Shown: positions 1 to 64,000 of the stretch, one piece after another | How positions within the stretch are numbered: the stretch's first letter is position 1 | How the letters are laid out: the number at the start of each line of letters is the position of its first letter | Assembly (NCBI GenBank): GCA_963771355.1 | Contig: CAVYTA010000007.1 | Location: 672,001-736,000 of the forward strand | Length of the DNA: 64,000 nt | From: an uncultured Candidatus Rokubacteria bacterium | Lineage (GTDB): Bacteria; Methylomirabilota; Methylomirabilia; Rokubacteriales; CSP1-6 | Direction of reading: 5' to 3' | Notes under the pieces: model-generated | The model's input: only the letters and a program-made list of their open reading frames with translations | Databases searched by the model: none | Told to the model about the DNA's origin: nothing | Position numbers and translations under genes: made by a program

Positions 1-464
1 GCGTCATGCCCAATACGCCGGCCCTGGTGCTGGAGGGCGTCACCGCCATCGCGCGCGCGGAGGGGCTGGAGCCGGGCGACCTGGAGACGGCGCAGGAGCT
101 GTTCGGGGCGGTGGGCCGGGTGGTGCTCCTCGACGAGGACGCGCTCGACGCGGTGACCGGTCTCTCCGGCTCCGGGCCCGCCTACGTGGCCATCGTGATC
201 GAATCCCTCGCCGACGGCGGCGTGAAGATGGGCCTCGACCGTGCCACCGCGATGACCCTTGCCGCGCAGACCGTGCTCGGGTCGGCCAAGCTCATCCTGG
301 AGACGGGCGTCCATCCCGGCCAGCTCAAGGACATGGTCTCCTCGCCCGGCGGCACCACCATCGCCGGGATCGCGGCCCTCGAGGAGGGCGGCGTGCGGCG
401 CACCTTCATCATGGCGGTCGAGCGCGCGACCCTGCGTTCCCGCGAGCTGGGGAAACCACGCTGA
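1..464 (+). CDS. proC: Pyrroline-5-carboxylate reductase, C-terminal part (truncated by window edge)
   Basis: MPNTP, LSGSGPAY and VSSPGGTT motifs; followed by yggT-divIVA as usual. Confidence 0.95.
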   Translation, partial: VMPNTPALVLEGVTAIARAEGLEPGDLETAQELFGAVGRVVLLDEDALDAVTGLSGSGPAYVAIVIESLADGGVKMGLDRATAMTLAAQTVLGSAKLILETGVHPGQLKDMVSSPGGTTIAGIAALEEGGVRRTFIMAVERATLRSRELGKPR

Positions 465-465
465 C

Positions 466-732
466 ATGTTCCCCTACCAACTCGTCAACTTCATCGGCTG
501 GCTGCTGAACCTTTACTCCTGGGTGATCATCGCCGCCGCCCTCATCACGTGGGTGAGCCCGGATCCCCGCAACCCGATCGTGCAGTTCCTCCACCGCATC
601 ACCGAGCCCGTGCTCGCGCCGGTGCGCCGGCTGCTGCCGCCGTGGAAGACGGGCGGGCTCGACCTCTCGCCCCTCATCGTGCTCATCGCCATCCAGTTCG
701 TCGAGCGGGTGATCCTGCCGTCGCTGTACTGA
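466..732 (+). CDS. yggT: YggT/YlmG family membrane protein
   Basis: ATG at 466; TEPVLAPVRR and GLDLSP motifs; position after proC. Confidence 0.9.
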   Translation: MFPYQLVNFIGWLLNLYSWVIIAAALITWVSPDPRNPIVQFLHRITEPVLAPVRRLLPPWKTGGLDLSPLIVLIAIQFVERVILPSLY

Positions 733-742
733 GGAGGGAACC

Positions 743-1219
743 GTGCGCATCACACCCATGGACATTCGGCAGCAGCAGTTCACCGTGCGAGTGTTCCGCG
801 GCTTCGACGTCCAGGAAGTGGACACCTTCCTCGAGGACGTCGCCCAGGACTACGAGGCGCTGATCAAGGAGAACGCGCTCCTGAAGGAGCAGCTCCAGGT
901 GCTGGAGGACCGCACGCGCGGCCTCGAGGACCGGGAGAAGGTGCTCCAGCAGACGCTTGTCTCCAGCCAGCAGTTCGCCGAGGAGATCAAGGAAAGCGCG
1001 CGGCGCGAGGCGGCCCTGTTGCTGCGGGAGGCCGAGCTGGAGGGGGAGAAGCTCCTCGAATCCAACCGCACCGAGGAGGCCATGCTCCGCAACGAGATCC
1101 TCCAGCTCAAGCGGCAGCGGCGCCAGGTGGCGGAGGGGCTCCGCGCCACCCTCGACATGTACCAGCGCATGCTCGACCAGGACATCAGAGACGAGCCCGC
1201 CTCCGGCTCGGAGGGCTGA
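743..1219 (+). CDS. divIVA: DivIVA-domain protein
   Basis: MRITPMDIRQQQF..RGFDVQEVDTFL N-terminus followed by coiled coil; GGAGG RBS. Confidence 0.9.
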   Translation: MRITPMDIRQQQFTVRVFRGFDVQEVDTFLEDVAQDYEALIKENALLKEQLQVLEDRTRGLEDREKVLQQTLVSSQQFAEEIKESARREAALLLREAELEGEKLLESNRTEEAMLRNEILQLKRQRRQVAEGLRATLDMYQRMLDQDIRDEPASGSEG

Positions 1220-1227
1220 CGGGGCGG

Positions 1228-1524
1228 ATGATGGAGCTGCTCCGCGTCCGGGTGCAGCCGGGCGCCGCGCGCGACGAGGTGCTGGGTTGGCGGGAGGACG
1301 CACTCCGCGTCCGGGTCGCGGCGCCGCCCCACGATGGCCGCGCCAACCAGGCGGTGACGCGGCTCCTCGCCGCCGCGCTCGGGGTAGCGCCCTCGGCGGT
1401 GGAGCTGGTACGCGGCGCCGCCGCGCGCGACAAGCTCTTCCGCGTCCGGTCACTCGACGCTGCCGCGGTGCGCGCGCGGCTGGGCGCCGCCCCCCTGCCG
1501 GTGCCGGCGCGGCCCCGCCGGTGA
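1228..1524 (+). CDS. DUF167/YggU family protein
   Basis: VRVQPGA..LRVRVAAPPHDGRAN..RDK signature; usual synteny. Confidence 0.85.
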   Translation: MMELLRVRVQPGAARDEVLGWREDALRVRVAAPPHDGRANQAVTRLLAAALGVAPSAVELVRGAAARDKLFRVRSLDAAAVRARLGAAPLPVPARPRR

Positions 1525-2534
1525 TCTCGCCCCTTCGCTGGGCCGGCGACCGGCTGGTCCTCATGGACCAGACCCGGCTCCCCGTCGAGGAGGTGGAACG
1601 GAGCTGCGCCACCTGGCCCGAGGTGGCCGACGCCATCCGCACCCTCGTCGTTCGCGGCGCGCCCGCGATCGGGGTGGCGGCCGCCTTCGGGGTGGCGCTG
1701 GCCGCGCGGCGGAGCGGCGCGCGCGACTTCGAGGGGCTCCTCGCCGACCTCGAGGAGGCCATCAAGGGGCTGGGCGCCACGCGCCCCACCGCGGTCAATC
1801 TCTTCTGGGCGCTGGAGCGCATGCGGCGGCTCGTCCTCGCCGGCCGAGGGCGGCCCCTGGACGAGATCCGCGCGGGTCTCCTCACGGAGGCGCAGGCCAT
1901 CCTCGACGAGGATCTCGCCGCCAACCGGGCCATGGGCGCGCACGGCGCGGCGCTGGTCCCCGCCGGCGCGCGCATCCTCACCCACTGCAATGCGGGCGCG
2001 CTGGCCACCGCGGGCTATGGCACCGCGGTGGGGGTGATCCGCGCCGCGCATGCCCAGGGCAAGGTGGCGCTGGTGTGGGTGGACGAGACGCGCCCCGTGC
2101 TCCAGGGCTCACGCCTCACCGCCTGGGAGATGGTGAAGGAGGGCATCCCGCACCGCCTCATCTCGGACGTGGCCGCGGCCTCGGTGATGCAGCGCGGTGA
2201 GGTGGACCTGGTGGTCACCGGCGCCGACCGTATCGCCGCCAACGGCGACACCGCGAACAAGATCGGCACCTATGGCGTGGCGGTGCTGGCCCGCCACCAC
2301 GGCATCCCGTTCTACGTGGCGGCGCCGTTCTCCACCATTGACCCCGCCATCGCGTCCGGCGCCGCCATCGTGATCGAGGAGCGGGATCCCGCCGAGGTGC
2401 GGCAGCTCGGCGGACGCCAGATCGCGCCCTCCGAGTCCCCCGTCTACAACCCCGCCTTCGACGTGACGCCGGCCGAGCTGATCGGCGCCATCATCACCGA
2501 GCGCGGGGTCTACCGGCCGCCCTACGCCTTCTAG
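1521..2534 (+). CDS. mtnA: S-methyl-5-thioribose-1-phosphate isomerase
   Basis: VRGAPAIG, RPTAVNL, THCNAG, ETRP and NKIGTY motifs; GTG start overlapping the upstream stop. Confidence 0.93.
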   Translation: MISPLRWAGDRLVLMDQTRLPVEEVERSCATWPEVADAIRTLVVRGAPAIGVAAAFGVALAARRSGARDFEGLLADLEEAIKGLGATRPTAVNLFWALERMRRLVLAGRGRPLDEIRAGLLTEAQAILDEDLAANRAMGAHGAALVPAGARILTHCNAGALATAGYGTAVGVIRAAHAQGKVALVWVDETRPVLQGSRLTAWEMVKEGIPHRLISDVAAASVMQRGEVDLVVTGADRIAANGDTANKIGTYGVAVLARHHGIPFYVAAPFSTIDPAIASGAAIVIEERDPAEVRQLGGRQIAPSESPVYNPAFDVTPAELIGAIITERGVYRPPYAF

Positions 2535-2675
2535 CCGGCCGCCGATGAGGGCCCATCGGCTTCGTTGCCGCCCTCGACCGGGCGCTCAACGTACAGGGAG
2601 TACGCCTCGCGCCCGATCTTCGGGCGGCGCCTCGCCGCTGGACCCTCCTCGTCGCCCGGCGTGCTGGCTGCCGCG

Positions 2676-4232
2676 GTGAATCGAGCGATCGAGTCGGCGC
2701 GCGCCTATCACGACGGGACCGCGCACTCGCCTGCGTCCGTGAGCGCGAGCACCCACCGGCTCGAGTGGGACATCCAGCCCTCGCCGTTCAAGATCTATCC
2801 CGACCTGCCGCCCATCCCCCTGTCGCGCGACTTGCCCACGCTGGAGCTGGACGCGCTGGCGGCGCTGGCGGGCCCGGGGGAGGGGCACGCGCGGCTCGAC
2901 CTCGACGGGCTCGCCGCCCTCCTGTTCTTCTCCGCCGGCATCACCAAGACCCGGACCTATCCCGGCGGAGGCCGCCAGTTCTTCCGCGCCGCCCCCTCCA
3001 CGGGCGCGCTCTATCAGACCGAGGTCTATGTGGTCGCCGGCGACGTGGCGGGCCTGCCCGCCGGGATCTATCACTTCTCGCCGGGTGACTTCGCCCTTCG
3101 CCGGCTGCGCGAGGGCGACTTCCGGGCCGCGCTCGCGGTGGCGGCCGCGGATGACGGGATCGCCGGCCGCCAGGCCACCGTGGTCCTCACCGCCATCTAC
3201 TGGCGGAACACCTGGAAGTACCAGGCCCGCGGCTACCGCCACCTGTTCTGGGACTCGGGGAGCCTCCTGGCCAACCTCCTCGCCTGCGCCACCGCACTCG
3301 ACACGCCCGCGCGGCTCGTCACCGGCTTTGTCGAGCGCGACGTCAACGGCCTTCTGGGCATCGACGCCGAGAAGGAAGGCGCCCTCGTCCTGGCCCCCGT
3401 GGGCCTCGAGGGCCCGGCCGCCGGCATCGCCCCCTTGGTCGGCCTCCTCGACCACGCGGTGGTTCCACTCTCCTCCAGCGAGGTGGACTACCCCGTGCTG
3501 CGCGACGCGTACTACAACTCCAGCTTCGACTCCGAAGCCGAAGTCCTGGACTGGCGCGAATCACCAGCCGGCCAACCCCCAACCACTCCCGCGGCCGAGC
3601 TAACCCGTCGCCCCCTCCCGCCGCCGAAACTCGCGGCCGGGCGCTCGCTGGCGGCCACCATCATGCGCCGCGGGTCCACGCGCCAGTTCTCGGGCGAGCC
3701 GATCAGCGCGGTGGAGCTCGCCACCGCGCTCTTCCACGCCTCGCGCGGCTGGCCGGCCGACGTGCCCGCCGGCTTCGTGGAGCTTTTCGTCAATGTTCAT
3801 GCGGTCGAGGGGGTCGAGCCGGGGGCCTATCACTACGATCGGACGGGGCACGCGCTCGAGCTGATCCGCCGCGGGGACTTCCGGCGCGAGTCGGGCTTTC
3901 TCTCCCTCGGCCAGATGCTGGGTGGGGCCTCGAGCGCCACCGTGTTCTTCCTGGCGGACCTCGGCGAGATCCTCCCGCGCTGGGGCAATCGCGGGTACCG
4001 GGTCGCCAACCTGGAGGCCGGGTTCATCGGCGGCCGGCTCTATCTCGCGGCCTATGCCCAGGGCTTCGGCGCCACCGGCCTCACCTTCTATGACCGCGCG
4101 GTGGTGGAGTTCTTCTCCCCCGCCTCCGCGGGGCTCGACGCGCTCTTCGTCACCGCGCTGGGCCGCTCCGCGTCCAGCAAGGGCGCGGCCCCCGCCCCGG
4201 CAGGTTTGCTCCGCCCCCGCGTCATCTGCTAA
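2676..4232 (+). CDS. SagB/ThcOx-type tandem nitroreductase-domain dehydrogenase
   Basis: RAAPSTGALY and WKYQARGYR motifs, second domain RRGSTRQF; start codon approximate. Confidence 0.8.
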   Translation: MNRAIESARAYHDGTAHSPASVSASTHRLEWDIQPSPFKIYPDLPPIPLSRDLPTLELDALAALAGPGEGHARLDLDGLAALLFFSAGITKTRTYPGGGRQFFRAAPSTGALYQTEVYVVAGDVAGLPAGIYHFSPGDFALRRLREGDFRAALAVAAADDGIAGRQATVVLTAIYWRNTWKYQARGYRHLFWDSGSLLANLLACATALDTPARLVTGFVERDVNGLLGIDAEKEGALVLAPVGLEGPAAGIAPLVGLLDHAVVPLSSSEVDYPVLRDAYYNSSFDSEAEVLDWRESPAGQPPTTPAAELTRRPLPPPKLAAGRSLAATIMRRGSTRQFSGEPISAVELATALFHASRGWPADVPAGFVELFVNVHAVEGVEPGAYHYDRTGHALELIRRGDFRRESGFLSLGQMLGGASSATVFFLADLGEILPRWGNRGYRVANLEAGFIGGRLYLAAYAQGFGATGLTFYDRAVVEFFSPASAGLDALFVTALGRSASSKGAAPAPAGLLRPRVIC

Positions 4233-4273
4233 CGTGGGTAGGTCATGCCACCCTTCGGGATAGGGAGCCCTCG

Positions 4274-5417
4274 ATGAAGAAGTATCAGCTCATGGCGCCC
4301 GGGCCCTACTCCGGTGCCGCCGAACGTGCTGCTGGCCATGGCCCAGCCCATGATCCACCACCGCACGCCCGAGTACGACGCCCTCTTCGCCGCGGTGCGC
4401 GCCGGGCTCAAGCGGCTGTTCCAGACCAAGGAGGAGGTGCTGCCGTTCGCCTCCTCCGGCACCGGCTCCATGGAGGCCGCGGTGGCCAATACCCTGTCCG
4501 CAGGGGACACCGTGCTCCTCCTGCGGGCGGGCAAGTTCGCCGAGCGCTGGGAGGAGATCTGTCAGGCCTACGGCGTGACCGTGGTGCCGCTGTCCGCGCC
4601 CTTCGGCGACACCGTACCCGCTGCCGCGTTCGCCGAGGCGCTGCGCCGCCGCCCCGAGGTCAAGGCCGTGCTCATGCAGCACAGCGAGTCCTCCACCGGC
4701 GTGCTCCACGACGTCAAGGGCATCGCCGCCGTCACCCGCGACACGCCGGCCATCCTCATCGTGGATGCGGTATCGAGCCTCGGGATCGCGGACCTCCAGA
4801 CGGACGCCTGGGGTGTGGACGTGGTGGTGTCCGGCTCCCAGAAGGGGCTCATGCTGCCGCCCGGCGTGTCCTTCTGCGCGGTGTCCCAGAAGGGGTGGGG
4901 GCATGTCCGGACGTCCCGGCTCCCGAGGTACTACTTCGACTTCACCGCCGAGGCCAAGTCGGTGGCGAAGGGCGAGGCGCACTTCACGCCCGCCGTCTCC
5001 ATCATGCTCGGTCTCCGTGAAGTCCTGCGCATGCTCGAAGCCGAAGGGCTCGCCAACGTCTTCCGGCGGCACGACCGTCTCGCCCGCGCCACGCGCGCCG
5101 GCGTGGAGGCACTGGGGCTCGAGATCTTCGCCAAGGCCACGCCGAGCCCGGCGCTGACGCCGGTGGTGGCGCCGGCGGGCCTCGATAGCGAGAAGATCCT
5201 CGCGGCCTTTTCCTCCTCCCACAACATCACCATCGCGGGCGGGCAGGGGGAGATGAAGGGCAAGGTGTTCCGGCTCGGCCACATGGGCTATGTGGCGGAG
5301 TTCGACGTCATCACCGCGCTGGCCGCGCTGGAGCAAGTGCTCCAGGAGCTGGGGCACCCGGTGGACTTCGGCGCCTCCGTGCGCGCGGCCCAGAAGGTCT
5401 TCGCCGAGCGGGGCTAG
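4274..5417 (+). CDS. Class V PLP aminotransferase (alanine-glyoxylate/serine-pyruvate family), one-base frameshift near 4305
   Basis: MKKYQLMAPGP continues as TPVPPNVL in another frame; VDAVSS and SGSQKG (PLP Lys) motifs. Confidence 0.85.
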
Positions 5418-5423
5418 CCTCCG

Positions 5424-6044
5424 GTGCGTCTCTTCCTCCTCCGTCACGCGCAGACCGTCTGGAACCAGGAGCGCCGGTACCAGGGCTGGACGGACTCCGC
5501 CCTCACGGATCTCGGCCGGAGCCAGGCCGAGGCCGCCGCCAAGGCGCTCGGCGCCGAGCCGCTGGTGGCGGTCTACGCGAGCACGCTCATCCGCGCGCGC
5601 GACACCGCGGCGGCCATCGCCGCCCCGCATGGGCTTCCCGTGCACGAGGACGCGGACTTCCGCGAGATGGCCCTCGGCGCCTGGGAGGGCCTCACGCTGG
5701 ACGAGGCGCGGGCCAAGGATCCCGACGGCTATCGGATCTGGGCGGAGACGCCCGAGCTCTTCACCGCGCCGGGCGGCGAGACCCTCGCCGACGTGCGGAG
5801 CCGGGTGCTGGCGGCGCTGGGCCGGCTGCGCGCCGCGCACGAGGGCAAGAGCGTGTGCCTGGTGGCGCACGGCCTCTCCGCGCGCGTCATCATCCTGGAA
5901 GCGCTGGACATGCCGCTGTCGCGCGTGTGGTCCATTCACCTCGGCTCGACCGGCATCTCGGAGCTCGAGTTTCGCCCGGACTGGACGGCGTTGCACCGGA
6001 TGAACACCCTGGTGCATCTCGACGCCGTTCCCGCCGCCCGCTGA
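5424..6044 (+). CDS. Histidine phosphatase family protein
   Basis: LLRHAQT (RHG-like), PGGET and LVAHG motifs. Confidence 0.85.
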   Translation: MRLFLLRHAQTVWNQERRYQGWTDSALTDLGRSQAEAAAKALGAEPLVAVYASTLIRARDTAAAIAAPHGLPVHEDADFREMALGAWEGLTLDEARAKDPDGYRIWAETPELFTAPGGETLADVRSRVLAALGRLRAAHEGKSVCLVAHGLSARVIILEALDMPLSRVWSIHLGSTGISELEFRPDWTALHRMNTLVHLDAVPAAR

Positions 6045-6059
6045 GGGCCGGCCCGGACC

Positions 6060-7380
6060 ATGGAGCGCCGTCCGTCGACGTCTCAGCTGCCCAAGGGCGT
6101 GAAGATCTACCTGCCCGACGAGGCCGCCACCAAGCGCGTGGTGGAGGAGCGCCTGCTCGGCGTCTTCCGCCGCTGGGGCTATCGCGAGGTGGTGACGCCC
6201 ACCTACGAGTACTTCGACGTGCTGTCCAAGGGGACGGACCACGAGCTGCAGGAAGGCATGTTCAAGATGGTGGACCGGGAGAGCGGGCGCCTGCTCGCCC
6301 TCCGCGCGGACATCACCCCCCAGATCGCGCGCATCGTGGCCACGCGGATGCGGGACGAGCCCAAGCCCCTGCGGCTCGGCTACGTCACCAATGTCTTCCG
6401 CTTCGACGAGCCGCAGGTGGGCCGCTATCGCGAGTTCTACCAGGCGGGCGTGGAGCTGGTGGGGCTGCCCAACCCCGAGGGTGACGCGGAGATGATCGCC
6501 ATGTCGGTGGAAGGCCTGCGGGCCCTCGGCCTGTCGGAGTTCCAGATCGACGTGGGCCAGACCGGCTTCTTCCGCGGCATCCTCGAGGATCTCGGCGCGG
6601 ATGGGGAGACCGCGCGCGGGCTGCGCTCCGCGCTGGCGCGCAAGGACGTCTCCGCGCTGGAGCGCCGGGTGGCGGACCTGGGCGCCCCGGCCACGGTGAC
6701 GGAGCTGCTCCTCGCGCTCCCCACGCTGTACGGCCGCGGCGACGTGCTGGACCGCGCGGAGGCGCTGGTGAAGAACGCGCGCTCGGAGGCGGCGCTGGCC
6801 AACCTCGCCGAGGTGTACCGGCTCCTCCGCCTCTACGGCCTCGCCGACAGCGTGCTGCTCGACCTGGGCGAGGTGCGCGGGTTCGACTATTACTCGGGCG
6901 TGCACTTCGAGGCTTACGTGTCCGGGCTGGGCGCTCCCCTGGTGGGCGGCGGCCGCTACGATCAGATGCTCGCCCATTTCGGTTACGACTGCCCCGCCAC
7001 CGGCTTCGCGTTCGAGGTGGGCCGGGCGCTGCTCGCCCTGGAGTCGCAGGGGGCGGCTCCGGCGCTGGCGGGTCCGGACTTCTTCATCATCGACTTCACC
7101 CCCGACAAGACGCGAGCCCTCGCGCTCGCCCGGCGCTACCGCGACCTCGGCGCGGCGGTGGCCCGTGACATCATCATCCGCGGGCTCGAGGACTCCGTCG
7201 CCTACGCGCGCCAGCAGCGGGCCCGCTGGGTGCTGGCGATCGGCGGCCCGGAGCCGTCAGCCCGACGAGGTGCGGGTGCTGGATCTCCAGGGAGGCGCCG
7301 AGCGGATCATCGCGGTGGCCGAGCTCCTCGCCGATCCGGAGCGCCATTTCCCGGGACTCAGGAGCAGAGGTCATGCCTAA
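6060..7380 (+). CDS. hisZ: ATP phosphoribosyltransferase regulatory subunit; probable frameshift near 7250
   Basis: LRADITPQIAR, REFYQAGVE, YYSG and GGGRYD motifs; upstream of purA; plausible C-terminus DEVRVLDL..RGHA in another frame ending at 7380. Confidence 0.88.
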
Positions 7381-8704
7381 CATCGTGATCGTGGGCGCGC
7401 AGTGGGGCGACGAGGCCAAGGGCAAGCTGGTGGACGTCCTGGCCCCGCACGTGGACGCGGTGGTGCGCTATCAGGGCGGCAACAACGCCGGGCACACCGT
7501 CATCGTGGGGCGCGAGAAGTTCGTCTTCCAGTCGCTGCCCTCGGGCATCCTCCGCCCGGGCTGCCGGTCCGTGATCGGCTGCGGGGTGGTGGTGGATCCC
7601 GCGTCCATGATCGAGGAGATGGAGGCGCTGGTGCAGCGCGGGGTGGCCCTGGACGGGAACCTCTACATCTCCAAGAACGCGCACCTGATCATGCCGTATC
7701 ACCCCGCGCTGGACCGCGCGTCGGAGTCGAAGGCGGGCAAGCGGCGCATCGGCACCACCGGCAAGGGCGTGGGACCCGCCTACGCGGACAAGGCCGCCCG
7801 CATCGGCATCCGCATGGCCGACCTCCTCGATCCCCAGCTCTTCCGCGAGAAGCTCGAGTACAACGTCGCCCAGAAGAACCGCATCCTGCGCGAGATCTAC
7901 GACGCGGAGACCTTCTCGGTGGAGGGGATCCTCGGGCCGTACCTGCGCTTCGCGGGCTGGCTGGCGCCCTACATCACCGACACCGCGCTCTTGCTCTCGC
8001 AGTGGATCGACGCCGGGCGCTCCGTCCTCTTCGAGGGTGCGCAGGGCACCATGCTCGACCTCGACCACGGGACCTATCCCTTCATCACCTCGTCGAGCAC
8101 CACCGCGGGCGGCGCCTGCACCGGCAGCGGCATCCCCCCCACCAAGATCCACGGCTGCATGGGCATCTCCAAGGCCTATTGCACGCGCGTGGGCGGCGGG
8201 CCGTTTCCGACCGAGCTGCACGGCGAGACCGCGGATCTCCTCCGCTCGCGCGGCAACGAGTACGGCGCGGTCACCGGCCGCCCCCGCCGCTGCGGCTGGG
8301 CGGACGCGGTGGGACTCCGCTACGCCGTGCGCATCAACGGCATGGACACGCTGGCCGTCACCAAGCTCGATGTCCTCGATGCCTGCGAGACGGTGAAGAT
8401 CTGCACCGGCTACCGCTACCAGGGTGACATCCTCACCGAGTTCCCGGAGGAGGAGCGCATCTGGCACGAGGCGGAGCCCGTGTACGAGGAGCTGTCGGGA
8501 TGGCAGACCTCCACCCAGGGGCTTCGCGAGTATCACGAGCTGCCCACCAAGGCCCGCCAGTATCTCGAGCGGCTCTCCGAGCTGATCGGGGTGGCGTTCG
8601 GCGTGGTCTCCACCGGGCCCGAGCGCGACGAGACCATCCTGATGTCGGACTCGCCGCTCATGCGCTGGTACCCGGGGCTGCGAGGCTCGATCCCGCCCCG
8701 CTGA
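7373..8704 (+). CDS. purA: Adenylosuccinate synthetase
   Basis: GAQWGDEAKGK, GGNNAGHT, EGAQG and TGRPRRCGW motifs. Confidence 0.97.
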   Translation: MPNIVIVGAQWGDEAKGKLVDVLAPHVDAVVRYQGGNNAGHTVIVGREKFVFQSLPSGILRPGCRSVIGCGVVVDPASMIEEMEALVQRGVALDGNLYISKNAHLIMPYHPALDRASESKAGKRRIGTTGKGVGPAYADKAARIGIRMADLLDPQLFREKLEYNVAQKNRILREIYDAETFSVEGILGPYLRFAGWLAPYITDTALLLSQWIDAGRSVLFEGAQGTMLDLDHGTYPFITSSSTTAGGACTGSGIPPTKIHGCMGISKAYCTRVGGGPFPTELHGETADLLRSRGNEYGAVTGRPRRCGWADAVGLRYAVRINGMDTLAVTKLDVLDACETVKICTGYRYQGDILTEFPEEERIWHEAEPVYEELSGWQTSTQGLREYHELPTKARQYLERLSELIGVAFGVVSTGPERDETILMSDSPLMRWYPGLRGSIPPR

Positions 8705-8705
8705 C

Positions 8706-9971
8706 GTGGCCCGCCCCGCGGACGTGGCCCGCCGCGCGCAGGGGAGCGCGCGCGCGCCGAGTGCGGTGTGGGGCACCGCCGCCGGCCTGTGCGCCCTCCT
8801 GGTCGGGATCGGCCTTGCGCGCTTCGCCTACACTCCCCTCATTCCCGCGCTGATCGCCGCCGGGTGGTTCAGCCCCGCCCACGCCGCGTACCTCGGCGCG
8901 GCCAATCTGGCCGGCTATCTCGTGGGTGCCCTGGCCGCGCGGTGGCTGGCCGCGCGGGTGCCCGCCGCCCACGTGCTGCGCGGCATGATGCTGGTCGCCA
9001 CCGCGGCCTTCTTCGCCTGCGCGACGCCCCTGTCCTTTCTCTGGTTCTTTCTCTGGCGCTTCCTGGCCGGTCTGGCCGGCGGCTCGCTCATGGTGCTCGC
9101 GCCGCCCACCGTGCTGCCGCATGTGCCGGCCGCGCGGCGCGGCCTGGCCGGCGGGCTGATCTTCACCGGGGTCGGCCTCGGCATCGCCGCCTCGGGCACT
9201 CTGGTGCCGCTGCTCCTGCGCGGCGGACTGGTGGCCACCTGGTGCGGTCTGGGCGTCCTGGCTCTCGCGCTCACGGCGCTGTCGTGGCGCGGCTGGCCCG
9301 CGGGCTCACCGGTGGCGTCGGCGGCGCCGTCTCACGTGGACCCCGCGGGCGGGCGCGGCGGCATGGTCGGCCTGGCCCTGGCCGCGCTGTTCGTCGAGTA
9401 CGGCCTCAACGCGACGGGCCTGGTGCCGCACATGGTGTTCCTGGTGGATTTCGTCGCGCGCGACCTCGGCCGAGGTCTCGCCACGGGCGCCGCGTACTGG
9501 GTGGTGTTCGGCGTGGGGGCGCTGCTCGGACCCGTCGCCTCGGGCGCGGCAGGGGACCGCATCGGCTTCGGCCCCGCGCTCCGACTCTCGCTGCTCGTCC
9601 AGGCGGCGGCGGTCGCGGTGCTCGCGTTCACCGCCGCGCCCGCCGTGCTCGCCATCTCGAGCTTCGTCATCGGCGCCTTCGTGCCCGGCTGCTCCACCCT
9701 GGTGCTGGGCCGCGTGCGCGAGCTGCTGCCGGACGACCCCGCCGCCCAGACCGCGGCATGGAGCCGCGCCACCATGGCGTTCGCGCTGGGCCTGGCGGTC
9801 TCCGCCTACGGCTTCTCCTTCGTCTTCGAGCGCGCGGGCGGCTACGCGCTCCTCTTCGCGCTGGGGGGCGCCGTGCTCCTCGTCGCCTTCATCCTCGATC
9901 TCGCGGTAACCCTGCGGTCGCCCACACCGCCGCGGCCGGGAGCAGCGCCAGCAGCGCGAACGGCAGGCTGA
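8706..9971 (+). CDS. YbfB/YjiJ-type MFS transporter
   Basis: GIGLARFAYTPLIP..AANLAGYL N-terminus; about 12 hydrophobic segments. Confidence 0.8.
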   Translation: MARPADVARRAQGSARAPSAVWGTAAGLCALLVGIGLARFAYTPLIPALIAAGWFSPAHAAYLGAANLAGYLVGALAARWLAARVPAAHVLRGMMLVATAAFFACATPLSFLWFFLWRFLAGLAGGSLMVLAPPTVLPHVPAARRGLAGGLIFTGVGLGIAASGTLVPLLLRGGLVATWCGLGVLALALTALSWRGWPAGSPVASAAPSHVDPAGGRGGMVGLALAALFVEYGLNATGLVPHMVFLVDFVARDLGRGLATGAAYWVVFGVGALLGPVASGAAGDRIGFGPALRLSLLVQAAAVAVLAFTAAPAVLAISSFVIGAFVPGCSTLVLGRVRELLPDDPAAQTAAWSRATMAFALGLAVSAYGFSFVFERAGGYALLFALGGAVLLVAFILDLAVTLRSPTPPRPGAAPAARTAG

Positions 9972-11061
9972 AGCCGCCGGAGGCCGAGAACAGCGCGCCG
10001 ATCGCGGGCGCGCCGAGGATCACCACCAGCGACCCCACCGTGCTGACCACGCCCAGCACCGCGCCGGTGGCGTCGGGCCGGACGCGGCTGGCCAGCACGA
10101 GCATGCCGGGGTAGGACAGCGACGCGGTGATCCCCACGAGGACGACGGCGCCCAGCGCCGCGCCCAGCGGCCGCCCGGGCCAGGCCAGGAGCAGGAGCGC
10201 CAGCGCGCTGCCGGCGAGCATCCAGCGAATGAGGGCGCGGGCGCCCACGACCCCGCGCGCGACCAGGAGGCCGCCCATGGGGCGGCCCACCATGCCCAGC
10301 AGCGCGGTCTGGGCGCCGAACATGCCGGCCAGGGTCAGCGCCAGGCCGAACTCCTCGACGAAATACACCGCGACCCAGGTCCCGAGCACCACGGTGAGCC
10401 CGAAGGTGGCGCCGTTCACGAGGCCGAGGCGCCACGCCGCCGGGTCGGCGAAGACCGACCGCATCGCGACCGTTCCCCGCCGCGGCGACGTCGCGCGCGC
10501 CCAGCGCAGCCAGAGGCCCAGGGCCACGACGAGGGGCGCCGCGCAGAGGGCGAGCGCCCCGCGCCAGCCCAGGCGGGTGGCGAGGAACGGCAGGACGAAG
10601 ATCGCGATGCCGATGCCGAGCTGCATGGAGCCGCCCAGCAGCCCCTGGGCGAGCGCGCTCCGGGGTCCGCGCCAGTGCGCGTTGGCGTAGTGACCGGCGG
10701 CGATGAAGGAGGCGCAGACGCCCACGCCGGACAGAAGCCGGAGGGCGAGGAGGCTGCCATAGCCCGGCGCGGCCGCCATGCCCAGCGTCGAGAGCAGCAG
10801 GATGGCGAGCGAGCCCGCCATCATCCACTTGGCGCCCAGCCAGTCGGTGAGCTGGCCGACCGGGATGGCGAGGAGCCCGCCGCCGAGGAAGGTCACCGTG
10901 GACAGCAGTCCCGCCTGCGCCGGCGTGATGCCGAGCTCGGGCATGATGAGGGGCAGGAGCGGCGCGTGGTTGATGAGGATGAGGGTCTGCGCGCTGGTGA
11001 CCACGCACGGCAGGAGCAGCGAGGGCTCGTCCCGGCGCTCGGATCCCCTCGGCCCGCTCAC
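9889..11061 (-). CDS. MFS transporter
   Basis: GQLTDWLGAK motif A-like loop; about 12 TM segments. Confidence 0.8.
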   Translation of the reverse strand: MSGPRGSERRDEPSLLLPCVVTSAQTLILINHAPLLPLIMPELGITPAQAGLLSTVTFLGGGLLAIPVGQLTDWLGAKWMMAGSLAILLLSTLGMAAAPGYGSLLALRLLSGVGVCASFIAAGHYANAHWRGPRSALAQGLLGGSMQLGIGIAIFVLPFLATRLGWRGALALCAAPLVVALGLWLRWARATSPRRGTVAMRSVFADPAAWRLGLVNGATFGLTVVLGTWVAVYFVEEFGLALTLAGMFGAQTALLGMVGRPMGGLLVARGVVGARALIRWMLAGSALALLLLAWPGRPLGAALGAVVLVGITASLSYPGMLVLASRVRPDATGAVLGVVSTVGSLVVILGAPAIGALFSASGGFSLPFALLALLPAAAVWATAGLPRDRG

Positions 11062-11143
11062 GTCCGGCGACTATAGCGCAGATTCGCTGTCTTGACGCAC
11101 TGCCGCATGGCGGCTACTCTTGGGCGCACTGGAGGGGGCCCCC

Positions 11144-14100
11144 GTGAAGTGTCCGCGCTGCCAGATGGACAACCGGGCGGACGCGCGCTTCTGCGAGGAG
11201 TGCGGCGCCCGGATGGAGCAGTCGTGTCCCGCCTGCGGCAACCCGGTCGGCGCGGGCAAGAAATTCTGCGGACACTGCGGTGTCGCCCTCACCCAGAAGA
11301 GCGCCGACCGCGCCGCCGCGCCCGAGAGCTACACGCCGAAGCACCTCGCCGAGAAGATCCTCACCTCGCGGGCCGACCTCGCCGGTGAGCGCAAGCAGGT
11401 CACGGTGCTCTTCGCCGATCTCAAGGGGTCGATGGAGCTCCTCGCCGACCGCGACCCCGAGGAGGCGCGCCGGCTCCTCGATCCCGTGCTCGAGCGGATG
11501 ATGGAGGCGGTGCACCGCTACGAGGGCACCGTGAACCAGGTGATGGGCGACGGGATCATGGCGCTGTTCGGCGCGCCGCTCGCCCACGAGGACCATGCGG
11601 TGCGCGCCTGCTACAGCGCCATCCGCATGCAGGAGACGGTGGGCGCCTACGCGGCCGAGCTCCTTCACAACCAGGGCATCGACGTGCAGATCCGCGTGGG
11701 GCTCAACTCGGGCGAGGTGGTGGTGCGCTCGATCGGCAGCGATCTCCACATGGACTACACCGCGGTCGGCCAGACCACTCACCTGGCCGCCCGCATGGAG
11801 CAGCTCGCGCGCCCGGGCACGAGCCTCATCACCGCGCATACCCTGCGGCTGGCCGAAGGCTTCATCGAGGTGAAGCCGCACGGCCCCGTGCCGGTGAAGG
11901 GGCTGGCCGAGCCGGTGGAGATCTTCGAGGTGGTGGGGGCGGGGCAGGTGCGCTCGCGCATGCAGGCGTCGGCCGCGCGCGGGCTCTCGCCCTTCGTGGG
12001 CCGCGACGCCGAGATCGATCGCCTGCGCCACGCCCTGGAACGCGCACGCACCGGGCACGGGCAGGTGGTGGCGCTGGTGGGCGAGCCCGGGGTGGGGAAG
12101 TCGCGGCTCTTCTGGGAGTTCACGCACTCGCACCGGATCCAGGGCTGGCTCATGGGCGAGGCGGCGGCGCTGTCCTACGGCAAGCTCACGCCCTACCTGC
12201 CGGTGGTGGGCTTCCTCAAGTCGTATTTCCAGATCGACGACCGCGACGATGCCCGCCGCATCCGCGAGAAGGTGACGGGCAAGCTCCTCACCCTGGACGA
12301 GACGCTGCGGCCCGCGCTGCCCGCCTTCCTCACGCTGCTCGACGTGCCCGCCGACGATCCGGAGTGGCCGGGCCCGGACTCGCCGCAGCGGCGCCAGCGC
12401 ATCCTCGACGCGCTCAAGCGCCTGCTCCTGCGCGAGAGCCAGGTGCAGCCCCTGCTGCTCGTGTTCGAGGACCTCCACTGGATCGACTCCGAGACCCAGG
12501 CCTTCCTCGACAGCCTCGTGGAGAGCCTGCCCACCGCCCAGATCATGCTCCTGGTCGGCTACCGGCCCGAGTACCAGCACGGCTGGTCGAGCCGCAGTCA
12601 CTACACCCAGCTCCGCCTCGACCCCCTGCCGCCGGCGACGGCGGATGAGCTGCTGCGCGGTATCGTGGGCGAGCACGAGAGCCTGGGGCCGGTGAAGAGT
12701 CTCCTCGTCCAGCGCACCGAGGGCAATCCGTTCTTCCTCGAGGAGTGCGTGCGGACGCTCGTCGAGACCCAGGTGCTGGTGGGCGAGCGCGGCGTGTTCC
12801 GGCTCGTCAAGCCGCTCACCACCATCCAGGTTCCCGCCACCGTGCAGGCGGTCATCGCCTCCCGCATCGATCGCCTCGGGCCGGAGGAGAAGCGGCTCTT
12901 GCAGGCCGCCGCCGTCATCGGCAAGGACGTGCCCTTCACCCTGCTGGCCGTCACCATGGAGATGCCGGAGGAGACGCTACGCGCGCGGCTCACGCGGCTG
13001 CAGCAGGCGGAGTTCCTGTTCGAGACGGGCCTCTTTCCCGACCTCGAGTTCAGCTTCACGCACGCCCTCACCCACGGGGTGGCCTACGGGAGCCTGCTGC
13101 AGGAGCGGCGGCGCACGCTGCACGCGCGCATCCTGAGCACCGTCGAGGCGCTCTACCCGGAGCGGCGCACCGAGCAGCCCGAGGTGCTGGCCGATCACGC
13201 CTTCCGCGGCGAGGTGTGGGGGAAGGCGGTGACCTATCTCCGCCAGGCCGGCGCCAAGGCCGCCGCGCGCTCCGCCAACCGCGAGGCGGTGGCGCTGCTC
13301 GAGCAGGCGATGACGGCGCTGCAGAATCTGCCCGAGGGGCGCGAGACCTCCGAGCTGGCCATCGACGTGCGGCTCGAGCTGCGCCCGCCGCTCTTGCAGC
13401 TGGGCGAGCTGCAGAAGGCGCTCGCGCTCTCGCAGCAGGCCGAGAACATGGCCACCCTGATCGGCGACGAGGGGCGGCTGGCGCGCGTGTACACCTATCT
13501 CATCAACTACCACTATCTCAAGGGCGAGCCGGACGCCGCCATCGACTACGGCGAGCGGTGCCTGGCCATCGGCGAGGCAGGGCAGGACGTGGCGCTGCAG
13601 TCCCTCGCGCGCGGCTACATGGGCTACTCCTACCACGCGCAGGGCCGCTATCGGGAGGCGGAGGCGGTGCTGCTGCAGAACGTGGAGCGGCTCGAGGAGG
13701 TGCGCGCCACGGACGGCGGCGCGGCCACCACGGTGTCCTATGCGTCCTCCACCGGCTGGCTCGCCTTCTCCCTCGCGGAGCTGGGCGAGTTCGATCTCGC
13801 CGCCTCCTACGCGGCCATGGGCCAGCGCGCCGCCGAGACCGAGCGCCATGCCTACGCGCAGGCGATCGCCTGGACGCTGGCCGGGCTGGTGGCGCTGCGC
13901 CGCGGCCACATGGAGAAGGCGCTCTATCTGCTCGAGCGAAGCCTGGAGGCCTGCCGGGACAAGCAGCTCACGGTGTGGCGGCCCATTCCATCCTCGCTCC
14001 TCGGCCTCACCCGCGCGCGCCTGGGCCGACCCGAGGACGCACTGCCCTTGCTGGAAGACGGCGTGCGGCTCAGCGAGGAGCTGGGCGTGAAGGCTTATCT

Positions 14101-14734
14101 GGCCTCCTGGACCGTGAACCTGGCCGGCGGACTCCTCGCCGCGGGGAACATCACGCGGGCGCGCGAGACCGCGCAGCGGGCGCTGGACCTGGCCCTGGCC
14201 CACAAGGAGCGGGGGCACCAGGCCTATGCGCTGCGCCTCCTCGGCGAGATCGCCGCCCGGTCGGAGCCCGCCGACCTGGCGCTCGCCGAGAAGGACCTCA
14301 CCCAGGCGCTGGCCATCGCCGAGGAGCTCGGCATGCGCCCGCTCCTGGGCCGCATCCATCTCTCGCTGGGCGAGATGTCCCGCCTGGGCGGCGACCACGG
14401 CAAGGCCGAGGGACACATCTTCCACGCCATCAGCCTCTTCCGCGCGATGGACATGCGCCACTGGCTGGAAGAAGCGGCCGGCCAGCTCAAGGCGCTCGGC
14501 CACCTTCTGGTGGTCGCCCACTACAACCTCGGCCTCTACGATTTCCTCAAGGAGCGCTTCGCCGAGGACGCGGACGTGACCGTGGTCCTCGACCGCCGCA
14601 AGGGCGAGCGCCGGCGGCCCGGCCCGGCCTCCGGCTCCCAGCGCCGCGGCCCCGACCGTCGCACGCCCGAATTGACCGATGGCGCGCTCCGGCTGCACGG
14701 TTTCGTGGCGATTCCGACCGAGCCGCCCCGCTGA
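11144..14734 (+). CDS. Double zinc ribbon - class III adenylate/guanylate cyclase - AAA/STAND ATPase - TPR protein with extra C-terminal domain
   Basis: Four CxxC pairs; VTVLFADLKGS, GDG, LAARME, Walker A GEPGVGKS, FEDLHW and GNPFF motifs. Confidence 0.92.
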   Translation: MKCPRCQMDNRADARFCEECGARMEQSCPACGNPVGAGKKFCGHCGVALTQKSADRAAAPESYTPKHLAEKILTSRADLAGERKQVTVLFADLKGSMELLADRDPEEARRLLDPVLERMMEAVHRYEGTVNQVMGDGIMALFGAPLAHEDHAVRACYSAIRMQETVGAYAAELLHNQGIDVQIRVGLNSGEVVVRSIGSDLHMDYTAVGQTTHLAARMEQLARPGTSLITAHTLRLAEGFIEVKPHGPVPVKGLAEPVEIFEVVGAGQVRSRMQASAARGLSPFVGRDAEIDRLRHALERARTGHGQVVALVGEPGVGKSRLFWEFTHSHRIQGWLMGEAAALSYGKLTPYLPVVGFLKSYFQIDDRDDARRIREKVTGKLLTLDETLRPALPAFLTLLDVPADDPEWPGPDSPQRRQRILDALKRLLLRESQVQPLLLVFEDLHWIDSETQAFLDSLVESLPTAQIMLLVGYRPEYQHGWSSRSHYTQLRLDPLPPATADELLRGIVGEHESLGPVKSLLVQRTEGNPFFLEECVRTLVETQVLVGERGVFRLVKPLTTIQVPATVQAVIASRIDRLGPEEKRLLQAAAVIGKDVPFTLLAVTMEMPEETLRARLTRLQQAEFLFETGLFPDLEFSFTHALTHGVAYGSLLQERRRTLHARILSTVEALYPERRTEQPEVLADHAFRGEVWGKAVTYLRQAGAKAAARSANREAVALLEQAMTALQNLPEGRETSELAIDVRLELRPPLLQLGELQKALALSQQAENMATLIGDEGRLARVYTYLINYHYLKGEPDAAIDYGERCLAIGEAGQDVALQSLARGYMGYSYHAQGRYREAEAVLLQNVERLEEVRATDGGAATTVSYASSTGWLAFSLAELGEFDLAASYAAMGQRAAETERHAYAQAIAWTLAGLVALRRGHMEKALYLLERSLEACRDKQLTVWRPIPSSLLGLTRARLGRPEDALPLLEDGVRLSEELGVKAYLASWTVNLAGGLLAAGNITRARETAQRALDLALAHKERGHQAYALRLLGEIAARSEPADLALAEKDLTQALAIAEELGMRPLLGRIHLSLGEMSRLGGDHGKAEGHIFHAISLFRAMDMRHWLEEAAGQLKALGHLLVVAHYNLGLYDFLKERFAEDADVTVVLDRRKGERRRPGPASGSQRRGPDRRTPELTDGALRLHGFVAIPTEPPR

Positions 14735-14747
14735 GGGCTCCGCGCGC

Positions 14748-15020
14748 ATGCAATCCCTCCATTACGTGTGCGCGATGCTGTTCGGCGCCTGGCTCGGCGC
14801 GGGGCGGCCCGACTACGCGCGCGGCGCCATCTGGACCTTCGGGGTGGCGCTCGTGCTCACGCTCCTCACCATGGTGATCGAAGGGATGCGCTCGCCCCCC
14901 GAGGTTCGCAACGCCCTCGGGCTGCCGAACGGACTCTTCACCTCCCTCTACCTCGGCACCGTCTTCGCGATCTCGGTGGCGGCCATTCTCTCCGCCGCCT
15001 TCTTTACCTGGCGGGCATGA
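14748..15020 (+). CDS. Small hypothetical membrane protein (90 aa)
   Basis: ATG 14 nt after the cyclase stop; 2-3 hydrophobic segments. Confidence 0.55.
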   Translation: MQSLHYVCAMLFGAWLGAGRPDYARGAIWTFGVALVLTLLTMVIEGMRSPPEVRNALGLPNGLFTSLYLGTVFAISVAAILSAAFFTWRA

Positions 15021-15461
15021 GGTGCTGAAGCCGCTCGACACAGTCAGGCTGTTGACTTCCGCTTGCTCGCGGGCCGCCCGGCGCCCAAGGGCCGGCGCTA
15101 TCGCGTCTGGCTAAGGCGGGTTGAGCGGATTGACCGCCAAGCTAGAGCATGGATGGTCCGCTGGGACCAGCGATGGGGCCCGAGCCTGCGCGGGGAGCGC
15201 GACACGTTCAGACGACTTCAAAGACTGACCCGACACACGGCAGGGCGGTTCTAGTGTTGACGTTCTCACTCCCGTGGGAGTTAGACAGCCGCGTGCCACT
15301 TCCCGAGGTGCGGGCACTCTGACCTCGCCCCGCTTGGCTACCAGGACAGTTCTCGGGCGCTCCCAGCCCTCCGAACCCCACTAGGCGGGTCTGACCATGA
15401 CTTTCGAAGAATCTCCGCCTATAGCAAGCCCGGACGGCGTACGTGCGCCCGCTGGGACCCC

Positions 15462-15651
15462 GTGCTAGCCTCCCGGACGTGCCCGGTGTGCCTCAAGGCC
15501 CCGCTGACCAACCGTCAGGAGGTCTGCTCCGGCGGGTGCCGGGCGGCCCGGAGCCGGCAGCGGAAAGCCGAAACCCGGCGGGAACGCGACGCGGAGATCC
15601 GGGCGGCTGCTCGCAGCGGCGCTGAAGAAGCTGCAGGAGGGCGTGCCATGA
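15462..15651 (+). repeat. Copy A of repeated C4 zinc-finger/coiled-coil micro-ORF (one-base frameshift near 15605)
   Basis: MLASRTCPVCLKAPLTNRQEVCSGGCRAARSRQRKAETRRERDAEIRA/LLAAALKKLQEGVP; stop overlaps next ATG (ATGA at 15648-15651). Confidence 0.8.
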
Positions 15652-18600
15652 ATCGGCGAGTGACTCCTGTGAAAGGCAAGCAGAGCCCGAAGCGTCGGGG
15701 TGCAAAGCCTGCGAAAGCGAAGGTCGAAGCCAAGCGTCCGGTCGCCGCACAAGTCGCGGAAACACGAAGGCGCGAGGGTGGGCGACCTGGAGAGGCGCCT
15801 GGCGGAGGCGTTGAAGCGCGAGGATGCGGCGCTGGAGAATCAGACCGCCACCAGCGAGATCCTGCGGACCATCGCGCACGCGCAGAGCGACGTGCAACCG
15901 GTGTTCGACACCATCGTCCGCAGCGCTGCTCGGCTTTGCCACGCCGTCAATGCGGCGGTCTTCCTGACCGACGGCACGATGCTCTACCACCCGGCAAACT
16001 ACGGCCGCTCGCCCGAGGCGCTCGCTGCTGTCCGCGCTCAGTATCCAAAACCCTTGGATGCGGACACGACGCCCGGCAGGGCGATCCTCACGCGGTCGGT
16101 CGTCCAGGTGCCAGACATCGAAGCGCCCTCGGCACACGAGCACGTGCGGCAAGTCGGGCGCCTGCTCGGGTTCCGGAGCGTCGTCGCGGTGCCGATGCTG
16201 CGCGCCGGCGAGGCCGTCGGCGCTATCAACGTGTCCCGCCGGGAGCCCGGAGGTTTGTCGGGCGCTGAAGTGGAGCTCCTGAAGACCTTCGCCGACCAGG
16301 CGGTTATTGCCATCGAGAACGTGCGGCTGTTCAAGGAGCTTCAGGACAAGAACCAGGCCTAAGCAGCGCACGCGAAGTTACGAGGCGCTGCAGCAGCAGA
16401 CGGCGACGAGCGAGATCCTTCGTGTTATCTCGAGCTCGCCGACCGACGTCCAGCCGGTGTTCGACACGATCGTTCGAAGCGCGAGCCGGTTGTGCGGCGG
16501 CGAGTACGCCATCGTCACGCGCTTCGACGGCGAGCTCCTTCATCTCGCCGCTCAGCACAATCCCCGGCCTGGCACCGCTAACGAAACGGCAGGATTCTTC
16601 CCACAGGTCCCGCGCCGTGAGGCATCGATCGCGGCACGCGCACTCATCGATGCTGTAGTCGTCCACGTAGCGGACGTCGAGACCGAGGAACTGGACTCGT
16701 CGGCGCGTGAGACATATCGGCGGGTTATGTTGCGAGCAGCGGTCGCTGTGCCGATGATCCACGAGGGTCGCCCCATTGGCGTCATCGGCGTCTCCCGCGG
16801 GACACCCGGTCCTTTCTCGCGCCACCAGATCGAGTTTCTCCAGACCTTCGCCGACCAGGCCGTCATCGCCATCGAGAACGTCCGGCTGTTCAAGGAGCTG
16901 GAGGCGCGCAACCGCGATCTCACCGAGGCGCTCGACCAGCAGACGGCAACGAGCGAAATCCTGCGCGTCATCAGCAGCTCGCACACCGATCTCCAGCCGG
17001 TGTTCGACGCCATCCTGCACAGCGCCGGTCGGCTATGTGACGCCACGTTCGGCGCCCTTCAGCTCTTCGACGGCGAAGAGCTCACGCTCGATGGACACTA
17101 CGGTATATCGCCCGAAGACGTTGCGATGTTGCAGGCGGAGGTCTTTCCGATGCGCCCGGACGTGGGGAGCAGCATTGGTCGTGCGATCATCCGCCGCGCC
17201 ACCGTGCACATCGAAGATATCCGGAGCGATCCGCAGTTCAAGGTGTCTGCGCTGCAGACCCGCGAGGAGTATCGAACGGCGCTTTCCGTTCCCATGCTAC
17301 GTGGAGGCGGGGCGGTCGGTGTGATCAACCTGTGGCGGCGCGAGGTGCGCCCTTTCTCGCAGACGCACATCGACATGGTGCAGACCTTCGCCGACCAGGC
17401 CGTCATCGCGATCGAGAACGTACGGCTGTTCAAGGAGCTCAAGGCGCGGACGGGGGAACTCACGCGTTCGGTCAACGAACTCACGGCACTGGGCGAGGTG
17501 AGTCGGACGCTCAGCTCATCGCTCGACCTCGAGACCGTGTTGCGGACGATCGTCATCCGGGCGAACCAGCTCGGCGGCACGGCGGGCTGCGTGATCTGGG
17601 AGTACGACGAATCTGGGGAGGCGTTCCGCCTTCGCGCGAGCCACTACGCCGACGAGCGCGACGCCGCGATCCTTTCTGGATCCGGGGGCGTGACTACGAT
17701 TCCGAGGGGACAGGGTCTCACGACCCAGGTGGTTGCTCTGCGACAGCCGGTCCAGATCTCTGATATCGCGGCCGAGGGCGCCTATGACAGTCCCGTCCGG
17801 CAGCCGCTGATCGACGCGGGTCATCGTGCGCTGCTCGGGGTGCCCCTGCTCAGCGAGGACGAAGTCATTGGGGTCCTGGCCGTCACTCGCAAGACGCCGG
17901 GCGAGTTCGAGCCGGATGTCGTCCGGCTGCTCAGCACCTTCGCCACCCAATCCGCCCTCGCCATCCAGAACGCGCGGCTATTTAGGGAGATCGAGGTGAA
18001 GGGCCGGGAGCTGGAGGCCGCCAGCCGCCACAAGAGCGAGTTCCTCGCCAACATGTCACACGAGTTGCGGACGCCGCTGAACGCCATCATCGGATTCTCG
18101 GAGGTACTGAGCGAACGGATGTTCGGGGAGCTGAACGAGAAGCAGGAGGAGTACCTGAAGGACATTTACGCGTCTGGCCAGCACCTGCTATCCCTCATCA
18201 ATGACATTCTCGATCTCTCGAAGATCGAGGCCGGCCGCATGGAGCTGGAGCTGGCCGACTTCCACCTGCCCCAAGCCATCGAGAATGCCCTGGTCCTCGT
18301 GCGGGAACGGGCGCTGCGCCGGCGGATCACGCTGGAGCAGTCGATCGATCCGCGCCTCGGCGAGATGAGGGGCGACGAGCGAAAGATCAAGCAGGTACTC
18401 CTGAACCTGCTCTCGAATGCGATCAAGTTTACGCCCGAGGGCGGCAGGATCGAGGTACGCGCGAAACCCGTGAACGGAGCCGTCGAGGTTTCCGTGAGCG
18501 ATACCGGGGTCGGCATAGCGCCCGAAGATCAGCAGGCGATATTCGAGGAGTTTCGGCAGGTGGGGACGGCAGCGAAGAAGGTGGAAGGCACCGGGCTCGG

Positions 18601-18715
18601 CCTGGCCCTGTCGCGGAAGTTCATCGAGTTGCATGGCGGGAGGATCTGGGTCCAGAGCCAGGTGGACATCGGCTCGACGTTCACGTTCACGATCCCGGTG
18701 CGCCGTCGCGAATGA
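15648..18715 (+). pseudogene. Four-GAF sensor histidine kinase, frame-broken near 15745 and 16360
   Basis: Repeated QTATSEILR..TFADQAVIAIENVRLF GAF units; H-box MSHELRTPL, NLLSNAIKF, DTGVGI and GTGLGL; pieces lie in three ORFs. Confidence 0.8.
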
Positions 18716-18721
18716 GGACGT

Positions 18722-18795
18722 CAAGGCCGCCAAGGCTCTCGGCCTCGCGATCCCGCCGTCTCTCCTGGCAGCGGGCGGATCAGGTGATCGAGTGA
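18722..18795 (+). pseudogene. 3' stump of an ABC substrate-binding protein gene
   Basis: Encodes KAAKALGLAIPPSLL and, after a frameshift, RADQVIE*; matches the C-termini of the five full paralogs. Confidence 0.75.
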
Positions 18796-19781
18796 TGGAG
18801 CGGCGGTCATTCCTTGCTGGTGCTGCCGCGCTCCTCGCCGCGCCGCGCGCCGCCGAGGCGCAGCCGGCGGGGAAGGTGTGGCGGATCGGCTTCCTGGGCT
18901 CAGGAACTCCCACAGGCTGGGGAGGACCCGGCATCGAGGCCATCCGGCTCGGGCTTCGAGATCACGGCTACGTAGAAGGTCGGAACATCAGGATCGAGTA
19001 TCGCTGGGCGGAGGACCGATACGACCGCATACCAGAGCTTGCGGCGGAGCTTGTCCGCCTCAACCCCGACGTCATCATCACCTACGGCACACCGAGCACC
19101 CTTGCCCTCAAGCGCGCGACCTCGGCGATCCCCATCGTCATGGCCATCATCGGCAATCCGGTCGAGAACGGGGCTGTCGCCTCCCTCGCGCGCCCGGGTG
19201 GCAACATCACGGGCTCGTCGTTCTTCTCGGATGAAATCACCGCCAAGCGTTTGGATATCCTGAAGACCGCGCATCCGGCCCTGGTGCGCGCGGGCCTTCT
19301 GACAAGCTCCCGGAATATCGGGACGCCCGGTACCCAGCGAGCCGCGGGCTCCATGGCGCAATCGCTCAAGGTCGAGCTTCAGTTCCTTGACGTGCGCAGC
19401 TCCGACGAGCTGGACGTTTTTCTCACGGGTGTGGCCAAGGGGCAAAGTGATGGCGTGGTGATGAGTGATGAGCAGTTGTTTTCCACCGGTGATGCGCCGA
19501 GGCGAATTGCCGAGTTCACGCTCAAGAATCGGTTGCCGAGCATCGGTCCCGTGGACTACGCTCGCGCGGGCGGCCTGATCGGGTACGGGGTGGTCTGGCC
19601 CGACGTCATACGGGGGTCGATGGCCTTCGTGGACAAGATTCTCAAAGGCGCCAAACCGGCCGACCTGCCGATCCAGCAGGCCACCAAGTTTGAGTTGGTC
19701 CTCAACCTCAAGACCGCCAAGACGCTCGGCCTGACGATCCCGCCGTCGGTGCTGCTCCGGGCGGATCAGGTGATCGAGTGA
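18795..19781 (+). CDS. Orphan ABC substrate-binding protein (ABC_sub_bind/COG2984-like) with twin-Arg-like signal
   Basis: MERRSFL signal; SLARPGGNITG and ILKGAKPADLPIQQATKFELVLN..ADQVIE motifs. Confidence 0.9.
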   Translation: MERRSFLAGAAALLAAPRAAEAQPAGKVWRIGFLGSGTPTGWGGPGIEAIRLGLRDHGYVEGRNIRIEYRWAEDRYDRIPELAAELVRLNPDVIITYGTPSTLALKRATSAIPIVMAIIGNPVENGAVASLARPGGNITGSSFFSDEITAKRLDILKTAHPALVRAGLLTSSRNIGTPGTQRAAGSMAQSLKVELQFLDVRSSDELDVFLTGVAKGQSDGVVMSDEQLFSTGDAPRRIAEFTLKNRLPSIGPVDYARAGGLIGYGVVWPDVIRGSMAFVDKILKGAKPADLPIQQATKFELVLNLKTAKTLGLTIPPSVLLRADQVIE

Positions 19782-19970
19782 CTGGGCCAAATCTGAGAGC
19801 GTTCGAGCGGTTGCTCGAGGCCGAGCCCCTAGGTTCACGGGCTCAAATGATATCCAGTCCCTACGCTCACACACGCACGGGCCCTTCGGCGTCGGCTTCA
19901 TCACGACGCAGATTCCTCGGTTCGAGCCCAATTCATATACGAGGTACGTGCCGGTGACGGAGCTGGTGGG

Positions 19971-20417
19971 ATGACACCGCTGCGGACAATTGCGCTTGCC
20001 ACTGCCGTCGCGCTGCCGCTGGGTGTGCTGATCTCCCAGGTTGTCCCACGCTGGGGAGTCGGAACGGGCCCAGAGGTGGAGTGCAACTCATTCGTCGTGG
20101 ATGACCTCATGCGCACCAGCGACCTCCTGCGCCACAGTGGCGACCGGATTCCGCCAAATCAGCTCCACGAAGAGCTTGTCAAGCGCGGGGTCACGTTGCC
20201 GTCGCCTCCTAGCCTCACATTCGCGCCGCGATACTACGGCCGGGGGGCGGAGGCCCTGCTGCGTGAATACGAGTCGGCGAAGAAGGCATACGAGGCCAAG
20301 TGGGAGGACATCAAGGGCTCTCCAGAGTACCAACGAGCCCGGGAAGCGATACTCAGCAGGAAGCGGGACGAGACATTGAGAGCCTGCCTCCGCATTTTCG
20401 GGGGGAAGAGGGTATAG
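19971..20417 (+). CDS. Hypothetical exported protein
   Basis: 148-aa ORF with hydrophobic N-terminus; no recognised motif. Confidence 0.5.
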   Translation: MTPLRTIALATAVALPLGVLISQVVPRWGVGTGPEVECNSFVVDDLMRTSDLLRHSGDRIPPNQLHEELVKRGVTLPSPPSLTFAPRYYGRGAEALLREYESAKKAYEAKWEDIKGSPEYQRAREAILSRKRDETLRACLRIFGGKRV

Positions 20418-20489
20418 AAACGGCCGGGTTCAGCACAAAATCAGCACAAGATGCTAAAATCAGCGCGGAACGCCCCGTAAGTCCTTGAC

Positions 20490-20562
20490 GAGCCGTTAGC
20501 TCAGTTGGCAGAGCACCTGACTTTTAATCAGGGGGTCGGTGGTTCGATCCCACCACGGCTCA
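20490..20562 (+). tRNA. tRNA-Lys(UUU); CCA not encoded (followed by CCT)
   Basis: Acceptor GAGCCGT/ACGGCTC, anticodon arm CCTGA-CTTTTAA-TCAGG, T arm GGTGG-TTCGATC-CCACC. Confidence 0.95.
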
Positions 20563-20848
20563 CCTATCTTCTCGCCCAATTGCAACGCATACCTCGGCGT
20601 GGCGAGTGTTCATCACGGTGCTACTCCTGGCGGCGCGCGGGCTCCCGGCTCAGCCGGCGAGGAAGTAGGCGGCGACGGCCATGGTCGCGATCGCGATCGC
20701 GCGAATGATTGTCTGTGCGATGGGGATCATCAGTCGTCCTACTGATGACCATACTCACGCTTCGCGGAGAGCGCTAGAGTCATTCGAGAAAATCTCGCAG
20801 TGTCTCTGCAAAGACAGAATTGCTGAGTGGAAGGAGTCCGCGACGCCG

Positions 20849-21022
20849 CTACTTCTCCACGTCGGGCGGGTAGTCGAAGGCGTGGTTACACGCGGGGCAA
20901 CGCGCTTTATTGGGCATGGCTTCCGTTGCCGCCGTCGTACAAATGCGCGTCCGGCCCCCGCACACGCACTCCACGGTGGCGATGTTGGTCCGTTTGTCCA
21001 GGCTGATCAGTTTCACTTTCAT
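20849..21022 (-). CDS. Small Cys-rich putative zinc-ribbon protein (57 aa)
   Basis: MKVKLISLD..CVC..CPAC; GAGG RBS. Confidence 0.5.
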   Translation of the reverse strand: MKVKLISLDKRTNIATVECVCGGRTRICTTAATEAMPNKARCPACNHAFDYPPDVEK

Positions 21023-21029
21023 GCGCACC

Positions 21030-21197
21030 TCAGCCTGACTTCCGCCGGGCCCCGCCGGGGCTGTATGGCAATGGCTTGGCCCAACATTCTCGGTGCACCC
21101 GCTGGTCGCCGACGAATGGGCACGTGAAGGCATCCGCGATAAGGCGTTCACAGACCGGGCAGATCGGCTTCCCCTGGGCGTCGAGCCGGTTCTTCAA
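21030..21197 (-). CDS. Small putative zinc-finger protein (about 55 aa)
   Basis: CPVC..VHREC motif; GGAGG before a TTG start. Confidence 0.5.
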   Translation of the reverse strand: MKNRLDAQGKPICPVCERLIADAFTCPFVGDQRVHRECWAKPLPYSPGGARRKSG

Positions 21198-21464
21198 GGG
21201 CGGGCCTCCGAGTCCGAAAGAGTGTTCCGAAGTGAACACTTTGGGGATTCCGAAAGCAAGGGCGCCTTTGCGGCTGGGACTCAGGGGCTACAGGGAGGGG
21301 CAAGGCTGATCGCGGCTACCAGTGATAGAGGTCAGTTCGTGGGACTGAACACCAACGGGTGCGAGTGTCTGCAAATACAGCGTTACAGAAGAATCTGCGG
21401 GATCGAGGCCGCGGCGAGCGGACCCGAGCTGACCCGGCGGCTGGTCGAGCGACGGCCCGTCGGC

Positions 21465-22142
21465 TCAGGCCGGCACGGGCTCGATGAGCGCCGGGCCGTC
21501 GTTGGCGGGCGACGAGACGAGGGGCGAAACCGGGTAGGCCTCCAGTCGATCGGCAGGATACGGGCGCAAGAGAGGCAGGAGATCCCGCGGGTCGACCAGC
21601 TGGCGGTCCAGCCAGCGCGCCTCCACTTCGGGGTCGAGGATCACGGGCATGCGGTCGTGGATGCGCGCGGCCAGCTCGTTGGCCGTGGTGGTCACGATGG
21701 TGCAGGTGGCGGAAACCCCGGCGTCGGGATGCGGCGCGGTATAGAGGCCCGCGAACGCGAAGAGGCCGCCGCCGCGGAGGCGCAGATACCAGGGCCGCTT
21801 GCGCTTCTGACCGGGAACCGCCTGCCACTCGTAGAAGCCGTCCGCCGGCACGAGGCAGCGCGCATGCCTGAGTCCGTCGCTGAACATGGGGCTGGTGGCC
21901 ACCGTCTCGGCGCGGGCATTGATGGGCGCCAGCTTGCCGTCCCGCGCCCAGTGCGGCCGCAGCCCCCACCGCGCCCGCAGGAGCCGGCGCCGCCCTGCCG
22001 TCGCCACGATGACGGGCACGGTGTGGGAGGGTGAGACGTTGTAGCGGGAGATCAGCTCCTCGTTGTCGGCTTCCTCCACCTCGATGCCGAACCGCCGGGC
22101 CAGCTCCTCGAAGGCCGCCGTCTCCGTGTAGCGCCCGCACAT
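21465..22142 (-). CDS. SOS response-associated peptidase (SRAP/YedK/HMCES family)
   Basis: N-terminal MCGRY; INARAET, GFYEW and IHDRMPVIL motifs. Confidence 0.93.
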   Translation of the reverse strand: MCGRYTETAAFEELARRFGIEVEEADNEELISRYNVSPSHTVPVIVATAGRRRLLRARWGLRPHWARDGKLAPINARAETVATSPMFSDGLRHARCLVPADGFYEWQAVPGQKRKRPWYLRLRGGGLFAFAGLYTAPHPDAGVSATCTIVTTTANELAARIHDRMPVILDPEVEARWLDRQLVDPRDLLPLLRPYPADRLEAYPVSPLVSSPANDGPALIEPVPA

Positions 22143-22146
22143 GGCG

Positions 22147-22903
22147 TCAGGACGGGTGGCAGCGAAGGAGGCGCGTCCGCTTGGCGAGGAGGCGGACGGT
22201 GACATAGAAGGTGAGGCCGACGGCGGCGATCACCGTCCACACCGGGTCGAGGTCGAACGCGCCCGTCTCGTGGAGGTCCTCGGCCACGTCGAGTGCGAAG
22301 GGGAGGACGAGGACGAGAGTGAGCCCGTGGTATTCGCGTCGCAGGGCCTCGCGCCAGCGCCAGGGTCGCGCGGCGGGGACGAAGTGGCCAAAGGCTGGCC
22401 AGAGGCGCGGCACGCGCTCGGCCCACTCACTTCCACGTGCGCCCGAAGCGCACACGGAGAAAGACCTCCTCGCGCCAGGCGATGAGCGCGTAGTACCCGA
22501 GGGTGAGCGCCGCGACGGCGGGCGGGAGAAGCCAGGTGTGCGGGAACAGCGCCAGCCCCATGACGATGATGGCGTTGGCGAGGTAGAGCGGGTGGCGGAC
22601 GAGAGAGTAGGGGCCCGTCGTGTTCAGGGTCTCCGCTTTCTGCTTTCGCGTATTGCGTCCGGACGTGCCCGGCGCGGCCACCCCCACCGTCCAGATCCGG
22701 AGCGCCATGCCGATCAGGGAGAGGCCCACGCAGCACGCCTCCCAGGCGAGGTCGGTGGTCTCGGTGCCGAAGGGATAGGTCGCGCGCAGGATGGCCAGGC
22801 CGACGAGGGGCAGGAGGACGAGCGGGAGGTAGCTTCGCCAGCGGAAGAGCGCGTCACCCGCGCTCAGCATCCACCGGGGCTCGCGCGCACGGACCTGAGC
22901 CAT
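22147..22903 (-). CDS. Isoprenylcysteine carboxylmethyltransferase/PEMT-like membrane protein, frameshift near 22440
   Basis: GTSGRNT, TGPYSLVRHPLY and EEVFL motifs; continues WAERVPRLWP..LRREY in a second frame. Confidence 0.75.
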
Positions 22904-22947
22904 ACCAGGTCAGCATCGCACGGGGAGTACCGCCCCTCAAGGGCGGC

Positions 22948-24912
22948 TCAGCGATTGCGAAGGAGCTCGGCGATGCGCTCTTGAAGGAGCTCGGCGGCCG
23001 ACTTGGCCGGCGTGTCCGCCGGCGCGGGCTCGGCGGGCGCGGCCTTGGTCCTCGGAGCCTCGGTCCTCGGAGGCTCGCTCCGCGGACGCTCGCTCCTCGG
23101 AGGCTCCACCCGCGCGGGCTCCACCCTCACCGCCGGGGCCGACGGCGCCGCGGCGGCCACCGCCACCGGGGGCCGCTCGGCCATCGTCGCGGCCACCGGC
23201 ATGGAGCCGAGCGCCAGGCGCAGCGGCTCGGCGGCCAGGGGCCGCGCGAAGAGATAGCCCTGGCCCCGGTCGCAGCCGAGCTCCTGGAGCTGGGCCAGCT
23301 GGTCGTCGGTCTCGATGCCCTCCGCGGTGACGGAGAGGTTGAGGCTCTTGGCCACGTCGACCACCGCGCGCACGATGGCGGTGTCCTTGGCGTTCAGGGC
23401 CACGCCCTGGACGAAGGAGCGGTCGATCTTGAGCGTGTCCACCGGGAAGCGCTTGAGGTAGCCCAGCGACGAGTAGCCGGTCCCGAAATCGTCGATGGCG
23501 AGCTGGACGCCGAGCGCCTTGAGGGCGTGCAGCGCCTCCAGCGTGGACGGCGCGTCCTGCATCACCACCGTCTCGGTGATCTCGAGCTTGAGACAGGCGG
23601 GATCCAGGTGGCTCGTCGCCAGGGCGTTCTTCACCGCCAGGACGAGCCCGGGGTCCTGGAGCTGGCGCGCGGAGAGGTTGACGCTCATGGTGAGCGGCGG
23701 CTGGTGCGGGAACTGGGCCGTCCACTCCTCGAGCTGGCGGCAGGCCTCGCTGAGCACCCAGGCGCCCACGGGGATGATGAGCCCCGTCTCTTCCATCAAT
23801 GAGATGAACTCGTCGGGCTGGAGCAGCCCGCGCTCACGGTGCTGCCAGCGCACGAGGGCTTCCACCTCGATCATGCGGCCGTCGCCCAGGTGCACGATCG
23901 GCTGGTAGTGGAGGACGAACTCGCCGCGGCTCAGCGCGCCGCGGAGATCCAGCTCGAGGTCGAACCGGTTGATGGCGGGAGCGCTGCTCGCGGCGTCGAA
24001 GACCTCGAAGCGGTTCTTCCCGTTGCCCTTGGCGCGGTACATGGCCAGGTCCGCGTCGCGCAGCAGCTCCTCCGGGGTGATGGGCCGCCGGGTGTTCAGG
24101 GCGATCCCCACGCTCATGGTCACGAACACCTCGCGTCCCTCGAGCCGGAACGGCTTCTCCAGGGACTCCGTCACGCGCTGGGCCACGCTGGTGGCTCCCT
24201 CGATGCCGTCGAGGTCTTCCAGGAGGATGGCGAACTCGTCGCCCCCGAGGCGGGCCACCGTGTCTTCGGGGCGGACGCAGCCGAGCAGCCGGCGGCTCGA
24301 CTCGACCAGCACCTGGTCGCCCATCCCGTGGCCGAGGCTGTCGTTGACCACCTTGAACCGGTCGAGGTCCAGGAACAGCACCGCCACGTGCTGTGCGCGT
24401 CGCTCGGTGCGGGTGAGGGCATGCGCCAGGCGATCCATGAACAGCGCGCGGTTGGGCAGGCCGGTGAGGGCATCCTGGAAGGCTTGGCGGGTGAGCTGGT
24501 CGAGCTGCTTGGGGAAGTTGTTGATCTCCTGCGATTGCTGCTCGATCGTGCTCATCATCTTCGTGAAGGAGGCCATGAGCGTCCCGATCTCGTCGGTCCG
24601 CTCCACCGCGGTGACGTCGCCGGGCTTGGCCTCGACCACCATGTTCGCCGCGCGAGTCAGCGCGCTGCCGATGTCATAGATGATGAAGCCGCCGCCCGCC
24701 ATGAGCAACGCCATGAAGATGAGCATCACGGACACCGCGAAGAGGTCCTGCGTATGCTGGACGCGGTCCAGCAGGGGCATGAAGTACGTGTAGAAGACGT
24801 AGGCCAGGATGAGGAGCGGGATGAGGGAGGACAGGACCAGCGCCAGCCCCATCTTGTGACGGACCTGCTTCCCGCTGAACGCGATTTCCCGCTGGATGCG
24901 ATTGCTGCCCAT
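22948..24912 (-). CDS. Membrane-anchored HAMP-like GGDEF-EAL diguanylate cyclase/phosphodiesterase
   Basis: Two TM segments; DALTGLPNR, GGDEF, EAL and DDFGTGYSS motifs; Pro/Ala-rich tail. Confidence 0.93.
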   Translation of the reverse strand: MGSNRIQREIAFSGKQVRHKMGLALVLSSLIPLLILAYVFYTYFMPLLDRVQHTQDLFAVSVMLIFMALLMAGGGFIIYDIGSALTRAANMVVEAKPGDVTAVERTDEIGTLMASFTKMMSTIEQQSQEINNFPKQLDQLTRQAFQDALTGLPNRALFMDRLAHALTRTERRAQHVAVLFLDLDRFKVVNDSLGHGMGDQVLVESSRRLLGCVRPEDTVARLGGDEFAILLEDLDGIEGATSVAQRVTESLEKPFRLEGREVFVTMSVGIALNTRRPITPEELLRDADLAMYRAKGNGKNRFEVFDAASSAPAINRFDLELDLRGALSRGEFVLHYQPIVHLGDGRMIEVEALVRWQHRERGLLQPDEFISLMEETGLIIPVGAWVLSEACRQLEEWTAQFPHQPPLTMSVNLSARQLQDPGLVLAVKNALATSHLDPACLKLEITETVVMQDAPSTLEALHALKALGVQLAIDDFGTGYSSLGYLKRFPVDTLKIDRSFVQGVALNAKDTAIVRAVVDVAKSLNLSVTAEGIETDDQLAQLQELGCDRGQGYLFARPLAAEPLRLALGSMPVAATMAERPPVAVAAAAPSAPAVRVEPARVEPPRSERPRSEPPRTEAPRTKAAPAEPAPADTPAKSAAELLQERIAELLRNR

Positions 24913-25162
24913 GGGCTCGGCAAAGACCTCCGGGAGATGTGTAGAGCAACCAGGGTGCCAGATCCCCGGCGATGCCCGCGTTTACAGAAAAACTAATAGG
25001 TTAAGCGCCGGTCCGGCCCCCTCCACTCCCAGGGGGACCCCCTTCGGACACGTAAGAACGCTACAAATTTCGGCCCCCCGGGGCGCTCCGTGTCACGGAT
25101 CGCGTATACTCGCGGGCAAGCCACCATAGCCCCTGCATTCTTGCCCAAGAGAGGAGCCATCC

Positions 25163-26350
25163 ATGAGGGAAGCTGTCGTCGTCGCCAGCTCGCGCACCCC
25201 GCTCGCGAAGTCCTTCCGCGGATCGTTCAACCTGACCCGGCCGGACGACCTCGCCGCCCACTGTATCAAGGATGTGCTCGGCAAGGCCCCCCGTCTCGAT
25301 CCCAAGGAGGTCGAGGACGTGATTCTGGGCTGTGGCCAGCCACACGGCTCCCAGGGCCATAACATCGCCCGGGTGTCCGCCCTGCGGGCCGGCCTCGCCT
25401 CGTCGGTGGCGGGTACCACCGTGAATCGGTTCTGCTCCTCGGGGCTCCAGGCCATCGCCATGGCCGCCCATCACATCATGAACGACGGCGCGGAGGCGGC
25501 CATCGGGGGCGGGGTGGAGAGTATCACCATGCTCAAGCGCGACTCCGATCCCAACCCGTGGGTGAAGGAGCACTGGCCCGGCACCTACATGGTGATGGGC
25601 GAGACCGCGGAAGTGGTGGCCAAGCGCTACAAGGTCGGCCGCGAGGCGCAGGACCAGTACTCGCTGGAGAGCCAGAAGCGGACCGCGCGGGCCCAGCAGG
25701 AGGGCTTCTTCAAGGAAGAGCTGGCCCCGATGCAGGTGGTGCGCGGCGTGCTCGACAAGAAGACGGGCGAGATCGCGAGCAAGGAGGACTACTACGTCGA
25801 TAAGGACGAGTGCAACCGGGCCGACACCACGCTGGAAGGCCTGCTCGGGCTGCCGCCGGTCTTCGACAAGACCAGCGGGCAGGGGACGGTGACGGCGGGC
25901 AACTCCTCCCAGCTCTCCGACGGCGCCTCCGCCACGCTCCTGATGTCCCTGGACCGCGCGAAGGCCCTCGGCGTGACTCCCAAGCTCATCTTCCGCGGCT
26001 TCGCGGTGGCGGGCTGCGATCCGGACGAGATGGGAATCGGCCCCGTGTTCGCGGTGCCGAAGCTGCTCCAGCGGCACGGCCTCAAGGTCTCGGACGTCGA
26101 CGTGTGGGAGCTCAACGAGGCCTTCGCGGTCCAGGTGCTCTACTGCCGGGATCGGCTCGGCATCGACCCCGCCAAGCTCAACGTCAACGGGGGCTCGGTG
26201 TCCATCGGCCACCCCTTCGGCATGACGGGCTCGCGCATGGTGGGCACGCTCGCCAACGAGATGCTCCGCCGCAAGGCCAAGTATGGGGTGGTGACGATGT
26301 GCGTGGGCGGTGGGCAGGGGGCGGCGGGGCTGTTCGAGGCCTGCGTCTAG
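25163..26350 (+). CDS. Acetyl-CoA C-acyltransferase (thiolase)
   Basis: NRFCSSG, NEAFA, GHPFG and CVGGGQG motifs. Confidence 0.95.
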   Translation: MREAVVVASSRTPLAKSFRGSFNLTRPDDLAAHCIKDVLGKAPRLDPKEVEDVILGCGQPHGSQGHNIARVSALRAGLASSVAGTTVNRFCSSGLQAIAMAAHHIMNDGAEAAIGGGVESITMLKRDSDPNPWVKEHWPGTYMVMGETAEVVAKRYKVGREAQDQYSLESQKRTARAQQEGFFKEELAPMQVVRGVLDKKTGEIASKEDYYVDKDECNRADTTLEGLLGLPPVFDKTSGQGTVTAGNSSQLSDGASATLLMSLDRAKALGVTPKLIFRGFAVAGCDPDEMGIGPVFAVPKLLQRHGLKVSDVDVWELNEAFAVQVLYCRDRLGIDPAKLNVNGGSVSIGHPFGMTGSRMVGTLANEMLRRKAKYGVVTMCVGGGQGAAGLFEACV

Positions 26351-26377
26351 ACTCTCCCGCGGCGCCAAGACTGCGAA

Positions 26378-26422
26378 CCGGGGTCCCGGGTTTCACGCCC
26401 GGGGCCCCGGGTTGTTTTTGTT
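26378..26422 (+). terminator. Rho-independent terminator after thiolase
   Basis: 13-bp GC stem CCGGGGTCCCGGG/CCCGGGGCCCCGG with 7-nt loop, followed by GTTGTTTTTGTT. Confidence 0.8.
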
Positions 26423-26431
26423 GCGGGCGAC

Positions 26432-26767
26432 CTAGCGGAGCTGCCGGGCGAGGTAGGCGTCGAGCGAGGCGGGGTCGTTACCGCGCGTGCGCGACGTCAC
26501 CAGCCACGACTCCCCGTCGAAGTGGGCGTGGCACCAGACCTCGTTGAAAATCTGGATCCGGTCCATCGGCTTGAGCGGGTGCGTATAGAAGCGGATCGGC
26601 GAGTCCACCGGCACGTGTCCCCACGCATGCCGGACGAGCACGCGCTCGTAAGCGTGGACGCTCTCGGACGTGAGAGTGATTTCCTTCGTCCGTCCGAATC
26701 CATCGGTCAGCCGCTTGTTCCCTGACATGATCTTCCCCGGCGTATCGAGATTCAGGTTGAGTTTCAT
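26432..26767 (-). CDS. Hypothetical protein (111 aa)
   Basis: AAGGAG RBS; protein-like composition; no recognised domain. Confidence 0.65.
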   Translation of the reverse strand: MKLNLNLDTPGKIMSGNKRLTDGFGRTKEITLTSESVHAYERVLVRHAWGHVPVDSPIRFYTHPLKPMDRIQIFNEVWCHAHFDGESWLVTSRTRGNDPASLDAYLARQLR

Positions 26768-27006
26768 CGCTAGATCTCCTTGCCGGGGACAGATAGCAAG
26801 CTCCGCGCCACCCCGCCAGCCAAACGAATTCGCTCAGTTGCGGGACACACGCGCGCTGCCCATCTACAATTCTCAAGGACGGCGGCGCTCCGGCCTCGAA
26901 GCTCGCAAGAGCAGGGGCCGCTCAACGGCGGGCGCCGTTGCGGTTGTCACGTTCCGCCAGCGTCTGCTACGATGCTCCCGTCCGCACGTCGGTACGCGCG
27001 CCCAGG

Positions 27007-27085
27007 GACCCCGTCGTCTAGCCTGGCCAAGGACGCGACCCTTTCAAGGTCGAGATCGCGGGTTCGAATCCCGCCGGGGTCACCA
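27007..27085 (+). tRNA. tRNA-Glu(UUC)
   Basis: Acceptor GACCCCG/CGGGGTC, anticodon arm CGACC-CTTTCAA-GGTCG, T arm GCGGG-TTCGAAT-CCCGC, encoded CCA. Confidence 0.97.
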
Positions 27086-27737
27086 CCGCAGTTGGTACGA
27101 CCTTCCCGGGCAGGAGCGGCTCCCAAGAGCCCTGCCCGGTGAAGCGATAGCCACGGCGTCCATCCTTCTCGAAGGCCTCGCACGTTAGGCGTCCCACTAT
27201 CAATTTCCGTAGGATCTGGCGCGTTTGCGGCACATGCCGGCCGAGCAGACCCTTAACGTCAGAGGCGCGCGCAACGAGTTCTCGTTCTAGCTGTTTACCG
27301 TCGAGTAAGGCGACCTTCGCGGCCTGCTGAAGTGCCTCCAACTCGCCGATGAGGGTCTTCTTCCTTGTGTCTTCAGTCTTCAGCCTCGAGAAAAGAGATT
27401 CGTTGCGCTCACCCCTGGCGACGGCATCCACCAGGTTGCCAATGTGTGTTTCGAGAAGAGATAGCTCACGCTCGATGGCGGCTCGTCGATCCTGGAAGCG
27501 GTCCTGACCGCCTCTCAGCCGTTGCAGAGCTTTCTCGACCGCCCGAGCCAAGATCCGTTCGTCCAAGGCATCAGCGATCGCCTGGAGTACCACCTGATCA
27601 AGACCCTCCTGATGGATCAGGAGGGAGTTCTGGCAGATTGTCCGCCCACGCTTGTGGTAACGGTCGCAGCCATAGAGCGCCTTGCGCCCGCGCTTGAAGT
27701 CCCTGGTGATCCCGACCAAGGCTCCCAGCAAGTACAA
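27018..27737 (-). pseudogene. Large serine recombinase C-terminal half (zinc ribbon and coiled coil), 5' truncated, reading through att into antisense tRNA
   Basis: YGCDRYHKRGRTICQN zinc-ribbon part, coiled coil, GYRFTG..VVTPAGFEPA. Confidence 0.8.
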
Positions 27738-27953
27738 GCGCTGACCCGCCGCGAAGCGCTACCGGCACTCGCCGGCCGGTGACACGGAACGTCGGGCCCT
27801 CGACGGCCGGCATCCAAGAATCGACACGTTCTCTGTCGATCGACTGAGCGCGCCGCGTTCTTTTCAGCCATTTAGACGCCGCCGCCGGTGGCACCAAGGT
27901 TGCTCCTCTGACGTGAGGGTTTCCGTGCCTGGACCACGGGCAGGAGAGAGGGG

Positions 27954-28169
27954 ATGACGATGGACGGCGAGATCAAGCGAGAGGCGGCGTTCGCGGGGCA
28001 GCGGGTCAAGCAGAAGGTCGTCTTCGCCCGCGCCCTCTGCTCGGTCATCCCGCTCCTCGTCCTGGCCTACGTGTTTTACGGCAACCTCGTGCTGTGCCGT
28101 CGGCTCCTGGGACGGCCGGTCTGGGATTTCTCATCGGGTGACACGCGTGCCACCGTGGCAGCCGCCTAG
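27954..28169 (+). pseudogene. N-terminal stump paralogous to the GGDEF-EAL protein at 22948-24912
   Basis: IKREAAFAGQRVKQKVVFARALCSVIPLLVLAYVFY vs IQREIAFSGKQVRHKMGLALVLSSLIPLLILAYVFY. Confidence 0.65.
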
Positions 28170-28273
28170 CGCGGCGCGTCGAAGTAAACACGGTGATCTT
28201 TATCGCAATGTGCTGTGGCAAGAACTTGTTGCGCTACCGCGATCGATTCGACAGTAGTAGAGGAGGTCCCGAA

Positions 28274-30331
28274 ATGGCCACGCAGTCCTTGTTGCGGTCT
28301 TCCCGAAGTGCCTTCGCCGCATTGGCAGTGCTTCTCGTCGTTACGGTACTGCCGCTGCACGTCCCGGCTGTTGAAGGGGCGGAGCCCGTCGTTCCTGCTC
28401 AAGGTTCTGCTGATGGCACGCCCTCACCGACTTCAAGAGGTCACGGGCGCGGTGTGATCCGCACGGTAGGAGCGGCTCGCACCGCGAGCCGCCACATCCT
28501 CGTGCAGCTGCATCCGCGCACCGACGAGATGCGGTTCATGCAGGACGCCCACGCCCAAGGCTTGCGCCGGCTGAGCCGTGTGTATGGCACGACGTGGCTC
28601 AGGATGGCTGTCCCGGCGGGAGCCAATCCCGCCCAGGCAGCGGCGGCGGCCCGAACGCTGCCGGGCGTGTTGCGAGCCACGCTGGACTCTGTGGTGACGA
28701 TCAACGACCAGATTCCTCCTCGAGATCCGATCTACAAGAATGACGACGATCCCTCCACGAAGCCATGCGACCCGCTCCTCGAGATCTGTGACCCCTGGAC
28801 GTTGGTCGACCAGTGGGGTCTCTTCAAGGTTGAAGCAGAGACTGGATGGGTCGTCCAACGCGGCGGGCCGGGCGTCGTCATCGCCATCCTCGACAGCGGA
28901 ATCGACCTCGACCATGACGATCTGTGGGCGAAGCTCTGGACGAATCCGGGCGAGGTTCCCGGTAACGGGATCGACGATGATGGCAATGGCCTTGTCGATG
29001 ACGTGCACGGGGCCGATTTCGCCGGCAGCAATGTCGGCGGTCTGTTCGATGACCCTGGCTCCCAGGATGGGAATCCGGATGTTCCGATGGGAGGCGCGTG
29101 GGTCGTGGACCCGACGGCGACGTTCGGGATTCGTTTCGTCGGCGATGCGGCCGCAGGCGACGGGGACGACAACAACCTCGACGGGTTGATTGATATCGGC
29201 GTCACTCACGGAACATTCGTGGCGGGGATTGCCGGTGCCATGACCGACAATGTCAATCCCCAAACGCTTCAGGCCGAAGGCATGGCTGGTGCCTGCTGGC
29301 ACTGTAAGCTGATGCCGGTGCGCATGATCAATGCCGAGGGCTGGGCTTTCGGCTCGGATGCAGCCTCGGCAATCTATTACGCGGCGAACATGGGCGCCCA
29401 TGTCATCAACATCAGCTGGGGCATCGACCTCAGCGGGGCCGATCCGTCCGAGGTGGAGGCGATCCAGGTCATAGCTGACGCCATCGATTTCGCCGCAAGC
29501 CGCGGGGTGATCGTGGTGGCGGCAGCGGGAAACAGCGGCACGGCCGGCCTGCACTTTCCCGCCATCATGAAGAATACGATTGCGGTGGGAAGCTCCAACT
29601 GGCTCGATCGACGTTCTGCCTTCTCCAGTCACGCCGTTCCGGCCGAGATTCCCGATAACGGTCTCGATGATGATGGGAACGGCTGGGTGGATGACGTGCT
29701 CGATGTCGTCGCTCCCGGAGAGCTGATCTGGAGCACTGCCGTCTTGAGCGCGTACGACTCGCTGCTTTACGAACTGCTCGGTCTACCGGGGCTGGAGCCG
29801 GGGACGGACACGTATGGAGCGGCGGATGGCACGTCGTTCTCCACCCCGCTCGTGTCGGGTTACGTGGGGCTCCTCCTCTCACAGAATCCGGGAGCGACGC
29901 TGCGCCAAGTGCGGCAGGCCATCCGCGCGAACGCCCGGGACCTCCTCGACCCGCAGGGCGTTGGGGCTTCGCTGGTGGGATACGATGCCTACTCCGGTTT
30001 CGGGCGGCTCCGCATGGTCGTGACCACGCTGACCCCGGAGCCGAACGCGCCTCCTGTTGCGAATGCCGGCCCCGATCAAGCTGTCTTCGTCAAGGGCAAG
30101 GCGGTGGCCTCAACGGTGACGCTCGATGCTTCGGGCTCGCATGACCCGGATGGCACGCTTGTCTCTTACCAGTGGCTTGAGAACGGCGCTCAGATCGCTA
30201 CGGGGAAAACGGCAGCAGTGAGCCTCGGGATCGGCTCTCACACGATCACGTTGCGAGTGACCGACGACGATCAGGCAAGCAGTGAAGATCAGTTGACCGT
30301 TGATGTCAACAAGCGCGGTGGGAGGAAATAA
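28274..30331 (+). CDS. Secreted subtilisin-like S8 serine peptidase with C-terminal PKD-like domain
   Basis: Signal peptide; triad ILDSG, HGTFVAG, GTSFS; oxyanion AAGN; DDDGNG Ca-binding repeats; LDASGSHDPDG..SYQW. Confidence 0.92.
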   Translation: MATQSLLRSSRSAFAALAVLLVVTVLPLHVPAVEGAEPVVPAQGSADGTPSPTSRGHGRGVIRTVGAARTASRHILVQLHPRTDEMRFMQDAHAQGLRRLSRVYGTTWLRMAVPAGANPAQAAAAARTLPGVLRATLDSVVTINDQIPPRDPIYKNDDDPSTKPCDPLLEICDPWTLVDQWGLFKVEAETGWVVQRGGPGVVIAILDSGIDLDHDDLWAKLWTNPGEVPGNGIDDDGNGLVDDVHGADFAGSNVGGLFDDPGSQDGNPDVPMGGAWVVDPTATFGIRFVGDAAAGDGDDNNLDGLIDIGVTHGTFVAGIAGAMTDNVNPQTLQAEGMAGACWHCKLMPVRMINAEGWAFGSDAASAIYYAANMGAHVINISWGIDLSGADPSEVEAIQVIADAIDFAASRGVIVVAAAGNSGTAGLHFPAIMKNTIAVGSSNWLDRRSAFSSHAVPAEIPDNGLDDDGNGWVDDVLDVVAPGELIWSTAVLSAYDSLLYELLGLPGLEPGTDTYGAADGTSFSTPLVSGYVGLLLSQNPGATLRQVRQAIRANARDLLDPQGVGASLVGYDAYSGFGRLRMVVTTLTPEPNAPPVANAGPDQAVFVKGKAVASTVTLDASGSHDPDGTLVSYQWLENGAQIATGKTAAVSLGIGSHTITLRVTDDDQASSEDQLTVDVNKRGGRK

Positions 30332-30369
30332 GGATCCAAGGCTCGAGGCCTTGACGGCTCACCGATCAC

Positions 30370-30570
30370 GACCGCCTGACGCCGACTTCTGTCCGGAGCG
30401 CGGCGCGAAGCTCGCGGTTGGCTGCGTCGGGTGTGGACCACGACCACGAACGTTGCCCGACACAAGTTCTGCAAGAAGTGCGGCAAACCTTTGGGCAACG
30501 CCGTCGACGCGGGGCGGGCTCCCGGGACGTCGCCATCGCTAGAGGGGTATGTCCCCAAGCAGGAGCAACA
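30370..30570 (+). pseudogene. Double zinc ribbon stump of an adenylate cyclase-type gene
   Basis: DADFCPERG..CVGCG and HKFCKKCGKPL..YVPK, resembling the N-termini of the cyclases at 11144 and 33521. Confidence 0.55.
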
Positions 30571-30876
30571 GACGAATGGATCTCCAATGCAGAAGATCTA
30601 CGAGGTGCTCAGGGAACTTCAGCGGGGCATGTTTTAGTGGCGTGCTGTGTTCGAGGTGGCGGTGCGCAGAAAGCTGCTGAGACATTTGGTGAAAACGTGG
30701 CCGTGACTGAAACACGGATTCCATCCGGATCTCGAAGCTGAACTCGAGGGACCTGTTCGCCTGCAAGTGGTTGCGGGCCCCCGCAACCATGCAAACTGAC
30801 CGACTACTGCCGAGACGCCCGCGTAGCTGGTTTGCTGACGATCACATAGCCCATTGGGGAAGGGACCTCGTGGCGC

Positions 30877-31089
30877 TCAGGCCGCGAGCGCGACGCCTTC
30901 GATGCAAAACGTTAGCGATGCGTTCCAACCCTCGGAATAACCCCCCGGGGTCACCACCTTATTAGCAGCGGGTGTCGCCAAGATGAGCCGCTCGATTCCA
31001 GCCTGCCCCGTGAAACGGTAACACCGGCCGGCGTCATCTTCCTCCGGCATGAGGATGATTCGTCCCTTAACAGGCGCATCACGCAGCAT
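30877..31089 (-). pseudogene. Serine recombinase 3' fragment spanning the second att core
   Basis: GRIILMPE..YRFTGQ..VVTPGGYSEGWNASLTFCIEGVALAA*. Confidence 0.75.
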
Positions 31090-31243
31090 CGCTGGTGCAG
31101 ATCCGTTACGGAGACGAAGCCGCCATCACCGACGTCACTCGAGCGAAGCCGGTGATGCCGACGCCGCAGCAGACCGATCAGGGCGCGCGGCGGCCGCCGG
31201 AGATTCGCCCGCAGGATAGTCGAGCGGCCTGCTGGGTCGCGCG

Positions 31244-33521
31244 TCAGCGCTCGCCGACGACGAAGTGAAGACCGGCCAGCTTGAGGCGGATCGCGTCCCG
31301 CTGGTGCGGGCGGACGGCATCGGCGTGGGCGGTGGCCAGCTCCAGCGCGCTCTGCAAGTGGCTGATCGCCTCCGGGTTGGCGCCCGATGAGCACGGCGCC
31401 GTCGGCGGCGGTCAACAGGTAGGGCAGCGCCGCGATGGCCCGATCGCTCCGAACCCAGTGGTGGGCGAGCTGGTCGCAGACCTCCTCGGTGCGGCCGCGA
31501 TACAGCGACTCGATCGTCTCCGCAGCCCGCCCGTGACGCGTCTTGCGGTCGGCCTGGAGTAGCGTGCCGTAGGCCACCTCCTGGGTCAGGACGTGGTGGA
31601 AGCTCAGCATGGCAATGCCGCCGCCGGCCTCTTGATCGAGGAGCCCGCGGCGCTCGAGCAGCGCCAGGTCCTCGTCGAACTGCTCGCCCGGCGTCAGCGC
31701 GCGCAGGTGCGCCAGCAGGAAGCGCTTGCCGAGCACCGCCGCGTCGGCGATCAGGTCGCGCGCGGAGGGCGACAGGCGGTCGATGCGCGCCGCGATCAGC
31801 GCGTGCAGGGTAGGCGGTACCACGGCGGCAGCGTCCGCGGTCAGATCGTAGGCGCCGTCGGCGAGGACGAGGCCGCCGCGCTCCCGGAATGCCCGGACGA
31901 GCTCCTCGGCATAGAACGGGTTGCCCTGTGCCCGCTCGGCCACGGCCCGGCGCAGTCTCTCGCGCGCCGGGTAAGGATCGAGCTGGGCATCCACCAGCGC
32001 CGCGATGTCGTCGGACGCCAATGACCGGAGCCGAATCTCCCGGACGCCGGCCACCTCGAGGCAACTGCCGGCGAGCGGCAGCCGCGACGTCATGAGCAGG
32101 AGCAGCGGAAGCTCGCGCGCGACCGTGGCCAGCCGACGGCACAGGTCCTCCGACGATGGATCGAGCCAGTGGACGTCCTCGAGCAGCACCAGGCGCGGCG
32201 CCTGACGGCACTCGGCTACCACCCACGCGACCAGCGCCTCCTGCACGCGGTCGCGACGCCCGTCGGCCGGCGTGTCGCGCAGCATGGCGGACGTCTCGCT
32301 TGATGTCCCCAGGATCGGCAGGACATCGGGCACGTAGGCCGCCAGGTCGGGCGACAGATCCCACAGCCGCCGGTGCAGCGCGTCGCGAGCGGCCGCAAGA
32401 TCCCCGTCCGGCGACAGCGCAGCCAGCTGTCGCAGCAAAGGCCGGAAGGCGAAGTAGGCGGCTCTGCGCGCGTACGCTTGCGCGGCGCCCTCGACCGGTG
32501 GCGGCAGGCCGAGGTGGCGTTGCAGCTCGTAGGCGAGCCGGGACTTGCCGATGCCGGGCTCACCGACCAGGCAGATAGCGTCACCACGGCCGCTGGCGGC
32601 GCGTTCCCAGGCCTCGCCGAGCACGGCGAGCTCCGTCTCGCGGCCGCGGAAGGGGGAGACCCCACGCCGGAGCGAGGCTTGCAGGCGCGAGACGACCGTG
32701 CCTTCACCGTCGAGCACGAAGGCCTCGACCGGCTCGGCGGCCCCGCGGACGCGCAGCGCGCCGAGCGGTCGCACGCGGAAGTAGCCCTCGACGAGCCGGT
32801 GGGTCGGCGACGCCAGCAGGATCGAGCCCGGATCGGCGGCCTGTTGCATGCGGGCGGCGAGATTCGTCGTGAGCCCCTGCGCGGTGTAGTCCATGCGCAG
32901 GTCGTCGCCGATGGCACCGACGACGACGGGGCCGCTGTTGAGGCCGAGCCGGACCTGGATGCCGAAGCCCTTGTCACGCCGCAGCCGGGCGGCGTGCTCG
33001 GCGAACCCGCGCTGGATCTCGAGTGCCGCCTGGCACGCGCGCCGCGCGTGGTCCTCGTGAGCGATCGGCGCGCCGAAGAGCGCCATGATCCCGTCGCCTG
33101 TGAACTGGTTGACCGTGCCCTCCCAGCGATGCACGGCGTCGAGCATGATCTGGAAGGCGCCGTCCATGACCATGTGGAAGTCTTCGGCGTCGAGGGCTCC
33201 GGCCAGCTCGGTCGAGCCCTGCACGTCGACGAAGAGGACGGTCACCTCCTTGCGCTCGCCGCGAAGCGCGCGTCCCTCGGTCAGGATCCGCTCGGCCAGG
33301 TGACGCGGTGTGTAGGAGGCGGGCGCGCGGACGACGGCGGGGTCGACGGTAATGGGGGCAGAGGGGCCGACGGACAGCGCCGTGCCGCAGGCGTCGCAGA
33401 AGCGCGCGTGGGGACGCTGGCCCTTGCCGCAGGCCGGGCAGCGGGCCTCGAGGGCGGCGCCGCACCCGTCGCAGAAGTGGGCGCCCTGGCGAAGATCCTG
33501 GGCGCAGGCGGGGCAGTTCAC
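31244..33521 (-). CDS. Double zinc ribbon - class III cyclase - AAA ATPase protein with short TPR tail, frameshift near 31385
   Basis: Four CxxC pairs; VTVLFVDVQGS, TNLAARMQ and GEPGIGKS motifs; continues ANPEAISHL..VGER* in another frame. Confidence 0.82.
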
Positions 33522-33537
33522 GCCGGGGCGGCGACGA

Positions 33538-34089
33538 TCACTCGTCGCGGAGCGCCGTGTTGGCCAGGGTCGTGAAGATCGTGTTGAACACGCAGAACGC
33601 GGCGAAGCCGATCATCTCGCGGACGTCATCGGGCGTGAGGCCCTGGGCCTCCATCTCGCGGAAGTCCTTGGGCTTGACGTCCATCGCGTCCAGCGCGAAG
33701 CGCAGCACGTACCGCACGAAGGCCTGTTCCCGCTCGGGGAGCGGCAGGGCGACCGGGTTGGCACAGATGCCGTCCAGCGCGGCCTCGTCGAAGCCCAGCG
33801 CGATCAGGCCTCGGCGCGAGGAGCCGAAGCAGCCGGTGCACCGCCGGGCGTGGGCCACCAGCATGAACGCGAACATCCGGGCCTCCCAGGAGAACCTCGA
33901 GCGTCCGGAGCGCTGGTTGAACAGATTCGCTTCGGCGGTCACCTGGGCCTCGAGGATCCAGGGCGTTGACACGTACGCGAGCCGGCTCTCGGGTACCGTC
34001 GTGATGCCGCGCAGCCGCTTCAGCTCGTCCAGCCAGTGGCACGCCGCGGGCGGGATGTCCTCTTCCTTGGGAAGGTCGAAGAATGCCAT
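33538..34089 (-). CDS. AhpD/carboxymuconolactone decarboxylase-like protein, paralog 2
   Basis: LVAHARRCTGC motif, ERE..VRYV and CVFN; near-duplicate of its neighbour. Confidence 0.7.
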   Translation of the reverse strand: MAFFDLPKEEDIPPAACHWLDELKRLRGITTVPESRLAYVSTPWILEAQVTAEANLFNQRSGRSRFSWEARMFAFMLVAHARRCTGCFGSSRRGLIALGFDEAALDGICANPVALPLPEREQAFVRYVLRFALDAMDVKPKDFREMEAQGLTPDDVREMIGFAAFCVFNTIFTTLANTALRDE

Positions 34090-34092
34090 CGG

Positions 34093-34641
34093 TCAATCCT
34101 CGCGCAGCGCCGTGTTGGCCACCGTGGTGAAGATCGTGTTCATGAGAGCGTGGGCGGCGCAGCCGGCGATCTCCTGCACATCGGTCGGGGAGAAGCCCTG
34201 GGCCTGGAGCTCGCGGAAGTCCTTGGGCTGGAGCTCGCTGGGATTGGTCGCGATGCGAAGCACGTACTTCACGAACAGGCGCTCGCGCTCCGGCAGAGGG
34301 AGCACGGACGGATTGGCGCAGAAGCCGTCGAGCGCCGGCTCGTCGAAACCCAGCTTGGTCAGGTGTCCGCGCGAGGCGCCGAAACAACCGTCGCACCGCC
34401 GGGCGTGGGCGACGAGCATGAAGGCGATCATCCGGGCCTCCCAGGAGAACGCCGACGGTTCCGATGGCCTGAACAGGCTCGCTTCGACGGTCACGCGGGC
34501 CTTGAGGATCTGCGGAGAGGGCGCGTACGTCACCCAGCTCCGCGGCAAGGTGTCGACACCGCGCAGGCGCTTGAGCTCGTCCAGCCACTGGCGCGCCTCG
34601 GGAGAGATGTCCTCGTCCCTGGGGACGTCGAAGAAAGCCAT
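34093..34641 (-). CDS. AhpD/carboxymuconolactone decarboxylase-like protein, paralog 1
   Basis: MAFFDVP start; LVAHARRCDGC motif. Confidence 0.7.
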   Translation of the reverse strand: MAFFDVPRDEDISPEARQWLDELKRLRGVDTLPRSWVTYAPSPQILKARVTVEASLFRPSEPSAFSWEARMIAFMLVAHARRCDGCFGASRGHLTKLGFDEPALDGFCANPSVLPLPERERLFVKYVLRIATNPSELQPKDFRELQAQGFSPTDVQEIAGCAAHALMNTIFTTVANTALRED

Positions 34642-34808
34642 GGGGCACACTTCCTTCCGGCTGAGTACCTGACGATAGATCACGCCTCCGTGCCACGCAA
34701 GTACCGCGGCCGCACACGAAAGCCGATTGACTGCAATCAGCGGCACGGTTCCCCAGACGACCACCGTGCGCACGCGCCCGGGGACACGGGTTTGTCGAGC
34801 TGCCGGCA

Positions 34809-34940
34809 CGCGTCGCGATCACGCCGGGCCGCGGCCTTCCGCTGGCGGCTCCGGGCGGCCCGGCACCGGGCGGAGCAGACCTTTTGGCGGGCGTGGATCG
34901 GGGCCGTCCGGCACACCGGGCACGTACGGGAGGCTAGCAT
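34809..34940 (-). repeat. Copy D of zinc-finger micro-ORF (3' truncated)
   Basis: MLASRTCPVCRTAPIHARQKVCSARCRAARSRQRKAAARRDRDA. Confidence 0.8.
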
Positions 34941-35009
34941 GGCGCCACGCAAGGGAGACCGACCATCGGGGAGCCCCTCCGCACAGCTAGGCAACGCGGA
35001 TAACTCCGG

Positions 35010-35475
35010 CCGGAAGATGCGCTCGACGATGGGAGCCTGCTCCGGGTCCACCACGCGGGCGACGTGCTCGCGCGTGCCGTCCGGGCCCAGCACCGGTTCG
35101 TTGCGGTACCGAAGATCCGCCCGCCGGTGACGTGCCGCGCCCGCGCTTTCCTCAGCATCGCGTCCCGGGTCCGCTGCCGTGCCTTCTCGCGCTCGAGTTC
35201 GTCGGCGAAGCCGGCCACGGACATCAGCAGCTTCTCGGTGGGGGAATCGATCGTGCGCTCGCGGTCCTCAGAGGTAGAGGAACACGCGCACGCCGCCCTG
35301 GGTGAACTGTTTCAGGGCATAGGCGGTCTCGATCTGCTCGCGCCCCAGGCGGGACTCCTCCGACATAGATGAGCACCTGGAACGACGGCCGCGGCTTGAG
35401 CGCATTCATGAGTCGGAGGAATCCGGGGCGCGTCGTGAACTCCGCCCCGCTGATCCCGTCTTCGGCGCAGACGTG
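35010..35475 (-). pseudogene. Large serine recombinase N-terminal (resolvase and start of recombinase domain) remnant, multiply frameshifted
   Basis: Across frames: DGISGAEFTTRPGFLRLMNALKPRP, EESRLGREQIETAYALKQ, ELEREKARQRTRDAM, EQAPIVERIF. Confidence 0.8.
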
Positions 35476-35585
35476 GGCGGGGTCCTTGCGCGACGCCTGC
35501 GTTACCTTTCAGTTGGCTATATGCTGGCGTGTCGCGGTACACTCCGGTCGCCGTTCCCAACTGCCCACACAGAGGAGAGCGCCTA

Positions 35586-36555
35586 ATGCGGCACTGGCGA
35601 GCAGCGTTTGCAGCTTTGGTCATCCTAATTGGCTCCGCCCTCCCTGCGGTCGCCGCTGAGGGAGATCCTAGTGACGATCTCCCGGTGCCACCAGACGTTT
35701 CATTCAGCGTTGGGACACGCGCTTGGTGGACGAGTGGCTATTCGGAATGGAGTCATCAGTGTTCCAAGGCACTAATCCACTTTCCGAACTTCGCTGGCGA
35801 GGGATTGACGCACTCATTCCTGAAGTTAACGCTGACTTCGCGTGGAAGCTTCTCGTGTTGAGAGCCGCAGCTGGGTGGGGCAAGAGCGAAAACGGGGTCT
35901 TAATCGATGAGGACTTTCTCCTTGATGACCATAATGGGCGCTTCTCTGTTTCTCGGTCTAGTGTCGAGAGCGACATTTTCTACGCGAACGGGGATGTCGG
36001 CATCCGCGCTTACCGCTGGATCAGTACGGATGGGCGGCTCGGCTTTTTCGACTTCCTCGGAGGCTATCAATACTGGCGAGAAAATACGAAGCTTTTGGAT
36101 CACAGGCAGCTTAGTTTACCCCCTCTCCCGACGCCCATTGCGCCGCAAGGCACCAAGGTGCTTACAGAGAAGTTCACCTGGCAGAGCCTCCGCATTGGCG
36201 CTCGGTACCAGGTTCCGTTTCCGAAGGGCTTCGGCTTTAGGGCGGAGGCCATGTTTATACCGTGGTCGCAGTTCGAATTTGAGGACATTCACCATTGAAG
36301 GACTGACTTGCGCCAGGATCCGAGCTTCCTCGCGAAAGCGGAGGGAGGTTTCGGCGTTCCAGGCCGAAGGAGCAATCAGCTACACGATCTGGAAGGGGTT
36401 TTCCATGGAAGGCGGCTTCCGGTACACGAAAATCAGATTCAGGGCGATGGCGACATAGAAGTTCGGACTGTATCCGGCACAGCTGAGACAGAAGTTTGAA
36501 GGTGCGAAAGACGGAGCGGTACGGCCCGTTTGTCGGCCTTCAGTATCGTTTCTGA
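35586..36555 (+). pseudogene. Outer-membrane beta-barrel (omptin-like) gene with frameshifts and an internal stop
   Basis: Signal peptide, SELRW..DEDF, amphipathic strands, C-terminal GLQYRF; visibly AT-richer. Confidence 0.55.
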
Positions 36556-36560
36556 GTAGT

Positions 36561-36726
36561 CTATGCAACCGCGACTCCGGCCAGCGTGAAGGCGAGGAAT
36601 TCCTCAGCCGGTACAGCGGCACCGCCCGGGGTCACCACATACGTTGGAACCATCGTTCCCCGGTGAAGCGATAACTCCGCTGCCCGTCCTTCGCGAAGGC
36701 CTCGCACGCTAGGCGTCCCACTATCA
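36561..36726 (-). pseudogene. Serine recombinase 3' fragment spanning the third att core
   Basis: Nucleotide match to 27136-27202 (CCCGGTGAAGCGATA; GAAGGCCTCGCACGnTAGGCGTCCCACTATCA); VVTPGGAAVPAEEFLAFTLAGVAVA*. Confidence 0.8.
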
Positions 36727-36892
36727 CGTCGTCGGACCAAGGTCCTATTGCCGGCCCGTGAGGGACGCGCGTTAATTTCACAGGTCGAGCGCGCAGCCCG
36801 AGACCTCAGGGAGGACGACATCATGGGAGTTTTCATGATCGACCCGATGTTGAGCAATTCACATAACACTCACGTTGGTTGAGGAGGCCGTT

Positions 36893-37297
36893 ATGATCGT
36901 TCGGCTCGTCATGCTGGTGTTCGGCGTGCTGCTCATGTGTATTAGCCCGGCCTCTGGCCAGATCAAGAGCCCAGATGTCGTCGGGACCTGGGTGGGGGTT
37001 CTTGAGCTAACGGGCGACAAGAGCCCGGTCGAGGTTGAATTCAAGTCGGATGGAGGATTCGGAGGTAGTGTCAAGACCGCGAAGGAGGGTCTCGTGCGGT
37101 ATAAGGGGGGGTGGAAGATCGAAGGGGCCAACGTCCTTGTGGACTACGTGGCTGACGCTGCCACAGGGACCGCAAATGTGCCGGCCACGGTGGCGAGTTC
37201 GTGGACCTTGACGATGCTCCAGGGCAAGTCCTTGAGCGGATTCGGTATTCGGAAGTCAGACAATCTTCAATACGACGTCAAATTGAACAAGAAGTAG
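36893..37297 (+). CDS. Hypothetical secreted beta-rich protein
   Basis: GAGGAGG RBS, signal peptide, VVGTWVG motif. Confidence 0.65.
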   Translation: MIVRLVMLVFGVLLMCISPASGQIKSPDVVGTWVGVLELTGDKSPVEVEFKSDGGFGGSVKTAKEGLVRYKGGWKIEGANVLVDYVADAATGTANVPATVASSWTLTMLQGKSLSGFGIRKSDNLQYDVKLNKK

Positions 37298-37474
37298 CTG
37301 AAGGTGGTGGAGGCGTCACAACCTCCACCACTCGCAGCGCTGCTGTGTGGGAAGGTGCCACGCGACGGCAAAGCTCGGTAGACACTTAGGCGATACGGAC
37401 GACGCCCCTGATGGTCTGAGGTCGCGGGGTGAAGGGGACAAAACGCCCCGGGGTCACCACGCCTTTCCCGTGAC

Positions 37475-37578
37475 GATAGGCAACATAAACGCCCTCCGGA
37501 GGGAGGATAGGCAACATGAACGCCCTCCGGCGGCGGGCGCCCCTGGCTTGGGTCCCGTCACCGTGCTTGGGTCCCGTC
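37475..37578. repeat. Two pairs of short direct repeats
   Basis: GATAGGCAACATRAACGCCCTCCGG at 37475 and 37506; GCTTGGGTCCCGTC at 37546 and 37565. Confidence 0.85.
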
Positions 37579-37733
37579 CCCGGGACATAACCTGCCAGAC
37601 CCGGACGCTGGCCGCCCCAGGAGCCGACGGCACAGCGACGATCTCCTCCGGCCCCACGCGCAGCACGAGGTGCTGGAGGCCGGTGCCGTCCCAGCTCTCC
37701 CAGCGCGCGACGGTGGGGCCGCCCGCGACGCGC

Positions 37734-38186
37734 TCAGCCACACCCCGGGCCCTGCTTCAGGAGCGCGGATGCGGCTGCGCGGGTGGTTCGGCCCAGCGTC
37801 CCCACAAGGAGCCGGAGCCGATCGCCGTCGACTGGCTTCGTCAAGTGATACGGGAAGCCCGCCGCCTGCGCGGCCGCGCTCGTCGAGCCGGGTGGCAAGA
37901 GGACGATGGCCGGCGCCTCGCGCCCGCGGCGAAAGTGCAGGTACTGGAGGCGGCGCAGGAGGTTGCCGCCACTTGCCCAAGCCACCGCGCTGTCGCACAC
38001 GATGAGGTCCGCCGCCTGGGTGACCGCGAGCGCGTCGATGACCGAGGTCGCGGTGACCAAGGCGCCCGCGAGTCCCAGCACCTCTCGCAGGAAGTGGCGG
38101 CAATGCTCATCGTCCCCGACGATCAACACGTGCATCCCCGCGAGCTCCTCGATCGTCCTCTCTCCGCCGACGTGGTGTGCCATCAC
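37734..38186 (-). CDS. Degenerate response-regulator receiver protein
   Basis: HVLIVGDD, DLIVCD, PAIVL and HLTKPVD motifs. Confidence 0.6.
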   Translation of the reverse strand: MMAHHVGGERTIEELAGMHVLIVGDDEHCRHFLREVLGLAGALVTATSVIDALAVTQAADLIVCDSAVAWASGGNLLRRLQYLHFRRGREAPAIVLLPPGSTSAAAQAAGFPYHLTKPVDGDRLRLLVGTLGRTTRAAASALLKQGPGCG

Positions 38187-38243
38187 TTGAAGGGTAGCGG
38201 CGGGCGGGGGCGGGTACCGGGGTCGAGGGCGACAGATTCACGG

Positions 38244-39245
38244 TCATCCGCGACGGCGGAAGGCCCGGGGAGAGACCCCGGCCCACCGCCGGAAGGCCCG
38301 CTGGAACGAGCTCGGATCCTCGTAACCGAGCAGGAACGCTACCTCGGACACGGCGAGGCGGCCGTCGCGGAGCAGCGGCTGCGCCATCTCCTGACGGAGA
38401 TGCGTGAGCACGCTGGCGAACGTCGTGCGCTCATCGCGGAGCCGGCGCTGCAGCGCCCGCGGGCTCAGGCCGAGCTGGCGCGCCACGCGGTCCAGGTGGG
38501 CATCGCCGGCGTTGAGATCCGTCCAGAGGACCCGGCGCACCCGGTCCTGCGTGGTGCGCTCGGCGCCGAGCGCGGTGAGGGTCTGCTCGGCGAGGCGGTC
38601 GAGGTAGCCGGTCAGGCTCGGGTCGGAGGAGACGATCGGCCGCTCGAGGTCAGCCGCCGAGAGGAGGAAGGCGGTGGCGAGCGCGCCGAACTCGAGGGGC
38701 GCCCGGAAGAACCGCTCGTACTCCTGCACCTCGGCGGGGCGGCGGTAGGGGAGCTGCACGGTCAGCGGAGCGATGGAGGCGCCGGTGATCTCCCGGCACA
38801 CGCCGAGCAGGGCGGCGAGCCGGGCGTCCGCCGCGGGGCGGAACGCGCGCAGCTCCGGCTGCACGTCGAGACGCACCCAGGTGCCCCCGTCCGTCGCCTC
38901 GAGCTCGACCACGAGCGCGTCCGACACGATGTGATCGTAGCGGTCGACGCGCTGTAACGCGGCCCCGAGCGTCGCGCTGAACGCCATGGTGTAGCCGACG
39001 AGGCCGAAGTCGCGCGCCCGGACGTCGGCGCCCAGGCGCAGCCCCAACGCCGGGTCCGGCAGGCGCGTGGTGGTCGTGTGCCAGAGCCGCACCACTGCCG
39101 AGAGCGGGATCCGGGCATCGGGGTCCTGGATCTGCTTCTCGTCCAGCCCAGCCTCGCGCAGCAGCTCGGCACGGGACGCCCCCATCCGCGTCAGCCGCTC
39201 GACGTGGAACAGGGCGAGCCGGGCCAGCCCGGACTGGTCTTTCAC
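38244..39245 (-). CDS. AraC-family regulator (Arabinose_bd_2-type N domain plus HTH)
   Basis: DPDARIP, DFGLVGY, LSPRALQRRL and EVAFLLGYEDPSSFQRAFRRWAG motifs; start codon approximate. Confidence 0.88.
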   Translation of the reverse strand: MKDQSGLARLALFHVERLTRMGASRAELLREAGLDEKQIQDPDARIPLSAVVRLWHTTTTRLPDPALGLRLGADVRARDFGLVGYTMAFSATLGAALQRVDRYDHIVSDALVVELEATDGGTWVRLDVQPELRAFRPAADARLAALLGVCREITGASIAPLTVQLPYRRPAEVQEYERFFRAPLEFGALATAFLLSAADLERPIVSSDPSLTGYLDRLAEQTLTALGAERTTQDRVRRVLWTDLNAGDAHLDRVARQLGLSPRALQRRLRDERTTFASVLTHLRQEMAQPLLRDGRLAVSEVAFLLGYEDPSSFQRAFRRWAGVSPRAFRRRG

Positions 39246-39706
39246 ATCATCTAGTTTGCCAGAAGCTTCGTGCCGCCCGCGATCGCGGATGGCGATGAGC
39301 ACGAGGGCCAGCGCCCGGCGTGGCATCCGCGCGTTGAGGCGATAGCCGAGCTTGCGCCGACCCCGCAGCTCGGTCGAGTGTACACAGAACTGATGGCGCC
39401 CGGCGATCTCCTGCGCATCCTTGCTCGACTGTATGACCTCAGGAACAAGATCGCACACGTGACGCAGAGTTTCTCTGCGATTGACTCGCCCCGATATCGC
39501 CCGCCCCTGGCAACTCGCGCTCGATGAAGCCAAGCAGACGATCGACATGCGCGTAGTGCGTGTTGCCAACTAGGCGGACGAGGGCGCAAAGTAGCCGACG
39601 AACGCCACAAGAGCCTCGGCCATGGACGGCTCATCGCCTTCGGGCAAGTGCCAGGTGCCTCGGCTCGCACCTGGTGCCCTCAGCGTACTCCGCGGGTGGC
39701 TAGTTC

Positions 39707-39901
39707 CTACATAGGCGCCTTCCCCCGGCGCCGCAGATAGAGTCCCGCCAGAATGACCACGGCGCCGATGACCAACCCAAGCCCTTGCTTCCACCCGAAA
39801 CCAGACCGACCCCCCAAGCCCAAGGGGTCAGCGAACAGTGCGATAAGGACGAGGAGCGTGCCTATGCCGATCACGACCCGTGCGAACATTGGATTGTCCA
39901 T
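39707..39901 (-). CDS. Small two-TM membrane protein (64 aa)
   Basis: AAGGAGG RBS; two hydrophobic helices around a GLGG..FGWKQ loop. Confidence 0.7.
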   Translation of the reverse strand: MDNPMFARVVIGIGTLLVLIALFADPLGLGGRSGFGWKQGLGLVIGAVVILAGLYLRRRGKAPM

Positions 39902-39918
39902 GGTCGCCTCCTTCGTTT

Positions 39919-40896
39919 CTACTCGATCACCTGATCCGCCCGCGCCAGCACCGACGGCGGGATCGTCAGGCCGAGCGCCTTCGCGGTCTTGAGGTTGATC
40001 ACCAGCTCGAACTTGGTCGGCTGTTCTACGGGCAGGTCGGCGGGCTTTGCGCCCCTGAGAATGCGGTCGATGTACCCGGCGGCACGCCGCAGCATATCGA
40101 CGAGGCTCGCGCCGTACGCCATTAGGCCACCCGCCGTCACGAAGTCCGCGCTCTCGTAAATCGCGGGGAGACCGATCTCCGAGGCGAGCTGCGCGATGCG
40201 CCGGCGCTCCAGCCAAAACATCGGATGGGGATGGACAAGCAGCGCCTCCGGCCGCGCGGCGCGCGCTGCCGCGAGGGCAGCGCCGATCTCGCCCGGCTGC
40301 CGAGCGATGAAGAGCTGGATCCCCAGGCCGAGCCGGGCAGCTTCGCGCTCGATCTCCCGATGCTTTTGGGTTGCGAGGGCGGCAACTCTCCGGAGCCTCG
40401 GCACGGTGTCCTTGAGCAACTGAAGCCGCTTGCCCGTCAACTCGCCGGTTAGATGACTGAAGCCTGTGATGTTCCCGCCAGGCCGCGCCAGGCTCGCAAC
40501 CAGGCCGGCCTCCTCGGGATCGGCGACCGCGACGAACACCACCGACACCGTAGTGGTCACCTTCTTGAGAGCCTCGGCGAGCTCGTTCGAGGCGACTATG
40601 GCGACATCGACGTTCTGCCCGACCAGGTCCCTCGCCGCATGCAGCATCTCCTCGCCCCCGCTCACGGCGCAGCGCGGTACAACGACGTAGTTCTGCTCCT
40701 GGACGTACCCGAGCTCGCGGAGCCCGCCCCGCAGCGCGAGCACCGCGGGAGTAGGGGAATCGATGCCGCAGCCGGGCGGCAGGCCGGGGACGAGGAGTCC
40801 GATCCGCCAGACCTTCCCCGCCGGCTGCGCCTCGGCGGCGCGCGGCGCGGCGAGGAGACTACCTGGGATCATTGCCAGGAAGGTGCGGCGCTCCAT
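39919..40896 (-). CDS. Orphan ABC substrate-binding protein
   Basis: MERRTFL, SLARPGGNITG and ADQVIE* motifs. Confidence 0.9.
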   Translation of the reverse strand: MERRTFLAMIPGSLLAAPRAAEAQPAGKVWRIGLLVPGLPPGCGIDSPTPAVLALRGGLRELGYVQEQNYVVVPRCAVSGGEEMLHAARDLVGQNVDVAIVASNELAEALKKVTTTVSVVFVAVADPEEAGLVASLARPGGNITGFSHLTGELTGKRLQLLKDTVPRLRRVAALATQKHREIEREAARLGLGIQLFIARQPGEIGAALAAARAARPEALLVHPHPMFWLERRRIAQLASEIGLPAIYESADFVTAGGLMAYGASLVDMLRRAAGYIDRILRGAKPADLPVEQPTKFELVINLKTAKALGLTIPPSVLARADQVIE

Positions 40897-41037
40897 CACG
40901 GGTGCTCCCTCAGCTTCTCCAGTGCCGTCTCGAGCAGCCCCCGGATCTCCGCGTCGCGCTCCCGCCGGGCCGCGGTCTTCCGCTGGCGACTTCGGGCCGC
41001 CCGACACCGGCCGCTGCAGACCTCCTGGCCGCCATGC
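40896..41037 (-). repeat. Copy C of zinc-finger micro-ORF (5' truncated)
   Basis: HGGQEVCSGRCRAARSRQRKTAARRERDAEIRGLLETALEKLREHP*; TGATG overlap with the SBP start. Confidence 0.8.
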
Positions 41038-41192
41038 TAGCGCGCCCGCTGCGCCACGGCTAGCGCACCGGCGAGCGCCGAGGGGCCGGAGTCGCGCCTG
41101 CCTTTTGGTGGCGGCTCTGCCAGAACTCTACGATTAGCGGTCTGGCGCTCGCCGATCCAGCGGGGTTTTGGGGTAGACTCGGGGGAATACGC

Positions 41193-42455
41193 ATGATTGC
41201 AGTGTTCCTCGGCGGCGTCCTCCTCAGCGTCGTGATCCTTTTCGCCTTGGTCGTGTGGTCGATTCGCCGTCACCGCGACCCCGACCTGCACATCGAATGC
41301 GACTCACGCATCGATCAACTGATCCCCACGCTCGCGGGCTTGACGCTGGGGACGGCGGTCGCCGGCAACACGGCGGAGGTGCTCGAGAACGGCGCCTTCT
41401 TCGATGTGCTGATCGGCCGTATCCAGGCGGCGCGAGAATCCGTGCACTTCGAGACCTTCCTGTGGAAGGAGGGGACCCTGGGCCGTCGTGTCGCCGATGC
41501 TCTGATCGACCGAGCGCGGGCCCGAGTGAAGGTGCGGGTCCTGCTGGACGCCGAAGGCTCCAAGGGCGCCGGGACGAGTGTCGTGCAGCAGATGCGTGAC
41601 GCGGGCTGTCGCGTGGTGTTCTTCCACGACCGGAAGATTCGAAACATCGGCGTGTTCAACGACCGCGACCACCGGAAGCTGGTGGTCATCGACGGGCGCG
41701 AGGCCTTCGTGGGCGGCCACTGCATCGTGGACGAGTGGCTCGGCAATGCGGAAGACGGCAAGCACTATGCGGACATCAGCCTCCACTTGCACGGGCCCAT
41801 CGTGCACACCGTGCAAAGCGCCTTCAGCGAGAACTGGGCCGGCGAGACGGGCGAGCTCTTCGTGGGGGACGACGTCTTCCCGGCGTTGGCGCCGGCGGGC
41901 GACATCCTCATGCATGCCGTGTTCGCCAAGCCAGAGAACTCGGCGCCCGCGGTCAAGATCCTGCACCACACCGCGATCTGCCTGGCGCGCAGCCGCATCT
42001 GGATCCAGAATCCCTATTTCATCCCGGAGCCCGACGCCATCGATGCCTTCGGCGAGGCGGTGGCCCGCGGGGTGGACGTGCGAGTCCTGATGCCTTCGAC
42101 CAGCGGCTCGGACAACCCCATGGTCCAGCACGCCGGCCACCGGAACTTCGAAAAGCTGCTGCGTTGCGGCGTTCGCCTGTTCGAGTACCCGCACACCCTG
42201 CTGCACCAGAAGGTGATGACCGTCGACGGCGTCTGGAGCGCCATCGGCTCGAGCAACTTCGACGACCGCTCGTTCGAGACGAACGACGAACTCACCCTCT
42301 CAATCCGGGACGAGGCGCTAGGGCGGCGGTTCGACGCGATCTTCGAAAAGTATGTCGCGCGGGCGTCCGAGATCGAGCTCGAGCGGTGGCGCAAGCGGGC
42401 GCTGTCGCACAGGCTCACGGACCACTTCTTCTATGCGCTGAACGAACTTCTTTGA
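41193..42455 (+). CDS. Cardiolipin synthase-like phospholipase D
   Basis: Two HKD motifs (HRKLVVID, HQKVMTVD); NPYFIP and GSSNFD. Confidence 0.9.
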   Translation: MIAVFLGGVLLSVVILFALVVWSIRRHRDPDLHIECDSRIDQLIPTLAGLTLGTAVAGNTAEVLENGAFFDVLIGRIQAARESVHFETFLWKEGTLGRRVADALIDRARARVKVRVLLDAEGSKGAGTSVVQQMRDAGCRVVFFHDRKIRNIGVFNDRDHRKLVVIDGREAFVGGHCIVDEWLGNAEDGKHYADISLHLHGPIVHTVQSAFSENWAGETGELFVGDDVFPALAPAGDILMHAVFAKPENSAPAVKILHHTAICLARSRIWIQNPYFIPEPDAIDAFGEAVARGVDVRVLMPSTSGSDNPMVQHAGHRNFEKLLRCGVRLFEYPHTLLHQKVMTVDGVWSAIGSSNFDDRSFETNDELTLSIRDEALGRRFDAIFEKYVARASEIELERWRKRALSHRLTDHFFYALNELL

Positions 42456-42526
42456 CCGACACGAACATGCCGTCGCGATTGGCCGCGGTAGATAGTCACC
42501 GATCACCAGGAACGCGCGGCGGTCCA

Positions 42527-43498
42527 TCACTCGATCACCCGATCCGCTCGTAGCAAGAGCGACGGCGGGATCGTCAGGCCGAGCGCCTTGGCGGTCTTGA
42601 GGTTGATGACCAGCTCGAACTTCGTCGTCTGTTCCACGGGCAGGTCGCCCGGCTTCGCCCCCTTTAGAATTCTGTCGACATAGTAGGCGGCCCGCCGGAA
42701 CATGTCAGGAAAGCTCGGCCCATAGGCCATGAGACAACCATCGACTACAAAGGTGCGCTCTTGGCACACTGCCGGGAGCCGACCTTTCGCCATCAGCCTC
42801 AGGATCGTCGTCCGGTGAGCGGCAAAGAGCGGTGACGCCAGTTGGATGACCGCTTGGGCACGCTGCTGCCTGGCGGCTTCAAATGCTCGCTCCAGGTCCT
42901 GCTCCCCTCGCACCTCGAGGACTTGCAGGATGAGCCCCAACGATGGGGCTACCCGCTCGACAGCCTTGACTGCGTTTGGCCTGACCGAATCCCACAGCAC
43001 AGCCACGCGGCTGACCTCCGGAATAGCCTCCCTCAACAGTTGCAGTCGTTTGGTTACTAGCTCGGAGTCTTGAAAGGAAAGTCCGGTGAGGTTTCCGCCC
43101 GGACGCGCGAGGCTGGTGACGAAGCCCTGTTCAACCGGGTCCTCAACGATGGCCATGACAATGGGAATCACGCTGGTGGCGCGCTGAGCCGCACGGATCG
43201 CATGCGGACCCGAGGTCACAATGACGTCAGCCTTAAGCCCGACTAACTCAGCCGCAAGGCCGGGAAACCGCTCTGGCTTGCCCTCGCCCCATCGATACTC
43301 AATAGCGATGTTTTGGCCCTGCACGTACCCGCGTTCACGCAATCCTTCGCGAAATGCCGTGAGCCAGGAGGACATGAGGGAGGAGGTGGCGGTCCCGAGG
43401 AGACCTATAAGGGGAACCTTCCCCGCCGGCTGCGCCTCGGCGGCGAGCGGCGCAACAAGCAGCGCGGCAGCACCAGCCAGGAGCGCGCGGCGCTCCAT
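42527..43498 (-). CDS. Orphan ABC substrate-binding protein (array member 3)
   Basis: MERRALL, SLARPGGNLTG and ADRVIE* motifs. Confidence 0.9.
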   Translation of the reverse strand: MERRALLAGAAALLVAPLAAEAQPAGKVPLIGLLGTATSSLMSSWLTAFREGLRERGYVQGQNIAIEYRWGEGKPERFPGLAAELVGLKADVIVTSGPHAIRAAQRATSVIPIVMAIVEDPVEQGFVTSLARPGGNLTGLSFQDSELVTKRLQLLREAIPEVSRVAVLWDSVRPNAVKAVERVAPSLGLILQVLEVRGEQDLERAFEAARQQRAQAVIQLASPLFAAHRTTILRLMAKGRLPAVCQERTFVVDGCLMAYGPSFPDMFRRAAYYVDRILKGAKPGDLPVEQTTKFELVINLKTAKALGLTIPPSLLLRADRVIE

Positions 43499-44472
43499 CA
43501 CTCGATCACCTGATCCGCCCGGTGCAGGAGCGACTGCGGGATCTTGAGGCTGAGGACTTTGGCGGTCTTGAGGTTGATGACCAGCTCGAACTTGGTGGGC
43601 TGCTCGATGGGAAGGTCGGCGGGTGGCGCGCCCTTGAAGATTCTGTCCACGAAGCTCGCGGCGCGACGATAGTGGTCAGGATAGTTCACTCCGTAGACGA
43701 TCAACCCCCCGGCGAACTCCATGGATGCGTATATCGCCGGCAGGCGATGCTTTGCCGCAAGGTCAACGATGACCCGCTGATTCGCCTGCGTGAGGGAGTC
43801 AAGCCCCACCACGAGCACATCTGCACGCTGCCTGATCGCGCTGTCGAACGCCGGCCCCAAATCTTCAGGCTTTCGCACATCGAGAAGCTGAGGGTGGATC
43901 CGCAGGGATCGCGCCGACGTCTCGACCTCTCTCCACGACGGTGGGATGGACGGGTTGCTCATGTTGAAGAGGGCGGCGAGTCGTACGGCTCGCGGAACGA
44001 GTTCCTTGAGCAGGTCGACCCGTTTCGCGTATATGTCCGTTACCTGGGCGCTTAGCCCGGTGATATTCCCGCCCGGGCGCGCGAGGCTCGCGACGACGCC
44101 CTGCCCTACCGGATCGCCAATCCCCGCCATGACCACGGGAATCGTCGCCGTGGCATTCTTGGCCGCCAGGGCCGCTGGCGTCCCCCTCGTCACGATTAGG
44201 TCCACCTTCAACCGAACCAACTCCGCCGCCAGGCTCGGGTATCGCTCGTCGCGGCCGTCGGTCGATCGGTACTCGATGACGAAGCTTTTCCCCTCAACGT
44301 ATCCAAGGTCCCGCAGTCCCTGTCGGAAGCTATCGACGTTGGCGGCATTTATCGCCGTTGATGTCCTCTCGAGCATGCCGATGCGATAGAGCTTCTCTGG
44401 ATGCTGCGCCTCGGCGGTGCGCGGCGCGGCAATCAGCGCGGCAGCACCAGCCAGGAACGCGCGCCGGTCCAT
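43498..44472 (-). CDS. Orphan ABC substrate-binding protein (array member 2)
   Basis: MDRRAFL, SLARPGGNITG and ADQVIE* motifs. Confidence 0.9.
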   Translation of the reverse strand: MDRRAFLAGAAALIAAPRTAEAQHPEKLYRIGMLERTSTAINAANVDSFRQGLRDLGYVEGKSFVIEYRSTDGRDERYPSLAAELVRLKVDLIVTRGTPAALAAKNATATIPVVMAGIGDPVGQGVVASLARPGGNITGLSAQVTDIYAKRVDLLKELVPRAVRLAALFNMSNPSIPPSWREVETSARSLRIHPQLLDVRKPEDLGPAFDSAIRQRADVLVVGLDSLTQANQRVIVDLAAKHRLPAIYASMEFAGGLIVYGVNYPDHYRRAASFVDRIFKGAPPADLPIEQPTKFELVINLKTAKVLSLKIPQSLLHRADQVIE

Positions 44473-45455
44473 CACTCGATCACCTGATCCGCCCGCGTCA
44501 GCACTGACGGCGGGATCGTCAGGCCGAGGGCGTGAGCGGTGGCGTTGTTGACGACCAACTCGAAACGCGTGGGTTCTTCCACAGGAAGCTGGCTCGGCCG
44601 CGTGCCCTGCAGGAGCTTGCCCGCGTAGAGCGCGGCACGTTCGTACAGGTCCGGAACGTATGGCCCGTACGAGAGGAGGCCGCCCCCCCGGGCGAAGAAC
44701 CAATCCGCCGCCGCGGTGACGACCCGATGCCGCAAGGCAAACAGCGCGATGTCTGGCCTGACCGGCCCGATCAACTGCTCGAAGAGGAGTAGGCCGTCTG
44801 GACGCTCCTGGCCCATCGAGCCGAATGTCTTCTCAAGGTCCCGAGAGGACGTGATCCGAAGAGCAGAGAGCTGCACGCCGAGGGTTCGGGCGGCTCGTTC
44901 AAGACCCACGAACCGCTCCTGATGTAGCTCGATCGTCGGGCTCCAGAGCACGGCCACCCGTGCGAGCCGCGGATTGATCTCCTTGAGAAGCTCGAGGTGT
45001 TTGGCGGCGAGCTGCCCGAGGGGGACGCTCAAGCCTGTCACGTTTGCGCCCGGTCGACCGAGGCTGGCTACCAGTCCCTCGGCCACGGCGTCGGCGACGT
45101 TGACCATGACAATCGGCGTGCTCTTCGTGGCCTGGCGTGCGGCCTGCGTCGCCTCATTGCCAAACGCGACGATAACATCGACTTTTCGCTGAACGAGCTT
45201 TTTCGCCGCGTCCGAGAGGCGGCCGTAGCCAACACCGGCGCCGCTCATGTCTAGCGAGGCGTTCCGGCCGAAGACGTACCCGGCCCGCTCGAAACCTGCC
45301 AGAAACGCGCGGTCCCAGTCCATGACAGCATTTGGGAGGGTCGAGCAGTTGCCCGGGCACAGAAAGGCCACCTTCCCCGTCGGCTGCGCTTCGGCGGCAA
45401 GCGGAGCGGCGAGGAGAGTAGCTGAGGCCATCGCGAGAAAGGTGCGCCGCTCCAT
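44472..45455 (-). CDS. Orphan ABC substrate-binding protein (array member 1)
   Basis: MERRTFL, SLGRPGANVTG and ADQVIE* motifs. Confidence 0.9.
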   Translation of the reverse strand: MERRTFLAMASATLLAAPLAAEAQPTGKVAFLCPGNCSTLPNAVMDWDRAFLAGFERAGYVFGRNASLDMSGAGVGYGRLSDAAKKLVQRKVDVIVAFGNEATQAARQATKSTPIVMVNVADAVAEGLVASLGRPGANVTGLSVPLGQLAAKHLELLKEINPRLARVAVLWSPTIELHQERFVGLERAARTLGVQLSALRITSSRDLEKTFGSMGQERPDGLLLFEQLIGPVRPDIALFALRHRVVTAAADWFFARGGGLLSYGPYVPDLYERAALYAGKLLQGTRPSQLPVEEPTRFELVVNNATAHALGLTIPPSVLTRADQVIE

Positions 45456-45640
45456 CACGGGTCCTCCGTCAGCTTCTTGAGTGCCGCCTCGAGCAGCGCC
45501 CGGATCTCCGCATCCCGCTCCCGCCGGGTCTCGGCCTTCCGCTGCCGGCTCCGGGCCGCCCGACACCGGCCGCTGCAGACCTCCTGGCCGGCGTGGATCG
45601 GCACCTTCTGGCAGACGGGGCATAGCCGGGAGGCTAGCAT
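45455..45640 (-). CDS. Copy B (intact) of C4 zinc-finger/coiled-coil micro-protein, 61 aa
   Basis: MLASRLCPVCQKVPIHAGQEVCSGRCRAARSRQRKAETRRERDAEIRALLEAALKKLTEDP*; TGATG overlap with the SBP. Confidence 0.8.
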   Translation of the reverse strand: MLASRLCPVCQKVPIHAGQEVCSGRCRAARSRQRKAETRRERDAEIRALLEAALKKLTEDP

Positions 45641-45821
45641 GCCCCCTCTAGCAGGCGCACGTACGCCGTCCGGGCTCGCTCCAGGCGGAGTTCCCTCGGG
45701 CCAGGAGCCGACGGCACAGGGGTCGTGGGTGGACCGAGACGGGGACGAGAGTCCTCTGTCCCTCAGGGCGGGTGCGTGGCGGACGAGATCACGCCGACTG
45801 GATCAGGGTGCGAAAACTAAA

Positions 45822-46676
45822 TCAATCAACCAGGGCGCCACGCATAGCGGCTTCCTTGTATTCGAGGTGAGGAGCCGTATATCGGCGCACTTCCTTCAGG
45901 GCCCAGATCTCGGCGTCGCTTAGATCAGGGTGCCAGAGCTGAATCAACAAGACGATTCGAGCGGAATCGCTTTTGTTCCAAGCTTCGTGCTCGAATGAAT
46001 CGTCAAAGACCAGGCACCGGCCCTCCTGCCATCTCACCACTTCGCGTCCTACTCGTAGTTCAGATGCCGGTGTAACAACAAGCCCCAGATGACATGTCAA
46101 GCGTGTGTTCACAGGCCCGCAATGCGGTTTGATGTGAGATTCCGCGTCCAGCACCGAACAAAATATGTTCTCGCTGGGGCCCATAGGCATGCAGCTCTTG
46201 AGGAGGCTGGACGTGCTTGGGCAAACCCGATGAATCGCCTCTTGTTCCTCTCCTAAGACGTAGAAGTACTTGACTCGCCAGGTTCCGGCATCGGTAAGCT
46301 TTTGAGGATGCGGAATCAATCCCCCGCGTCCAATCATATCGAGCAGCTCATCTCGGATTTGCTGATATCCGTCTTCCAATCTCGCAATCCAGGGAATCTC
46401 TCGAGGATCATGAATGGGGAGCGCGCGTAGGCCGGGAAAGTAGCTCACCCGTGGTTTTTGCAGGGGGTGGACATGCGGAAACAGCCGCTTGTCGTAATGA
46501 CTGCGCAGATAAGAGTGCACACGGTCCAGGCTGGATGCCGGGATACCTTTCTGGGCGGCACGGCGCAACAGCCACAACCAAATAAAGTTAAATTTGAGCT
46601 GCTGACGTCGGCTCCGGGGAACGAGCTTGAGTCCGTAACGGGCGGATTGTTCTAGTATATTCACCGACCCCTCCAA
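45822..46676 (-). CDS. Aspartyl/asparaginyl beta-hydroxylase family 2OG-Fe(II) dioxygenase
   Basis: IKPHCGP.N.RLTCHLGL, W.EG..LVFDDSFEHEAWN and WHPDL motifs; AT-richer than flanks. Confidence 0.85.
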   Translation of the reverse strand: MEGSVNILEQSARYGLKLVPRSRRQQLKFNFIWLWLLRRAAQKGIPASSLDRVHSYLRSHYDKRLFPHVHPLQKPRVSYFPGLRALPIHDPREIPWIARLEDGYQQIRDELLDMIGRGGLIPHPQKLTDAGTWRVKYFYVLGEEQEAIHRVCPSTSSLLKSCMPMGPSENIFCSVLDAESHIKPHCGPVNTRLTCHLGLVVTPASELRVGREVVRWQEGRCLVFDDSFEHEAWNKSDSARIVLLIQLWHPDLSDAEIWALKEVRRYTAPHLEYKEAAMRGALVD

Positions 46677-46728
46677 TTAGGAGAAGAGGCAAAGATGTCT
46701 CGAATTATCGGGCCTCCGAGACCTCCCT

Positions 46729-46757
46729 GAGAACAACCAAGAGAACAACCAACAACC
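46729..46757. repeat. Tandem repeat GAGAACAACCAA x2 plus CAACC
   Basis: Read directly at 46729-46740 and 46741-46752. Confidence 0.8.
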
Positions 46758-46952
46758 GTAGAAGGGCCTTCACCTAGGGACGAAAAGGTATTCGCATTCA
46801 CGAACCGTGTCAAGGGCGAGGTTCCGCTTTAGGTGGCTGATTTTCAGGGGTCCGCGCGTCGATTCAGCGAAGGGAGCTGCGGGGTTACCGCGAGTGCTCG
46901 GCGGTGCCGTCGGCGAGGCTGCGACCCGTCGCCCGGTATTGCCCGACCTGAG

Positions 46953-47408
46953 CTAGTCGACTTTCGACACGTCGACGGTGCCGGCGATGGGCTGGCCGTC
47001 GACGAGCAACGCGTAGGGCCCGACCAGATCCGGACCCGTGCCCAGCACCGTGCCCAGCGAGAAGCCGCCCACGCCGCGGCGCTGCGCGGTCAGGGCCAGT
47101 CCCTCGGTCTTCGGATCGCCGAAGATCAGCTGGTCATTGGCGAGGGTCCCGGTGAACTCGCGCCGGACCGTGGGCAAGCCGAACCACGCGGCCGTCGCGG
47201 TGAGCCGATCGCCGCTGCCCCGGGCGATTTGCAGGGTGAATCTGGCGGAGACCCCGCCGCTGCGCCAGGAACCGGTCCAGCGCCCCACCAGGGCCGCCGC
47301 TTCGGGGCTGGTCGTGGTGAGGGGGACGGTGTGCGCGCAGCCGGAGGAGAGGGAGAGCGCAACGATCAGGGCCAGGTATCGAGCGGCGGTCGCGGACGAT
47401 CGCATCAT
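46953..47408 (-). CDS. Hypothetical lipoprotein
   Basis: Hydrophobic signal with LSSGC lipobox; LVGRWTGSW. Confidence 0.6.
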   Translation of the reverse strand: MMRSSATAARYLALIVALSLSSGCAHTVPLTTTSPEAAALVGRWTGSWRSGGVSARFTLQIARGSGDRLTATAAWFGLPTVRREFTGTLANDQLIFGDPKTEGLALTAQRRGVGGFSLGTVLGTGPDLVGPYALLVDGQPIAGTVDVSKVD

Positions 47409-47538
47409 AGGCTCCGATAGCATTCCTACCACGAGACGGCCCACGAGACAGCAAGGTGGGATCGGCGCCCTGCCGACGGCGCGGTGGCCGGCTATCGCTG
47501 GCCGGCGCCGACGAGGGCATCCGCTTCCATCTCGGGGC

Positions 47539-47640
47539 GTGGTAGGGTCCCGGAGATGCCCGATCTGCCGCACGGCTGCCGCCCGCCGGGAGGTATGCAG
47601 CGGCAACTGCCGGGCCGCCTGGAGCCGGCTTCGGAACGAG
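47539..47640 (+). repeat. Copy E (diverged) of zinc-finger micro-ORF
   Basis: VVGSRRCPICRTAAARREVCSGNCRAAWSRLR. Confidence 0.65.
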
Positions 47641-47762
47641 CCGCGTCAGCCTTGGCCTCACGCGTCGTCGATGCCAGCAACCGGAACTATGAGCGCGCCG
47701 AAGATTGCCGCCGAGCGCGATCGGGTGACTGAGGAACGTCCACACGCGGAGGAACGACTCTC

Positions 47763-47888
47763 ATGAACCCCCTTGACATGCCGGATCCGCCCGACTGGCC
47801 CTGGTATCTCGATCCGATGTTCTTGATCGCGGGCCTCATCATCGCGGTGGCGGCGTGGTGGGTGTGGTCGGGGCGAGCGCCAAGATAG
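47763..47888 (+). CDS. Possible 41-aa single-TM peptide
   Basis: GAGGA RBS; MNPLDMPDPPDWPWYLDPMFLIAGLIIAVAAWWVWSGRAPR. Confidence 0.4.
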   Translation: MNPLDMPDPPDWPWYLDPMFLIAGLIIAVAAWWVWSGRAPR

Positions 47889-47991
47889 CGCGAGAGATCC
47901 AGTTCGCCCGCGCAGTGGGCGCTACGCCTCGATTGGCCCGGCTTGTAGCATCATCCGCCTCCTCTGTTGTCGGAGGCCAGCGCACCCGACG

Positions 47992-49032
47992 CTAGCGCGG
48001 TGCGCCGGTGAGGGTGGCCAGGCGCTGCCGCCAGGCGGGCAGCGCGGCGGGGTTGCGCACGTAGAGCGGTGGCTCGCCGCGCAGGGCCCGCAGAACGTTG
48101 TCGGCCGCGGCCTCTACCATCCGGTCGTAGAGCGTCTGAGGATGGCCGATATTGTGCCCGGTGGCGATCACGCGCGGGTGAGTCCGTAGCGGGTTGTCGG
48201 CCGGCGTCGGCTCCTCCTCCCACACGTCCAGCCCCGCTCCCGCGATGCGGCCGTCGTCGAGCGCGCGACGCAGCGCCGCCTCGTCGACCAGGGGGCCGCG
48301 CGCAGTGTTCACGAGGTACGCGTCCGGCCGCATGAGGGCGAGCTCCCGCGCGCCGATCAGGTGATGGGTCTCCGCGGTGAGGGAGGCCTGGACGGAAACG
48401 ATATCGGACGACCGTAGCAGGGTATCCAGATCCACGAGGGTCACGCCCTGTTCCGCGGCGTCCGCGGGCTTCACGTAGGGGTCGTAGCAGAGGAGCCGGC
48501 AGTCCCAGCCCGCGAGCCGGCGCGCCAGGGCACGTCCCACATTGCCCAGGCCGATCATCCCGATGGTGGAGCCGGCCACCATCCGGCCCGCGTCCGCCAC
48601 GCCCCACCCGCCCCCGCGCAGAGCCGCGTGCTTGGCGGGGACTTCCTTGAGGAGCGCGGTGCTCAGCATCACGATGGCCTCGGCCACGCCGAGATAGTTG
48701 TCGGGCACCGCGCCGTAGCCCACGATCACCCCCGCCGCGGTGCAGGCGTCGAGGTCGATGGCCTCGGTGCCGATGTAGTAACAGCAGATCGTCTTCACGC
48801 GCGGCGCGCCCGCGATGACCTCGCGCGAGATCGCCTCGCCCGACCCGACCACGAGCGCGTCCGCGTCGCCGAAGTAGCGGGCGATCTCGTCCGCGGCGAA
48901 CCGGGTGGTGACCTTCGGGTCCGCCGCCGGCGGGCCGAGCCGGATCTCACAGCCGCCCCGCTCCAGCAGGCGGCTGATATCCGCGGCCCGCCCCAGCCGG
49001 CGCGAGACGTAGACAAGGGGCGGGGGAGTCAT
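47992..49032 (-). CDS. D-isomer-specific 2-hydroxyacid dehydrogenase
   Basis: GMIGLGNVG, LVNTARG and LDVWEEEP motifs; GHNIG with catalytic His. Confidence 0.9.
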   Translation of the reverse strand: MTPPPLVYVSRRLGRAADISRLLERGGCEIRLGPPAADPKVTTRFAADEIARYFGDADALVVGSGEAISREVIAGAPRVKTICCYYIGTEAIDLDACTAAGVIVGYGAVPDNYLGVAEAIVMLSTALLKEVPAKHAALRGGGWGVADAGRMVAGSTIGMIGLGNVGRALARRLAGWDCRLLCYDPYVKPADAAEQGVTLVDLDTLLRSSDIVSVQASLTAETHHLIGARELALMRPDAYLVNTARGPLVDEAALRRALDDGRIAGAGLDVWEEEPTPADNPLRTHPRVIATGHNIGHPQTLYDRMVEAAADNVLRALRGEPPLYVRNPAALPAWRQRLATLTGAPR

Positions 49033-50057
49033 GCGCGGCCAGCCGCGGTCCGGCGCCGAACCTCGGGCAGCACCTCGCGTCCCAGCCGCTCGATGCCCGC
49101 CAGCACCTCCTTCTGTGGCATGCCGGGCCAGCTCACCCGCATGGTCGCGTGCGTGACCCCGGCGCGATGCTGGCGCAGCAGTGCCTCCACCACCTGCGCG
49201 GGCGAGCCGACGGCGAAGCGGTTCGCGGCCAGGCGACGGAGCTGTGCCTCGGGCGCCGCGCCGGCCTCGAGCGAGATGCCGGGAATGCCCCAGGAGAGAT
49301 AAGCGGCGTACTTTTCCAGAAGATACGGCGCGGCGCGGCGGATGGCCGCGTCCTCGTCCGCCCCGCAGGACACCTCGAGAATGCGACAGATATGCGGGCT
49401 CGCGGCCAGGCCCGCCGCCGCCCGCGCGGCGGCAAAGGCCGCCGCCTGCGCCGCGAACTCGTCCACCGTGGGCACGGGCACCACGAGCCACCCGTCGGCG
49501 ATGCGGGCCGCGCGCGCGATGCCCGCGGCCACCTGGGAGCCGACCAGGATGGGCGGGCGGGGCTGCTGGAGGGGCCGCGGGCGGATGCCGATCCCCTCGA
49601 GCTGCCAGTGGCGCCCCTTGTGCGTCACCGTCTCCTCGGTCCACAGCCGCCGGATGATCTCGATCCCCTCGGTGAGCCGGCTCACGCGCTCCGACATCGG
49701 CACCCCGAAGGCGGCGAACTCCTCGGCGCGATAGCCGAGCCCCACGCCCAGCAGGAATCGCCCGCCGGTGATCACGTCCAGGAAGGCCCCGATCTCGGCG
49801 AGCTCCACCGGGTTGTGCAGCGGCAGCAGCACCAGGTTGGTCCCCATCGCCATGCCTTCGGTCTCGGCGGCGAGACGCTGGAGCAGCGGCAGGAGGGGGA
49901 AGTAGTGGAAGCCGGGGGTGACGTGGTGCTCGCCGCCCCAGAGGGAGTCGAACCCGAGGGCGCGGATCAGACGCGCTTGCTCGAGCGTCTCCGAGAAGCG
50001 GCGGGCGGGGTCGTCGCCGGCTGGATGCTGCGCGTTCACATAGATGCCCAGCTTCAT
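49029..50057 (-). CDS. LLM-class flavin-dependent oxidoreductase
   Basis: GFDSLWGGEHH, LPLHNPVELAE and GRFLLGVGLGYR motifs. Confidence 0.9.
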   Translation of the reverse strand: MKLGIYVNAQHPAGDDPARRFSETLEQARLIRALGFDSLWGGEHHVTPGFHYFPLLPLLQRLAAETEGMAMGTNLVLLPLHNPVELAEIGAFLDVITGGRFLLGVGLGYRAEEFAAFGVPMSERVSRLTEGIEIIRRLWTEETVTHKGRHWQLEGIGIRPRPLQQPRPPILVGSQVAAGIARAARIADGWLVVPVPTVDEFAAQAAAFAAARAAAGLAASPHICRILEVSCGADEDAAIRRAAPYLLEKYAAYLSWGIPGISLEAGAAPEAQLRRLAANRFAVGSPAQVVEALLRQHRAGVTHATMRVSWPGMPQKEVLAGIERLGREVLPEVRRRTAAGRA

Positions 50058-50148
50058 GGGGTGGCGTCCCTCCGGGCGCGATCCTGCGCCGGGGGCGCCG
50101 GTCGCGTCAAGCACCGACCCGTGCTCTGCTACACTCGCGCCCACGGCC

Positions 50149-51348
50149 ATGCGGCATCCTGACGTGATCGTGGTCGGCGGCGGCATCGCGGGCGCGGCGA
50201 CGGCGTATGAGCTGGCGCGGCACGGCCATCGCGTCACCCTCGTCGAGCGGGGGGAACTCGCCGGCGAGGCGTCAGGCGTCAATGCCGGCTCCATCGACGC
50301 CACCGGCTGGGGGAAGGCCCCGGACCTCCAGGTGCACCTGACCACCGGGAGCCTCGAGCTCTTCCAGGCGCTCCAGCAGGACGAGGGGCACGATATCGAG
50401 CTCCGGTCGTCGGGCTATCTCCAGGCCATACACACCGAGGCCCAGCTCGCCTGGGCGCGCGAGCGCGTGCGCGATCTGACCGGCAAGGGCCATGCGGCCG
50501 AGCTGCTCGACGCGGGCGCGGCCCGGAAGCTCGAGCCGGACCTGAATCCGGACCTGCCGGGCTACGTGCACTATCCGGAGCGGGCGCAGGCGGATCCGGT
50601 GAAGGCCACGCGGGCATTCGCCGAGGCCGCGACACGCCGGAGCGCCCGCGTGCTCACGGGGCGCGAGGTGCGGGCCCTTCACCGCGACGGCCAGGGCTGG
50701 CGCGTGGACGTGGGCGAGGAGACGCTGGCCGCCGCCGCCCTGGTCCTCGCCGCCGGACCCTGGTGCGCCGCGCTGGGCGCCGCGATCGGGCTCGACATCC
50801 CCATCGTGCCGGTGCGCGGGCAGATGTGGGCGACGGCGCCGCTCCCGGCCCGCGTGGGCCACGTCATCGGCTCGTCGGAGTCCGGCATGCACTGGCAGGG
50901 CGCGCCGGGCGGAGACGGCGCCACACCCCCGTTCCTCACGCACCGGGGAGGGACGCGGGTGACCCGGCATCTCTACGGGCGACAGACGCGCGAGGGCACG
51001 ATCATCTTCGGCGGTGATCGCGAGCTCGTCGGCTTCGACAAGACGCCGGACCCAGACGGGATCGCGGTCAATCGCGGCCATGCCGCCGAGGTGCTGCCCT
51101 TTCTCCACGACGTCCCCGTCGCGCGGACCTGGGCCGGGCTCATGCCCTTTCCCCTCGACGGCAAACCCTTGATCGGCCGCCTGCCCGGCCACGCGGGGCT
51201 CTACATCGTGGGCGGCCTCGCCTCCTCCGGGTTCGGGCGCGGGCCGATGGCGGGCAAGCTGGTGGCCGATCTCATCCACACCGGCGCTCCGCATCCCGTG
51301 CTCGCGGAGGCCGACCCGGCTCGCTGCGTGCGGCCGCGCCGCCGCTGA
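50149..51348 (+). CDS. FAD-dependent oxidoreductase (DAO/glycine oxidase family)
   Basis: DVIVVGGGIAG, ASGVNAG, PVRGQ and WAGLMP motifs. Confidence 0.9.
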   Translation: MRHPDVIVVGGGIAGAATAYELARHGHRVTLVERGELAGEASGVNAGSIDATGWGKAPDLQVHLTTGSLELFQALQQDEGHDIELRSSGYLQAIHTEAQLAWARERVRDLTGKGHAAELLDAGAARKLEPDLNPDLPGYVHYPERAQADPVKATRAFAEAATRRSARVLTGREVRALHRDGQGWRVDVGEETLAAAALVLAAGPWCAALGAAIGLDIPIVPVRGQMWATAPLPARVGHVIGSSESGMHWQGAPGGDGATPPFLTHRGGTRVTRHLYGRQTREGTIIFGGDRELVGFDKTPDPDGIAVNRGHAAEVLPFLHDVPVARTWAGLMPFPLDGKPLIGRLPGHAGLYIVGGLASSGFGRGPMAGKLVADLIHTGAPHPVLAEADPARCVRPRRR

Positions 51349-51354
51349 GCGGGG

Positions 51355-53034
51355 CTACCGGCCCCGGCGCGCCTCGACCTGCCGCCGGAGCGCGTCGGCC
51401 AGCGGCTTCTTCTCGGGCCCGGCGCTCCGGAAGTAATAGCGGTGGAGCACGTCGTAGATGCGCCGCGCCTCGTCGGGCGACGCCGTCTCGATATGCCGCC
51501 GGGCCTCGCGGAGCGTGCCCTCGATGGGCACGAAGCGCACGTCGGGGTGCCCCCGCAGCGGATCCATGATGGCGTCCACGTAGGTCCAGATGCGTGCCTT
51601 GAGGATGCCGCCGAAGACGATCTCGTCCACGCGCGGCTCCGCCCGGGGATCGGCGGGCTCCTGGGCGAAGATGAAGTGAATGTCGTGTGCCGTCATCCAC
51701 CCCGGGTCGGCGACCTTCTCGTGCCCGACATGGCCCCGGGCCTCGAGCGGCGCCTTGGCCAGCGAGTACTGGGTGAGCCCGGTCATCTCCGCCAGGTAGG
51801 GCAGGCCGCTGTAGTAGCCGAACATGCACATGCCGCCCTCGAACATCGCCCGCACCGGCGCGCGGGCGAGCACGCGGGCGGCCACCTGAGCCTGCGCGCG
51901 CCGCAGCTCGACGTAGGACGGCGTGTAGTACGCGGGCTCGTCCGCGATGCCCCGGAGCCGCTCGGTGGGCGTGAGATAGATCGGATAGGGCAGCGCGAGG
52001 CCTACCGCGACGAGGGCGGCCACGGCCGCCCGCATGGGCCAGCCCGCGAGGGCAACCATAGAGTCCTCGATCACGATGAACAGCAGCGGCAGCGCGGGAA
52101 TCAAGCGACGGGCGAACATGAAGTCGCCGCCGCTGTGAGCGACGTACGCGGTGAAGGCGACGAAGGCGACGAGGAGAACCCCATGCGACCGCGACCGCGG
52201 GATCTCCACGCGCGCGCGGCGCGCCAGCCCCAGGGCCGTCACGACGAGGACGAGGGGTATCAGGAACCAGTGCTTCTTGAAGAAGAGATACACGTAGTAC
52301 ATCCCCTGCGTGTAGAAGGGGTCGAGCGCGGACTTCGAGTAGAAGGCGGTCGGGAAGAGATCCCCGTAGTAGGCGAGCTTGAAGGCGGCCAGGGCCGCGC
52401 CGCCCAGGGCGAGCGGGACGGCGAGGGCGGCGGCGAGGGCCAGCCGCTCCCGCGGGTACATGGCGTCGTTGACGAACCACGCTCCCGCCAGCGCCACCGC
52501 CGCGAAGATGACCCCGTCGGGCCGCGTGGCCACCGCCGCGACGAGGAGCACCCCGGCGAGCATCAGCTGGCGCGGGCGAGCGCCCGGCCGGCTCGCGAGG
52601 AGCAGCCCCGCCGTCACGAGGAGGGTGAAGAGGCTGGTCTCGAGGCCGCCGGTGGCCCAGACCTGGAAGTCCTCGAGGAGCAGGACGAGCGCCGCCGCGA
52701 GCGGGAAGAAGAGGCCGGGTCGGTCGCGCCGCCAGCTCCGCCACCCCAGGATCCCCACCAGCGCCAGCCAGGCGGCGATGCCGAGCACCGGCGCGGAGAC
52801 CTCCGGGGGGACCCCCAGCCGCAGCGCCCCGGCGAGGAGCAGGGTCCAGAGGAGATTGGTATAGCCCTCGACGCGCTCGCCCACGTTGTAGACGAGGCCG
52901 TGGCCGCGCACCAGGTGATCGGCATAGCGGAAGGAGATGAAGCTGTCGTCGGACAGCCAGGCGGCGCCCAGCGCGCGCCGGAGGCCGAGGACGAGGGCTA
53001 TCGCGGCGAGCGCCGCCGAGACGGCGAGCCTCAC
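51355..53034 (-). CDS. Polytopic membrane protein, GT-C glycosyltransferase-like
   Basis: DDSFISFRYA..GERVEGYT, GLET, TRPDG and GGDFM motifs. Confidence 0.7.
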   Translation of the reverse strand: MRLAVSAALAAIALVLGLRRALGAAWLSDDSFISFRYADHLVRGHGLVYNVGERVEGYTNLLWTLLLAGALRLGVPPEVSAPVLGIAAWLALVGILGWRSWRRDRPGLFFPLAAALVLLLEDFQVWATGGLETSLFTLLVTAGLLLASRPGARPRQLMLAGVLLVAAVATRPDGVIFAAVALAGAWFVNDAMYPRERLALAAALAVPLALGGAALAAFKLAYYGDLFPTAFYSKSALDPFYTQGMYYVYLFFKKHWFLIPLVLVVTALGLARRARVEIPRSRSHGVLLVAFVAFTAYVAHSGGDFMFARRLIPALPLLFIVIEDSMVALAGWPMRAAVAALVAVGLALPYPIYLTPTERLRGIADEPAYYTPSYVELRRAQAQVAARVLARAPVRAMFEGGMCMFGYYSGLPYLAEMTGLTQYSLAKAPLEARGHVGHEKVADPGWMTAHDIHFIFAQEPADPRAEPRVDEIVFGGILKARIWTYVDAIMDPLRGHPDVRFVPIEGTLREARRHIETASPDEARRIYDVLHRYYFRSAGPEKKPLADALRRQVEARRGR

Positions 53035-53486
53035 GCGGCGGGGATCGCGAGGAAGAACGTGCTCCCTGAGCCGATGGTGGATTGGGCCCAGGCCCGGCCG
53101 CCGTGGCGCTCGGCCACCTTCCGCACGATGGCCAGGCCTACGCCCGTGCCCGGATACTCCTCGGTGCGATGCAGGCGCTCGAAGATGCCGAAGATGCGAT
53201 CGTGGTGCTTCATGTCGAACCCGATGCCGCCGTCGGCGACGGCGATCACCGCCTCGCCGCCCTCCCGATAGGAGCGGACGGTGATCACACCGCTGCCGGC
53301 CCCCGCGGCGTCGATCCGATAGAGATGGACCTGACGGCCTCGGATGAATCGCATGACCGCCGTCGCGATCCGCTCCGCGGCGGGGACGAGGTCGACGGCG
53401 TCCACCAGCGCGGGCCGGGGCGTCGACTCGGGAGAGGGCCCCATGCCGTCGAGGGTAGTGGAAACCGCGTGCGGACGTGTCAACAA
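53031..53486 (-). pseudogene. Internally deleted sensor kinase: short N-terminal fragment fused to HATPase_c end
   Basis: VADGGIGF, IFERLH and GTGVGLAIVRK motifs; no H-box or N-box. Confidence 0.6.
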
Positions 53487-53513
53487 ACGTGGGGGCGCCG
53501 GCGCCGGAGGTCG

Positions 53514-53933
53514 TCAGTCCACGAAGCGGGCCATGGCCTCCGGAGCGACCGGAATCGCACGCAGACCCTTGGGCGAGGCGGGGTCGGGGACCACCCACGC
53601 GCGGCGCTCGAAGCCTTCCAGCGCGGGGCGGCCGTCGGCGTGGGTGAGGCGGTGCTTGACGAGGAAGGTGCGGCCCGACCACTCCTCGACCCAGCTGCGC
53701 ATCTCGAGCTCGTCGCCCAGCCGACAGGCGTTCACATAGCGGGCGCCCGTCTCGAGCAGCGGCATGCCCGCCACGCCGAAGTCGCGGCGCAGCTCAGGGT
53801 AGGAGAGGTGGTTGGCCTTGAACAGCCGCTCGGTGCCGCCGTCGAACCAGAAGTAAAAGTACGGGTAGAAGACGATGCCGGCGGCGTCGCAGTGCGCCCA
53901 CTCGACGGTGATCCGCGTCACGTACACCTTCAC
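53514..53933 (-). CDS. 4-hydroxybenzoyl-CoA-type thioesterase
   Basis: WAHCDAAGIVFYP hot-dog fold motif. Confidence 0.88.
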   Translation of the reverse strand: MKVYVTRITVEWAHCDAAGIVFYPYFYFWFDGGTERLFKANHLSYPELRRDFGVAGMPLLETGARYVNACRLGDELEMRSWVEEWSGRTFLVKHRLTHADGRPALEGFERRAWVVPDPASPKGLRAIPVAPEAMARFVD

Positions 53934-54007
53934 CGCGCCCTACTATACGCGAGCTCCGCGCGTTTCGGCTTGACCGGCCGCGCGGGCGCCTCTTAGAGTG
54001 GCCGCGA

Positions 54008-55705
54008 ATGGCGCATCACACGCCGCTCATCGCCACCATCGTCATGGGCCTCGGCCTGGCCTTCCTGCTGGGTCTCCTCGCCCAGCGCTTCCGGATCTCC
54101 CCGCTGGTCGGCTATCTCCTCGCGGGGGTGCTGGTGGGCCCCTTCACCCCCGGATTCGTCGCCGATCAGGCGCTGGCCCCGGAGCTCGCGGAGATCGGCG
54201 TCATCCTCTTGATGTTCGGCGTGGGTCTGCACTTCTCGCTCGAGGACCTCCTCTCGGTACGCGCCATGGCGCTGCCCGGCGCCATGGTTCAGATGGCGGT
54301 GGCGACCGCGCTGGGTTTTGTCCTCGCGCGCGGGTTGGGCTGGCCGGCGGCGGCCGGGGTGGTCTTCGGGCTCGCGCTCTCCGTGGCCAGCACCGTGGTG
54401 CTGCTCCGCGCGGTGCAGGAACGGCGGCTCATCGAGACCGAGCGGGGCCGCATCGCGGTGGGCTGGCTCATCGTCGAGGACCTCGCCATGGTCCTGGCGC
54501 TCGTGCTCCTGCCCGCACTGGCGGGAATGCTGGCGCCGGCGGAGCCGGGTGCTCAGACGGGGAGCCTCCTCGTCACCCTGGCGCTCACCCTCGGCAAGGT
54601 GGTGGCCTTCGTGGCGTTCATGCTCATCGTCGGGAAGCGGGTCATCCCCTGGCTGCTCGAGTACGTGGCGGGGACCGGCTCGCGCGAGCTGTTCCGGCTC
54701 GCCGTGCTCGCCATCGCGCTCGGCGTGGCCTTCGGCGCGGCGCGGCTCTTCGGCGTCTCCTTCGCCCTGGGCGCCTTCTTCGCCGGCATGATCCTGAGCG
54801 AGTCCGAGCTGAGCCACCAGGCGGCGGAAGAGTCGCTGCCGCTCCGGGATGCCTTCGCGGTGCTCTTCTTCGTCTCGGTGGGGATGCTCTTCGATCCGTC
54901 GACCCTCCTGCGGGATCCGATTCCGGTGCTCCTCACCGTGCTCATCATCGTGATCGGCAAGTCGGTGGCCGCCTTCGCCATCGTGGCGCTCTTTCGCTAT
55001 CCCGTCGCCACCGCGCTCACCATCTCGGCCAGCCTCGCCCAGATCGGCGAGTTCTCGTTCATCCTGGCGGGGCTGGGCGTGGATCTGGGGCTCCTGCCGG
55101 AGCGCGGCCGGGATCTGGTCCTGGCCGGCGCGATCATCTCCATTCTGGTGAATCCCATGGTGTTCGCGGCGGTGGACCGGCTCGTCCCGCGGCGGGCCGG
55201 CGGCGACGGGGTCTCCGAGCGCGCGGGGGCGCCCGGCTCAGCGGGGGTGGCGGCGGGCGGGGCGGGCTGGCGCGATCACCTCATCCTGGTCGGCTATGGC
55301 GGGGTGGGCCGGTCCGTGGCCCGCGGGCTGCGGGAGCGCGGCGAGACCTTCGTGGTGATCGAGGATGCCGACACGCTGGTGGAGAGCGCCCAGGCCGACG
55401 GGATGCCCCTGGTGGTCGGCCACGCCGCCACGCCGGAGATCCTCGCCGCCGCCGCCGTCACCGTCGCGCGCAAGCTCCTCATCGCCATCCCCAATGTCTT
55501 CGAGTCGGGGCAGATCGTCGAGCAAGCGCGCGCCGCGAGCCCGTCGCTGGTCATCGTCGCGCGCGCGGACTCGGCCGCGGAAGCCGAGCACCTGGCGGGG
55601 CTCGGTGCCGACGTGATCGTGGAGCGACGCGCCGAGATCGCGCGGGGGCTCCTCGCCCACGCGGGCGCCGAGGGCCCGCCGCGGGATGCCGCCGTCCGCC
55701 TTTGA
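54008..55705 (+). CDS. ybaL: CPA2 cation:proton antiporter with TrkA-N domain (YbaL/RosB-like)
   Basis: GPFTPGFVAD, ASTVVLL, LRDAFAVLFFVSVG and LVGYGGVG motifs. Confidence 0.88.
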   Translation: MAHHTPLIATIVMGLGLAFLLGLLAQRFRISPLVGYLLAGVLVGPFTPGFVADQALAPELAEIGVILLMFGVGLHFSLEDLLSVRAMALPGAMVQMAVATALGFVLARGLGWPAAAGVVFGLALSVASTVVLLRAVQERRLIETERGRIAVGWLIVEDLAMVLALVLLPALAGMLAPAEPGAQTGSLLVTLALTLGKVVAFVAFMLIVGKRVIPWLLEYVAGTGSRELFRLAVLAIALGVAFGAARLFGVSFALGAFFAGMILSESELSHQAAEESLPLRDAFAVLFFVSVGMLFDPSTLLRDPIPVLLTVLIIVIGKSVAAFAIVALFRYPVATALTISASLAQIGEFSFILAGLGVDLGLLPERGRDLVLAGAIISILVNPMVFAAVDRLVPRRAGGDGVSERAGAPGSAGVAAGGAGWRDHLILVGYGGVGRSVARGLRERGETFVVIEDADTLVESAQADGMPLVVGHAATPEILAAAAVTVARKLLIAIPNVFESGQIVEQARAASPSLVIVARADSAAEAEHLAGLGADVIVERRAEIARGLLAHAGAEGPPRDAAVRL

Positions 55706-56920
55706 CTAGCCCGCGGCGCGGCCGGTGGCGCCCGCGGGCGCGGTCGCGGCGCGCGCCCGCGCGGAGCTCAACCCGCCGGGTAGTAGCGAGACGAAGACGG
55801 TGGTCAGCGCGGCGAGCCCCGCCAGCGCGAGGAGCAAGGTCGAGAAGCCGGCGGTCTTGACCGTCGGCCCCAGCAGGTACACCGCCAGCGAGCTCACCCC
55901 GAAGGAGACCGCCAGCCGCGTCCCCGTCACCCGCGAGCGCAGGCGGTCGTCCACGTACTGGACGATGAGCGCGTCGATGAAGGGGATGCCGCCGAAGACG
56001 AAGATCATCACGCCCAGCACCAGCGCGTACAGCGGCCAGCCGGTGGCCTGCGCGGCGAGCAGGAAGAGCGGGATCTGCGCCGCCGACACCGGCAGCCAGA
56101 TGCGCTTGAGCGGGAAGCGGTCGAGCAGCTTGCCCACCACGAGCTGGGCGAGCGAGGCCACCGTGTAGACCACCGCCAGCAAGGTGCCGAGCGTGGCGGG
56201 GTCGTCCACCACGCCACGCAGGCGCTCGCCGAGGAGCTGCCCATTGCCGTTGGTGGTGAAGTTGAAGACCAGGCTGCCCGAGATGGCGGCCAGCGTCATC
56301 ACCGCGAAGGCGCGCACCATCACCGCGGGCGGCAGATCGAGCGCCTTCTTCGGCCGCTTCGCGGGTGGCGCCTCCTCGCGCGGGGCGAGCAGCGCGAAGA
56401 GCGCCGAGCAGGCGAGGGCGAACACCGCCGGCACCGCGAAGGCGGCCCGCCAGCCCAGGTGCTTGACGAGGAATCCGGTCAGGATGGCGGCGATGGCGAT
56501 GCCGAGATTGCCCGCCAGCCCGTTCACGCCGATGGTGAAGCCGGGGTTCTTCGCGCTCTGCACCAGCATGGGAATCCCGACCGGATGATAGATGGACGCG
56601 AAGACGCCCATGAGGGTGAGCGCGGCGGCCAGCGGCCACACCCCCGGCGCGAGCGCGATCAGGAGTCCCGACGCGCCCATGCCGGCGAAGAAGATGACCA
56701 TCATCACGCGCCGGCCCCACAGATCGCCCAGCCGGCCCGCGGGCAAGGACCCCAGGCCGAACATCACGAAGGCGCCCACGGTATAGGGCATCAGGTCCTG
56801 CCAGGCCATGCCCCATTCGGCGGCGATGGCGCCGACCGCGGTGGCAAAGATCAGAAGGAACAGGTGATCGATGGCGTGGCCGGCATTGAGCAGCAGCGAG
56901 GTCGCGCTGAGTCGCGGCAT
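55706..56920 (-). CDS. MFS transporter
   Basis: GRLGDLWGRR and SIYHPVG motifs; about 12 TM segments. Confidence 0.88.
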   Translation of the reverse strand: MPRLSATSLLLNAGHAIDHLFLLIFATAVGAIAAEWGMAWQDLMPYTVGAFVMFGLGSLPAGRLGDLWGRRVMMVIFFAGMGASGLLIALAPGVWPLAAALTLMGVFASIYHPVGIPMLVQSAKNPGFTIGVNGLAGNLGIAIAAILTGFLVKHLGWRAAFAVPAVFALACSALFALLAPREEAPPAKRPKKALDLPPAVMVRAFAVMTLAAISGSLVFNFTTNGNGQLLGERLRGVVDDPATLGTLLAVVYTVASLAQLVVGKLLDRFPLKRIWLPVSAAQIPLFLLAAQATGWPLYALVLGVMIFVFGGIPFIDALIVQYVDDRLRSRVTGTRLAVSFGVSSLAVYLLGPTVKTAGFSTLLLALAGLAALTTVFVSLLPGGLSSARARAATAPAGATGRAAG

Positions 56921-56994
56921 CCGGAGGCCTCCCTTGGCTGGCCCCTACTGTACCCTCTTGCCGTGCTGTCTCACTCGCTGTAGAAAGACAAGAA

Positions 56995-57792
56995 ATGCCG
57001 AGATCGGGACAAACCGCCTCGCAACCCAGATCCACCGACCCCGCGGACTATCAGCACGTGGCCCGCCCGGTGGCCGCCATGGCCAAGGACTTCCCCGCCG
57101 GTCAGCACATCCCCCGGCACCTCCACGCGCGGGCCCAGCTCATCTTTGCCGCCGCCGGCGTCATGCTGGTGAGCACCGACGAGGGAAGCTGGGCGGTGCC
57201 CCCGCAGCGCGCGGTCTGGATGCCGGCGGGCACGGCGCACGAGATCCGCATGCCGGGCGCGGTGGCCATGCGCACGCTGTACGTCCGCTCCGACGCGGCC
57301 GCCCGGATGCCCGCGCGCGTCCACGTCATCGCCGTCTCGGCGCTGCTGCGCGAGCTCATCCTGCGTGCGTGCGCGTTGCCCCTGCTCTACGAGGAGCGCG
57401 GGGCGACGGGCCGGCTCATGACCCTCATCCTGGACGAGATCGCGGCGCTCCCCACCCTCGGCCTCGACCTCCCCATGCCACATGATCCGCGCCTGGCCCG
57501 TATCTGCCGGGCACTCGGCGCGGACCCCGGCTCCACGCGCACGCTCGAGGACTGGGGCCGCGAGGCGGGCGGCTCGGGGCGCACGCTGGCGCGGCTCTTC
57601 GTTCGCGAGACCGGGCTCACCTTCGCCGCCTGGCGCCAGCAGGCGCGTCTCCTCGCCGCGCTGGCCCGGCTGGCCGCGGGTGAGCCGGTCACGCGCATCG
57701 CGCTGGATCTCGGCTACGAGTCGCCCTCGGCATTTGCCGCCATGTTCAAGCGTGCGCTCGGCGCCCCGCCGAGCCGCTATCTCGCGAGCTGA
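56995..57792 (+). CDS. AraC-family regulator (cupin plus HTH, NimR-like)
   Basis: HLHARAQL, WAVPPQRAVWMP and LGYESPSAFAAMFKR motifs. Confidence 0.9.
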   Translation: MPRSGQTASQPRSTDPADYQHVARPVAAMAKDFPAGQHIPRHLHARAQLIFAAAGVMLVSTDEGSWAVPPQRAVWMPAGTAHEIRMPGAVAMRTLYVRSDAAARMPARVHVIAVSALLRELILRACALPLLYEERGATGRLMTLILDEIAALPTLGLDLPMPHDPRLARICRALGADPGSTRTLEDWGREAGGSGRTLARLFVRETGLTFAAWRQQARLLAALARLAAGEPVTRIALDLGYESPSAFAAMFKRALGAPPSRYLAS

Positions 57793-57832
57793 TCGCCTGC
57801 TCCTCACCCGCTAGCCGCCGGAGCCCCCTGCC

Positions 57833-58468
57833 ATGTACGTGCCGAAGCACTTCGATCCCGCCGATGCCGCGTGGTGCCATGCCCTCATGGCGCGCGAGAG
57901 CTTCGCGCTGCTCGTCAGCACCGGGGCGGAGGGCTTGCCCTTCGCGACCCACTTGCCGCTCCTCCTGGACGCCGACCGCGGGCCCCATGGCACCATCGTG
58001 GGGCATCTCGCGCGCGCCAATCCGCACGCCCGGCTGCTCGCCGAGGGACGCCCGACGCTGGCCGTGTTCCAGGGCCCTCATGCCTATGTCTCGCCGGGCT
58101 GGTACGCGACGCACCCCAGCGTGCCCACCTGGAACTACGTGGCGGTGCATGCTTCGGGCCGGCCCCGGCTCCTCGAGGAGCCCGCGCGCGTCACCGCGCT
58201 GCTCGCCCGCATGGTGACGACCTACGAGGCCGGGCGCGCCGAGCCCTGGCGCTTCGACTCGCTGACGGAGGACTACGTGACAGCGATGATCCGCGCCATC
58301 GTCGCCTTCGAGCTGCCCATCGAGCGGCTGGAAGGCAAGGCGAAGCTCAGCCAGAATCGTCCGGCCGAGGACCAGGCCGGCGCCATCGGCGGGCTGGAGG
58401 CTTCCGCCGACCCGCTGGCGCGGGCCACCGCGGCCCTCATGGCCGAGCGGTCACGCGCCAAATCCTAG
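57833..58468 (+). CDS. FMN-binding negative transcriptional regulator (PaiB family)
   Basis: MYVPKHF, HLARANP, PTWNY and KLSQN motifs. Confidence 0.9.
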   Translation: MYVPKHFDPADAAWCHALMARESFALLVSTGAEGLPFATHLPLLLDADRGPHGTIVGHLARANPHARLLAEGRPTLAVFQGPHAYVSPGWYATHPSVPTWNYVAVHASGRPRLLEEPARVTALLARMVTTYEAGRAEPWRFDSLTEDYVTAMIRAIVAFELPIERLEGKAKLSQNRPAEDQAGAIGGLEASADPLARATAALMAERSRAKS

Positions 58469-58501
58469 GTCGGGCGCACCAAGCAGGCTCTGCTACGTCG
58501 G

Positions 58502-59095
58502 CTAGCCGGCCTGGCGGGGGCGGACGAGCCGGACGCGCAGGGTCTCCACCTGCTCGGGAAAGGGAACCCCGCCGCGCGCCGTCATCGGAGTCTGCTCGGC
58601 GAGCCCCGTGTGCAACTCGACGAACACCGGCCCCTCGGCGCGGAGCAGCTCGGGGAGCCGACGCTTGAAGTCGTCGAGGGTGTCGATGGACAGCGCCTGC
58701 CGGTAGCCCGCCCCCTTCGCCATCAGCACGAAGTCCACGCTGAACCCGCCGGGAATGCCCTGGGCGCCGGAAGTGTGGTAGACGCCGTTCTTGAAGAGCA
58801 GATGCACGAAGTTCCGCGGCGCGGCGCCGGCATTGGTGGCCAGCGAGCCCAGCTGCATGAGCAGCGATCCGTCGCCGTCGAGCACGATCACGCGGCGGTC
58901 CGGCCGGGCGAGGGCGAGGCCGAGCCCCATCGAGGAGGCGCCCCCCATGAAGCCCACGCAGCCCACGGAGAGATCGTCGGGGGCGATGGTGCGCCACGCC
59001 GGCGAGGTGGTCATGGTCGGCACGCAGATGGCGTCGCCGCGCGCGGCGGCGATCACCTGGAGCACGTCCTCCGGCTTCATGGGCTTGTCGGCCAT
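58502..59095 (-). CDS. ThDP-dependent decarboxylase beta subunit (sulfopyruvate/phosphonopyruvate decarboxylase-like)
   Basis: DGDGSLLM..N ThDP-binding motif. Confidence 0.8.
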   Translation of the reverse strand: MADKPMKPEDVLQVIAAARGDAICVPTMTTSPAWRTIAPDDLSVGCVGFMGGASSMGLGLALARPDRRVIVLDGDGSLLMQLGSLATNAGAAPRNFVHLLFKNGVYHTSGAQGIPGGFSVDFVLMAKGAGYRQALSIDTLDDFKRRLPELLRAEGPVFVELHTGLAEQTPMTARGGVPFPEQVETLRVRLVRPRQAG

Positions 59096-59655
59096 CAGGA
59101 GGTCTCCAGGCCCACCAGCACCACCGCGGGGCCGCGGCGGGACCGGCTCAGCCGGTAATACTCCGGAATGAGATGCACGTCGTTCGGCCCCTCCAGGCGC
59201 GCGTGTGGCACGCCGAAGGTGTCGAGCAACGGCTCGGCGAACCGGACCATCGAGTGGCGCGACTCGCGCGGATCCTTGTCCTTCTCCCGGCTGAGCAGCC
59301 CGACCATGTAGAACATCGGGATCTTGCCGTCCATGGCCACGCCCCGCAGCGTATTAACGGACGCGTAGAGGCCCGCGTGCTGGATCATCAGGACCACCGG
59401 CTCGCCGCCCATGTAGAGCCCCGCGCCGACGGCGGTGGCCTCGTCCTCGGTGGCGCAGGTGACCACGCGGAGGGATTCCTCCTTGTCGAGGGCGGCCAGC
59501 ACCGTTTTCTGGTGGGTGTCCGGGACGCTGAGGATCCAGCCGAGGTGGTCGTGCCGTGAGGGCTCGGCATTGTCCTTGGCCAGCGCCGCGCGGGCCTCGC
59601 GGAAGGTGTCCTTGAGCGTTTCGATGATGAGACTCGCGGGGATGGATTCGGGCAT
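59095..59655 (-). CDS. ThDP-dependent decarboxylase alpha subunit (ComD-like)
   Basis: SVPD, TEDEA..G.Y.GG..MIQHAG; stop overlaps the beta-subunit start. Confidence 0.75.
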   Translation of the reverse strand: MPESIPASLIIETLKDTFREARAALAKDNAEPSRHDHLGWILSVPDTHQKTVLAALDKEESLRVVTCATEDEATAVGAGLYMGGEPVVLMIQHAGLYASVNTLRGVAMDGKIPMFYMVGLLSREKDKDPRESRHSMVRFAEPLLDTFGVPHARLEGPNDVHLIPEYYRLSRSRRGPAVVLVGLETS

Positions 59656-59784
59656 GGGGCCTCCTGAGCGCCTCATATTACCCCAAGCCGGCTTGGCCCT
59701 TTCAAGCGGCGCACCTCTCTGCTAGACTTGACGTGTCGGACGCGGGAAGACGATCAAGAAAGTCAGATAGTTATCGGGGGCGAC

Positions 59785-60006
59785 ATGGGCCGGCCGGGCA
59801 TCCGGGATCTGATCGGGCGAGCGATGATCGAGAAGGAGTTCCTCTCCGAGCTCATCCGCGATCCGGAAACGGTGCTTGCCGGCTTCGACCTCGACCCCGA
59901 GGAGCGGAGCACCCTCATGCAGGCAGTGGCCCGGACCGGGAACGGCAGCACGGCCGAGCGCGCCCGCGCGTTCCAGTCCATCTTGATGAAGCGCTGGGCC
60001 ACCTGA
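59785..60006 (+). CDS. Small NHLP-clan (Os1348/Franean1_4349-like) protein, 73 aa
   Basis: LIGRAMIEKEFLSELIRDPETVLAGFDLDPEE resembles the nitrile-hydratase-like leader pattern RA..D..FR..L..DP..L.GY.L..EE. Confidence 0.6.
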   Translation: MGRPGIRDLIGRAMIEKEFLSELIRDPETVLAGFDLDPEERSTLMQAVARTGNGSTAERARAFQSILMKRWAT

Positions 60007-60048
60007 GCGCACCCCGCCCCGCGCCGTCCATTTCCGGGACCCCCTCCA

Positions 60049-60561
60049 GTGGCGAAGTCGGCCGACCTCAATTTCCTGCGTCAGGTCATCCTGTTCCGGG
60101 ACATCGCCGACAGCGAGCGCGACGCCATCTGGTCACGCCTCGAGGAGCGGCGTCTCCGCCGCGGCGAGGCGCTGTTCCGCGAAGGTGACTCCGGTACCGA
60201 GCTCTTCTTCATCCGGAGCGGCACGGTGATCGTCTCCAAGCACGTGGCGGGCCGGGTCGAGCAGGTGCTGGCGCGGCTGGGGCCGGGCGACTTCTTCGGC
60301 GAGATGAGCCTCTTCGACGGCCAGCCGCGCTCCGCCACCATCCAGGCGGAGGCGGACACCGTGCTCTTCTGGCTGGACCGCGCCAATCTCGACCAGCTCA
60401 TCGAGCAGAACCCGCGCGCCGCCACCGCCTTCTTCACCCAGCTCGTGCTGGTCTTCATCAAGCGCCTGCGCGACTCCTCGGACCTGGTGGCCGAGGTCAC
60501 CCGCTGGGGACTCGAGGCCACCGGGCTCAACGTCGATCGTCCGGCCACGGGCGGCCATTGA
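60049..60561 (+). CDS. Stand-alone cyclic nucleotide-binding domain protein
   Basis: LFREGD and FFGEMSLFDGQPRSATI phosphate-binding cassette; no HTH. Confidence 0.88.
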   Translation: MAKSADLNFLRQVILFRDIADSERDAIWSRLEERRLRRGEALFREGDSGTELFFIRSGTVIVSKHVAGRVEQVLARLGPGDFFGEMSLFDGQPRSATIQAEADTVLFWLDRANLDQLIEQNPRAATAFFTQLVLVFIKRLRDSSDLVAEVTRWGLEATGLNVDRPATGGH

Positions 60562-61793
60562 GCAACACGGAGGCCAAGAGCCCCCCGCGGGCCAAGATCG
60601 AGCTGCTCGTCCGCTCCGAGTCGGGCGATGACTTCCACGTCACCAAGGTCGAGTCGAGCCTCGCCTATCGCCAGGCGCGGCCCCAGCGCATCCCCGAGAG
60701 CCAGTACGAGGTGGCGGCCCTGCGCTCGAACGTGCGCCAGACCACCACCTACGTGGTGAAGCACCGCGTCACCGAGAAGTACATCGAGCTCTCCGAGGCC
60801 GAAAGCTTCCTCTGGAACCAGATGAACGGGCACACCTCGGTGGAGGAGCTGGGGGTCGCCTACGTGCTGAAGTTCGGCGCCTTCGACTTCGACATCATCC
60901 ACGCCCTCATCGACAAGCTCCAGCGCGCCGAGCTCCTCACCATGCGGCCGATCTCCCGCCTGCGCGAGATGCTCGCGCGAAACCGGAAGAATCCCGCCGC
61001 CCGCGCCGCCGAGGCCACGCTGAAGGCGCTCGAGAAGCTCACCGTGGGCAGCCGGAGCGCCCACGACGCCTTCACGCGGGTCTACCGCTACGGCGCCTTC
61101 GTCCTCTTCACGCCGGCGGCGCTGGCGCTGCTGGCCCTGGTGACCATGCTCGGCGTCGTGGGCACGCGGGAGATCTGGCGGGACAGCGGCGATCTCTACG
61201 CGGGCTTCGGCGAGCATCCGGTGATCGCCCTGCTGCTGGTGAAGCTCTTCTTCTTCCTCACCCTGATCAGCCACCAGATGCTCCATGCGCTGGCCCTGGT
61301 GCACTACGGACGCCGGGTGAAGGAGTTCGGCTTCACGATGCTCCACGGCTTCCTGCCCACCTTCTACGCCGACGTCACCGACGTCTTCATGGGCAGCCGA
61401 CGCGCGCGCATGGTGGCGGGCATCTCGGGGCCGCTGGTTCATCTCTTCCTCGGTAGCCTCTACATCTACCTGGCCAGTCAGTCCGGCCCCGGCCTGCTCA
61501 AGTCGTTCCTGGTGGCCTCGGCCATTCTCCAGTCCCAGTCGCTCTTCTTCAGCCTCTATCCGTTCTGCTTTCTCGAGATGGACGGTTACCACGTCCTCGT
61601 GGACTGGCTGGGACTGCCGCGACTGAAGAGCGAGTCCATCGCCTTCGTGAAAGACGGGCTCTGGAAGCGCCTGAAGGCCGGCGGCCGCCTGAACCGCGAA
61701 GAGGTGGTGTTCGTGGGCTACGTAGTGCTGTCCACCGTCTCCATCGCCGCCTTCGTCGGCCTCAACGTCTGGTTCTTCGTCCACACCGCCTGA
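60558..61793 (+). CDS. PqqD/RRE-like domain fused to M50 peptidase-like membrane domain (HQxxH variant)
   Basis: YIELSEAESFLWNQMNGHTSVEEL winged-helix-like segment; SHQMLH, FYADVTD, ISGP and EMDGY motifs. Confidence 0.65.
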   Translation: MSNTEAKSPPRAKIELLVRSESGDDFHVTKVESSLAYRQARPQRIPESQYEVAALRSNVRQTTTYVVKHRVTEKYIELSEAESFLWNQMNGHTSVEELGVAYVLKFGAFDFDIIHALIDKLQRAELLTMRPISRLREMLARNRKNPAARAAEATLKALEKLTVGSRSAHDAFTRVYRYGAFVLFTPAALALLALVTMLGVVGTREIWRDSGDLYAGFGEHPVIALLLVKLFFFLTLISHQMLHALALVHYGRRVKEFGFTMLHGFLPTFYADVTDVFMGSRRARMVAGISGPLVHLFLGSLYIYLASQSGPGLLKSFLVASAILQSQSLFFSLYPFCFLEMDGYHVLVDWLGLPRLKSESIAFVKDGLWKRLKAGGRLNREEVVFVGYVVLSTVSIAAFVGLNVWFFVHTA

Positions 61794-61809
61794 GCGCGGG
61801 CGGGACCTG

Positions 61810-62490
61810 ATGAGCCGCTTGCCCGCGCTGGCCGTCATGGCGCGCGCGCCGGGGTCGGAGAGGGTGAAGTCGCGGCTTCACTCAGCGCTCGGCGTCGGAC
61901 CCACCACCCTGCTCTACCGGTGTTTCTTGCTCGACGGCCTGGAAGCGGCCGCCGCGCTGCCCGGTGTGGCGCCCGTGCTGGCTTTCAGCCCCGCGCACGC
62001 TGCGCGCGCGATGGCGGCGCTGGCGCCGCCGGGCATGGGTCTCGTCCCGCAGCAGGGCGCGGATCTGGGGGCGCGCATGGCCCATCTCGCCGCGGCGCTC
62101 CTCGCCGCCGGGCATCGCGCGGCGCTCCTGATCGGGAGCGACCTGCCTACCCTGCCCGCCGCGCATCTGATCGAGGCGTCCCGCGCGCTGGCGGAGGGCG
62201 CGGCCGATGTGGTGCTGGGACCGGCGGAGGACGGCGGCTACTATCTCATCGGGCTCGCGCGGCCGGCGCCCGCCCTGTTCGAAGGCATCGCGTGGAGCAC
62301 GGGGGGCGTACTGGCGGCGACGCGCGCCCGCGCTCGCGGGCTCGGACTCCGGGAGCATCTCCTGGCGCCCTGGTACGACGTGGACACGCCCGCCGACCTC
62401 GACCGGCTGCGCCGCGATCTGACCCTGCCGGGCGTGGGCGCGCGGCGCACGCGCCGCTGGCTGGCCGCCTTCGCGCCGGGGCGCGGCTAA
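61810..62490 (+). CDS. DUF2064/TIGR04282-type glycosyltransferase-like protein
   Basis: VKSRL, QQGADLGARM, IGSDLP, LGPAEDGGYYLIG and DVDTPAD motifs. Confidence 0.88.
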   Translation: MSRLPALAVMARAPGSERVKSRLHSALGVGPTTLLYRCFLLDGLEAAAALPGVAPVLAFSPAHAARAMAALAPPGMGLVPQQGADLGARMAHLAAALLAAGHRAALLIGSDLPTLPAAHLIEASRALAEGAADVVLGPAEDGGYYLIGLARPAPALFEGIAWSTGGVLAATRARARGLGLREHLLAPWYDVDTPADLDRLRRDLTLPGVGARRTRRWLAAFAPGRG

Positions 62491-63830
62491 CCGCTGCCGC
62501 CGGCGAGCAGGGTGAGGAGTCGGCCCACCGCGTCGCCCAACGGGCGTGGGGCTGAGCTCTGCGCCGCGTCCCACGCGCGACGCTGCGCGTCGGGTGGCAG
62601 GGCCTCCAGCCGCGCCTGGGCCCGGCGCCGTACCTCGGGACCGAGCAGCCGGGCCACTTCCAGGGCAAGAACCCCCGCTCGACCGCCGCGGTCCGGGCCG
62701 GGCGGGGCCTCGCCGATCCACTCGAGTCCCGCGTCGAGCAGACGCCGGCTCACGCGGATGCGTGTGTCGTGCAGGCGGAGCAGGTCGCCTGGCACCGCGC
62801 CCCATTCGAGCGCGAGCGCGGCCACTGTTTCGGCGATGCTCGCCTCCAGCGCCGGGGCGCTCTCGCGGGCGATGAGGGCGGCGAGGGCGGTGGCCCAGAG
62901 CGGCTTGAACGGCGCGGGCGCGCGCGGATCCTCGCGCGGCGCGGGCGCCTCCAGCACCTCGCCGGTGGGGGAGAGGACGAGCCGGTCCTCGAGGGGGCGG
63001 CCGAGGGCCCACAGCGAGCAGATGCGCCGATCACCCACGGCGCGGATGACGCGCGGCTCGCGTCGCGTGACCGCCTGCCAGTCCGTTCGATAGAACGCCA
63101 GGCCATGCGCCACCACCTTGTCCAGGTCCTCGCGCATCTGCGCGCAGACGCCCTCGGCCACCCAGTGCCGCTCGTGCGGCGCGGGGAGCCAGTCGAGGTC
63201 GCCGCCGTCGAGGAAGCGGTCGAGCGGCGCGGTCGCGGTGGGATCGTGGCGAAAGCACTCCAGGAGGGCGGTGAAGAGGGCCTCGCTGGGATAGGGACCG
63301 CGATAGCGCACCCGCGCCAGGCCCTGGTCCTTCATGAGGCCGGCGAGGAGATCGAGCACCGTGGTGCCCGCGTGCGCAGGGAGGCGCGCCGGCTCCGCGA
63401 GCGGCGGGATGTGCTCGAGCCGCTCCCAGTCCACCGCCTCGAAGACGGTGATGGCCTCGCGCGGCTCCCAGGGCGCATCGGGGGCGAGGCGCCAGACCGC
63501 GTCGGAGCGCCCCCATGCGCGCGGCGCGCCCGCGCCCGGCTCCACGCCGATCCAGTCGCCGGCGGCGCTGAGGCACTTCGCCCAGGCGAGCCCCCCGTCC
63601 TCGCGCCACCGACAGGCGGCGATCAGGTGGCCGCGGCGATCGAGCTCCACCAGGCGGCGGCGCGGCCCGTCGGCGGCGTAACCCACGAGAGCGCCGCGCC
63701 GCCCCGCGCTGAGCGGCGGATCGTCACGCTCGAGCGCGCGGCGGAGCGCGGTGAGGCCGGGGGGATCGTGGGCGAGGATCTCGGGACGGGCCAGCGCCTG
63801 CGCCATTCGTTCCACGTGCGCCCGGTCCAT
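62487..63830 (-). CDS. Hypothetical protein (447 aa)
   Basis: Long ORF with GAGG RBS; YRGPYPSEALFTALLECF segment; no recognised family. Confidence 0.65.
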   Translation of the reverse strand: MDRAHVERMAQALARPEILAHDPPGLTALRRALERDDPPLSAGRRGALVGYAADGPRRRLVELDRRGHLIAACRWREDGGLAWAKCLSAAGDWIGVEPGAGAPRAWGRSDAVWRLAPDAPWEPREAITVFEAVDWERLEHIPPLAEPARLPAHAGTTVLDLLAGLMKDQGLARVRYRGPYPSEALFTALLECFRHDPTATAPLDRFLDGGDLDWLPAPHERHWVAEGVCAQMREDLDKVVAHGLAFYRTDWQAVTRREPRVIRAVGDRRICSLWALGRPLEDRLVLSPTGEVLEAPAPREDPRAPAPFKPLWATALAALIARESAPALEASIAETVAALALEWGAVPGDLLRLHDTRIRVSRRLLDAGLEWIGEAPPGPDRGGRAGVLALEVARLLGPEVRRRAQARLEALPPDAQRRAWDAAQSSAPRPLGDAVGRLLTLLAGGSG

Positions 63831-63856
63831 GAAGCCTCCTCGCCCACGATGTTACA

Positions 63857-64000
63857 ATGCCAGTCGTGCGAGACGATCTCGGCTGGCTGTCTGCCCTCGA
63901 CCTCGCGCGCCTCATCCGCGGTAAGGAGGTCTCGCCCGTCGAGGTGATGACGGTGGTGCTGGCGCGGATCGACGCCTTGAATCCCGCGCTGAACGCCTAC
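63857..64000 (+). CDS. Amidase-signature family protein, N-terminus (runs off window)
   Basis: LSALDLARLIRGKEVSPVEV..LARIDALNPALNAY. Confidence 0.8.
   Translation, partial: MPVVRDDLGWLSALDLARLIRGKEVSPVEVMTVVLARIDALNPALNAY

Follow-up and report, generated by a model that had tools for sequence, protein, structure and literature searches.

Zinc-finger gene remnants of likely tRNA-integrated phage satellites in a Candidatus Rokubacteria genome carry a putative promoter-operator within their first codons

The window analyzed here is a 64,000-nucleotide stretch of an uncultured Candidatus Rokubacteria bacterium (contig CAVYTA010000007.1, positions 672,001 to 736,000), in which copies of a small zinc-finger gene lie among tRNA genes, recombinase remnants, and cargo genes, as follows (positions are those of the window).

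15397..15651, plus strand: zinc-finger copy A, with the original start codon (ATG) at 15397 and two frame breaks, one between the dyad and the GTG at 15462 and one close to the 3' end
15438..15447, plus strand: dyad (likely operator) of copy A, 18 nt ahead of the -10-like box
15463..15471, plus strand: extended -10-like box (TGnTAnnnT) of copy A, within V-L-A-S codons
15648..18715, plus strand: cargo GAF-domain histidine kinase, ATGA-coupled, split over at least three frames
18795..19781, plus strand: cargo ABC substrate-binding family protein, located behind the tail of a further zinc-finger copy (TGATG)
20490..20564, plus strand: tRNA-Lys(TTT), whose 5' half serves as an attachment site in a relative (L059)
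27007..27085, plus strand: tRNA-Glu(TTC), with attachment scars at 30945, 36626, and 37448 that repeat 13 nt from its 3' end
27018..27737, minus strand: large serine recombinase, C-terminal part, ending in the tRNA-Glu site, like L082
34809..34940, minus strand: zinc-finger copy, 3'-truncated, C-terminal helix lost; -10-like box kept at 34931-34936, without dyad
35055..35478, minus strand: large serine recombinase, N-terminal remnant with 78% DNA identity to L082, stopping 113 nt short of the preceding zinc-finger copy
36617..36793, minus strand: second C-terminal remnant of a serine recombinase, with its end at an attachment scar
39919..40896, minus strand: cargo ABC substrate-binding family protein, TGATG-coupled
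40896..41039, minus strand: zinc-finger copy, 5'-truncated (CPxC lost from 40896-41029); a TAnnnT of uncertain origin (41034-41039) abuts the junction
42527..45455, minus strand: cargo, three tandem ABC substrate-binding genes (44472-45455, 43498-44472, 42527-43498), each TGATG-joined
45455..45690, minus strand: zinc-finger copy B, retaining an intact core of 61 codons (45455-45640) and N-terminal codons to about 45690 but not the original start
45631..45639, minus strand: extended -10-like box of copy B; predicted transcription start at about 45623-45624
45656..45665, minus strand: dyad (likely operator) of copy B, 19 nt ahead of the -10-like box
47539..47640, plus strand: divergent zinc-finger copy, 3'-truncated, C-terminal helix lost; -10-like box at 47543-47548, without dyad

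An earlier note on this DNA had listed five dispersed copies of a single motif, and homologous DNA is indeed present at all five sites (tblastn with the 45455-45640 copy, E 5e-36 to 2e-5, the next match in the contig background being at E 0.15), although the full motif occurs solely in the 45455-45640 copy. Only that core is intact, the four other copies being frameshifted or truncated. Some of the frameshifts in the window could represent assembly errors. The repeats extend beyond the window, with 11 protein matches genome-wide and two further DNA-only fragments, and 13 copies were counted in the genome as a whole. A tRNA gene lies within 21 kb of 12 of these 13 copies, relative to 22% of the genome, with the cut-off picked afterwards. 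The window itself holds a pile of element insertions at tRNA-Lys and tRNA-Glu.

The note had also placed a 23-bp block, shared by copies A and B, upstream of the gene. Its identity was confirmed (15427-15449, plus strand, and 45654-45676, minus strand, 12 and 13 nt ahead of the respective GTG and ATG), but the block is coding sequence, with just over half of the listed homologues starting about 22 codons earlier. The gene is therefore about 83 codons long rather than 61 (62 of the 120 homologues listed have 83-84 amino acids), and the ATG of the longer gene is still present at 15397 in the copy that now starts at GTG 15462. Among 49 cores, dN/dS is 0.27-0.43 for pairs with pN below 0.35, and by its substitution pattern the gene encodes a real protein, the family of which comprises 774 clusters at 50% identity. 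The predicted layout is a disordered or low-complexity N-terminus, a four-Cys finger, and a single long helix (residues 46-81; 36 residues, basic then amphipathic), modeled at pLDDT > 90 over the finger and helix.

The four cysteines (CxxC...CxxxC leading into a helix) are invariant in alignment A1 and follow the pattern of DUF2116/treble-clef fingers. Profile matches to DUF2116 (PF09889) are weak in 20 of the 21 members and fall short of the gathering cut-off of 26.8 bits (window copy, 19.7 bits; P0001, 21.4 bits), while two homologues among the matches listed carry a precomputed PF09889 mark. Weak matches to YacG (10/21 members, best E 1.7e-4) and NinG (11/21) were also found; for YacG (NF002362) the score is 14.3 bits relative to an equivalog cut-off of 79. 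The family resembles DUF2116 (probably a treble clef) and YacG in having a CxxC-x(9-16)-CSxxC finger that leads into a helix, but scores below their curated cut-offs, adds the 36-residue basic/amphipathic helix, and has a DNA motif underlying its low-complexity N-terminus. A fold search against solved structures gave no Foldseek match at E 0.001, the best Z being 4.5 and helix-dominated. In the Atlas, the top clusters are unnamed and mostly phage-associated, with DUF2116 in 19% of one cluster at 0.89, which is a lead only. No description of the family was found in a search of the main text of open-licence papers. A DNA-binding regulator would be the likeliest role of the protein.

Fourteen fuller loci, among them loci of related soil bacteria, place the gene inside larger integrative elements, usually beside a tRNA gene, and it very probably belongs to such tRNA-integrated elements. 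On a single strand these run from an excisionase-like HTH gene through primase/helicase and packaging-type genes to the zinc finger, the cargo slot, XRE, the integrase, and the attachment site, with replication or packaging genes upstream of the finger in L026, L029, L031, L036 (from the same genome as the window), L082, L120, L124, L126, L189, L190, L191, L195, L198, and L208. Elements of 12.3, 14.3, and 10.8 kb are flanked by attachment repeats of 38, 42, and 47 bp, respectively, and the 3' end of the integrase abuts the att/tRNA site in L023, L029, L031, L190, and L198. A tyrosine integrase follows the gene in, for example, L023, L026, L029, L031, L035, L036, L054, L071, L097, L126, L189, L190, L191, L195, L198, and L208, and a serine recombinase in L059, L082, L124, L128, and the window. 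The regulators and primases comprise phrog_66 HTH, XRE, and primase/helicase matches. A large terminase is encoded in L029, L031, L036, L120, and L198, the small terminase gave weak matches only, and, among the ORFs scanned (some per element), a capsid was found in L124 and a protease in L189, with no dedicated capsid gene in most elements. Two protein scans of IMG/VR yielded no relative, the single DNA-pattern match there being a chance match without the gene. The elements are likely phage satellites, with packaging only putative given the rarity of capsid genes and the lack of an IMG/VR relative.

The first codons of the gene hold a 10-bp dyad, mostly followed 19 bp downstream by a TAnnnT box (distances of 7, 10, 16, 18, or 19 nt were seen). 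The perfect dyad, CGYACGTRCG, is present in 52 of 63 non-redundant loci and has 29 sites in the whole 5.5-Mb genome. Among distinct four-Cys copies, the dyad occurs in 77/87 (21/26 clusters) and TAnnnT in 72/87 (18/26 clusters), relative to 14% and 1.3%, respectively, of 2093 host windows; the eight clusters lacking TAnnnT include those of the capsid-bearing L124 and of copy K, which belongs to the most complete element of the genome. The motif uses codons that are rare in the genome (GTA, 1.8%; CTA, 0.9%; CGT, 5.1%), and symmetric, compensatory variants exist (CGCACGTGCG, CGTACGTACG, CGTGCGCACG, CATACGTATG, and CGTTGCAACG); in the window's own subfamily the dyad is asymmetric. A Z-DNA reading, based on alternating purines and pyrimidines, was weakened by CGTTGCAACG, which at 19-nt spacing is symmetric yet not alternating. 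In distant proteins (n = 128) the dyad encodes ARA 51 times, VRT 30 times, VRA 8 times, and ART never, and helix position +4 follows the dyad type, being hydrophobic in 42/51 ARA and 3/30 VRT proteins, a covariation that may reflect shared descent because it comprises 8-9 changes with one independent pair on supported branches.

In the copies compared, the dyad and TAnnnT are better conserved than the protein, even where the gene is broken: motif sites differ at 1/255 positions in core-intact copies (about 10% in the core) and at 8/193 (4%) in 19 core-broken copies (about 12% in the core), although the copies are kin and p-values would overstate the difference. Moreover, promoter-only remnants lie directly ahead of cargo in three genomes (G000 C6:33410, L147, and L145). 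An internal promoter within the first codons of the gene is thus probable. No -35 consensus was found at the box; in host tRNA promoters, a TTGACA-like box and TAnnnT both occur. The idea that the box serves the XRE gene was dropped, since XRE genes have their own canonical promoters of the TTGACA-17-TAnnnT type, with inverted repeats, and do not need it; the box is nevertheless retained in elements that lack cargo. Across 183 genomes, the dyad-19-TAnnnT pattern alone showed no enrichment (40 matches versus 46 for the reversed control, by hand count), and the composite motif, at up to two mismatches genome-wide, was rarer than in shuffles (72 versus 155-162 matches), so that no host regulon is seen. 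In relatives, contigs from RNA libraries (four runs, two studies) span the gene together with its cargo; a few terminate at 45603-45612 and others cross the predicted start, and therefore start, strand, and level are not readable from them. A putative leaderless -1-frame ORF (44472-45623) that runs into the cargo was set aside: alternative open frames are to be expected at 70% GC, and the purine at that base also fits start-site preference.

The stop/start overlaps described in the earlier note were confirmed (ATGA at 15648-15651; TGATG at 45457-45453 and 40898-40894), and such an overlap occurs in 36 of 51 scored loci. Copy A does couple to the GAF kinase, but the kinase itself is broken across at least three frames. 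The next gene belongs to the same substrate-binding family in 26 of the 51 loci, and of 17 recognizable substrate-binding starts, seven follow a zinc-finger tail and seven a substrate-binding gene, all by TGATG.

Taken together, the repeats can be read as remnants of the zinc-finger gene of tRNA-integrated, likely satellite elements, persisting probably through an embedded promoter-operator that drives cargo, a reading to which we assign a probability of roughly 60%. The gene marks the end of the replication/packaging module, and the TAnnnT box would be a sigma-70 extended -10 element firing into the cargo slot. The dyad would act as operator, overlapping the polymerase footprint because it lies 7-19 nt upstream of the box. 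While the element is active, the finger protein, made from the upstream core transcript, might dimerize via its helix, bind the dyad, and repress the internal promoter; that it binds its own dyad at all we put at a little below even odds. In a dormant or decayed element no finger would be made and the cargo would be expressed, such that selection on cargo could preserve the promoter and ribosome-binding site, i.e., the two ends of the gene, as the core is lost. The "expression head" of the earlier note thus survives in changed form, as a putative internal promoter-operator whose dyad and box outlast the protein.

Alternatively, the gene may belong to these elements while its dyad is read by XRE, by the packaging machinery, or by a regulator of the host or of a helper phage, the finger having an unrelated job such as a YacG- or NinG-like host interaction. 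This is rather unlikely, though it would suit the weak YacG and NinG matches, the presence of the dyad once per element and its absence from other element promoters, and the packaging-type genes upstream of the finger. Packaging signals within small genes are known in other phages. Symmetric dyad changes between lineages in related hosts suit an element-encoded reader, however, the XRE operators are different inverted repeats at XRE's own promoter, the YacG score is far below its cut-off (14 versus 79 bits), and a TAnnnT at a preferred 19-nt spacing is unexpected of a packaging site. Neutral hitchhiking, whereby copies survive beside useful cargo and tRNA hot spots and the motif mattered in the intact element only, appears improbable. 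Four of the five window copies are broken, as is the kinase behind one of them, three window copies lack the dyad, and recent decay would have given a short motif little opportunity for change; yet motif sites in the 19 core-broken copies have changed less than the core, and in three genomes deletions removed the finger while sparing the motif and ribosome-binding site.

The proposal of the earlier note, a self-moving portable head or recombination hot spot of about 230 bp that captures genes by translational coupling, now seems very improbable. Thirteen copies in one genome, the frequent stop/start overlaps, the several copies that start a few bases ahead of the dyad, and the 1.4-kb att-bounded unit L199, consisting only of the head and a single cargo gene, would all agree with it. 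Nonetheless, 5' homology ends are ragged, scattering from -41 to +78 around the dyad in 39 copies, a scatter that largely refutes this view, and neither fixed ends, terminal or flanking repeats, nor a transposase was seen beside the copies, unlike in IS elements and MITEs. The gene is internal to larger elements whose att sites account for mobility, and "capture" is not supported, the cargo being mostly one inherited family, with TGATG joins equally common between tandem substrate-binding genes. Least probable of all is the suggestion that the protein is the directionality factor of the large serine recombinases. Such recombinases do follow the gene in five loci, including the window, and such factors share no fold and often moonlight (bioRxiv 10.1101/2024.08.21.608926). 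A serine-specific role is unlikely, however, because tyrosine integrases outnumber serine recombinases; in addition, one zinc-finger subfamily accompanies both types, and separate excisionase-like HTH genes are present in the elements.

Small phage regulators that control a promoter overlapping coding sequence near repressor-integrase genes are known from lambda (cII/PRE) and P2 (Cox/Pc). The present gene would be similar in pairing a small regulator with such a promoter, no sequence or fold relation being evident, but here the putative promoter is on the sense strand, the motif is a dyad rather than a direct repeat, and XRE has its own promoter. Cox is both repressor and directionality factor (bioRxiv 10.1101/2024.08.21.608926). 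Tycheposons are small elements that integrate at tRNA genes by a tyrosine recombinase or, more rarely, a large serine recombinase and that combine a replication module with cargo or packaging genes; their degenerate copies pile up at tRNA genes and build islands (bioRxiv 10.1101/2020.12.28.424599). The elements described here share the recombinase types, the site-specific integrase at tRNA genes, the optional replication module, the cargo, and the tRNA-side pile-up. They differ in that the genes form a row on one strand with an outward-pointing integrase at its far end, contrary to the tycheposon arrangement, large terminase genes are present, cargo and packaging genes co-occur, and the cargo slot is marked by a conserved zinc-finger gene that contains the dyad.

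Relative to PICIs and cf-PICIs (PMC10085698), the likeness lies in an integrase with att repeats, a small regulator and primase-replicase (recognized by matches other than named PICI profiles), packaging-type genes, a size of 10-15 kb, and neither tail nor holin among the ORFs scanned. In contrast to PICI order, the regulator and primase lie opposite the integrase end and a large terminase is present; in contrast to cf-PICIs, a capsid to accompany the large terminase went undetected in most elements, and none of them showed the complete cf-PICI head set among the ORFs scanned. Finally, P4 has its cargo hot spot between the integrase and psu-delta-sid (PMC13586616), and there, too, the contents vary in the interval that separates the integrase from the last core gene. 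The cargo here, however, consists of sensor kinases and substrate-binding proteins, runs in the same direction as the core, and is headed by a promoter-like motif that lies in the final core gene. No P4 core gene (Psu, Delta, Sid, Ash, or Alpha) appeared among the PHROGs matches of the ORFs scanned.

No description of satellites was found for Rokubacteria, an uncultured soil lineage, in a search of open-licence full texts. If the element context alone holds, the finding amounts to a modest new family among elements of a known kind, and the zinc-finger gene, with its consistent gene order, would serve as a marker for mobile elements of Rokubacteria. The embedded promoter-operator would offer a concrete mechanism by which cargo stays expressed while elements decay into tRNA islands, and the gene-embedded dyad, with its natural compensatory variants, would provide a small, directly testable regulator-operator pair. 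It is tempting, if speculative, to go further and propose undescribed Rokubacteria satellites in which a zinc-finger repressor carries the operator-promoter in its own first codons, co-changing with its recognition helix, in which decay leaves a constitutive head, and from which intact relatives mobilize att-bounded miniature elements of head plus cargo in trans, the 1.4-kb L199 being one example. If this were true, such trans-moved miniatures would be one engine of the expansion of the substrate-binding family in an abundant soil lineage.

The zinc-finger gene encodes a real protein. Across 49 non-redundant cores, dN/dS was 0.27 in 113 pairs with pN < 0.1, then 0.39 (196 pairs) and 0.43 (343 pairs), and it stood at 0.64 in the 524 most distant pairs, where synonymous sites are near saturation. 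In the predicted structure the N-terminus is disordered and is followed by a small finger and a single 36-residue helix (pLDDT > 90). The family amounts to 774 clusters at 50% identity, and no description of it turned up in the papers searched; its DUF2116 and YacG scores fall under the cut-offs, and a structural search with the zinc-finger model gave no clear match.

The five window copies, grouped as one motif family in the earlier note, are homologous far above background; the note was right about the 23-bp identity between two of them and about the three stop/start overlaps. The full motif, claimed for all five, is found only at 45455-45640, where four cysteines and the whole helix lie in one frame; the other four copies are frameshifted or truncated. 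The 23-bp block had been placed 5' of the start but is itself coding, with the true start about 22 codons further up, because homologues are mostly 83-84 aa long (62 of the 120 listed from the database) and the first cysteine lies 20-34 residues from the start in 86 of 128 distant relatives. The window's own genome holds 11 protein-level matches and two further DNA-only fragments, and 12 of these 13 copies lie no more than 21 kb from a tRNA, a cut-off picked after the data were seen and covering 22% of the genome. Of 183 genomes from the order, a profile search found 37 to carry the gene; related loci are labelled mostly Rokubacteria, with single records of Nitrospira, Gemmatimonadales, and Limnocylindria.

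The gene is part of larger elements. In the fuller loci the genes lie on a single strand. An excisionase-like HTH gene is followed by a primase or helicase and, varying from locus to locus, by genes for HNH, large terminase, head protease, capsid, a homologue of ribosomal S21, and a small nuclease-like product. The zinc finger comes next, then a variable slot, the XRE regulator gene, a few small genes, and finally the integrase, which at its 3' end adjoins a tRNA-located attachment site. Tyrosine integrases are commoner than large serine recombinases across the loci, both being present. Three elements are bounded by repeats:

L031, 12.3 kb: 38-bp direct repeats of a tRNA half
L036, G000 C6:683894-698266 (own genome), 14.3 kb: 42-bp repeat, the 5' half of tRNA-Val; copy K inside
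L190, 10.8 kb: 47-bp direct repeats of a tRNA half

The L036 element carries a DnaB-like helicase, a replication initiator, and a large terminase, and a second, decayed element precedes it. Replication or packaging genes lie 5' of the zinc finger in 14 loci (L026, L029, L031, L036, L082, L120, L124, L126, L189, L190, L191, L195, L198, and L208). Many further loci that include several kb of upstream DNA gave none with a home-made gene caller and a limited reference set, which make misses likely; these loci look like remnants. S21 homologues lie inside small elements, a few genes 5' of the zinc finger:

L029:8616-8894: S21 homologue, PHROGs E 9e-9
L031:6973-7230: S21 homologue, by likeness
L189:11080-11268: S21 homologue, PHROGs E 1e-5

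The Nitrospira-labelled record L124:8018-13510 holds a capsid gene, the sole one seen in the family, with zinc finger, XRE, and a serine recombinase at tRNA-Met. The elements would function like tycheposons (bioRxiv 10.1101/2020.12.28.424599) or PICI-type satellites (PMC10085698), but their gene order matched neither; the cargo slot is P4-like (PMC13586616). Directionality factors of serine recombinases have no common fold and are often moonlighters (bioRxiv 10.1101/2024.08.21.608926).

In the window, the tRNA-Glu 3' end occurs four times (27074, 30945, 36626, and 37448), which indicates that insertions have piled up across 27-48 kb. The L082 locus has a matching layout (zinc finger, GAF kinase, serine recombinase, tRNA-Glu), and its DNA is 78-90% identical to the window's pieces. 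The 15.4-kb copy is a remnant ahead of tRNA-Lys, in a position common to genome G006. Several further features were observed:

27018-27085: serine recombinase frame continuing antisense through tRNA-Glu as far as its stop codon, which places the attachment site within the recombinase 3' end
28193-30331: secreted subtilase with PKD domain, flanked by two tRNA-Glu attachment scars
33538-34683: tandem pair of ~183-aa paralogues that carry a CxxC motif and match nothing in Pfam, immediately following the 34.9-kb zinc-finger copy
20849-21022 (also L038:2106-2273 and 6476-6643): a second repeated small Cys-rich ORF (~55 aa) of own-genome island tracts
20428-20489: repeated GCACAA words directly 5' of tRNA-Lys, resembling tyrosine integrase 3' ends in L023 and L031

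Words like these also stand ahead of tRNA-Thr and tRNA-Val on this contig, which suggests lost integrases. Elsewhere, a 1.4-kb unit (L199:11879-13387), bounded by tRNA-Val and by an att copy of 85% identity, contains only a decayed zinc-finger head, with dyad and TAnnnT intact, and one substrate-binding gene. A comparable unit of 4.2 kb lies at tRNA-Thr in L194.

Conservation of a DNA motif within the first codons of the gene has been shown. Since the loci were found by a downstream peptide, this upstream motif was not selected for. A perfect CGYACGTRCG dyad occurs in 52 of 63 non-redundant loci (101 rows minus 38 that were > 95% alike or too short), and the TAnnnT box follows at 19 nt in 36, and at 18 nt in five, of the 45 loci having both parts. 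Among four-Cys copies of all loci, the dyad is present in 77/87 and the box in 72/87, or 21/26 and 18/26 per cluster, against 14% and 1.3% in host windows; the box is missing from 8/26 clusters and from copy K. Rare codons are forced by the motif, and dyad variants change letters and keep symmetry. In 128 distant proteins the residues over the dyad read ARA (51), VRT (30), VRA (8), or ART (0). Spacings of 7, 10, 16, and 19 preserve the reading frame, which argues that the stretch has two readings, one as codons and one as DNA. Among close copies, which are kin and not independent, motif sites changed at 1/255 positions with the core intact and 8/193 with it broken, versus ~10% and ~12% for the core. 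In three genomes the finger is gone and the motif is joined almost directly to the cargo start. The composite pattern is no commoner in the 183 genomes than a reversed control, and it is informative only via its link to the zinc-finger gene. Residue +4 of the helix goes with dyad type, being hydrophobic in 42/51 ARA versus 3/30 VRT proteins (47 of the 128 lacked a clear ARA or VRT and were left out), with only one independent pair on supported branches.

The earlier note had proposed translational coupling as a gene-capture device. Junctions in the 51 of 63 loci with enough downstream DNA are TGATG (21), ATGA (10), GTGA (5), or other (15), and the next recognisable gene encodes a substrate-binding protein (26), XRE (4), or a GAF protein (3), with no reference match in 18. 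The own genome has 44 substrate-binding matches, 17 with a recognisable island-type start and 27 unclassified. All 17 starts are TGATG, seven after a zinc-finger tail, seven after another such gene, and three other. Because TGATG joins tandem substrate-binding genes equally, coupling is better read as an inherited junction than as a means of capture; overall, the note's observation is partly confirmed and its interpretation partly supported. In 39 close copies, the 5' end falls anywhere between positions -41 and +78 relative to the dyad. Another subfamily carries a recurrent small ORF (KPLPEELARDAIAHEE-type) in the slot between zinc finger and XRE (L128:10969-11145, L112, L114, L117, L109, L097, and L037).

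The cargo slot is most likely served by the box as an internal promoter of the extended -10 type, with the dyad as operator for a finger dimer; we infer that the promoter is active and that the finger dimerises, binds, and represses. The promoters of host tRNA genes are sigma-70-like. XRE has a promoter of its own; strong canonical promoters lie directly 5' of it in L029, L126, L189, L190, L191, and L198, and the inverted repeats between their -35 and the start, which differ by lineage, are likely XRE operators. In an active element, the finger protein would be made from the core transcript, and its dimer would bind the dyad and repress the internal promoter; a repressor fits better than an activator because dyad-box spacing varies. 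Once the core has decayed, selection on cargo would preserve both ends of the gene, the 5' end for its promoter and the 3' end for its ribosome-binding site, and their retention would explain why so many islands show the zinc-finger gene heading cargo.

Follow-up and report, generated by a model that had tools for sequence, protein, structure and literature searches.

The window, by which we mean the whole 64-kb stretch of DNA analysed here, contains a tandem array of decayed elements delimited by four att cores. Our preferred reading, to which we give a probability of about 0.55, is that in these stacked elements the integrase gene crosses attP and that integration swaps an Ala-ending protein tail, likely a ClpXP tag. 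Because attP lies inside the integrase gene, insertion at the 3′ end of a tRNA gene swaps the tail of the protein, and a conserved Ala-ending tail of 20-25 residues would be traded for unconserved residues read from the tRNA. The layout, the crossover position, the tail swap, and protein-level selection on the tail end were established; in rebuilt attP sites the crossover falls inside the int reading frame and integration alters the C-terminus, which bears out the attP within the serine integrase gene that was proposed in an earlier, sequence-only reading of this DNA. The target gene and cores are:

27007..27085, plus strand: tRNA-Glu(TTC), the target gene (ARAGORN)
27074..27086, plus strand: core 1 (attL), identical 13-base repeat
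30945..30957, plus strand: core 2, array junction, identical 13-base repeat
36626..36638, plus strand: core 3, array junction, identical 13-base repeat
37448..37460, plus strand: core 4, the outermost junction detected, its right side a candidate for the original tRNA flank

All four 13-bp cores in the 64 kb are identical copies of the tRNA-Glu 3′ end, which at the target gene has been rebuilt by integrase-coding sequence, and the minus-strand frame at each reads VVTP. The sequence-only reading had placed every VVTP in the recombinase frame; this holds for cores 1 and 2, but the integrase remnant at core 3 is frameshifted immediately before VVTP, and a search for a remnant at core 4 detected none. 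We infer that the crossover dinucleotide at core 1 is CC (27074-27075), at the junction of T-stem and acceptor stem; the symmetry centre in rebuilt attP sites lies 11 nt from the CCA end. The tails that follow the cores are:

27018..27074, minus strand: tRNA-antisense tail, 18 aa after VVTP, stop TAG at 27018-20
30877..30944, minus strand: tail 2, attP-side, 22 aa, ending ALAA, stop at 30877-79
36561..36625, minus strand: tail 3, attP-side, 21 aa, ending AVA, stop at 36561-63
37386..37447, minus strand: tail 4, attP-side, 20 aa, ending RIA, stop at 37386-88

When coordinates were recomputed, the cores, the four tails and their stops were exactly as first described. The 18-residue antisense tail is identical on six intact homologs (P0050, P0272, P0276, P0279, L238, and L239). 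The other three had been called otherwise unrelated, which does not hold: tails 2 and 3 have in common the ending F-x-(I/L)-x-G-V-A-(L/V)-A, present too in Nitrospira elements, and tail 4 is of a G-x-(I/V)-R-x-A type that is frequent in a same-genus array and recurs in genomes G006, G002, and G052. A homologue of tail 3 sits in frame on the intact integrase P0116. The proposed G-V-x(2-3)-A ending fits the tails of the window but is not the rule of the family, which is a terminal Ala, mostly Ala-Ala; locally, only tail 2 among the attP-side tails has Ala-Ala, tails 3 and 4 ending in VA and IA. Random starts in such DNA reach an Ala end within 18-30 aa in 1.8% of cases, so that three of three would arise with a probability of ∼6×10−6. 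The remnants of coding sequence around these tails are:

27075..27737, minus strand: large serine recombinase of which the C-terminal 40% is left, without catalytic and recombinase domains
28193..30331, plus strand: cargo of element 1, a subtilase (S8) with a PKD domain (PF00082, PF18911)
30958..31065, minus strand: second integrase type, short C-terminal remnant with VVTP in frame
35013..35475, minus strand: element 2 integrase, frameshifted N-terminal remnant (tblastn 70-83% to L007, three frames)
36639..36793, minus strand: element 3 integrase, C-terminal remnant with internal deletion and frameshift (tblastn E 1.6e-6)

The first of these gives a weak PF13408 match below the cut-off, aligns to the intact homolog L003 at residues 342-555 only, and is 78% identical over 219 aa to P0116; the element 3 remnant shares a 68-nt repeat (D6) with positions 27135-27202 inside it, and the second-type remnant resembles, by eye, one at G006:C9:899285. 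No intact integrase is present in the window, which holds only a C-terminal half, an N-terminal piece with frameshifts, and some short remnants, and a search of the rest of the genome with the same query found none, yielding one partial 39% match on contig C6. Because every copy in the window is broken, no switching can be taking place here at present, contrary to the original suggestion of an operating switch. An empty tRNA-Glu site was sought in seven same-genus genomes and none was found, the assembled flanks being occupied or at a contig edge.

The att sites themselves carry inverted arms, two of which are recognizable at the first element:

27091..27098, plus strand: integrase-side attP arm motif, lying 17-24 nt from the crossover, a 7/8 inverted match to 30922-30929
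30922..30929, plus strand: attP arm motif within the tail-2 coding sequence (dual-coded), matching the core-1 arm at 7/8 and the core-3 arm at 8/8

Tail 2 is thus the cognate arm of element 1, the only element in the window for which a cognate attP could be rebuilt; tails 3 and 4 were ruled out as cognates of local integrase arms (0-3/8 matches). Across 21 rebuilt attP sites, symmetry has a single centre and is greatest at 17-24 nt from it, where inverted-arm matches average 3.95 of 8 as compared with 1.8-2.4 in attB, attL, and attR, a score that none of 2000 shuffles equalled.

Beyond the window, we rebuilt 32 attP-side tails from 21 genomes or loci. Enrichment of Ala ends among them had been proposed beforehand as a check, and 21 of 32 ended in Ala, as compared with 11.9% at random; with the further restriction to 18-30 aa the figures were 19 of 32 and 1.8%. 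Eleven of the 32 lacked a terminal Ala. Other reading frames gave Ala ends in 3/23 and 3/32, and with one tail per genome the count was 13 of 20 (P = 3×10−8), P values here overstating the significance because the sequences are related. The pattern occurs at tRNA-Glu, -Arg, -Ser, and -Ala targets (the family as a whole also uses tRNA-Leu and -Met) and whichever of the three frames relative to the tRNA is used (15/26, 1/1, and 3/5). Within 1.33 Mb, 33 tRNA-end cores were correctly oriented and none reversed; for 49 of 71 tRNA-anchored integrases no core was found within the sequence examined. One might suppose that the endings are due to chance, G+C-rich DNA being rich in Ala, or to a DNA motif of attP, one arm of which overlaps the first third of the tail. 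We consider this extremely unlikely in view of the frame, orientation, and random-start controls and of synonymous variation, the tail ends using all four Ala codons and all three stops. Moreover, the stops of Ala-ending tails no longer than 30 aa lie 54-78 nt from the att centre, well beyond arms at 17-24 nt, so the selected tail end lies outside the att site, and inspection of 19 tails by eye revealed no conserved DNA motif 3′ of the stop. Two tail families gave pS of 0.78 and 0.74 against pN of 0.29 and 0.39. The tail end is under protein-level selection, and the rebuilt tails agree with the original contrast between an Ala-ending circle form and a tRNA-antisense integrated form.

The two sides of the swap also differ in whole proteins. 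Ala-Ala ended 32 of 110 non-tRNA tails, 0 of 132 tRNA tails, and 2.2% of host ORFs; among representatives at 50% identity the counts were 21/69 and 0/57. A single terminal Ala was found in 13 of the 132 tRNA tails, and Ala-Ala accounted for 10 of the 19 short Ala-ending rebuilt tails, the others ending in VA, IA, TA, or SA. These features, together with a host that encodes clpP-clpX, lon, and a tmRNA whose tag ends, like tail 2, in ALAA, make it likely that the Ala-ending attP-side tail is a ClpXP-type degradation tag, and the tail removed by integration is accordingly a predicted protease tag. At position −5 of AA-ending tails L, F, Y, or W is enriched (16/38 versus 13/86 in the host), and at −3 disfavoured residues are depleted (6/38 versus 36/86); both preferences parallel those of a screen for ClpXP tags in E. 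coli (10.1101/2024.01.29.576913), whereas tests of the −4 residue and of acidic residues were not significant (P = 0.23 and 0.35). In the portions of that report available, a VA end can function (FKLVA), IA is not mentioned, and 39% of Ala-Ala pentapeptides are weak. Compared with ssrA and C-motif-1 degrons as described in the available text of two sources (PMC7652416, 10.1101/2024.01.29.576913), some of the tails here are alike in an Ala-Ala or Val-Ala end, a predicted unstructured terminus, and a hydrophobic −5 residue; the tails differ in often having R or K rather than Leu at −3 and in their many xA ends.

Those xA ends would also fit a tail that acts on activity or specificity, docking as a strand on the enzyme itself, on a partner subunit, or on the directionality factor, with efficient integration by the circle form and altered behaviour of the integrated form. 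Tail length is tight (18 of 21 Ala-ending rebuilt tails lie 21-26 aa from the core), a hydrophobic-x-Gly-x-hydrophobic pattern is conserved inside tail families, and both properties are as compatible with a binding strand as with a tag. Precedent exists in Mx8 Int (PMC6070905), and the DsiB authors, in the text available, suggest full function on the circle alone (PMC3146451). We nevertheless think docking unlikely: different families have the free terminal Ala in common but not the residues further in, tails are swapped among integrase types at junctions (one 90%-identity integrase cluster has three different endings after VVTP), and the attP-form tail is predicted to be unstructured, AlphaFold giving P0116 a pLDDT below 50 at residues 540-572 and ∼30 in the tail, from a 39-row alignment that makes this a weak test.

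MuA transposase provides a different role for ClpX, which takes apart the product complex after transposition. By analogy, the tail might recruit ClpX to dismantle the integrase-DNA complex after integration, not to set enzyme levels; of 40 Ala-ending proteins, 16 have R or K at −3 and 11 have R at −4, and only circle-made enzyme would occupy the new attL and attR inside the tRNA gene. This is very unlikely in our judgment, as characterised serine integrases are not known to require ClpX.

The intact homologs carry resolvase, recombinase, and zinc-ribbon domains (PF00239, PF07508, PF13408), with a fold that matches solved integrase-att complexes. They resemble phiC31, Bxb1, and TP901-1 integrases in these catalytic, recombinase, and zinc-ribbon domains and in inverted attP arms near 20 nt, and are unlike them in targeting tRNA 3′ ends and in having attP inside the integrase gene. 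The Mx8 integrase belongs to the tyrosine family, in contrast to the serine family here. In Mx8 and Mx9, attP also lies inside int and integration creates a new 3′ end, a switch whose effect, in the text available, is on specificity and efficiency and not on proteolysis (PMC6070905). The Dehalococcoides ssrA islands are closer in layout (McMurdie 2011, PMC3146451): there the large serine recombinase gene dsiB overlaps the attL found at the 3′ end of an opposite-strand tRNA-like gene, in tandem arrays with a variable C-terminus, and the authors suggest regulation. Their target is ssrA rather than a tRNA gene, and DsiB belongs to a module with DsiA, ParB, and Mom; the parts of that paper available describe no conserved tail or degron, and a PHROGs comparison of 76 proteins from 13 related loci found no dsiA-parB-mom module. 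In mycobacteriophage BPs, integration at an attP inside a gene strips a C-terminal protease tag, the swapped gene being the repressor and not, as here, the recombinase (PMC3694055, available text). The precedents are Mx8 Int and DsiB for layout and the BPs repressor for tag removal. We found nothing in the literature uniting an attP-in-int layout with tag removal, nor any swapped tails in the available portions of PMC12884075, PMC13626063, and PMC9144972; a 2014 Islander paper states, in the text available, that targeting of tRNA 3′ ends was not known for serine integrases (PMC4383910).

If the tail is a degron, an incoming or excised circle would make short-lived tagged integrase, a pulse of which may suffice for integration before being cleared, and re-integration after excision would be limited. 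Once integrated, the element would encode a stable enzyme lacking the tag, which could accumulate and act in excision along with a separate excisionase-like factor. Relatives carry excisionase-like genes (putative phrog_66 matches occurred in 3 of the 13 related loci that were scanned), which makes it more probable that the tail switches stability than that it switches directionality, and the original idea of the tail as directionality control is disfavoured. The same genes, together with repressor-like genes in intact elements, would suit a real tag whose loss is a by-product of attP lying in the gene, integrase expression being controlled by other means with no selected switch. The tRNA-side tails range from 5 to 81 aa in all three frames, a variability that implies no selection on that side, and BPs Int, in the text available, is tagged in both states within a three-gene switch without Xis (PMC3694055), unlike the relatives here. 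Such a by-product is quite unlikely, however, as the overlap of integrase and attP is maintained at four tRNA targets and in at least three phyla, and Ala-Ala is absent from all 132 tRNA tails, though only ∼3 would be expected by chance.

A stability switch could also account for the arrays: on inserting at the tRNA, a newcomer would leave the resident's integrase with the newcomer's tagged tail and so destabilise it, and inner elements would fossilise, as in the window. More tentatively, recombination may add or remove a ClpXP degron in serine integrases of a widespread clade that targets tRNA genes, stability reporting integration and newcomers tagging residents. Given a degron tail, a serine integrase would have built-in feedback, its half-life being set by recombination, and a single gene would unite Mx8 layout and BPs logic; the growth and fossilisation of tandem arrays at the ends of tRNA genes would also be explained. 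Integrases taken from genome sequences usually come with the tRNA tail, and the form chosen for engineering could therefore affect how active or how stable the enzyme is. Automated annotation also gives these proteins spurious ends derived from the tRNA. A metagenome scan returned five short loci, of which two had a confirmed tRNA tail and none showed attR. In isolated phages the best relatives are ∼30% identical; four examined end in FVA, IAA, RRA, and SAS, with tRNA-end-like matches of 9-11 nt or none, too weak to rely on. Sequencing runs contain the stretch.

The last 13 bases of tRNA-Glu are repeated at 30945, 36626 and 37448 in the window, and the spans between successive cores, 3.9, 5.7 and 0.8 kb long, are decayed elements. 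As the sequence-only reading had claimed, VVTP is read on the minus strand at each att core and is followed by the tails given there (4 of 4 cores). The array contains the following tRNA and integrase features.

27007-27085, tRNA-Glu(TTC)
27018-27737, ORF for a large serine recombinase, C-terminal 40% only
30958-31065, short C-terminal integrase remnant
35013-35475, N-terminal integrase piece, frameshifted
36639-36793, short C-terminal integrase remnant

Because the integrase copies in the window are partial, frameshifted or short, the array comprises three decayed elements with pieces and remnants only and no working integrase, and the local copies are relics.

Intact homologs (550-600 aa, with resolvase, recombinase and zinc-ribbon domains and a fold resembling solved serine integrases) are present in Rokubacteria, Nitrospirota and Acidobacteriota, with matches at E 1e-40 in 68 of 251 genomes of the phylum. 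One of these, P0116, shares 78% identity with the window recombinase piece, and its reading frame continues without a break past VVTP into an ending homologous to tail 3, the tail at core 3. Because the 90% cluster of P0116 holds several endings, including members with the window's tRNA tail (n = 3) and members starting with the tail-2 sequence (n = 2), one enzyme switches its ending at the core. These endings and the rebuilt attP sites bear out the earlier claim that attP lies inside the serine integrase gene and that integration replaces the C-terminus: integration at the T-stem/acceptor junction rebuilds the tRNA from integrase codons and exchanges the tail. Intact elements are 6-12 kb long and have genes for capsid, terminase and primase, with excisionase-like genes in 3 of 13 loci (76 selected proteins scanned); on this gene content, many of them resemble phage satellites or small prophages. 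In one genome of the same genus, this tRNA has eight cores (a ninth in a later count), with the tail-4 type in 4 of 7 non-tRNA tails; that genome's 61-kb array (G006:C9:843025-904371; at least nine cores at this tRNA-Glu) is a good site for studying array growth.

For attP rebuilding, 151 stretches (3.47 Mb) were stitched, among which 71 integrases run antisense into a tRNA end; 22 of the 71 have element-side copies of their own tRNA end (at least 13 nt), and over 1.33 Mb such copies numbered 33 in the right orientation versus none reversed. Once a duplicate was removed, 32 rebuilt tails were left. The expected enrichment of Ala-ending termini was found: a terminal Ala occurs in 21 of 32, of which 19 have lengths of 18-30 aa, as compared to 11.9% and 1.8% from random starts and to Ala ends in 3/23 and 3/32 for other frames. 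The counts were 18/29 and 16/29 without the window tails, and 13/20 and 11/20 with a single tail per genome. Terminal Ala tracks the integrase frame in every frame relative to the tRNA (15/26, 1/1 and 3/5), and several of the 11 non-Ala tails give Ala in a shifted frame, consistent with decay. Among 269 database homologs (27 truncated ones excluded; tail classes assigned with a motif list of our own), 32 of 110 non-tRNA tails finish in Ala-Ala versus 0 of 132 tRNA tails (21/69 versus 0/57 for 50%-identity representatives); the frequency in roughly called host ORFs is 2.2%. Viral-contig integrases with a readable end, from contigs that are not necessarily free circles, end in AA or VA in 5 of 12 cases. 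Although P values for Ala ends are inflated by kinship among sequences, the effect covers four tRNA types, and the Ala-ending tail swap is real and family-wide.

Conservation of the tail end is of protein, not DNA: the terminal Ala is written with each of the four Ala codons, with three different stops in use, and two families of tails (n = 6 and n = 5), compared over their last 8 codons, have pS of 0.78 and 0.74 versus pN of 0.29 and 0.39. Symmetry analysis of 21 elements gave a single centre at a distance of 11 nt from the CCA end (in the window, CC at 27074-75), with inverted arms 17-24 nt from it in rebuilt attP only (3.95/8 versus 1.8-2.4 in attB, attL and attR; 0 of 2000 shuffles equalled the observed value). 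Because of where these arms lie, codons in the tail's first third double as att-arm sequence, and the conserved end lies beyond the arm. The window has a cognate arm solely left of core 2 (7/8 with core 1, 8/8 with core 3); because arms 3 and 4 are orphans, elements 2 and 3 are mosaics.

Judged by sequence, the attP tail likely acts as a degron. It is predicted to be unstructured (pLDDT about 30), which favours this role, and ClpXP recognition depends mainly on a terminal Ala-Ala (PMC7652416). Among AA-ending tails, as compared to host AA-ending ORFs, L/F/Y/W is enriched at -5 from the C-terminus (16/38 versus 13/86, P 0.002) and disfavoured residues are depleted at -3 (6/38 versus 36/86, P 0.007), matching preferences in a screen of tags in E. 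coli (bioRxiv 10.1101/2024.01.29.576913). Also in favour, clpP-clpX and lon are present in the host, whose tmRNA tag has the same ALAA ending as tail 2. Counting against a degron, two further positional tests were not significant, Ala-Ala by itself is frequently weak in the E. coli screen, and of the 19 short rebuilt tails 9 finish in VA, IA, TA or SA. A binding role would fit the fixed tail length and strand-like pattern, which also counts against a degron; that the tail serves integrase activity is possible but rather unlikely. MuA is remodelled by ClpX, and by analogy the tail might invite remodelling, which we consider very unlikely. That the tag is incidental we regard as improbable. We favour degradation, with a probability of about 0.55: integrase made from the circle would be unstable and integrase made from the integrated element stable, favouring a single integration round, excision at a later time aided by an excisionase-like partner, and little re-integration. 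As a corollary, because newcomers insert at the tRNA, each would pass its own tail to the resident integrase. Intact integrases with Ala-ending tails are found distant from any tRNA at five loci (L080, L084, L088, L096 and L117).

Mx8 and Mx9 resemble the window family in having attP within int and a new 3' end created on integration (PMC6070905; PMC4383910). DsiB, like the integrase of the window family, is a serine integrase overlapping attL, with a variable end for which regulation was suggested, but its target is ssrA (PMC3146451). In BPs, integration strips a C-terminal tag from the repressor, BPs Int being tagged in both states (PMC3694055). A non-exhaustive full-text literature search brought up no report of a serine integrase that exchanges an Ala-ending tail. 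The ends of distant integrases on viral contigs L146 and L147 resemble a tRNA-like 3' end read in antisense; no tRNA was called near them, and these integrases possibly target tmRNA in a DsiB-like manner. At tRNA-Ser, a 5.9-kb serine-integrase element contains a tyrosine integrase gene (L108:7583-8950).

The sole large cargo of element 1 (between cores 1 and 2) is a 712-aa subtilase with a PKD domain (28193-30331) that looks intact. A short frame at 27945-28085 in this element resembles by eye the N-terminus of the GGDEF/EAL-like gene at 22948-24912, and on that judgement is likely a paralog fragment of it. In element 2, about 4 kb of host-like G+C (31066-35012; 67-74% versus 56-65% around) replaces the middle of the integrase; this stretch has a zinc-ribbon/cyclase/AAA gene at 30951-33521, with an apparent frameshift near 31400, and a tandem pair of paralogs, 76% identical, without Pfam hits. 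Directly right of core 4 are two 31-nt tandem copies, 90% alike (37472-37533). A dispersed repeat of ~135 bp (37502-37637) has 16 matches (E 1e-8) in the genome, 9 of them on the same contig, many copies in two same-genus genomes, and a 27-nt piece inverted at 28091-28117 within element 1; it resembles a small mobile or REP-like element that codes for no protein. An 87-nt repeat (83%) occurs inside a small Cys-rich ORF at 34809-34895 and 40950-41036, the latter copy directly preceding one of five similar genes (39919-45623) that we take to be substrate-binding-like. At 20490-22205, tRNA-Lys is followed by small ORFs and one further gene, presumably an SOS-associated peptidase, a possible separate insertion.

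Follow-up and report, generated by a model that had tools for sequence, protein, structure and literature searches.

Likely remnants of serine-integrase islands stacked behind a tRNA-Glu gene in a Rokubacteria genome

The tRNA-Glu gene of an uncultured Candidatus Rokubacteria bacterium is followed by a tandem array that is likely made up of three or four trimmed island remnants. Within the 64,000-nucleotide stretch analysed here (the window), four exact direct copies of a 13-bp core, consisting of the final 12 nt of tRNA-Glu(TTC) plus one C, begin at positions 27074, 30945, 36626 and 37448. These remnants were probably inserted one after another at the 3' end of the tRNA gene by large serine integrases and then trimmed by deletion. 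The array clearly illustrates how islands accrete and decay, and marks tRNA-Glu as a gathering point for accessory genes in these bacteria. Intact members of the integrase family might serve as tools for inserting DNA at a conserved tRNA end. According to the available part of its text, the Islander survey of 2014 (PMC4383910) left out serine integrases, which were not known at tRNA genes, so such arrays may be under-catalogued.

A preliminary description had placed four direct core copies at tRNA-Glu and units of about 3.9, 5.7 and 0.8 kb between them; the measured spacings are 3871, 5681 and 822 bp, and the four exact cores compare with a mean of 0.13 and a largest count of 1 in 100 shuffles. 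Each of the three units opens with a minus-strand 3' piece of a recombinase gene whose reading frame continues across the core with no stop there, and attP-side arms are present at all three internal junctions, the units being bounded by copies of a stable-RNA 3' end (Table 1). The original statement that each unit begins with only the 3' end of a serine recombinase is right about the stubs and wrong about 'only', as unit 2 also holds an N-terminal piece. The cargo is as unrelated between units as first described (S8 protease; cyclase, AhpD-like pair and outer-membrane protein; a probably secreted protein), and no phage, conjugation or replication family scored above its cut-off among the 19 open reading frames scanned, again as reported. 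The 12-nt trace beyond the fourth core is, judging from its match, probably the last of a fourth unit, and the variable region extends further, synteny with the relative G002 returning only at ~46,900. A partial inverted copy of the dispersed repeat lies at 28091-28117.

Table 1. Coordinates of the array and its neighbourhood (positions in the window)
Feature	Position	Strand	Description
tRNA-Glu(TTC)	27007..27085	+	Integration target, core supplied by its 3' end (ARAGORN)
Stub 1	27018..27725	-	3' 235 codons of large serine recombinase, unbroken
Core 1	27074..27086	+	tRNA-side junction, attL-type
Captured chromosomal fragment	27717..28092	+	End of one gene and start of a gene like a GGDEF N-terminus
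Cargo block common to G002	27717..30518		99.1% identity
S8 subtilase	28193..30331	+	C-terminal PKD domain; PF00082 E 6e-43
Foreign attachment arm	30605..30790		Has tRNA-Met(CAT) 3'-end copy (30778-30789)
attP-side tail 1 with core 2 (30945-30957)	30877..30957	-	26 codons in register, end VALAA-stop
Stub 2	30958..31101	-	About 48 codons, different recombinase subfamily
Class III adenylate/guanylate cyclase	31225..33521	-	Double zinc ribbon and AAA domain (Pfam)
AhpD/CMD-like gene pair	33538-34089, 34093-34641	-	Tandem
N-terminal recombinase piece	34974..35484	-	Frameshifted; residues 42-204
Omptin-family outer-membrane gene	35586..36555	+	Broken over several frames
attP-side tail 2 with core 3 (36626-36638)	36561..36638	-	25 codons, end VAVA-stop
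Stub 3	36639..36802	-	Near core; 29-bp deletion relative to G006
140-aa protein	36875..37297	+	Unit 3 cargo, hydrophobic N-terminus
attP-side tail 3 with core 4 (37448-37460)	37386..37460	-	24 codons, end VRIA-stop
12-nt trace	37460..37471	+	Identical to flank of internal G002 core (at 18902)
Dispersed repeat	37472..37637	+	115-135 bp, first 31 bp duplicated; enriched in these island regions

Full-length relatives of the stubs (~570 aa) combine PF00239, PF07508 and PF13408, their family model matches solved serine integrases (E 1e-21), and residues Y6, R8 and S10 are invariant (alignment A2), with the catalytic serine near residue 10; by these sequence features the parent family is that of large serine recombinases, or serine integrases. 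None of the window copies is an intact gene, as they comprise 3' stubs and one frameshifted piece that is missing codons 1-41 and with them the position of the catalytic serine. An intact paralogue elsewhere in the genome, which the preliminary description proposed to seek, did not appear: in this 99.77% complete assembly PF07508 and PF00239 gave no match at E 0.001, and a six-frame search with the family profile yielded nothing beyond the pieces in the window and a single stub on contig C6. Full-length enzymes are present in the relatives G002 and G119, the latter with a second recombinase ~4 kb away. The labels on related loci read Rokubacteria, Nitrospira and Acidobacteria. In L088, L089, L090, L044 and L051 intact relatives adjoin terminase, capsid, tail or primase/helicase genes.

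The intact relatives end across the core, antisense to a tRNA 3' end, which places attP within the final ~20 codons of the gene; the window likewise has a reverse-strand integrase 3' end overlapping the att site. In a scan that covered tRNAs only, 28 of 63 intact genes ended across a tRNA called by ARAGORN (18 Glu, 7 Arg, and one each of Ala, Leu and Ser). Over residues 257-551 the gene at L116 shares 99% identity with P0013 and then, from the core onward, has a non-tRNA tail, so that one gene is known in both forms. A literature search by titles and abstract openings returned no description of the family or its tail; it missed PMC3146451 likewise, and absence from print is not established. 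There is no mention of this recombinase family in PMC12424338 or in the accessible parts of PMC12884075 and PMC11476347, and the word 'tRNA' is absent from the accessible main text of Durrant 2023 (PMC10083194).

Stub 1, with zinc ribbon, coiled coil and C-terminal hairpin, crosses core 1 and stops on the tRNA antisense strand; it is 87% identical to residues 335-569 of the full-length relative P0001, scores slightly below the cut-off for PF13408 (E 4e-5) and matches 36 of 61 relatives, a tally not usable as prevalence because many matches consist of the tRNA-antisense end only. Its cargo block recurs in G002 at a different locus, behind a different recombinase stub and with a different right flank, the left junctions of the two S8 blocks lying ~16 nt apart. 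The captured fragment is 87-91% identical to the genomes G101 and G104, where both genes continue; it also resembles an open reading frame at 22948-24912. Unit 1 is a mosaic.

Stub 2 is 39% identical to residues 506-560 of P0037 and its DNA 80-82% identical to two arms in G006, while the N-terminal piece of the same unit finds its best match in a different protein and tail 2 resembles the tail of intact P0003. Positions 31225-34712 are 95% identical to G001, most of the block being 84% identical to G119 and G122, and homology to relatives ends near 31225-31248. The AhpD/CMD-like pair falls below the TIGR01926 cut-off (Atlas 0.97), and recognition of the omptin-like gene is under the tool threshold (Atlas 0.98). 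Frameshifts in the window could include assembly errors; the truncations cannot.

Unit 3, whose stub corresponds to residues 484-547 of full-length relatives, is shared with G006 at 93-94% identity against 71-85% (about 80%) for the backbone. Identity begins exactly at the core and the stub-to-cargo junction is the same, whereas the distal ends differ. The host genome has the 29-bp and a 199-bp deletion, and the G006 core a 1-nt insertion. The 140-aa cargo protein (93% DNA identity in G006; weak TIGR03066 match) is probably secreted, to judge from its N-terminus. In a search of 183 genomes, the complete cargo of unit 3 turned up in the host and G006 only, and units 1 and 2 are found elsewhere as sub-blocks only, never whole.

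The comparison of the tRNA-Glu locus that had been suggested was made across different species, not strains, and the arrays differ wholesale between congeners. G006 has seven exact cores across 45 kb with stubs of mixed length; the syntenic locus of G002 has three cores and one unit with a 558-aa gene carrying all three domains. Among 41 tRNA-Glu(TTC) sites with at least 1.8 kb downstream (five shorter ones dropped), 11 had a family match: one intact, one full-length but frameshifted, eight stubs and one core only. The eight tRNA-proximal stubs start at profile positions 245, 338, 389, 462, 469, 484, 504 and 515, all different, which argues for sequential integration and deletion rather than designed cassettes and rules out a uniform cassette arm. 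Stubs could not be paired with their own tails, since an intact gene within an array is able to borrow the tail of its neighbour. Certain trimmed pieces show far higher identity between species than the backbone does, and by this measure they travel between species without fixed ends. The best reading is, as initially suggested, that a serine recombinase drives accretion at the tRNA, with arrays that differ between congeners and units that moved between species when already truncated.

Under sequential insertion and trimming, each new island would recombine at the tRNA-side junction and restore the tRNA, pushing older units outward and leaving a core between units. Attachment at an attL-type junction, which we infer here, is non-canonical for serine integrases. 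Deletions would then remove the 5' part of the integrase gene together with most of the island, locking the cargo in place, leaving a 3' stub of random length and sometimes fusing neighbours. Pure in-place decay does not explain the identity of unit 3 to G006, and the shared stub-to-cargo junction with identity from the core exactly also speaks against this scheme; the near-identical left junctions of the S8 block could mark a preferred end rather than random deletion. The trimmed pieces would then have travelled, the likeliest vehicle being a neighbouring intact island (cis-mobilisation). They have no integrase of their own, keep att sites and are shared horizontally. The stack in the host genome is now probably inert.

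Movement of the pieces might instead owe nothing to serine integrases, the att sites of the stubs being inert fossils and the pieces being spread by recombination, whether homologous or homology-assisted, between island regions through repeats, cyclase paralogues and stubs. The ragged ends of the shared blocks, their occurrence at other loci, the abundance of dispersed repeats and paralogues in the region and the start of the S8 block within a captured gene end all suit this view, which we nevertheless consider improbable: the blocks shared with G002 and G122 again adjoin a recombinase stub and core, the identity of unit 3 starts at the core itself, and a backbone divergence of 10-25% would limit homologous recombination. 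Slightly less credit still goes to the reading first proposed, that of dedicated non-autonomous cassettes, in which an intact serine recombinase acting in trans would excise and insert each stub together with its cargo, one unit at a time, as on an integron-like platform. Exact cores, attP-side arms, the sharing of unit 3 from the core onward, the wholesale differences between congeners and the full-length enzymes of G002 and G119 are consistent with it, and Ccr recombinases are described, in the accessible text of PMC11470126, as excising tandem cassettes that have no recombinase, the enzyme coming from a neighbour. It is made unlikely by the absence of an intact enzyme from the host assembly, the scattered stub starts, the broken genes and dead catalytic piece of unit 2, the recurrence of the unit 1 cargo behind another stub, the narrow distribution of unit 3 and the lack of shared units with both ends in common. 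Chance repeats or mis-assembly, for which one might cite four more exact copies of the 13-mer elsewhere in this 5.5-Mb, 70% GC genome, are very unlikely given the excess of cores in the window, the stub and in-register tail flanking every core and the same layout in other genomes.

On sequential insertion, integration also alters the enzyme, since it swaps ~20 residues for tRNA-antisense sequence. The tail of the free form is conserved as protein and ends in Ala-Ala or Val-Ala at 15 of 35 cores, compared with 0 of 35 in other frames. The host clpX scores over its cut-off, and the host tmRNA tag ends in ALAA, like tail 1; a hydrophobic tail, an Ala-Ala-type end and a ClpX host are thus found together, as a pattern only. 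This makes the free-form tail a candidate ClpXP degron; a strand predicted at residues 564-571 (pLDDT ~62) is the structural alternative, and integration would remove either. In both cases integration itself would set the level or direction of the integrase. A fuller scheme, a platform with a switch in which an Ala-ended degron is stripped on integration, later arrivals re-tag the integrase of the older neighbour and incoming intact enzymes carry stub units, still usable as passengers, from one species to another, strikes us as speculative and rather doubtful.

In integrons, unrelated cargo accumulates at a single site. The array resembles them in that respect, but it has no resident intact family integrase to act on it, no attC-like palindromic unit ends and no discrete cassettes with fixed ends recurring elsewhere; its units are multi-gene mosaics with integrase debris. 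As far as the accessible text of the cited sources goes, newcomers at the tRNA end push older elements outward in the tycheposons of Prochlorococcus (bioRxiv 10.1101/2020.12.28.424599) and in IME/ICE accretion in streptococci (PMC5357655), where fragmented integrases and partial tRNAs are left behind as here; tycheposons mostly use tyrosine integrases (910 of 937 elements), unlike the serine enzymes of this array, and that text does not mention attP inside the integrase gene. SCC/SCCmec and tandem SCC-like cassettes (CcrAB/CcrC; PMC11470126) also place serine-recombinase cassettes in tandem at one site, and by analogy excision by a neighbour's enzyme is most likely how the trimmed units would move. 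Assignment to SCC itself was rejected: SCC targets rlmH rather than a tRNA, P0001 reaches 94 bits where the CcrB cut-off is 900, and the array has no intact enzyme.

In the accessible descriptions, an attP within the integrase gene and a swapped C-terminus are likewise features of myxophage Mx8 IntP/IntX (PMC6070905), a tyrosine enzyme that loses 112 residues where here ~20 are exchanged, and of the serine integrases of streptococcal rumA ICEs (PMC4701971), whose target is a protein gene and not a tRNA. In mycobacteriophage BPs (PMC3694055, from the text available), integration removes a C-terminal degradation tag through an attP inside the gene; that gene encodes the repressor and its tag was tested, whereas here the integrase gene would be concerned and the tag is a candidate.

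The closest precedent, on the portions of McMurdie et al. 2011 (PMC3146451) available, is the set of Dehalococcoides ssrA islands with DsiB, which follow a stable-RNA gene in tandem, with short copies of that gene's 3' end between them. DsiB is a ~540-aa reverse-strand serine integrase whose 3' end overlaps attL, and the authors suggested that a complete gene may exist only in the circular form or when it follows a neighbour. There, 15 of 31 islands have no integration module, and it was proposed that accretion makes them cis-mobilisable; with such movement also shown for SCC-like cassettes (PMC11470126), mobile integrase-less tandem members are not a new idea. A tandem arrangement, an att site within the 3' part of the integrase gene and members without an integrase are common to both systems. 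They differ in target (tRNA-Glu(TTC) here, not ssrA/tmRNA) and core length (13 bp, not 20), and in the six-gene module of the DsiB islands, none being recognised beside the intact relatives scanned here; the ParB and Mom families gave no match among the 19 scanned open reading frames of the window. Unlike in DsiB arrays, stubs alone remain here, and the tail is conserved as protein, whereas DsiB C-termini, compared by description, are reported to be divergent.

The tRNA-Glu array is real but decayed. Its 13-bp core occurs four times in the window, always on the plus strand, against 0.13 copies expected, which bears out the four direct copies reported in the preliminary description. The first core is the 3' end of tRNA-Glu(TTC) (27007-27085), and core-to-core distances are 3871, 5681, and 822 bp (units 1 to 3). 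In units 1 and 3, for the most part, and in the distal portion of unit 2, GC content is 56-65%; it is 67-74% in the cyclase/AhpD block of unit 2, with the genome at about 70%. The cargo was also described correctly (S8 protease; cyclase, AhpD-like pair, and outer membrane protein; secreted protein), except that the omptin-like gene is broken. The accessory region extends past core 4 to about 46,900; the sequence following this core shares just 12 nt with the flank of an internal core in the related genome G002. Farther on, at 39919-44703, three or more paralogous genes for ABC-type substrate-binding-like proteins stand in a row (family named by inspection), accompanied by a phospholipase-D-like gene (41193-42455). 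A stretch of about 130 bp that codes for a small motif rich in Cys (weak DUF2116 match) is found at 34809-34942 and 40950-41029; it has about nine genome copies, at least one of which adjoins an ABC substrate-binding-like gene.

A protein database search with the recombinase stub of unit 1 returned 69 relatives. This stub matches the last 235 residues of one of them, P0001, at 87% identity. P0001 has 569 aa and carries resolvase, recombinase, and zinc-ribbon domains, and its predicted model agrees with solved structures of large serine integrases. The preliminary description allowed each unit only the 3' end of the gene, overlooking the frameshifted segment in the table, and proposed seeking an intact paralog in the genome; two Pfam searches and a six-frame family profile found no intact family member in this 99.77%-complete assembly.

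Recombinase segments of the array and their places in the window
Recombinase residues	Place	Basis
335-569	core 1 (27074-27086)	alignment to full-length relatives
506-560	core 2 (30945-30957)	alignment to full-length relatives
484-547	core 3 (36626-36638)	alignment to full-length relatives
42-204, frameshifted	34974-35484	alignment to full-length relatives

Every core is crossed by a minus-strand recombinase frame, which at core 1 terminates in tRNA antisense sequence and at cores 2-4 continues for 24-26 codons into the distal end of the unit that precedes the core. tRNA-type ends occur by pattern in 58 of the 69 database proteins. Fetched loci supplied 63 intact genes after removal of duplicate ends, and 28 of these run into a tRNA (18 Glu, 7 Arg, and one each of Ala, Leu, and Ser). 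One of the fetched loci, L116, has 99% identity to the database recombinase P0013 as far as the core, then continues into a non-tRNA tail. Together, these comparisons place attP about 20 codons before the end of the integrase gene, so that integration exchanges the tail, a swap that we infer from the existence of the two forms.

The non-tRNA (free-form) tail has a recurrent ending. The window and the regions from relatives together have 35 non-tRNA 12-mer cores, all of which were counted; 15 of them yield a tail of 15-30 residues ending in A/V/I/L then A, a pattern picked after the tails were seen and with many tails from one genus, compared with 1 of 135 chance cores in the window's genome and none of 35 when either of the other frames is read. 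In register, 28 of the 35 cores are followed by a stop after 15-30 codons, versus 9 and 0 in the other frames. The pattern ends 11 of 35 intact genes without a tRNA call, including 6 of 7 from viral contigs (an eighth was left out as a duplicate tRNA-form end), against none of the 28 tRNA forms and, among long ORFs, 151 of 4291. Pairwise comparison of 14 tails, each 22 residues long, gives 291 synonymous and 175 non-synonymous single-base codon differences, counts that are non-independent. Ala-type C-terminal ends of this kind are ClpXP degrons; the host has ClpX, and its tmRNA tag and the tail at the far end of unit 1 end alike. Besides being a candidate degron, the free-form tail may have a structural role: in the predicted fold it forms a strand at 564-571 (pLDDT ~62), while the tail of the tRNA form comes out disordered.

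The same layout is found in relatives. Behind the equivalent tRNA-Glu, G006 has seven exact cores across 45 kb, plus degenerate ones; G002 has three, on a contig that shows synteny to the right flank of the window; its cargo differs, and a 7.5-kb unit there carries one 558-aa three-domain recombinase gene. We surveyed 41 tRNA-Glu(TTC) sites with enough sequence (five too-short sites were dropped): 30 are without a family match, one has an intact gene, one a frameshifted full-length gene, one only a core, and eight have stubs, all eight of which begin at different positions. The bases directly after CCA vary widely among genomes, suggesting that recognition by the enzyme depends chiefly on the half of the target that lies in the tRNA, in which case re-insertion at an occupied site would be possible. 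In G006, two adjacent units (contig C9, cores at 865,163 and 859,652) begin with stubs of almost the same type as that of the unit next to the tRNA, implying that insertion occurred where an arm belonging to the enzyme itself was already present.

In a scan of 114 ORFs at 12 loci, intact genes proved to lie near a terminase and capsid in L089, a tail tape measure protein in L088, and primase or helicase domains in L090, L044, and L051, so parent elements include prophages and small replicative islands. Unit 3 recurs in G006, its stub-to-cargo junction unchanged, at 93-94% identity (backbone segments 71-85%); the match starts at the core and stops at 37336 before reaching the distal arm, with two deletions in the window's genome and an insertion in the G006 core. 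The unit 1 block 27717-30518 has 99.1% identity in G002 (backbone 86-92%), at another locus with a different stub before it and another right flank, and G001 has the cyclase/AhpD block of unit 2 at 95% identity, G119 and G122 at 84%. Trimmed pieces thus moved recently, which speaks for the mobile units first proposed, but they did so as ragged blocks rather than core-to-core cassettes.

We consider it probable, taken as a whole, that islands integrated repeatedly at the tRNA-side junction, that integrase 5' parts were deleted and neighboring units fused, and that the remnants were later carried by adjacent intact islands. Spread of the pieces by general recombination is unlikely, and dedicated cassettes mobilized in trans are slightly less likely still.

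Nor did the array behave as the integron-like platform once suggested; a better candidate is a dispersed repeat of 115-135 bp (37472-37637, 28091-28117), of which the window's genome has about 20 copies, complete or partial, the G006 array about seven, and the G002 array (C15) three. It holds two ACATAA-like half-sites, which we take to be reminiscent of XerD sites, and may delimit gene cassettes. Captured chromosomal gene fragments (27717-28092, 37637-37741) adjoin it at both places, suggesting that it marks recombination junctions. Eight copies in one orientation, five of them spaced 1.5-2.8 kb, lie behind tRNA-Met(CAT) in the window's genome (C7:765,861-797,163), where a second array has four copies of the tRNA-Met 3' end (C7:761,833-782,030); a further such copy, with its arm, lies inside unit 1 (30605-30790). 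tRNA-Glu(CTC) is near the end of contig C5 (997,131-997,206), and the start of C6 has a stub belonging to the array's recombinase family, with a core matching tRNA-Glu(CTC) (4,920-5,360) and, 6 kb beyond, an arm like the unit 1 tail with a damaged core (11,011-11,112). This site is probably a second decayed stack.

Membership of the array in ssrA-GI or SCC was tried and rejected. For SCC, mobilization of recombinase-less tandem cassettes is shown (PMC11470126); also on record are accretion with decay in tycheposons (bioRxiv 2020.12.28.424599) and IMEs (PMC5357655), and C-terminal swaps by integration in Mx8 (PMC6070905) and rumA ICEs (PMC4701971). The function of the swapped tail is the testable point of the system. 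The DsiB islands of Dehalococcoides (McMurdie et al. 2011, PMC3146451) include integrase-less tandem members and an integrase gene overlapping attL, the same design as here but at tmRNA, and the tRNA-Glu array works like them.

What the first reader, a model, noticed from the sequence alone, without database searches (positions are those of the whole stretch)
27074..30957. Rebuilt attP of unit 1 is a symmetric 50-bp site centred on the crossover CC
Seen: joining the two ends of unit 1 gives CGTTCCAAC (30921-30929), 15 nt, the 13-nt core, 4 nt, then GTTGGTACG (27091-27099). The outer 9-mers are an inverted repeat (8/9 match). The centre of the 32-nt spacer falls on the first CC of the core, exactly where identity to the tRNA begins. 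The same right-hand motif, GTTGGAAC, recurs 4 nt after the third core (36643-36650). Known: large serine integrase attP sites are about 50 bp, with outer zinc-domain motifs and a central crossover dinucleotide. The equivalent symmetry was not found for units 2 and 3, which may be older chimeras.
Basis: partly seen in the sequence, partly recalled or inferred. Interest (0 to 1): 0.7.

Follow-up and report, generated by a model that had tools for sequence, protein, structure and literature searches.

The report
Serine integrase site swaps enzyme's tail
The symmetric 50-base site is most likely the attachment site of a now-broken mobile element that inserts at a tRNA gene; it lies inside the end of the element's own integrase gene, so insertion would swap an alanine-ending tail, likely a destruction tag, for letters read off the back of the tRNA.

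Summary
Alone it is only marginally beyond chance. Homologues settle it. In 27 rebuilt attP sites from tRNA-targeting large serine recombinase (LSR) islands, dyad symmetry peaks only at nt 65/66 (z 8.8). It sits at the published zinc-domain position and co-varies element by element. Rebuilt circle forms end in Ala in 21 of 26 (Ala-Ala 15), against 5 of 97 tRNA-joined forms (Ala-Ala 0) and 4 of 51 off-frame readings. The tail is under protein-level selection. Unit 1's tail ends ALAA, like the host tmRNA tag. Best reading: integration removes a likely protease tag from the integrase (about 0.55). Rival: the tail is a beta-strand that completes or blocks the zinc domain; one of two AlphaFold models supports this. 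The window holds only relics. The gene-across-att layout is published (DsiB, rumA ICEs, Mx8); a degron on a serine integrase was not found in 10 paper searches. This scan reported the same tail swap at least eight times on other DNA.

The parts
27007..27085 (+). tRNA-Glu(TTC), the target gene; its 3' end is restored at attL
   Evidence: ARAGORN
27074..27075 (+). inferred crossover dinucleotide CC (tRNA nt 65-66, T-stem/acceptor-stem junction) at attL
   Evidence: symmetry axis and identity boundary
27074..27086 (+). 13-nt core 1 (attL of unit 1)
27091..27099 (+). P' zinc-domain motif GTTGGTACG of unit 1 (half-site positions 16-24)
27018..27737 (-). C-terminal remnant of unit-1 LSR (zinc ribbon, coiled coil); reads through attL into the tRNA antisense and stops inside it
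   Evidence: PF13408 E 4e-5, just under the curated cut-off; 51% to an intact LSR
28193..30331 (+). unit-1 cargo: subtilase S8 with PKD domain
30877..30944 (-). P-arm-coded integrase tail and stop of unit 1; the frame from the core reads VVTPGGYSEGWNASLTFCIEGVALAA*
30921..30929 (+). P zinc-domain motif CGTTCCAAC of unit 1
30945..30957 (+). 13-nt core 2 (junction P of unit 1 / P' of unit 2)
30958..31089 (-). C-terminal LSR remnant of unit 2, in frame with the unit-1 tail; its ZD motif TTAGCAGCG is at 30962-30970
35013..35484 (-). frameshifted N-terminal LSR remnant (catalytic region) in unit 2
   Evidence: tblastn
36561..36625 (-). P-arm-coded tail and stop left of core 3, ending LAGVAVA*
36626..36638 (+). 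13-nt core 3
36643..36651 (+). P' zinc-domain motif GTTGGAACC of unit 3, same type as unit 1
   Evidence: 8 of 9 against the unit-1 P arm
36635..36793 (-). degraded C-terminal LSR remnant of unit 3
   Evidence: 87% DNA identity over 68 nt to the unit-1 arm
37386..37447 (-). P-arm-coded tail and stop left of core 4, ending GVVRIA*
37448..37460 (+). 13-nt core 4 (outermost exact core)

Best explanation
The 50-bp site is most likely the attP of a degraded island whose large serine integrase would cut at tRNA-Glu nt 65-66, and because the integrase reading frame runs through the site, the excised circle would make an enzyme ending in an Ala-Ala tail that is likely a protease tag, while the copy joined to the tRNA ends in antisense-tRNA residues. 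Shown: the symmetry, its position, the read-through, the tail endings and selection on the tail. Inferred: zinc domains bind the two 9-mers and strands are exchanged at CC (about 0.9); the tail is translated from the circle and from inner array junctions (about 0.9); the tail is a ClpXP-type C-terminal degron (about 0.55). Under that model the circle makes short-lived integrase, which limits (re)integration. Only the tRNA-proximal copy of a stack makes a stable enzyme able to excise. In this genome the switch is dead, since only integrase fragments remain.
For: Symmetry peak at 65/66 only, z 8.8 in 27 pairs; z 7.6 (lowest 5.4) with one pair from each of 19 sequence clusters. ZD match of at least 6/9 in 15 of 27 cognate pairs against 63 of 702 non-cognate pairs. 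Central dinucleotide palindromic in 0 of 27. Rebuilt tails end in Ala in 21 of 26 (AA 15, VA 4, TA 2), against 4 of 51 off-frame readings, 5 of 97 attL forms (AA 0) and 14% / 2% of 4811 long frames of the host. Natural non-tRNA ends finish in Ala in 29 of 60, AA in 17. Ala endings occur in all three frames across the core: 13/16, 7/9, 1/1. All four Ala codons and all three stops are used; differences by codon position are 44/34/110 and synonymous 68 versus non-synonymous 37 in 19 related pairs. The host has ClpX and a tmRNA tag ANNQLALAA. Precedent for integration removing an ssrA-like tag: BPs repressor (PMC9262239, passages).
Against: No degradation or recombination was tested. AlphaFold packs the tail of L153 as a strand to the penultimate residue (block pLDDT 92), which could hide a degron. 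Residues 5-12 from the end are also conserved and alternate hydrophobic, more than a bare C-terminal tag needs. Five of 26 rebuilt tails do not end in Ala; 6 of 27 pairs have ZD match of 3/9 or less. The ZD motif expected 5 bp inward on the tRNA arm of attB was not found (1.5 of 9). The pairs are kin and not fully independent, and the 51 tails were chosen for ending in Ala.
Confidence: 0.55

Rival explanations
1. Same attP, but the tail is structural. It adds a beta-strand to the zinc domain, so the circle form is either the fully active integrase or is blocked at the directionality-factor (RDF) site and can only integrate; the tail-less form is excision-competent. The Ala end would reflect packing, or a second role.
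For: AlphaFold model of natural tail-bearing L153: disordered linker over the att-coded part (residues 230-242), strand at 250-258. Most solved-LSR alignments end at model residue 218-225, three reach 249-252. Most RDFs are predicted to add a strand to this sheet, and SCCmec LSRs have extra C-terminal strands that could block it (PMC12286644, passages). Mx8 integrase loses activity when its tail is swapped (cited in PMC4701971). McMurdie suggested DsiB may be fully functional only in the circle.
Against: The second model (L075, RKAA-type tail) gives the tail pLDDT 51-64. Tails differ widely in sequence and length (15-26 residues in 25 of 27) yet share the terminal Ala followed by the stop. Where the strand docks could not be read from the model output.
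Confidence: 0.3
2. The tail is only a convenient way to reach a stop codon in the circle, and the Ala ends come from DNA-level constraints or GC bias. There is no switch; the attP is an ordinary LSR site.
For: Gene-across-att layouts are known with no shown function (DsiB). Hosts are GC-rich and 14% of long frames end in Ala.
Against: AA in 15 of 26 against 2% background; off-frame controls 1 of 51; third-position bias; distance from the crossover varies.
Confidence: 0.1
3. The repeats were made by a tyrosine integrase or by chance, and the symmetry is incidental.
For: tRNA targeting is typical of tyrosine integrases and rare for serine ones (PMC3218068). The single-site symmetry is only about p 0.05 after allowing for the search. 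Two of 16 related elements also carry a tyrosine-recombinase gene.
Against: LSR remnants abut cores 1-3. 98 related LSR ends run into tRNA 3' ends. Symmetry sits at the LSR ZD position and co-varies.
Confidence: 0.05

Closest known systems
DsiB serine integrase of Dehalococcoides ssrA genomic islands (McMurdie 2011, PMC3146451; passages read)
   Same: About 540-residue LSR on the reverse strand beside attL; gene always overlaps attL at its 3' end, with the stop beyond the island; tandem arrays; authors suggest it may be fully functional only in the circle or behind another island.
   Different: Targets tmRNA, not tRNAs; comes with DsiA and a six-gene module; in the passages read the C-terminus is called divergent and no conserved Ala-ended tail, degron or symmetry-mapped crossover is described.
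LI/A118-type LSR attP architecture (Rutherford 2013, PMC3783163; passages)
   Same: 50-bp attP, 9-bp ZD motifs at positions 16-24, central dinucleotide.
   Different: There attB carries the ZD motif 5 bp further in; that was not seen on the tRNA arm here. Here attP lies inside the integrase gene and the target is a tRNA.
Integration-dependent immunity of mycobacteriophage BPs (review PMC9262239; passages)
   Same: [quoted passage not shown]
   Different: There the split gene is the repressor and the tyrosine integrase keeps its tag; here the tag would be removed from the serine integrase itself.
rumA-targeting streptococcal ICE serine integrases and Myxococcus phage Mx8 Int (PMC4701971; passages)
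   Same: att site inside the integrase gene; integration changes its C-terminus.
   Different: rumA is a protein gene; Mx8 is a tyrosine integrase that loses 112 residues; no degron described in the passages read.
tRNA-targeting serine recombinases of Mycobacterium AICEs and phage RSM1 (PMC3218068; passages)
   Same: Serine recombinase integrating at a tRNA gene, called rare.
   Different: No read-through tail described in the passages read; relationship to this family not tested.

Membership tests
Large serine recombinase attP | cognate enzyme with Resolvase + Recombinase + Zn-ribbon domains | tested here: met
   3 of 3 intact relatives; the window holds only fragments, 51% identical to one of them
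Large serine recombinase attP | about 50 bp with dyad symmetry about a central dinucleotide | tested here: met
   (z 8.8 at nt 65/66 only)
Large serine recombinase attP | 9-bp ZD motifs at half-site positions 16-24 | tested here: met
   window 8/9; at least 6/9 in 15 of 27 against 63 of 702 non-cognate pairs; position from PMC3783163
Large serine recombinase attP | asymmetric central dinucleotide shared with attB | tested here: met
   0 of 27 palindromic; identity never starts 3' of nt 65 in the 27 nearest pairs
Large serine recombinase attP | partner attB carries ZD motifs shifted 5 bp inward | tested here: inconclusive
   tRNA-side arm shows no match at shift 5 (1.5 of 9; best 3.7 at shift 10, no control run); the true B' arm is unknown in arrays
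Large serine recombinase attP | recombines with attB | not testable with these tools
   needs an assay
DsiB / ssrA genomic islands | integrase gene overlaps attL at its 3' end | tested here: met
DsiB / ssrA genomic islands | integration at ssrA | tested here: not met
   the 98 attL ends were sorted by a tRNA T-arm; 56 are full tRNA-Glu, others Ala, Ser, Arg, Lys or partial; the window target is tRNA-Glu
DsiB / ssrA genomic islands | six-gene module with DsiA | tested here: not met
   no Resolvase, ParBc or Mom family among 121 of 191 ORFs from 16 elements
DsiB / ssrA genomic islands | sequence clade shared with DsiB | not tested
   no DsiB sequence was fetched
BPs integration-dependent immunity | attP inside a repressor gene, tyrosine integrase | tested here: not met
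   attP is inside a serine integrase gene
BPs integration-dependent immunity | ssrA-like end present in the free form and lost on integration | tested here: met
   sequence level only:
ssrA-like (ClpXP) C-terminal degron | terminal Ala-Ala or similar with free C-terminus (recalled from general knowledge; LAA-type tags) | tested here: met
   15 AA + 4 VA + 2 TA of 26
ssrA-like (ClpXP) C-terminal degron | accessible, unstructured terminus | tested here: inconclusive
   ordered strand in one model, low confidence in the other
ssrA-like (ClpXP) C-terminal degron | protease-dependent turnover | not testable with these tools
   ClpX is present in the host; no assay

The most novel reading that the evidence does not exclude
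A widespread family of tRNA-targeting serine integrases edits its own C-terminus as a one-gene switch. The attP-coded tail is both a ClpXP tag and a strand that occupies the directionality-factor site, so the circle's enzyme is short-lived and integration-only. The tRNA-joined enzyme is stable and excision-competent, and every inner element of a tandem stack is silenced by its neighbour's tail.
Probability: 0.3. Interest if true: 0.8.

Novelty: new variant of a known kind. Interest (0 to 1): 0.5.

Why it matters
The site anatomy itself is textbook LSR. What matters is the family. First, it maps the crossover of a large group of serine integrases to tRNA nt 65-66 across several tRNAs (Glu, Ser, Ala, Lys, Arg), giving ready attP/attB pairs for conserved, non-disruptive landing sites; serine integration at tRNAs is described as rare. 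Second, it turns the open remark on DsiB (unclear stop codon, possible regulation) into a testable claim: a selected, Ala-ended tail present only off the tRNA. Third, it warns that the integrase annotated in a genome and the one made by the circle are different proteins, which would affect any screen that clones these enzymes.

Tried and rejected
(1) attB ZD motif 5 bp inward: not found on the tRNA arm. (2) Self-symmetry of units 2 and 3: 1 of 9 each, no rescue by a 1-nt shift. (3) Intact family integrase in the host to act in trans: 3 hits, all fragments, in a 99.8% complete assembly. (4) True B' arm: 4 same-genus tRNA-Glu(TTC) loci gave none matching the DNA right of core 4 (one ends at its contig edge); that DNA continues into an island-associated repeat, so the array may extend further. 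(5) Free phage or plasmid copies: best 31% in phages, 33% in plasmids among listed rows, no close relative; none of 7 viral contigs checked had terminal repeats. (6) Fold search could not place the tail strand. (8) No read-level test of excision was obtained, so whether circles form is open; 14 soil or rhizosphere runs in 6 studies hold at least half of the stretch's words, one of which may be the source. (9) Papers not held: Magrini 1999, Broussard 2013, Mageeney 2020; they are cited only through others, and the TIGER paper or its supplements may already list these islands. (10) Passages of the tycheposon, Integrase-On-Demand, ProBord and TIGER2 papers showed nothing on such tails. (11) Decoy cores were too few (6) to serve as a control; off-frame readings were used instead. 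(12) Two nearest matches were dropped before the count of 27 as artefacts (a 54-bp local duplication in G167, an 11-nt match in G164a) and the next match used.
Full report
1. Observation. Four exact 13-nt cores (27074, 30945, 36626, 37448) delimit three units behind tRNA-Glu(TTC) at 27007-27085. The 9-mers at 30921-30929 and 27091-27099 match 8 of 9 as an inverted repeat. The axis lies between the two C's that open the core, which are tRNA nt 65-66 (standard numbering, my count), and the rebuilt span is 50 bp. The same right-hand motif follows core 3. For one site this is weak: about 0.05 after allowing for the search space.

2. The enzyme. The minus-strand frame 27737-27018 is the zinc-ribbon and coiled-coil end of a large serine recombinase. 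It runs through the core and stops inside the tRNA antisense. Shorter C-terminal remnants abut cores 2 and 3, and a frameshifted catalytic remnant lies at 35013-35484. A profile search of the host genome found three fragments and no intact member. Intact relatives of 558-579 aa carry Resolvase, Recombinase and Zn-ribbon domains (3 of 3). Scans returned the best 80 of 251 genome loci, 14 viral loci and the best 80 of 399 metagenome loci. Record titles are mostly Rokubacteria/Methylomirabilota, Nitrospirota and Acidobacteriota; the host is probably of the first group (inference from same-order relatives).

3. Testing the attP claim. Of the de-duplicated integrase ends, 98 run into a tRNA 3' end: Glu(TTC) 41, Glu(CTC) 15, Ala 9, Ser(GCT) 7, Arg 4, partial 17, others 5. 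Only 27 had a downstream partner core within the DNA held (43 matches in all; two nearest matches dropped as artefacts). Identity to the tRNA starts at nt 65 in 11 of 27, further 5' in 16, never 3' of 65, with dinucleotides TT, CC, GT, TG, TC and GG, none palindromic. Symmetry at distance 13-25 peaks only at 65/66: 6.96 of 13 against 4.04 +/- 0.33 for shuffled partners. With one pair from each of 19 clusters, z is 7.6. The outer motif lies at half-site positions 16-24, the ZD motif of the LI integrase structure (PMC3783163, passages). The motif sequence differs between elements while the two arms co-vary. Against: 6 of 27 pairs match 3/9 or less, a few look shifted by one base, and the attB-type 5-bp inward shift was not seen on the tRNA arm. 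Units 2 and 3 of the window are non-cognate; the arm that fits unit 2 9 of 9 is in G140, so these units are probably deletion chimeras.

4. Left of each downstream core the integrase frame continues for 19-21 codons to a stop, ending GVALAA, GVAVA and VVRIA. Family-wide, rebuilt circle forms end in Ala in 21 of 26 that reached a stop within the DNA read (AA 15, VA 4, TA 2). Controls: 4 of 51 off-frame readings, 5 of 97 tRNA-joined forms (no AA), 14% and 2% of 4811 long host frames. Natural ends away from a tRNA finish in Ala in 29 of 60; that set includes broken and mis-sorted ends. The pattern holds in all three frames across the core. Among 51 Ala-ended tails, 19 related pairs differ 44/34/110 times at codon positions 1/2/3, with 68 synonymous and 37 non-synonymous single changes; the pairs are not independent. 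So the tail is selected as protein.

5. Mechanism. Degron reading (best, about 0.55): the terminal AA/VA directly before the stop, over variable upstream sequence, is what C-terminal protease recognition predicts (general knowledge). The host has ClpX and its tmRNA tag ends ALAA like the unit-1 tail. The circle and inner array members would make unstable integrase; the tRNA-joined copy would be stable. Structural reading (about 0.3): AlphaFold on the natural tail-bearing L153 gives a disordered linker over the att-coded part and a confident last strand; the L075 tail is low-confidence. Published models say most RDFs add a strand to this sheet and that C-terminal strands may block the RDF site (PMC12286644, passages); the extreme C-terminus of SPbeta integrase matters for excision (bioRxiv 2025.01.03.631226, passages). 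The two readings are not exclusive. A no-function reading (0.1) and a tyrosine-integrase or chance reading (0.05) fit poorly.

6. What is known. McMurdie 2011 already reports that dsiB overlaps attL at its 3' end in tandem islands and may work only in the circle (PMC3146451, passages). Ambroset 2016 reports att inside rumA-targeting serine integrases and recalls Mx8 (PMC4701971, passages). BPs removes an ssrA-like tag from its repressor by integration (PMC9262239, passages). Serine integration at tRNAs is called rare (PMC3218068, passages). Ten full-text searches (listings seen) returned no paper on a degron-like tail removed from a serine integrase by its own integration. Three key papers were not held, and supplements were not seen. 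My tail idea was noted, before the look-up. Earlier notes of this scan describe the same swap in other genomes and led me to the DsiB paper, which lowered my novelty rating; I checked the paper and my own loci, not their DNA.

7. Verdict. The feature is real. It works like, and on the tested features is, an LSR attP. It works like DsiB and BPs in layout but belongs to neither. New variant of a known kind; interest 0.5. The window holds relics; the value lies in the mapped crossover and the testable tail switch of the family.

Noticed in passing
window 37502-37637: A roughly 135-bp dispersed repeat starts just after core 4, with its first 30 nt or so doubled. It has 19 other blastn hits in the genome, many clustered on C7 765-797 kb, and several copies in the G140 island. 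A 27-nt piece recurs inverted at 28091-28117, about 350 nt upstream of the broken unit-1 integrase. Possibly a MITE or cassette-boundary element.
   Followed up: partly
L031-L034 (G140:C9 826-906 kb): A same-genus genome has a stack of about ten core-like sites at the same tRNA-Glu, sharing the unit-1 and unit-2 arm types and the adenylate-cyclase/ATPase cargo.
   Followed up: yes
L224, L276, L280, L253, L101, L111, L152, L163, L231: Related 4-15 kb elements look satellite-like: head or packaging genes in 7 of 16, AAA_25 helicase-type genes in 5 of 16, SIR2 in 3, AbiV in 1; no tail families hit.
   Followed up: partly
window 27061-27068 (T-loop, minus strand): The antisense T-loop resembles the unit-1 ZD motif; family-wide the best ZD match on the tRNA arm is at a 10-11 bp shift (3.7 and 3.3 of 9), not 5. 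No control run.
   Followed up: partly
98 attL ends: The integrase crosses the tRNA in all three frames (46, 47, 5), interleaved on the tree, so the frame across the core appears to have changed more than once while the Ala end was kept.
   Followed up: partly
window 30951-34644: Unit-2 cargo: double-zinc-ribbon adenylate/guanylate cyclase-AAA ATPase and two tandem peroxidase-related genes.
   Followed up: no
window 21465-22205: SRAP (SOS-associated peptidase) gene just downstream of tRNA-Lys(TTT) in a lower-GC stretch.
   Followed up: no
window 39919-45623: Four tandem paralogous genes of about 320-400 aa, 64-80% alike in DNA; they look like ABC-transporter substrate-binding proteins (recalled, not scanned).
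   Followed up: no
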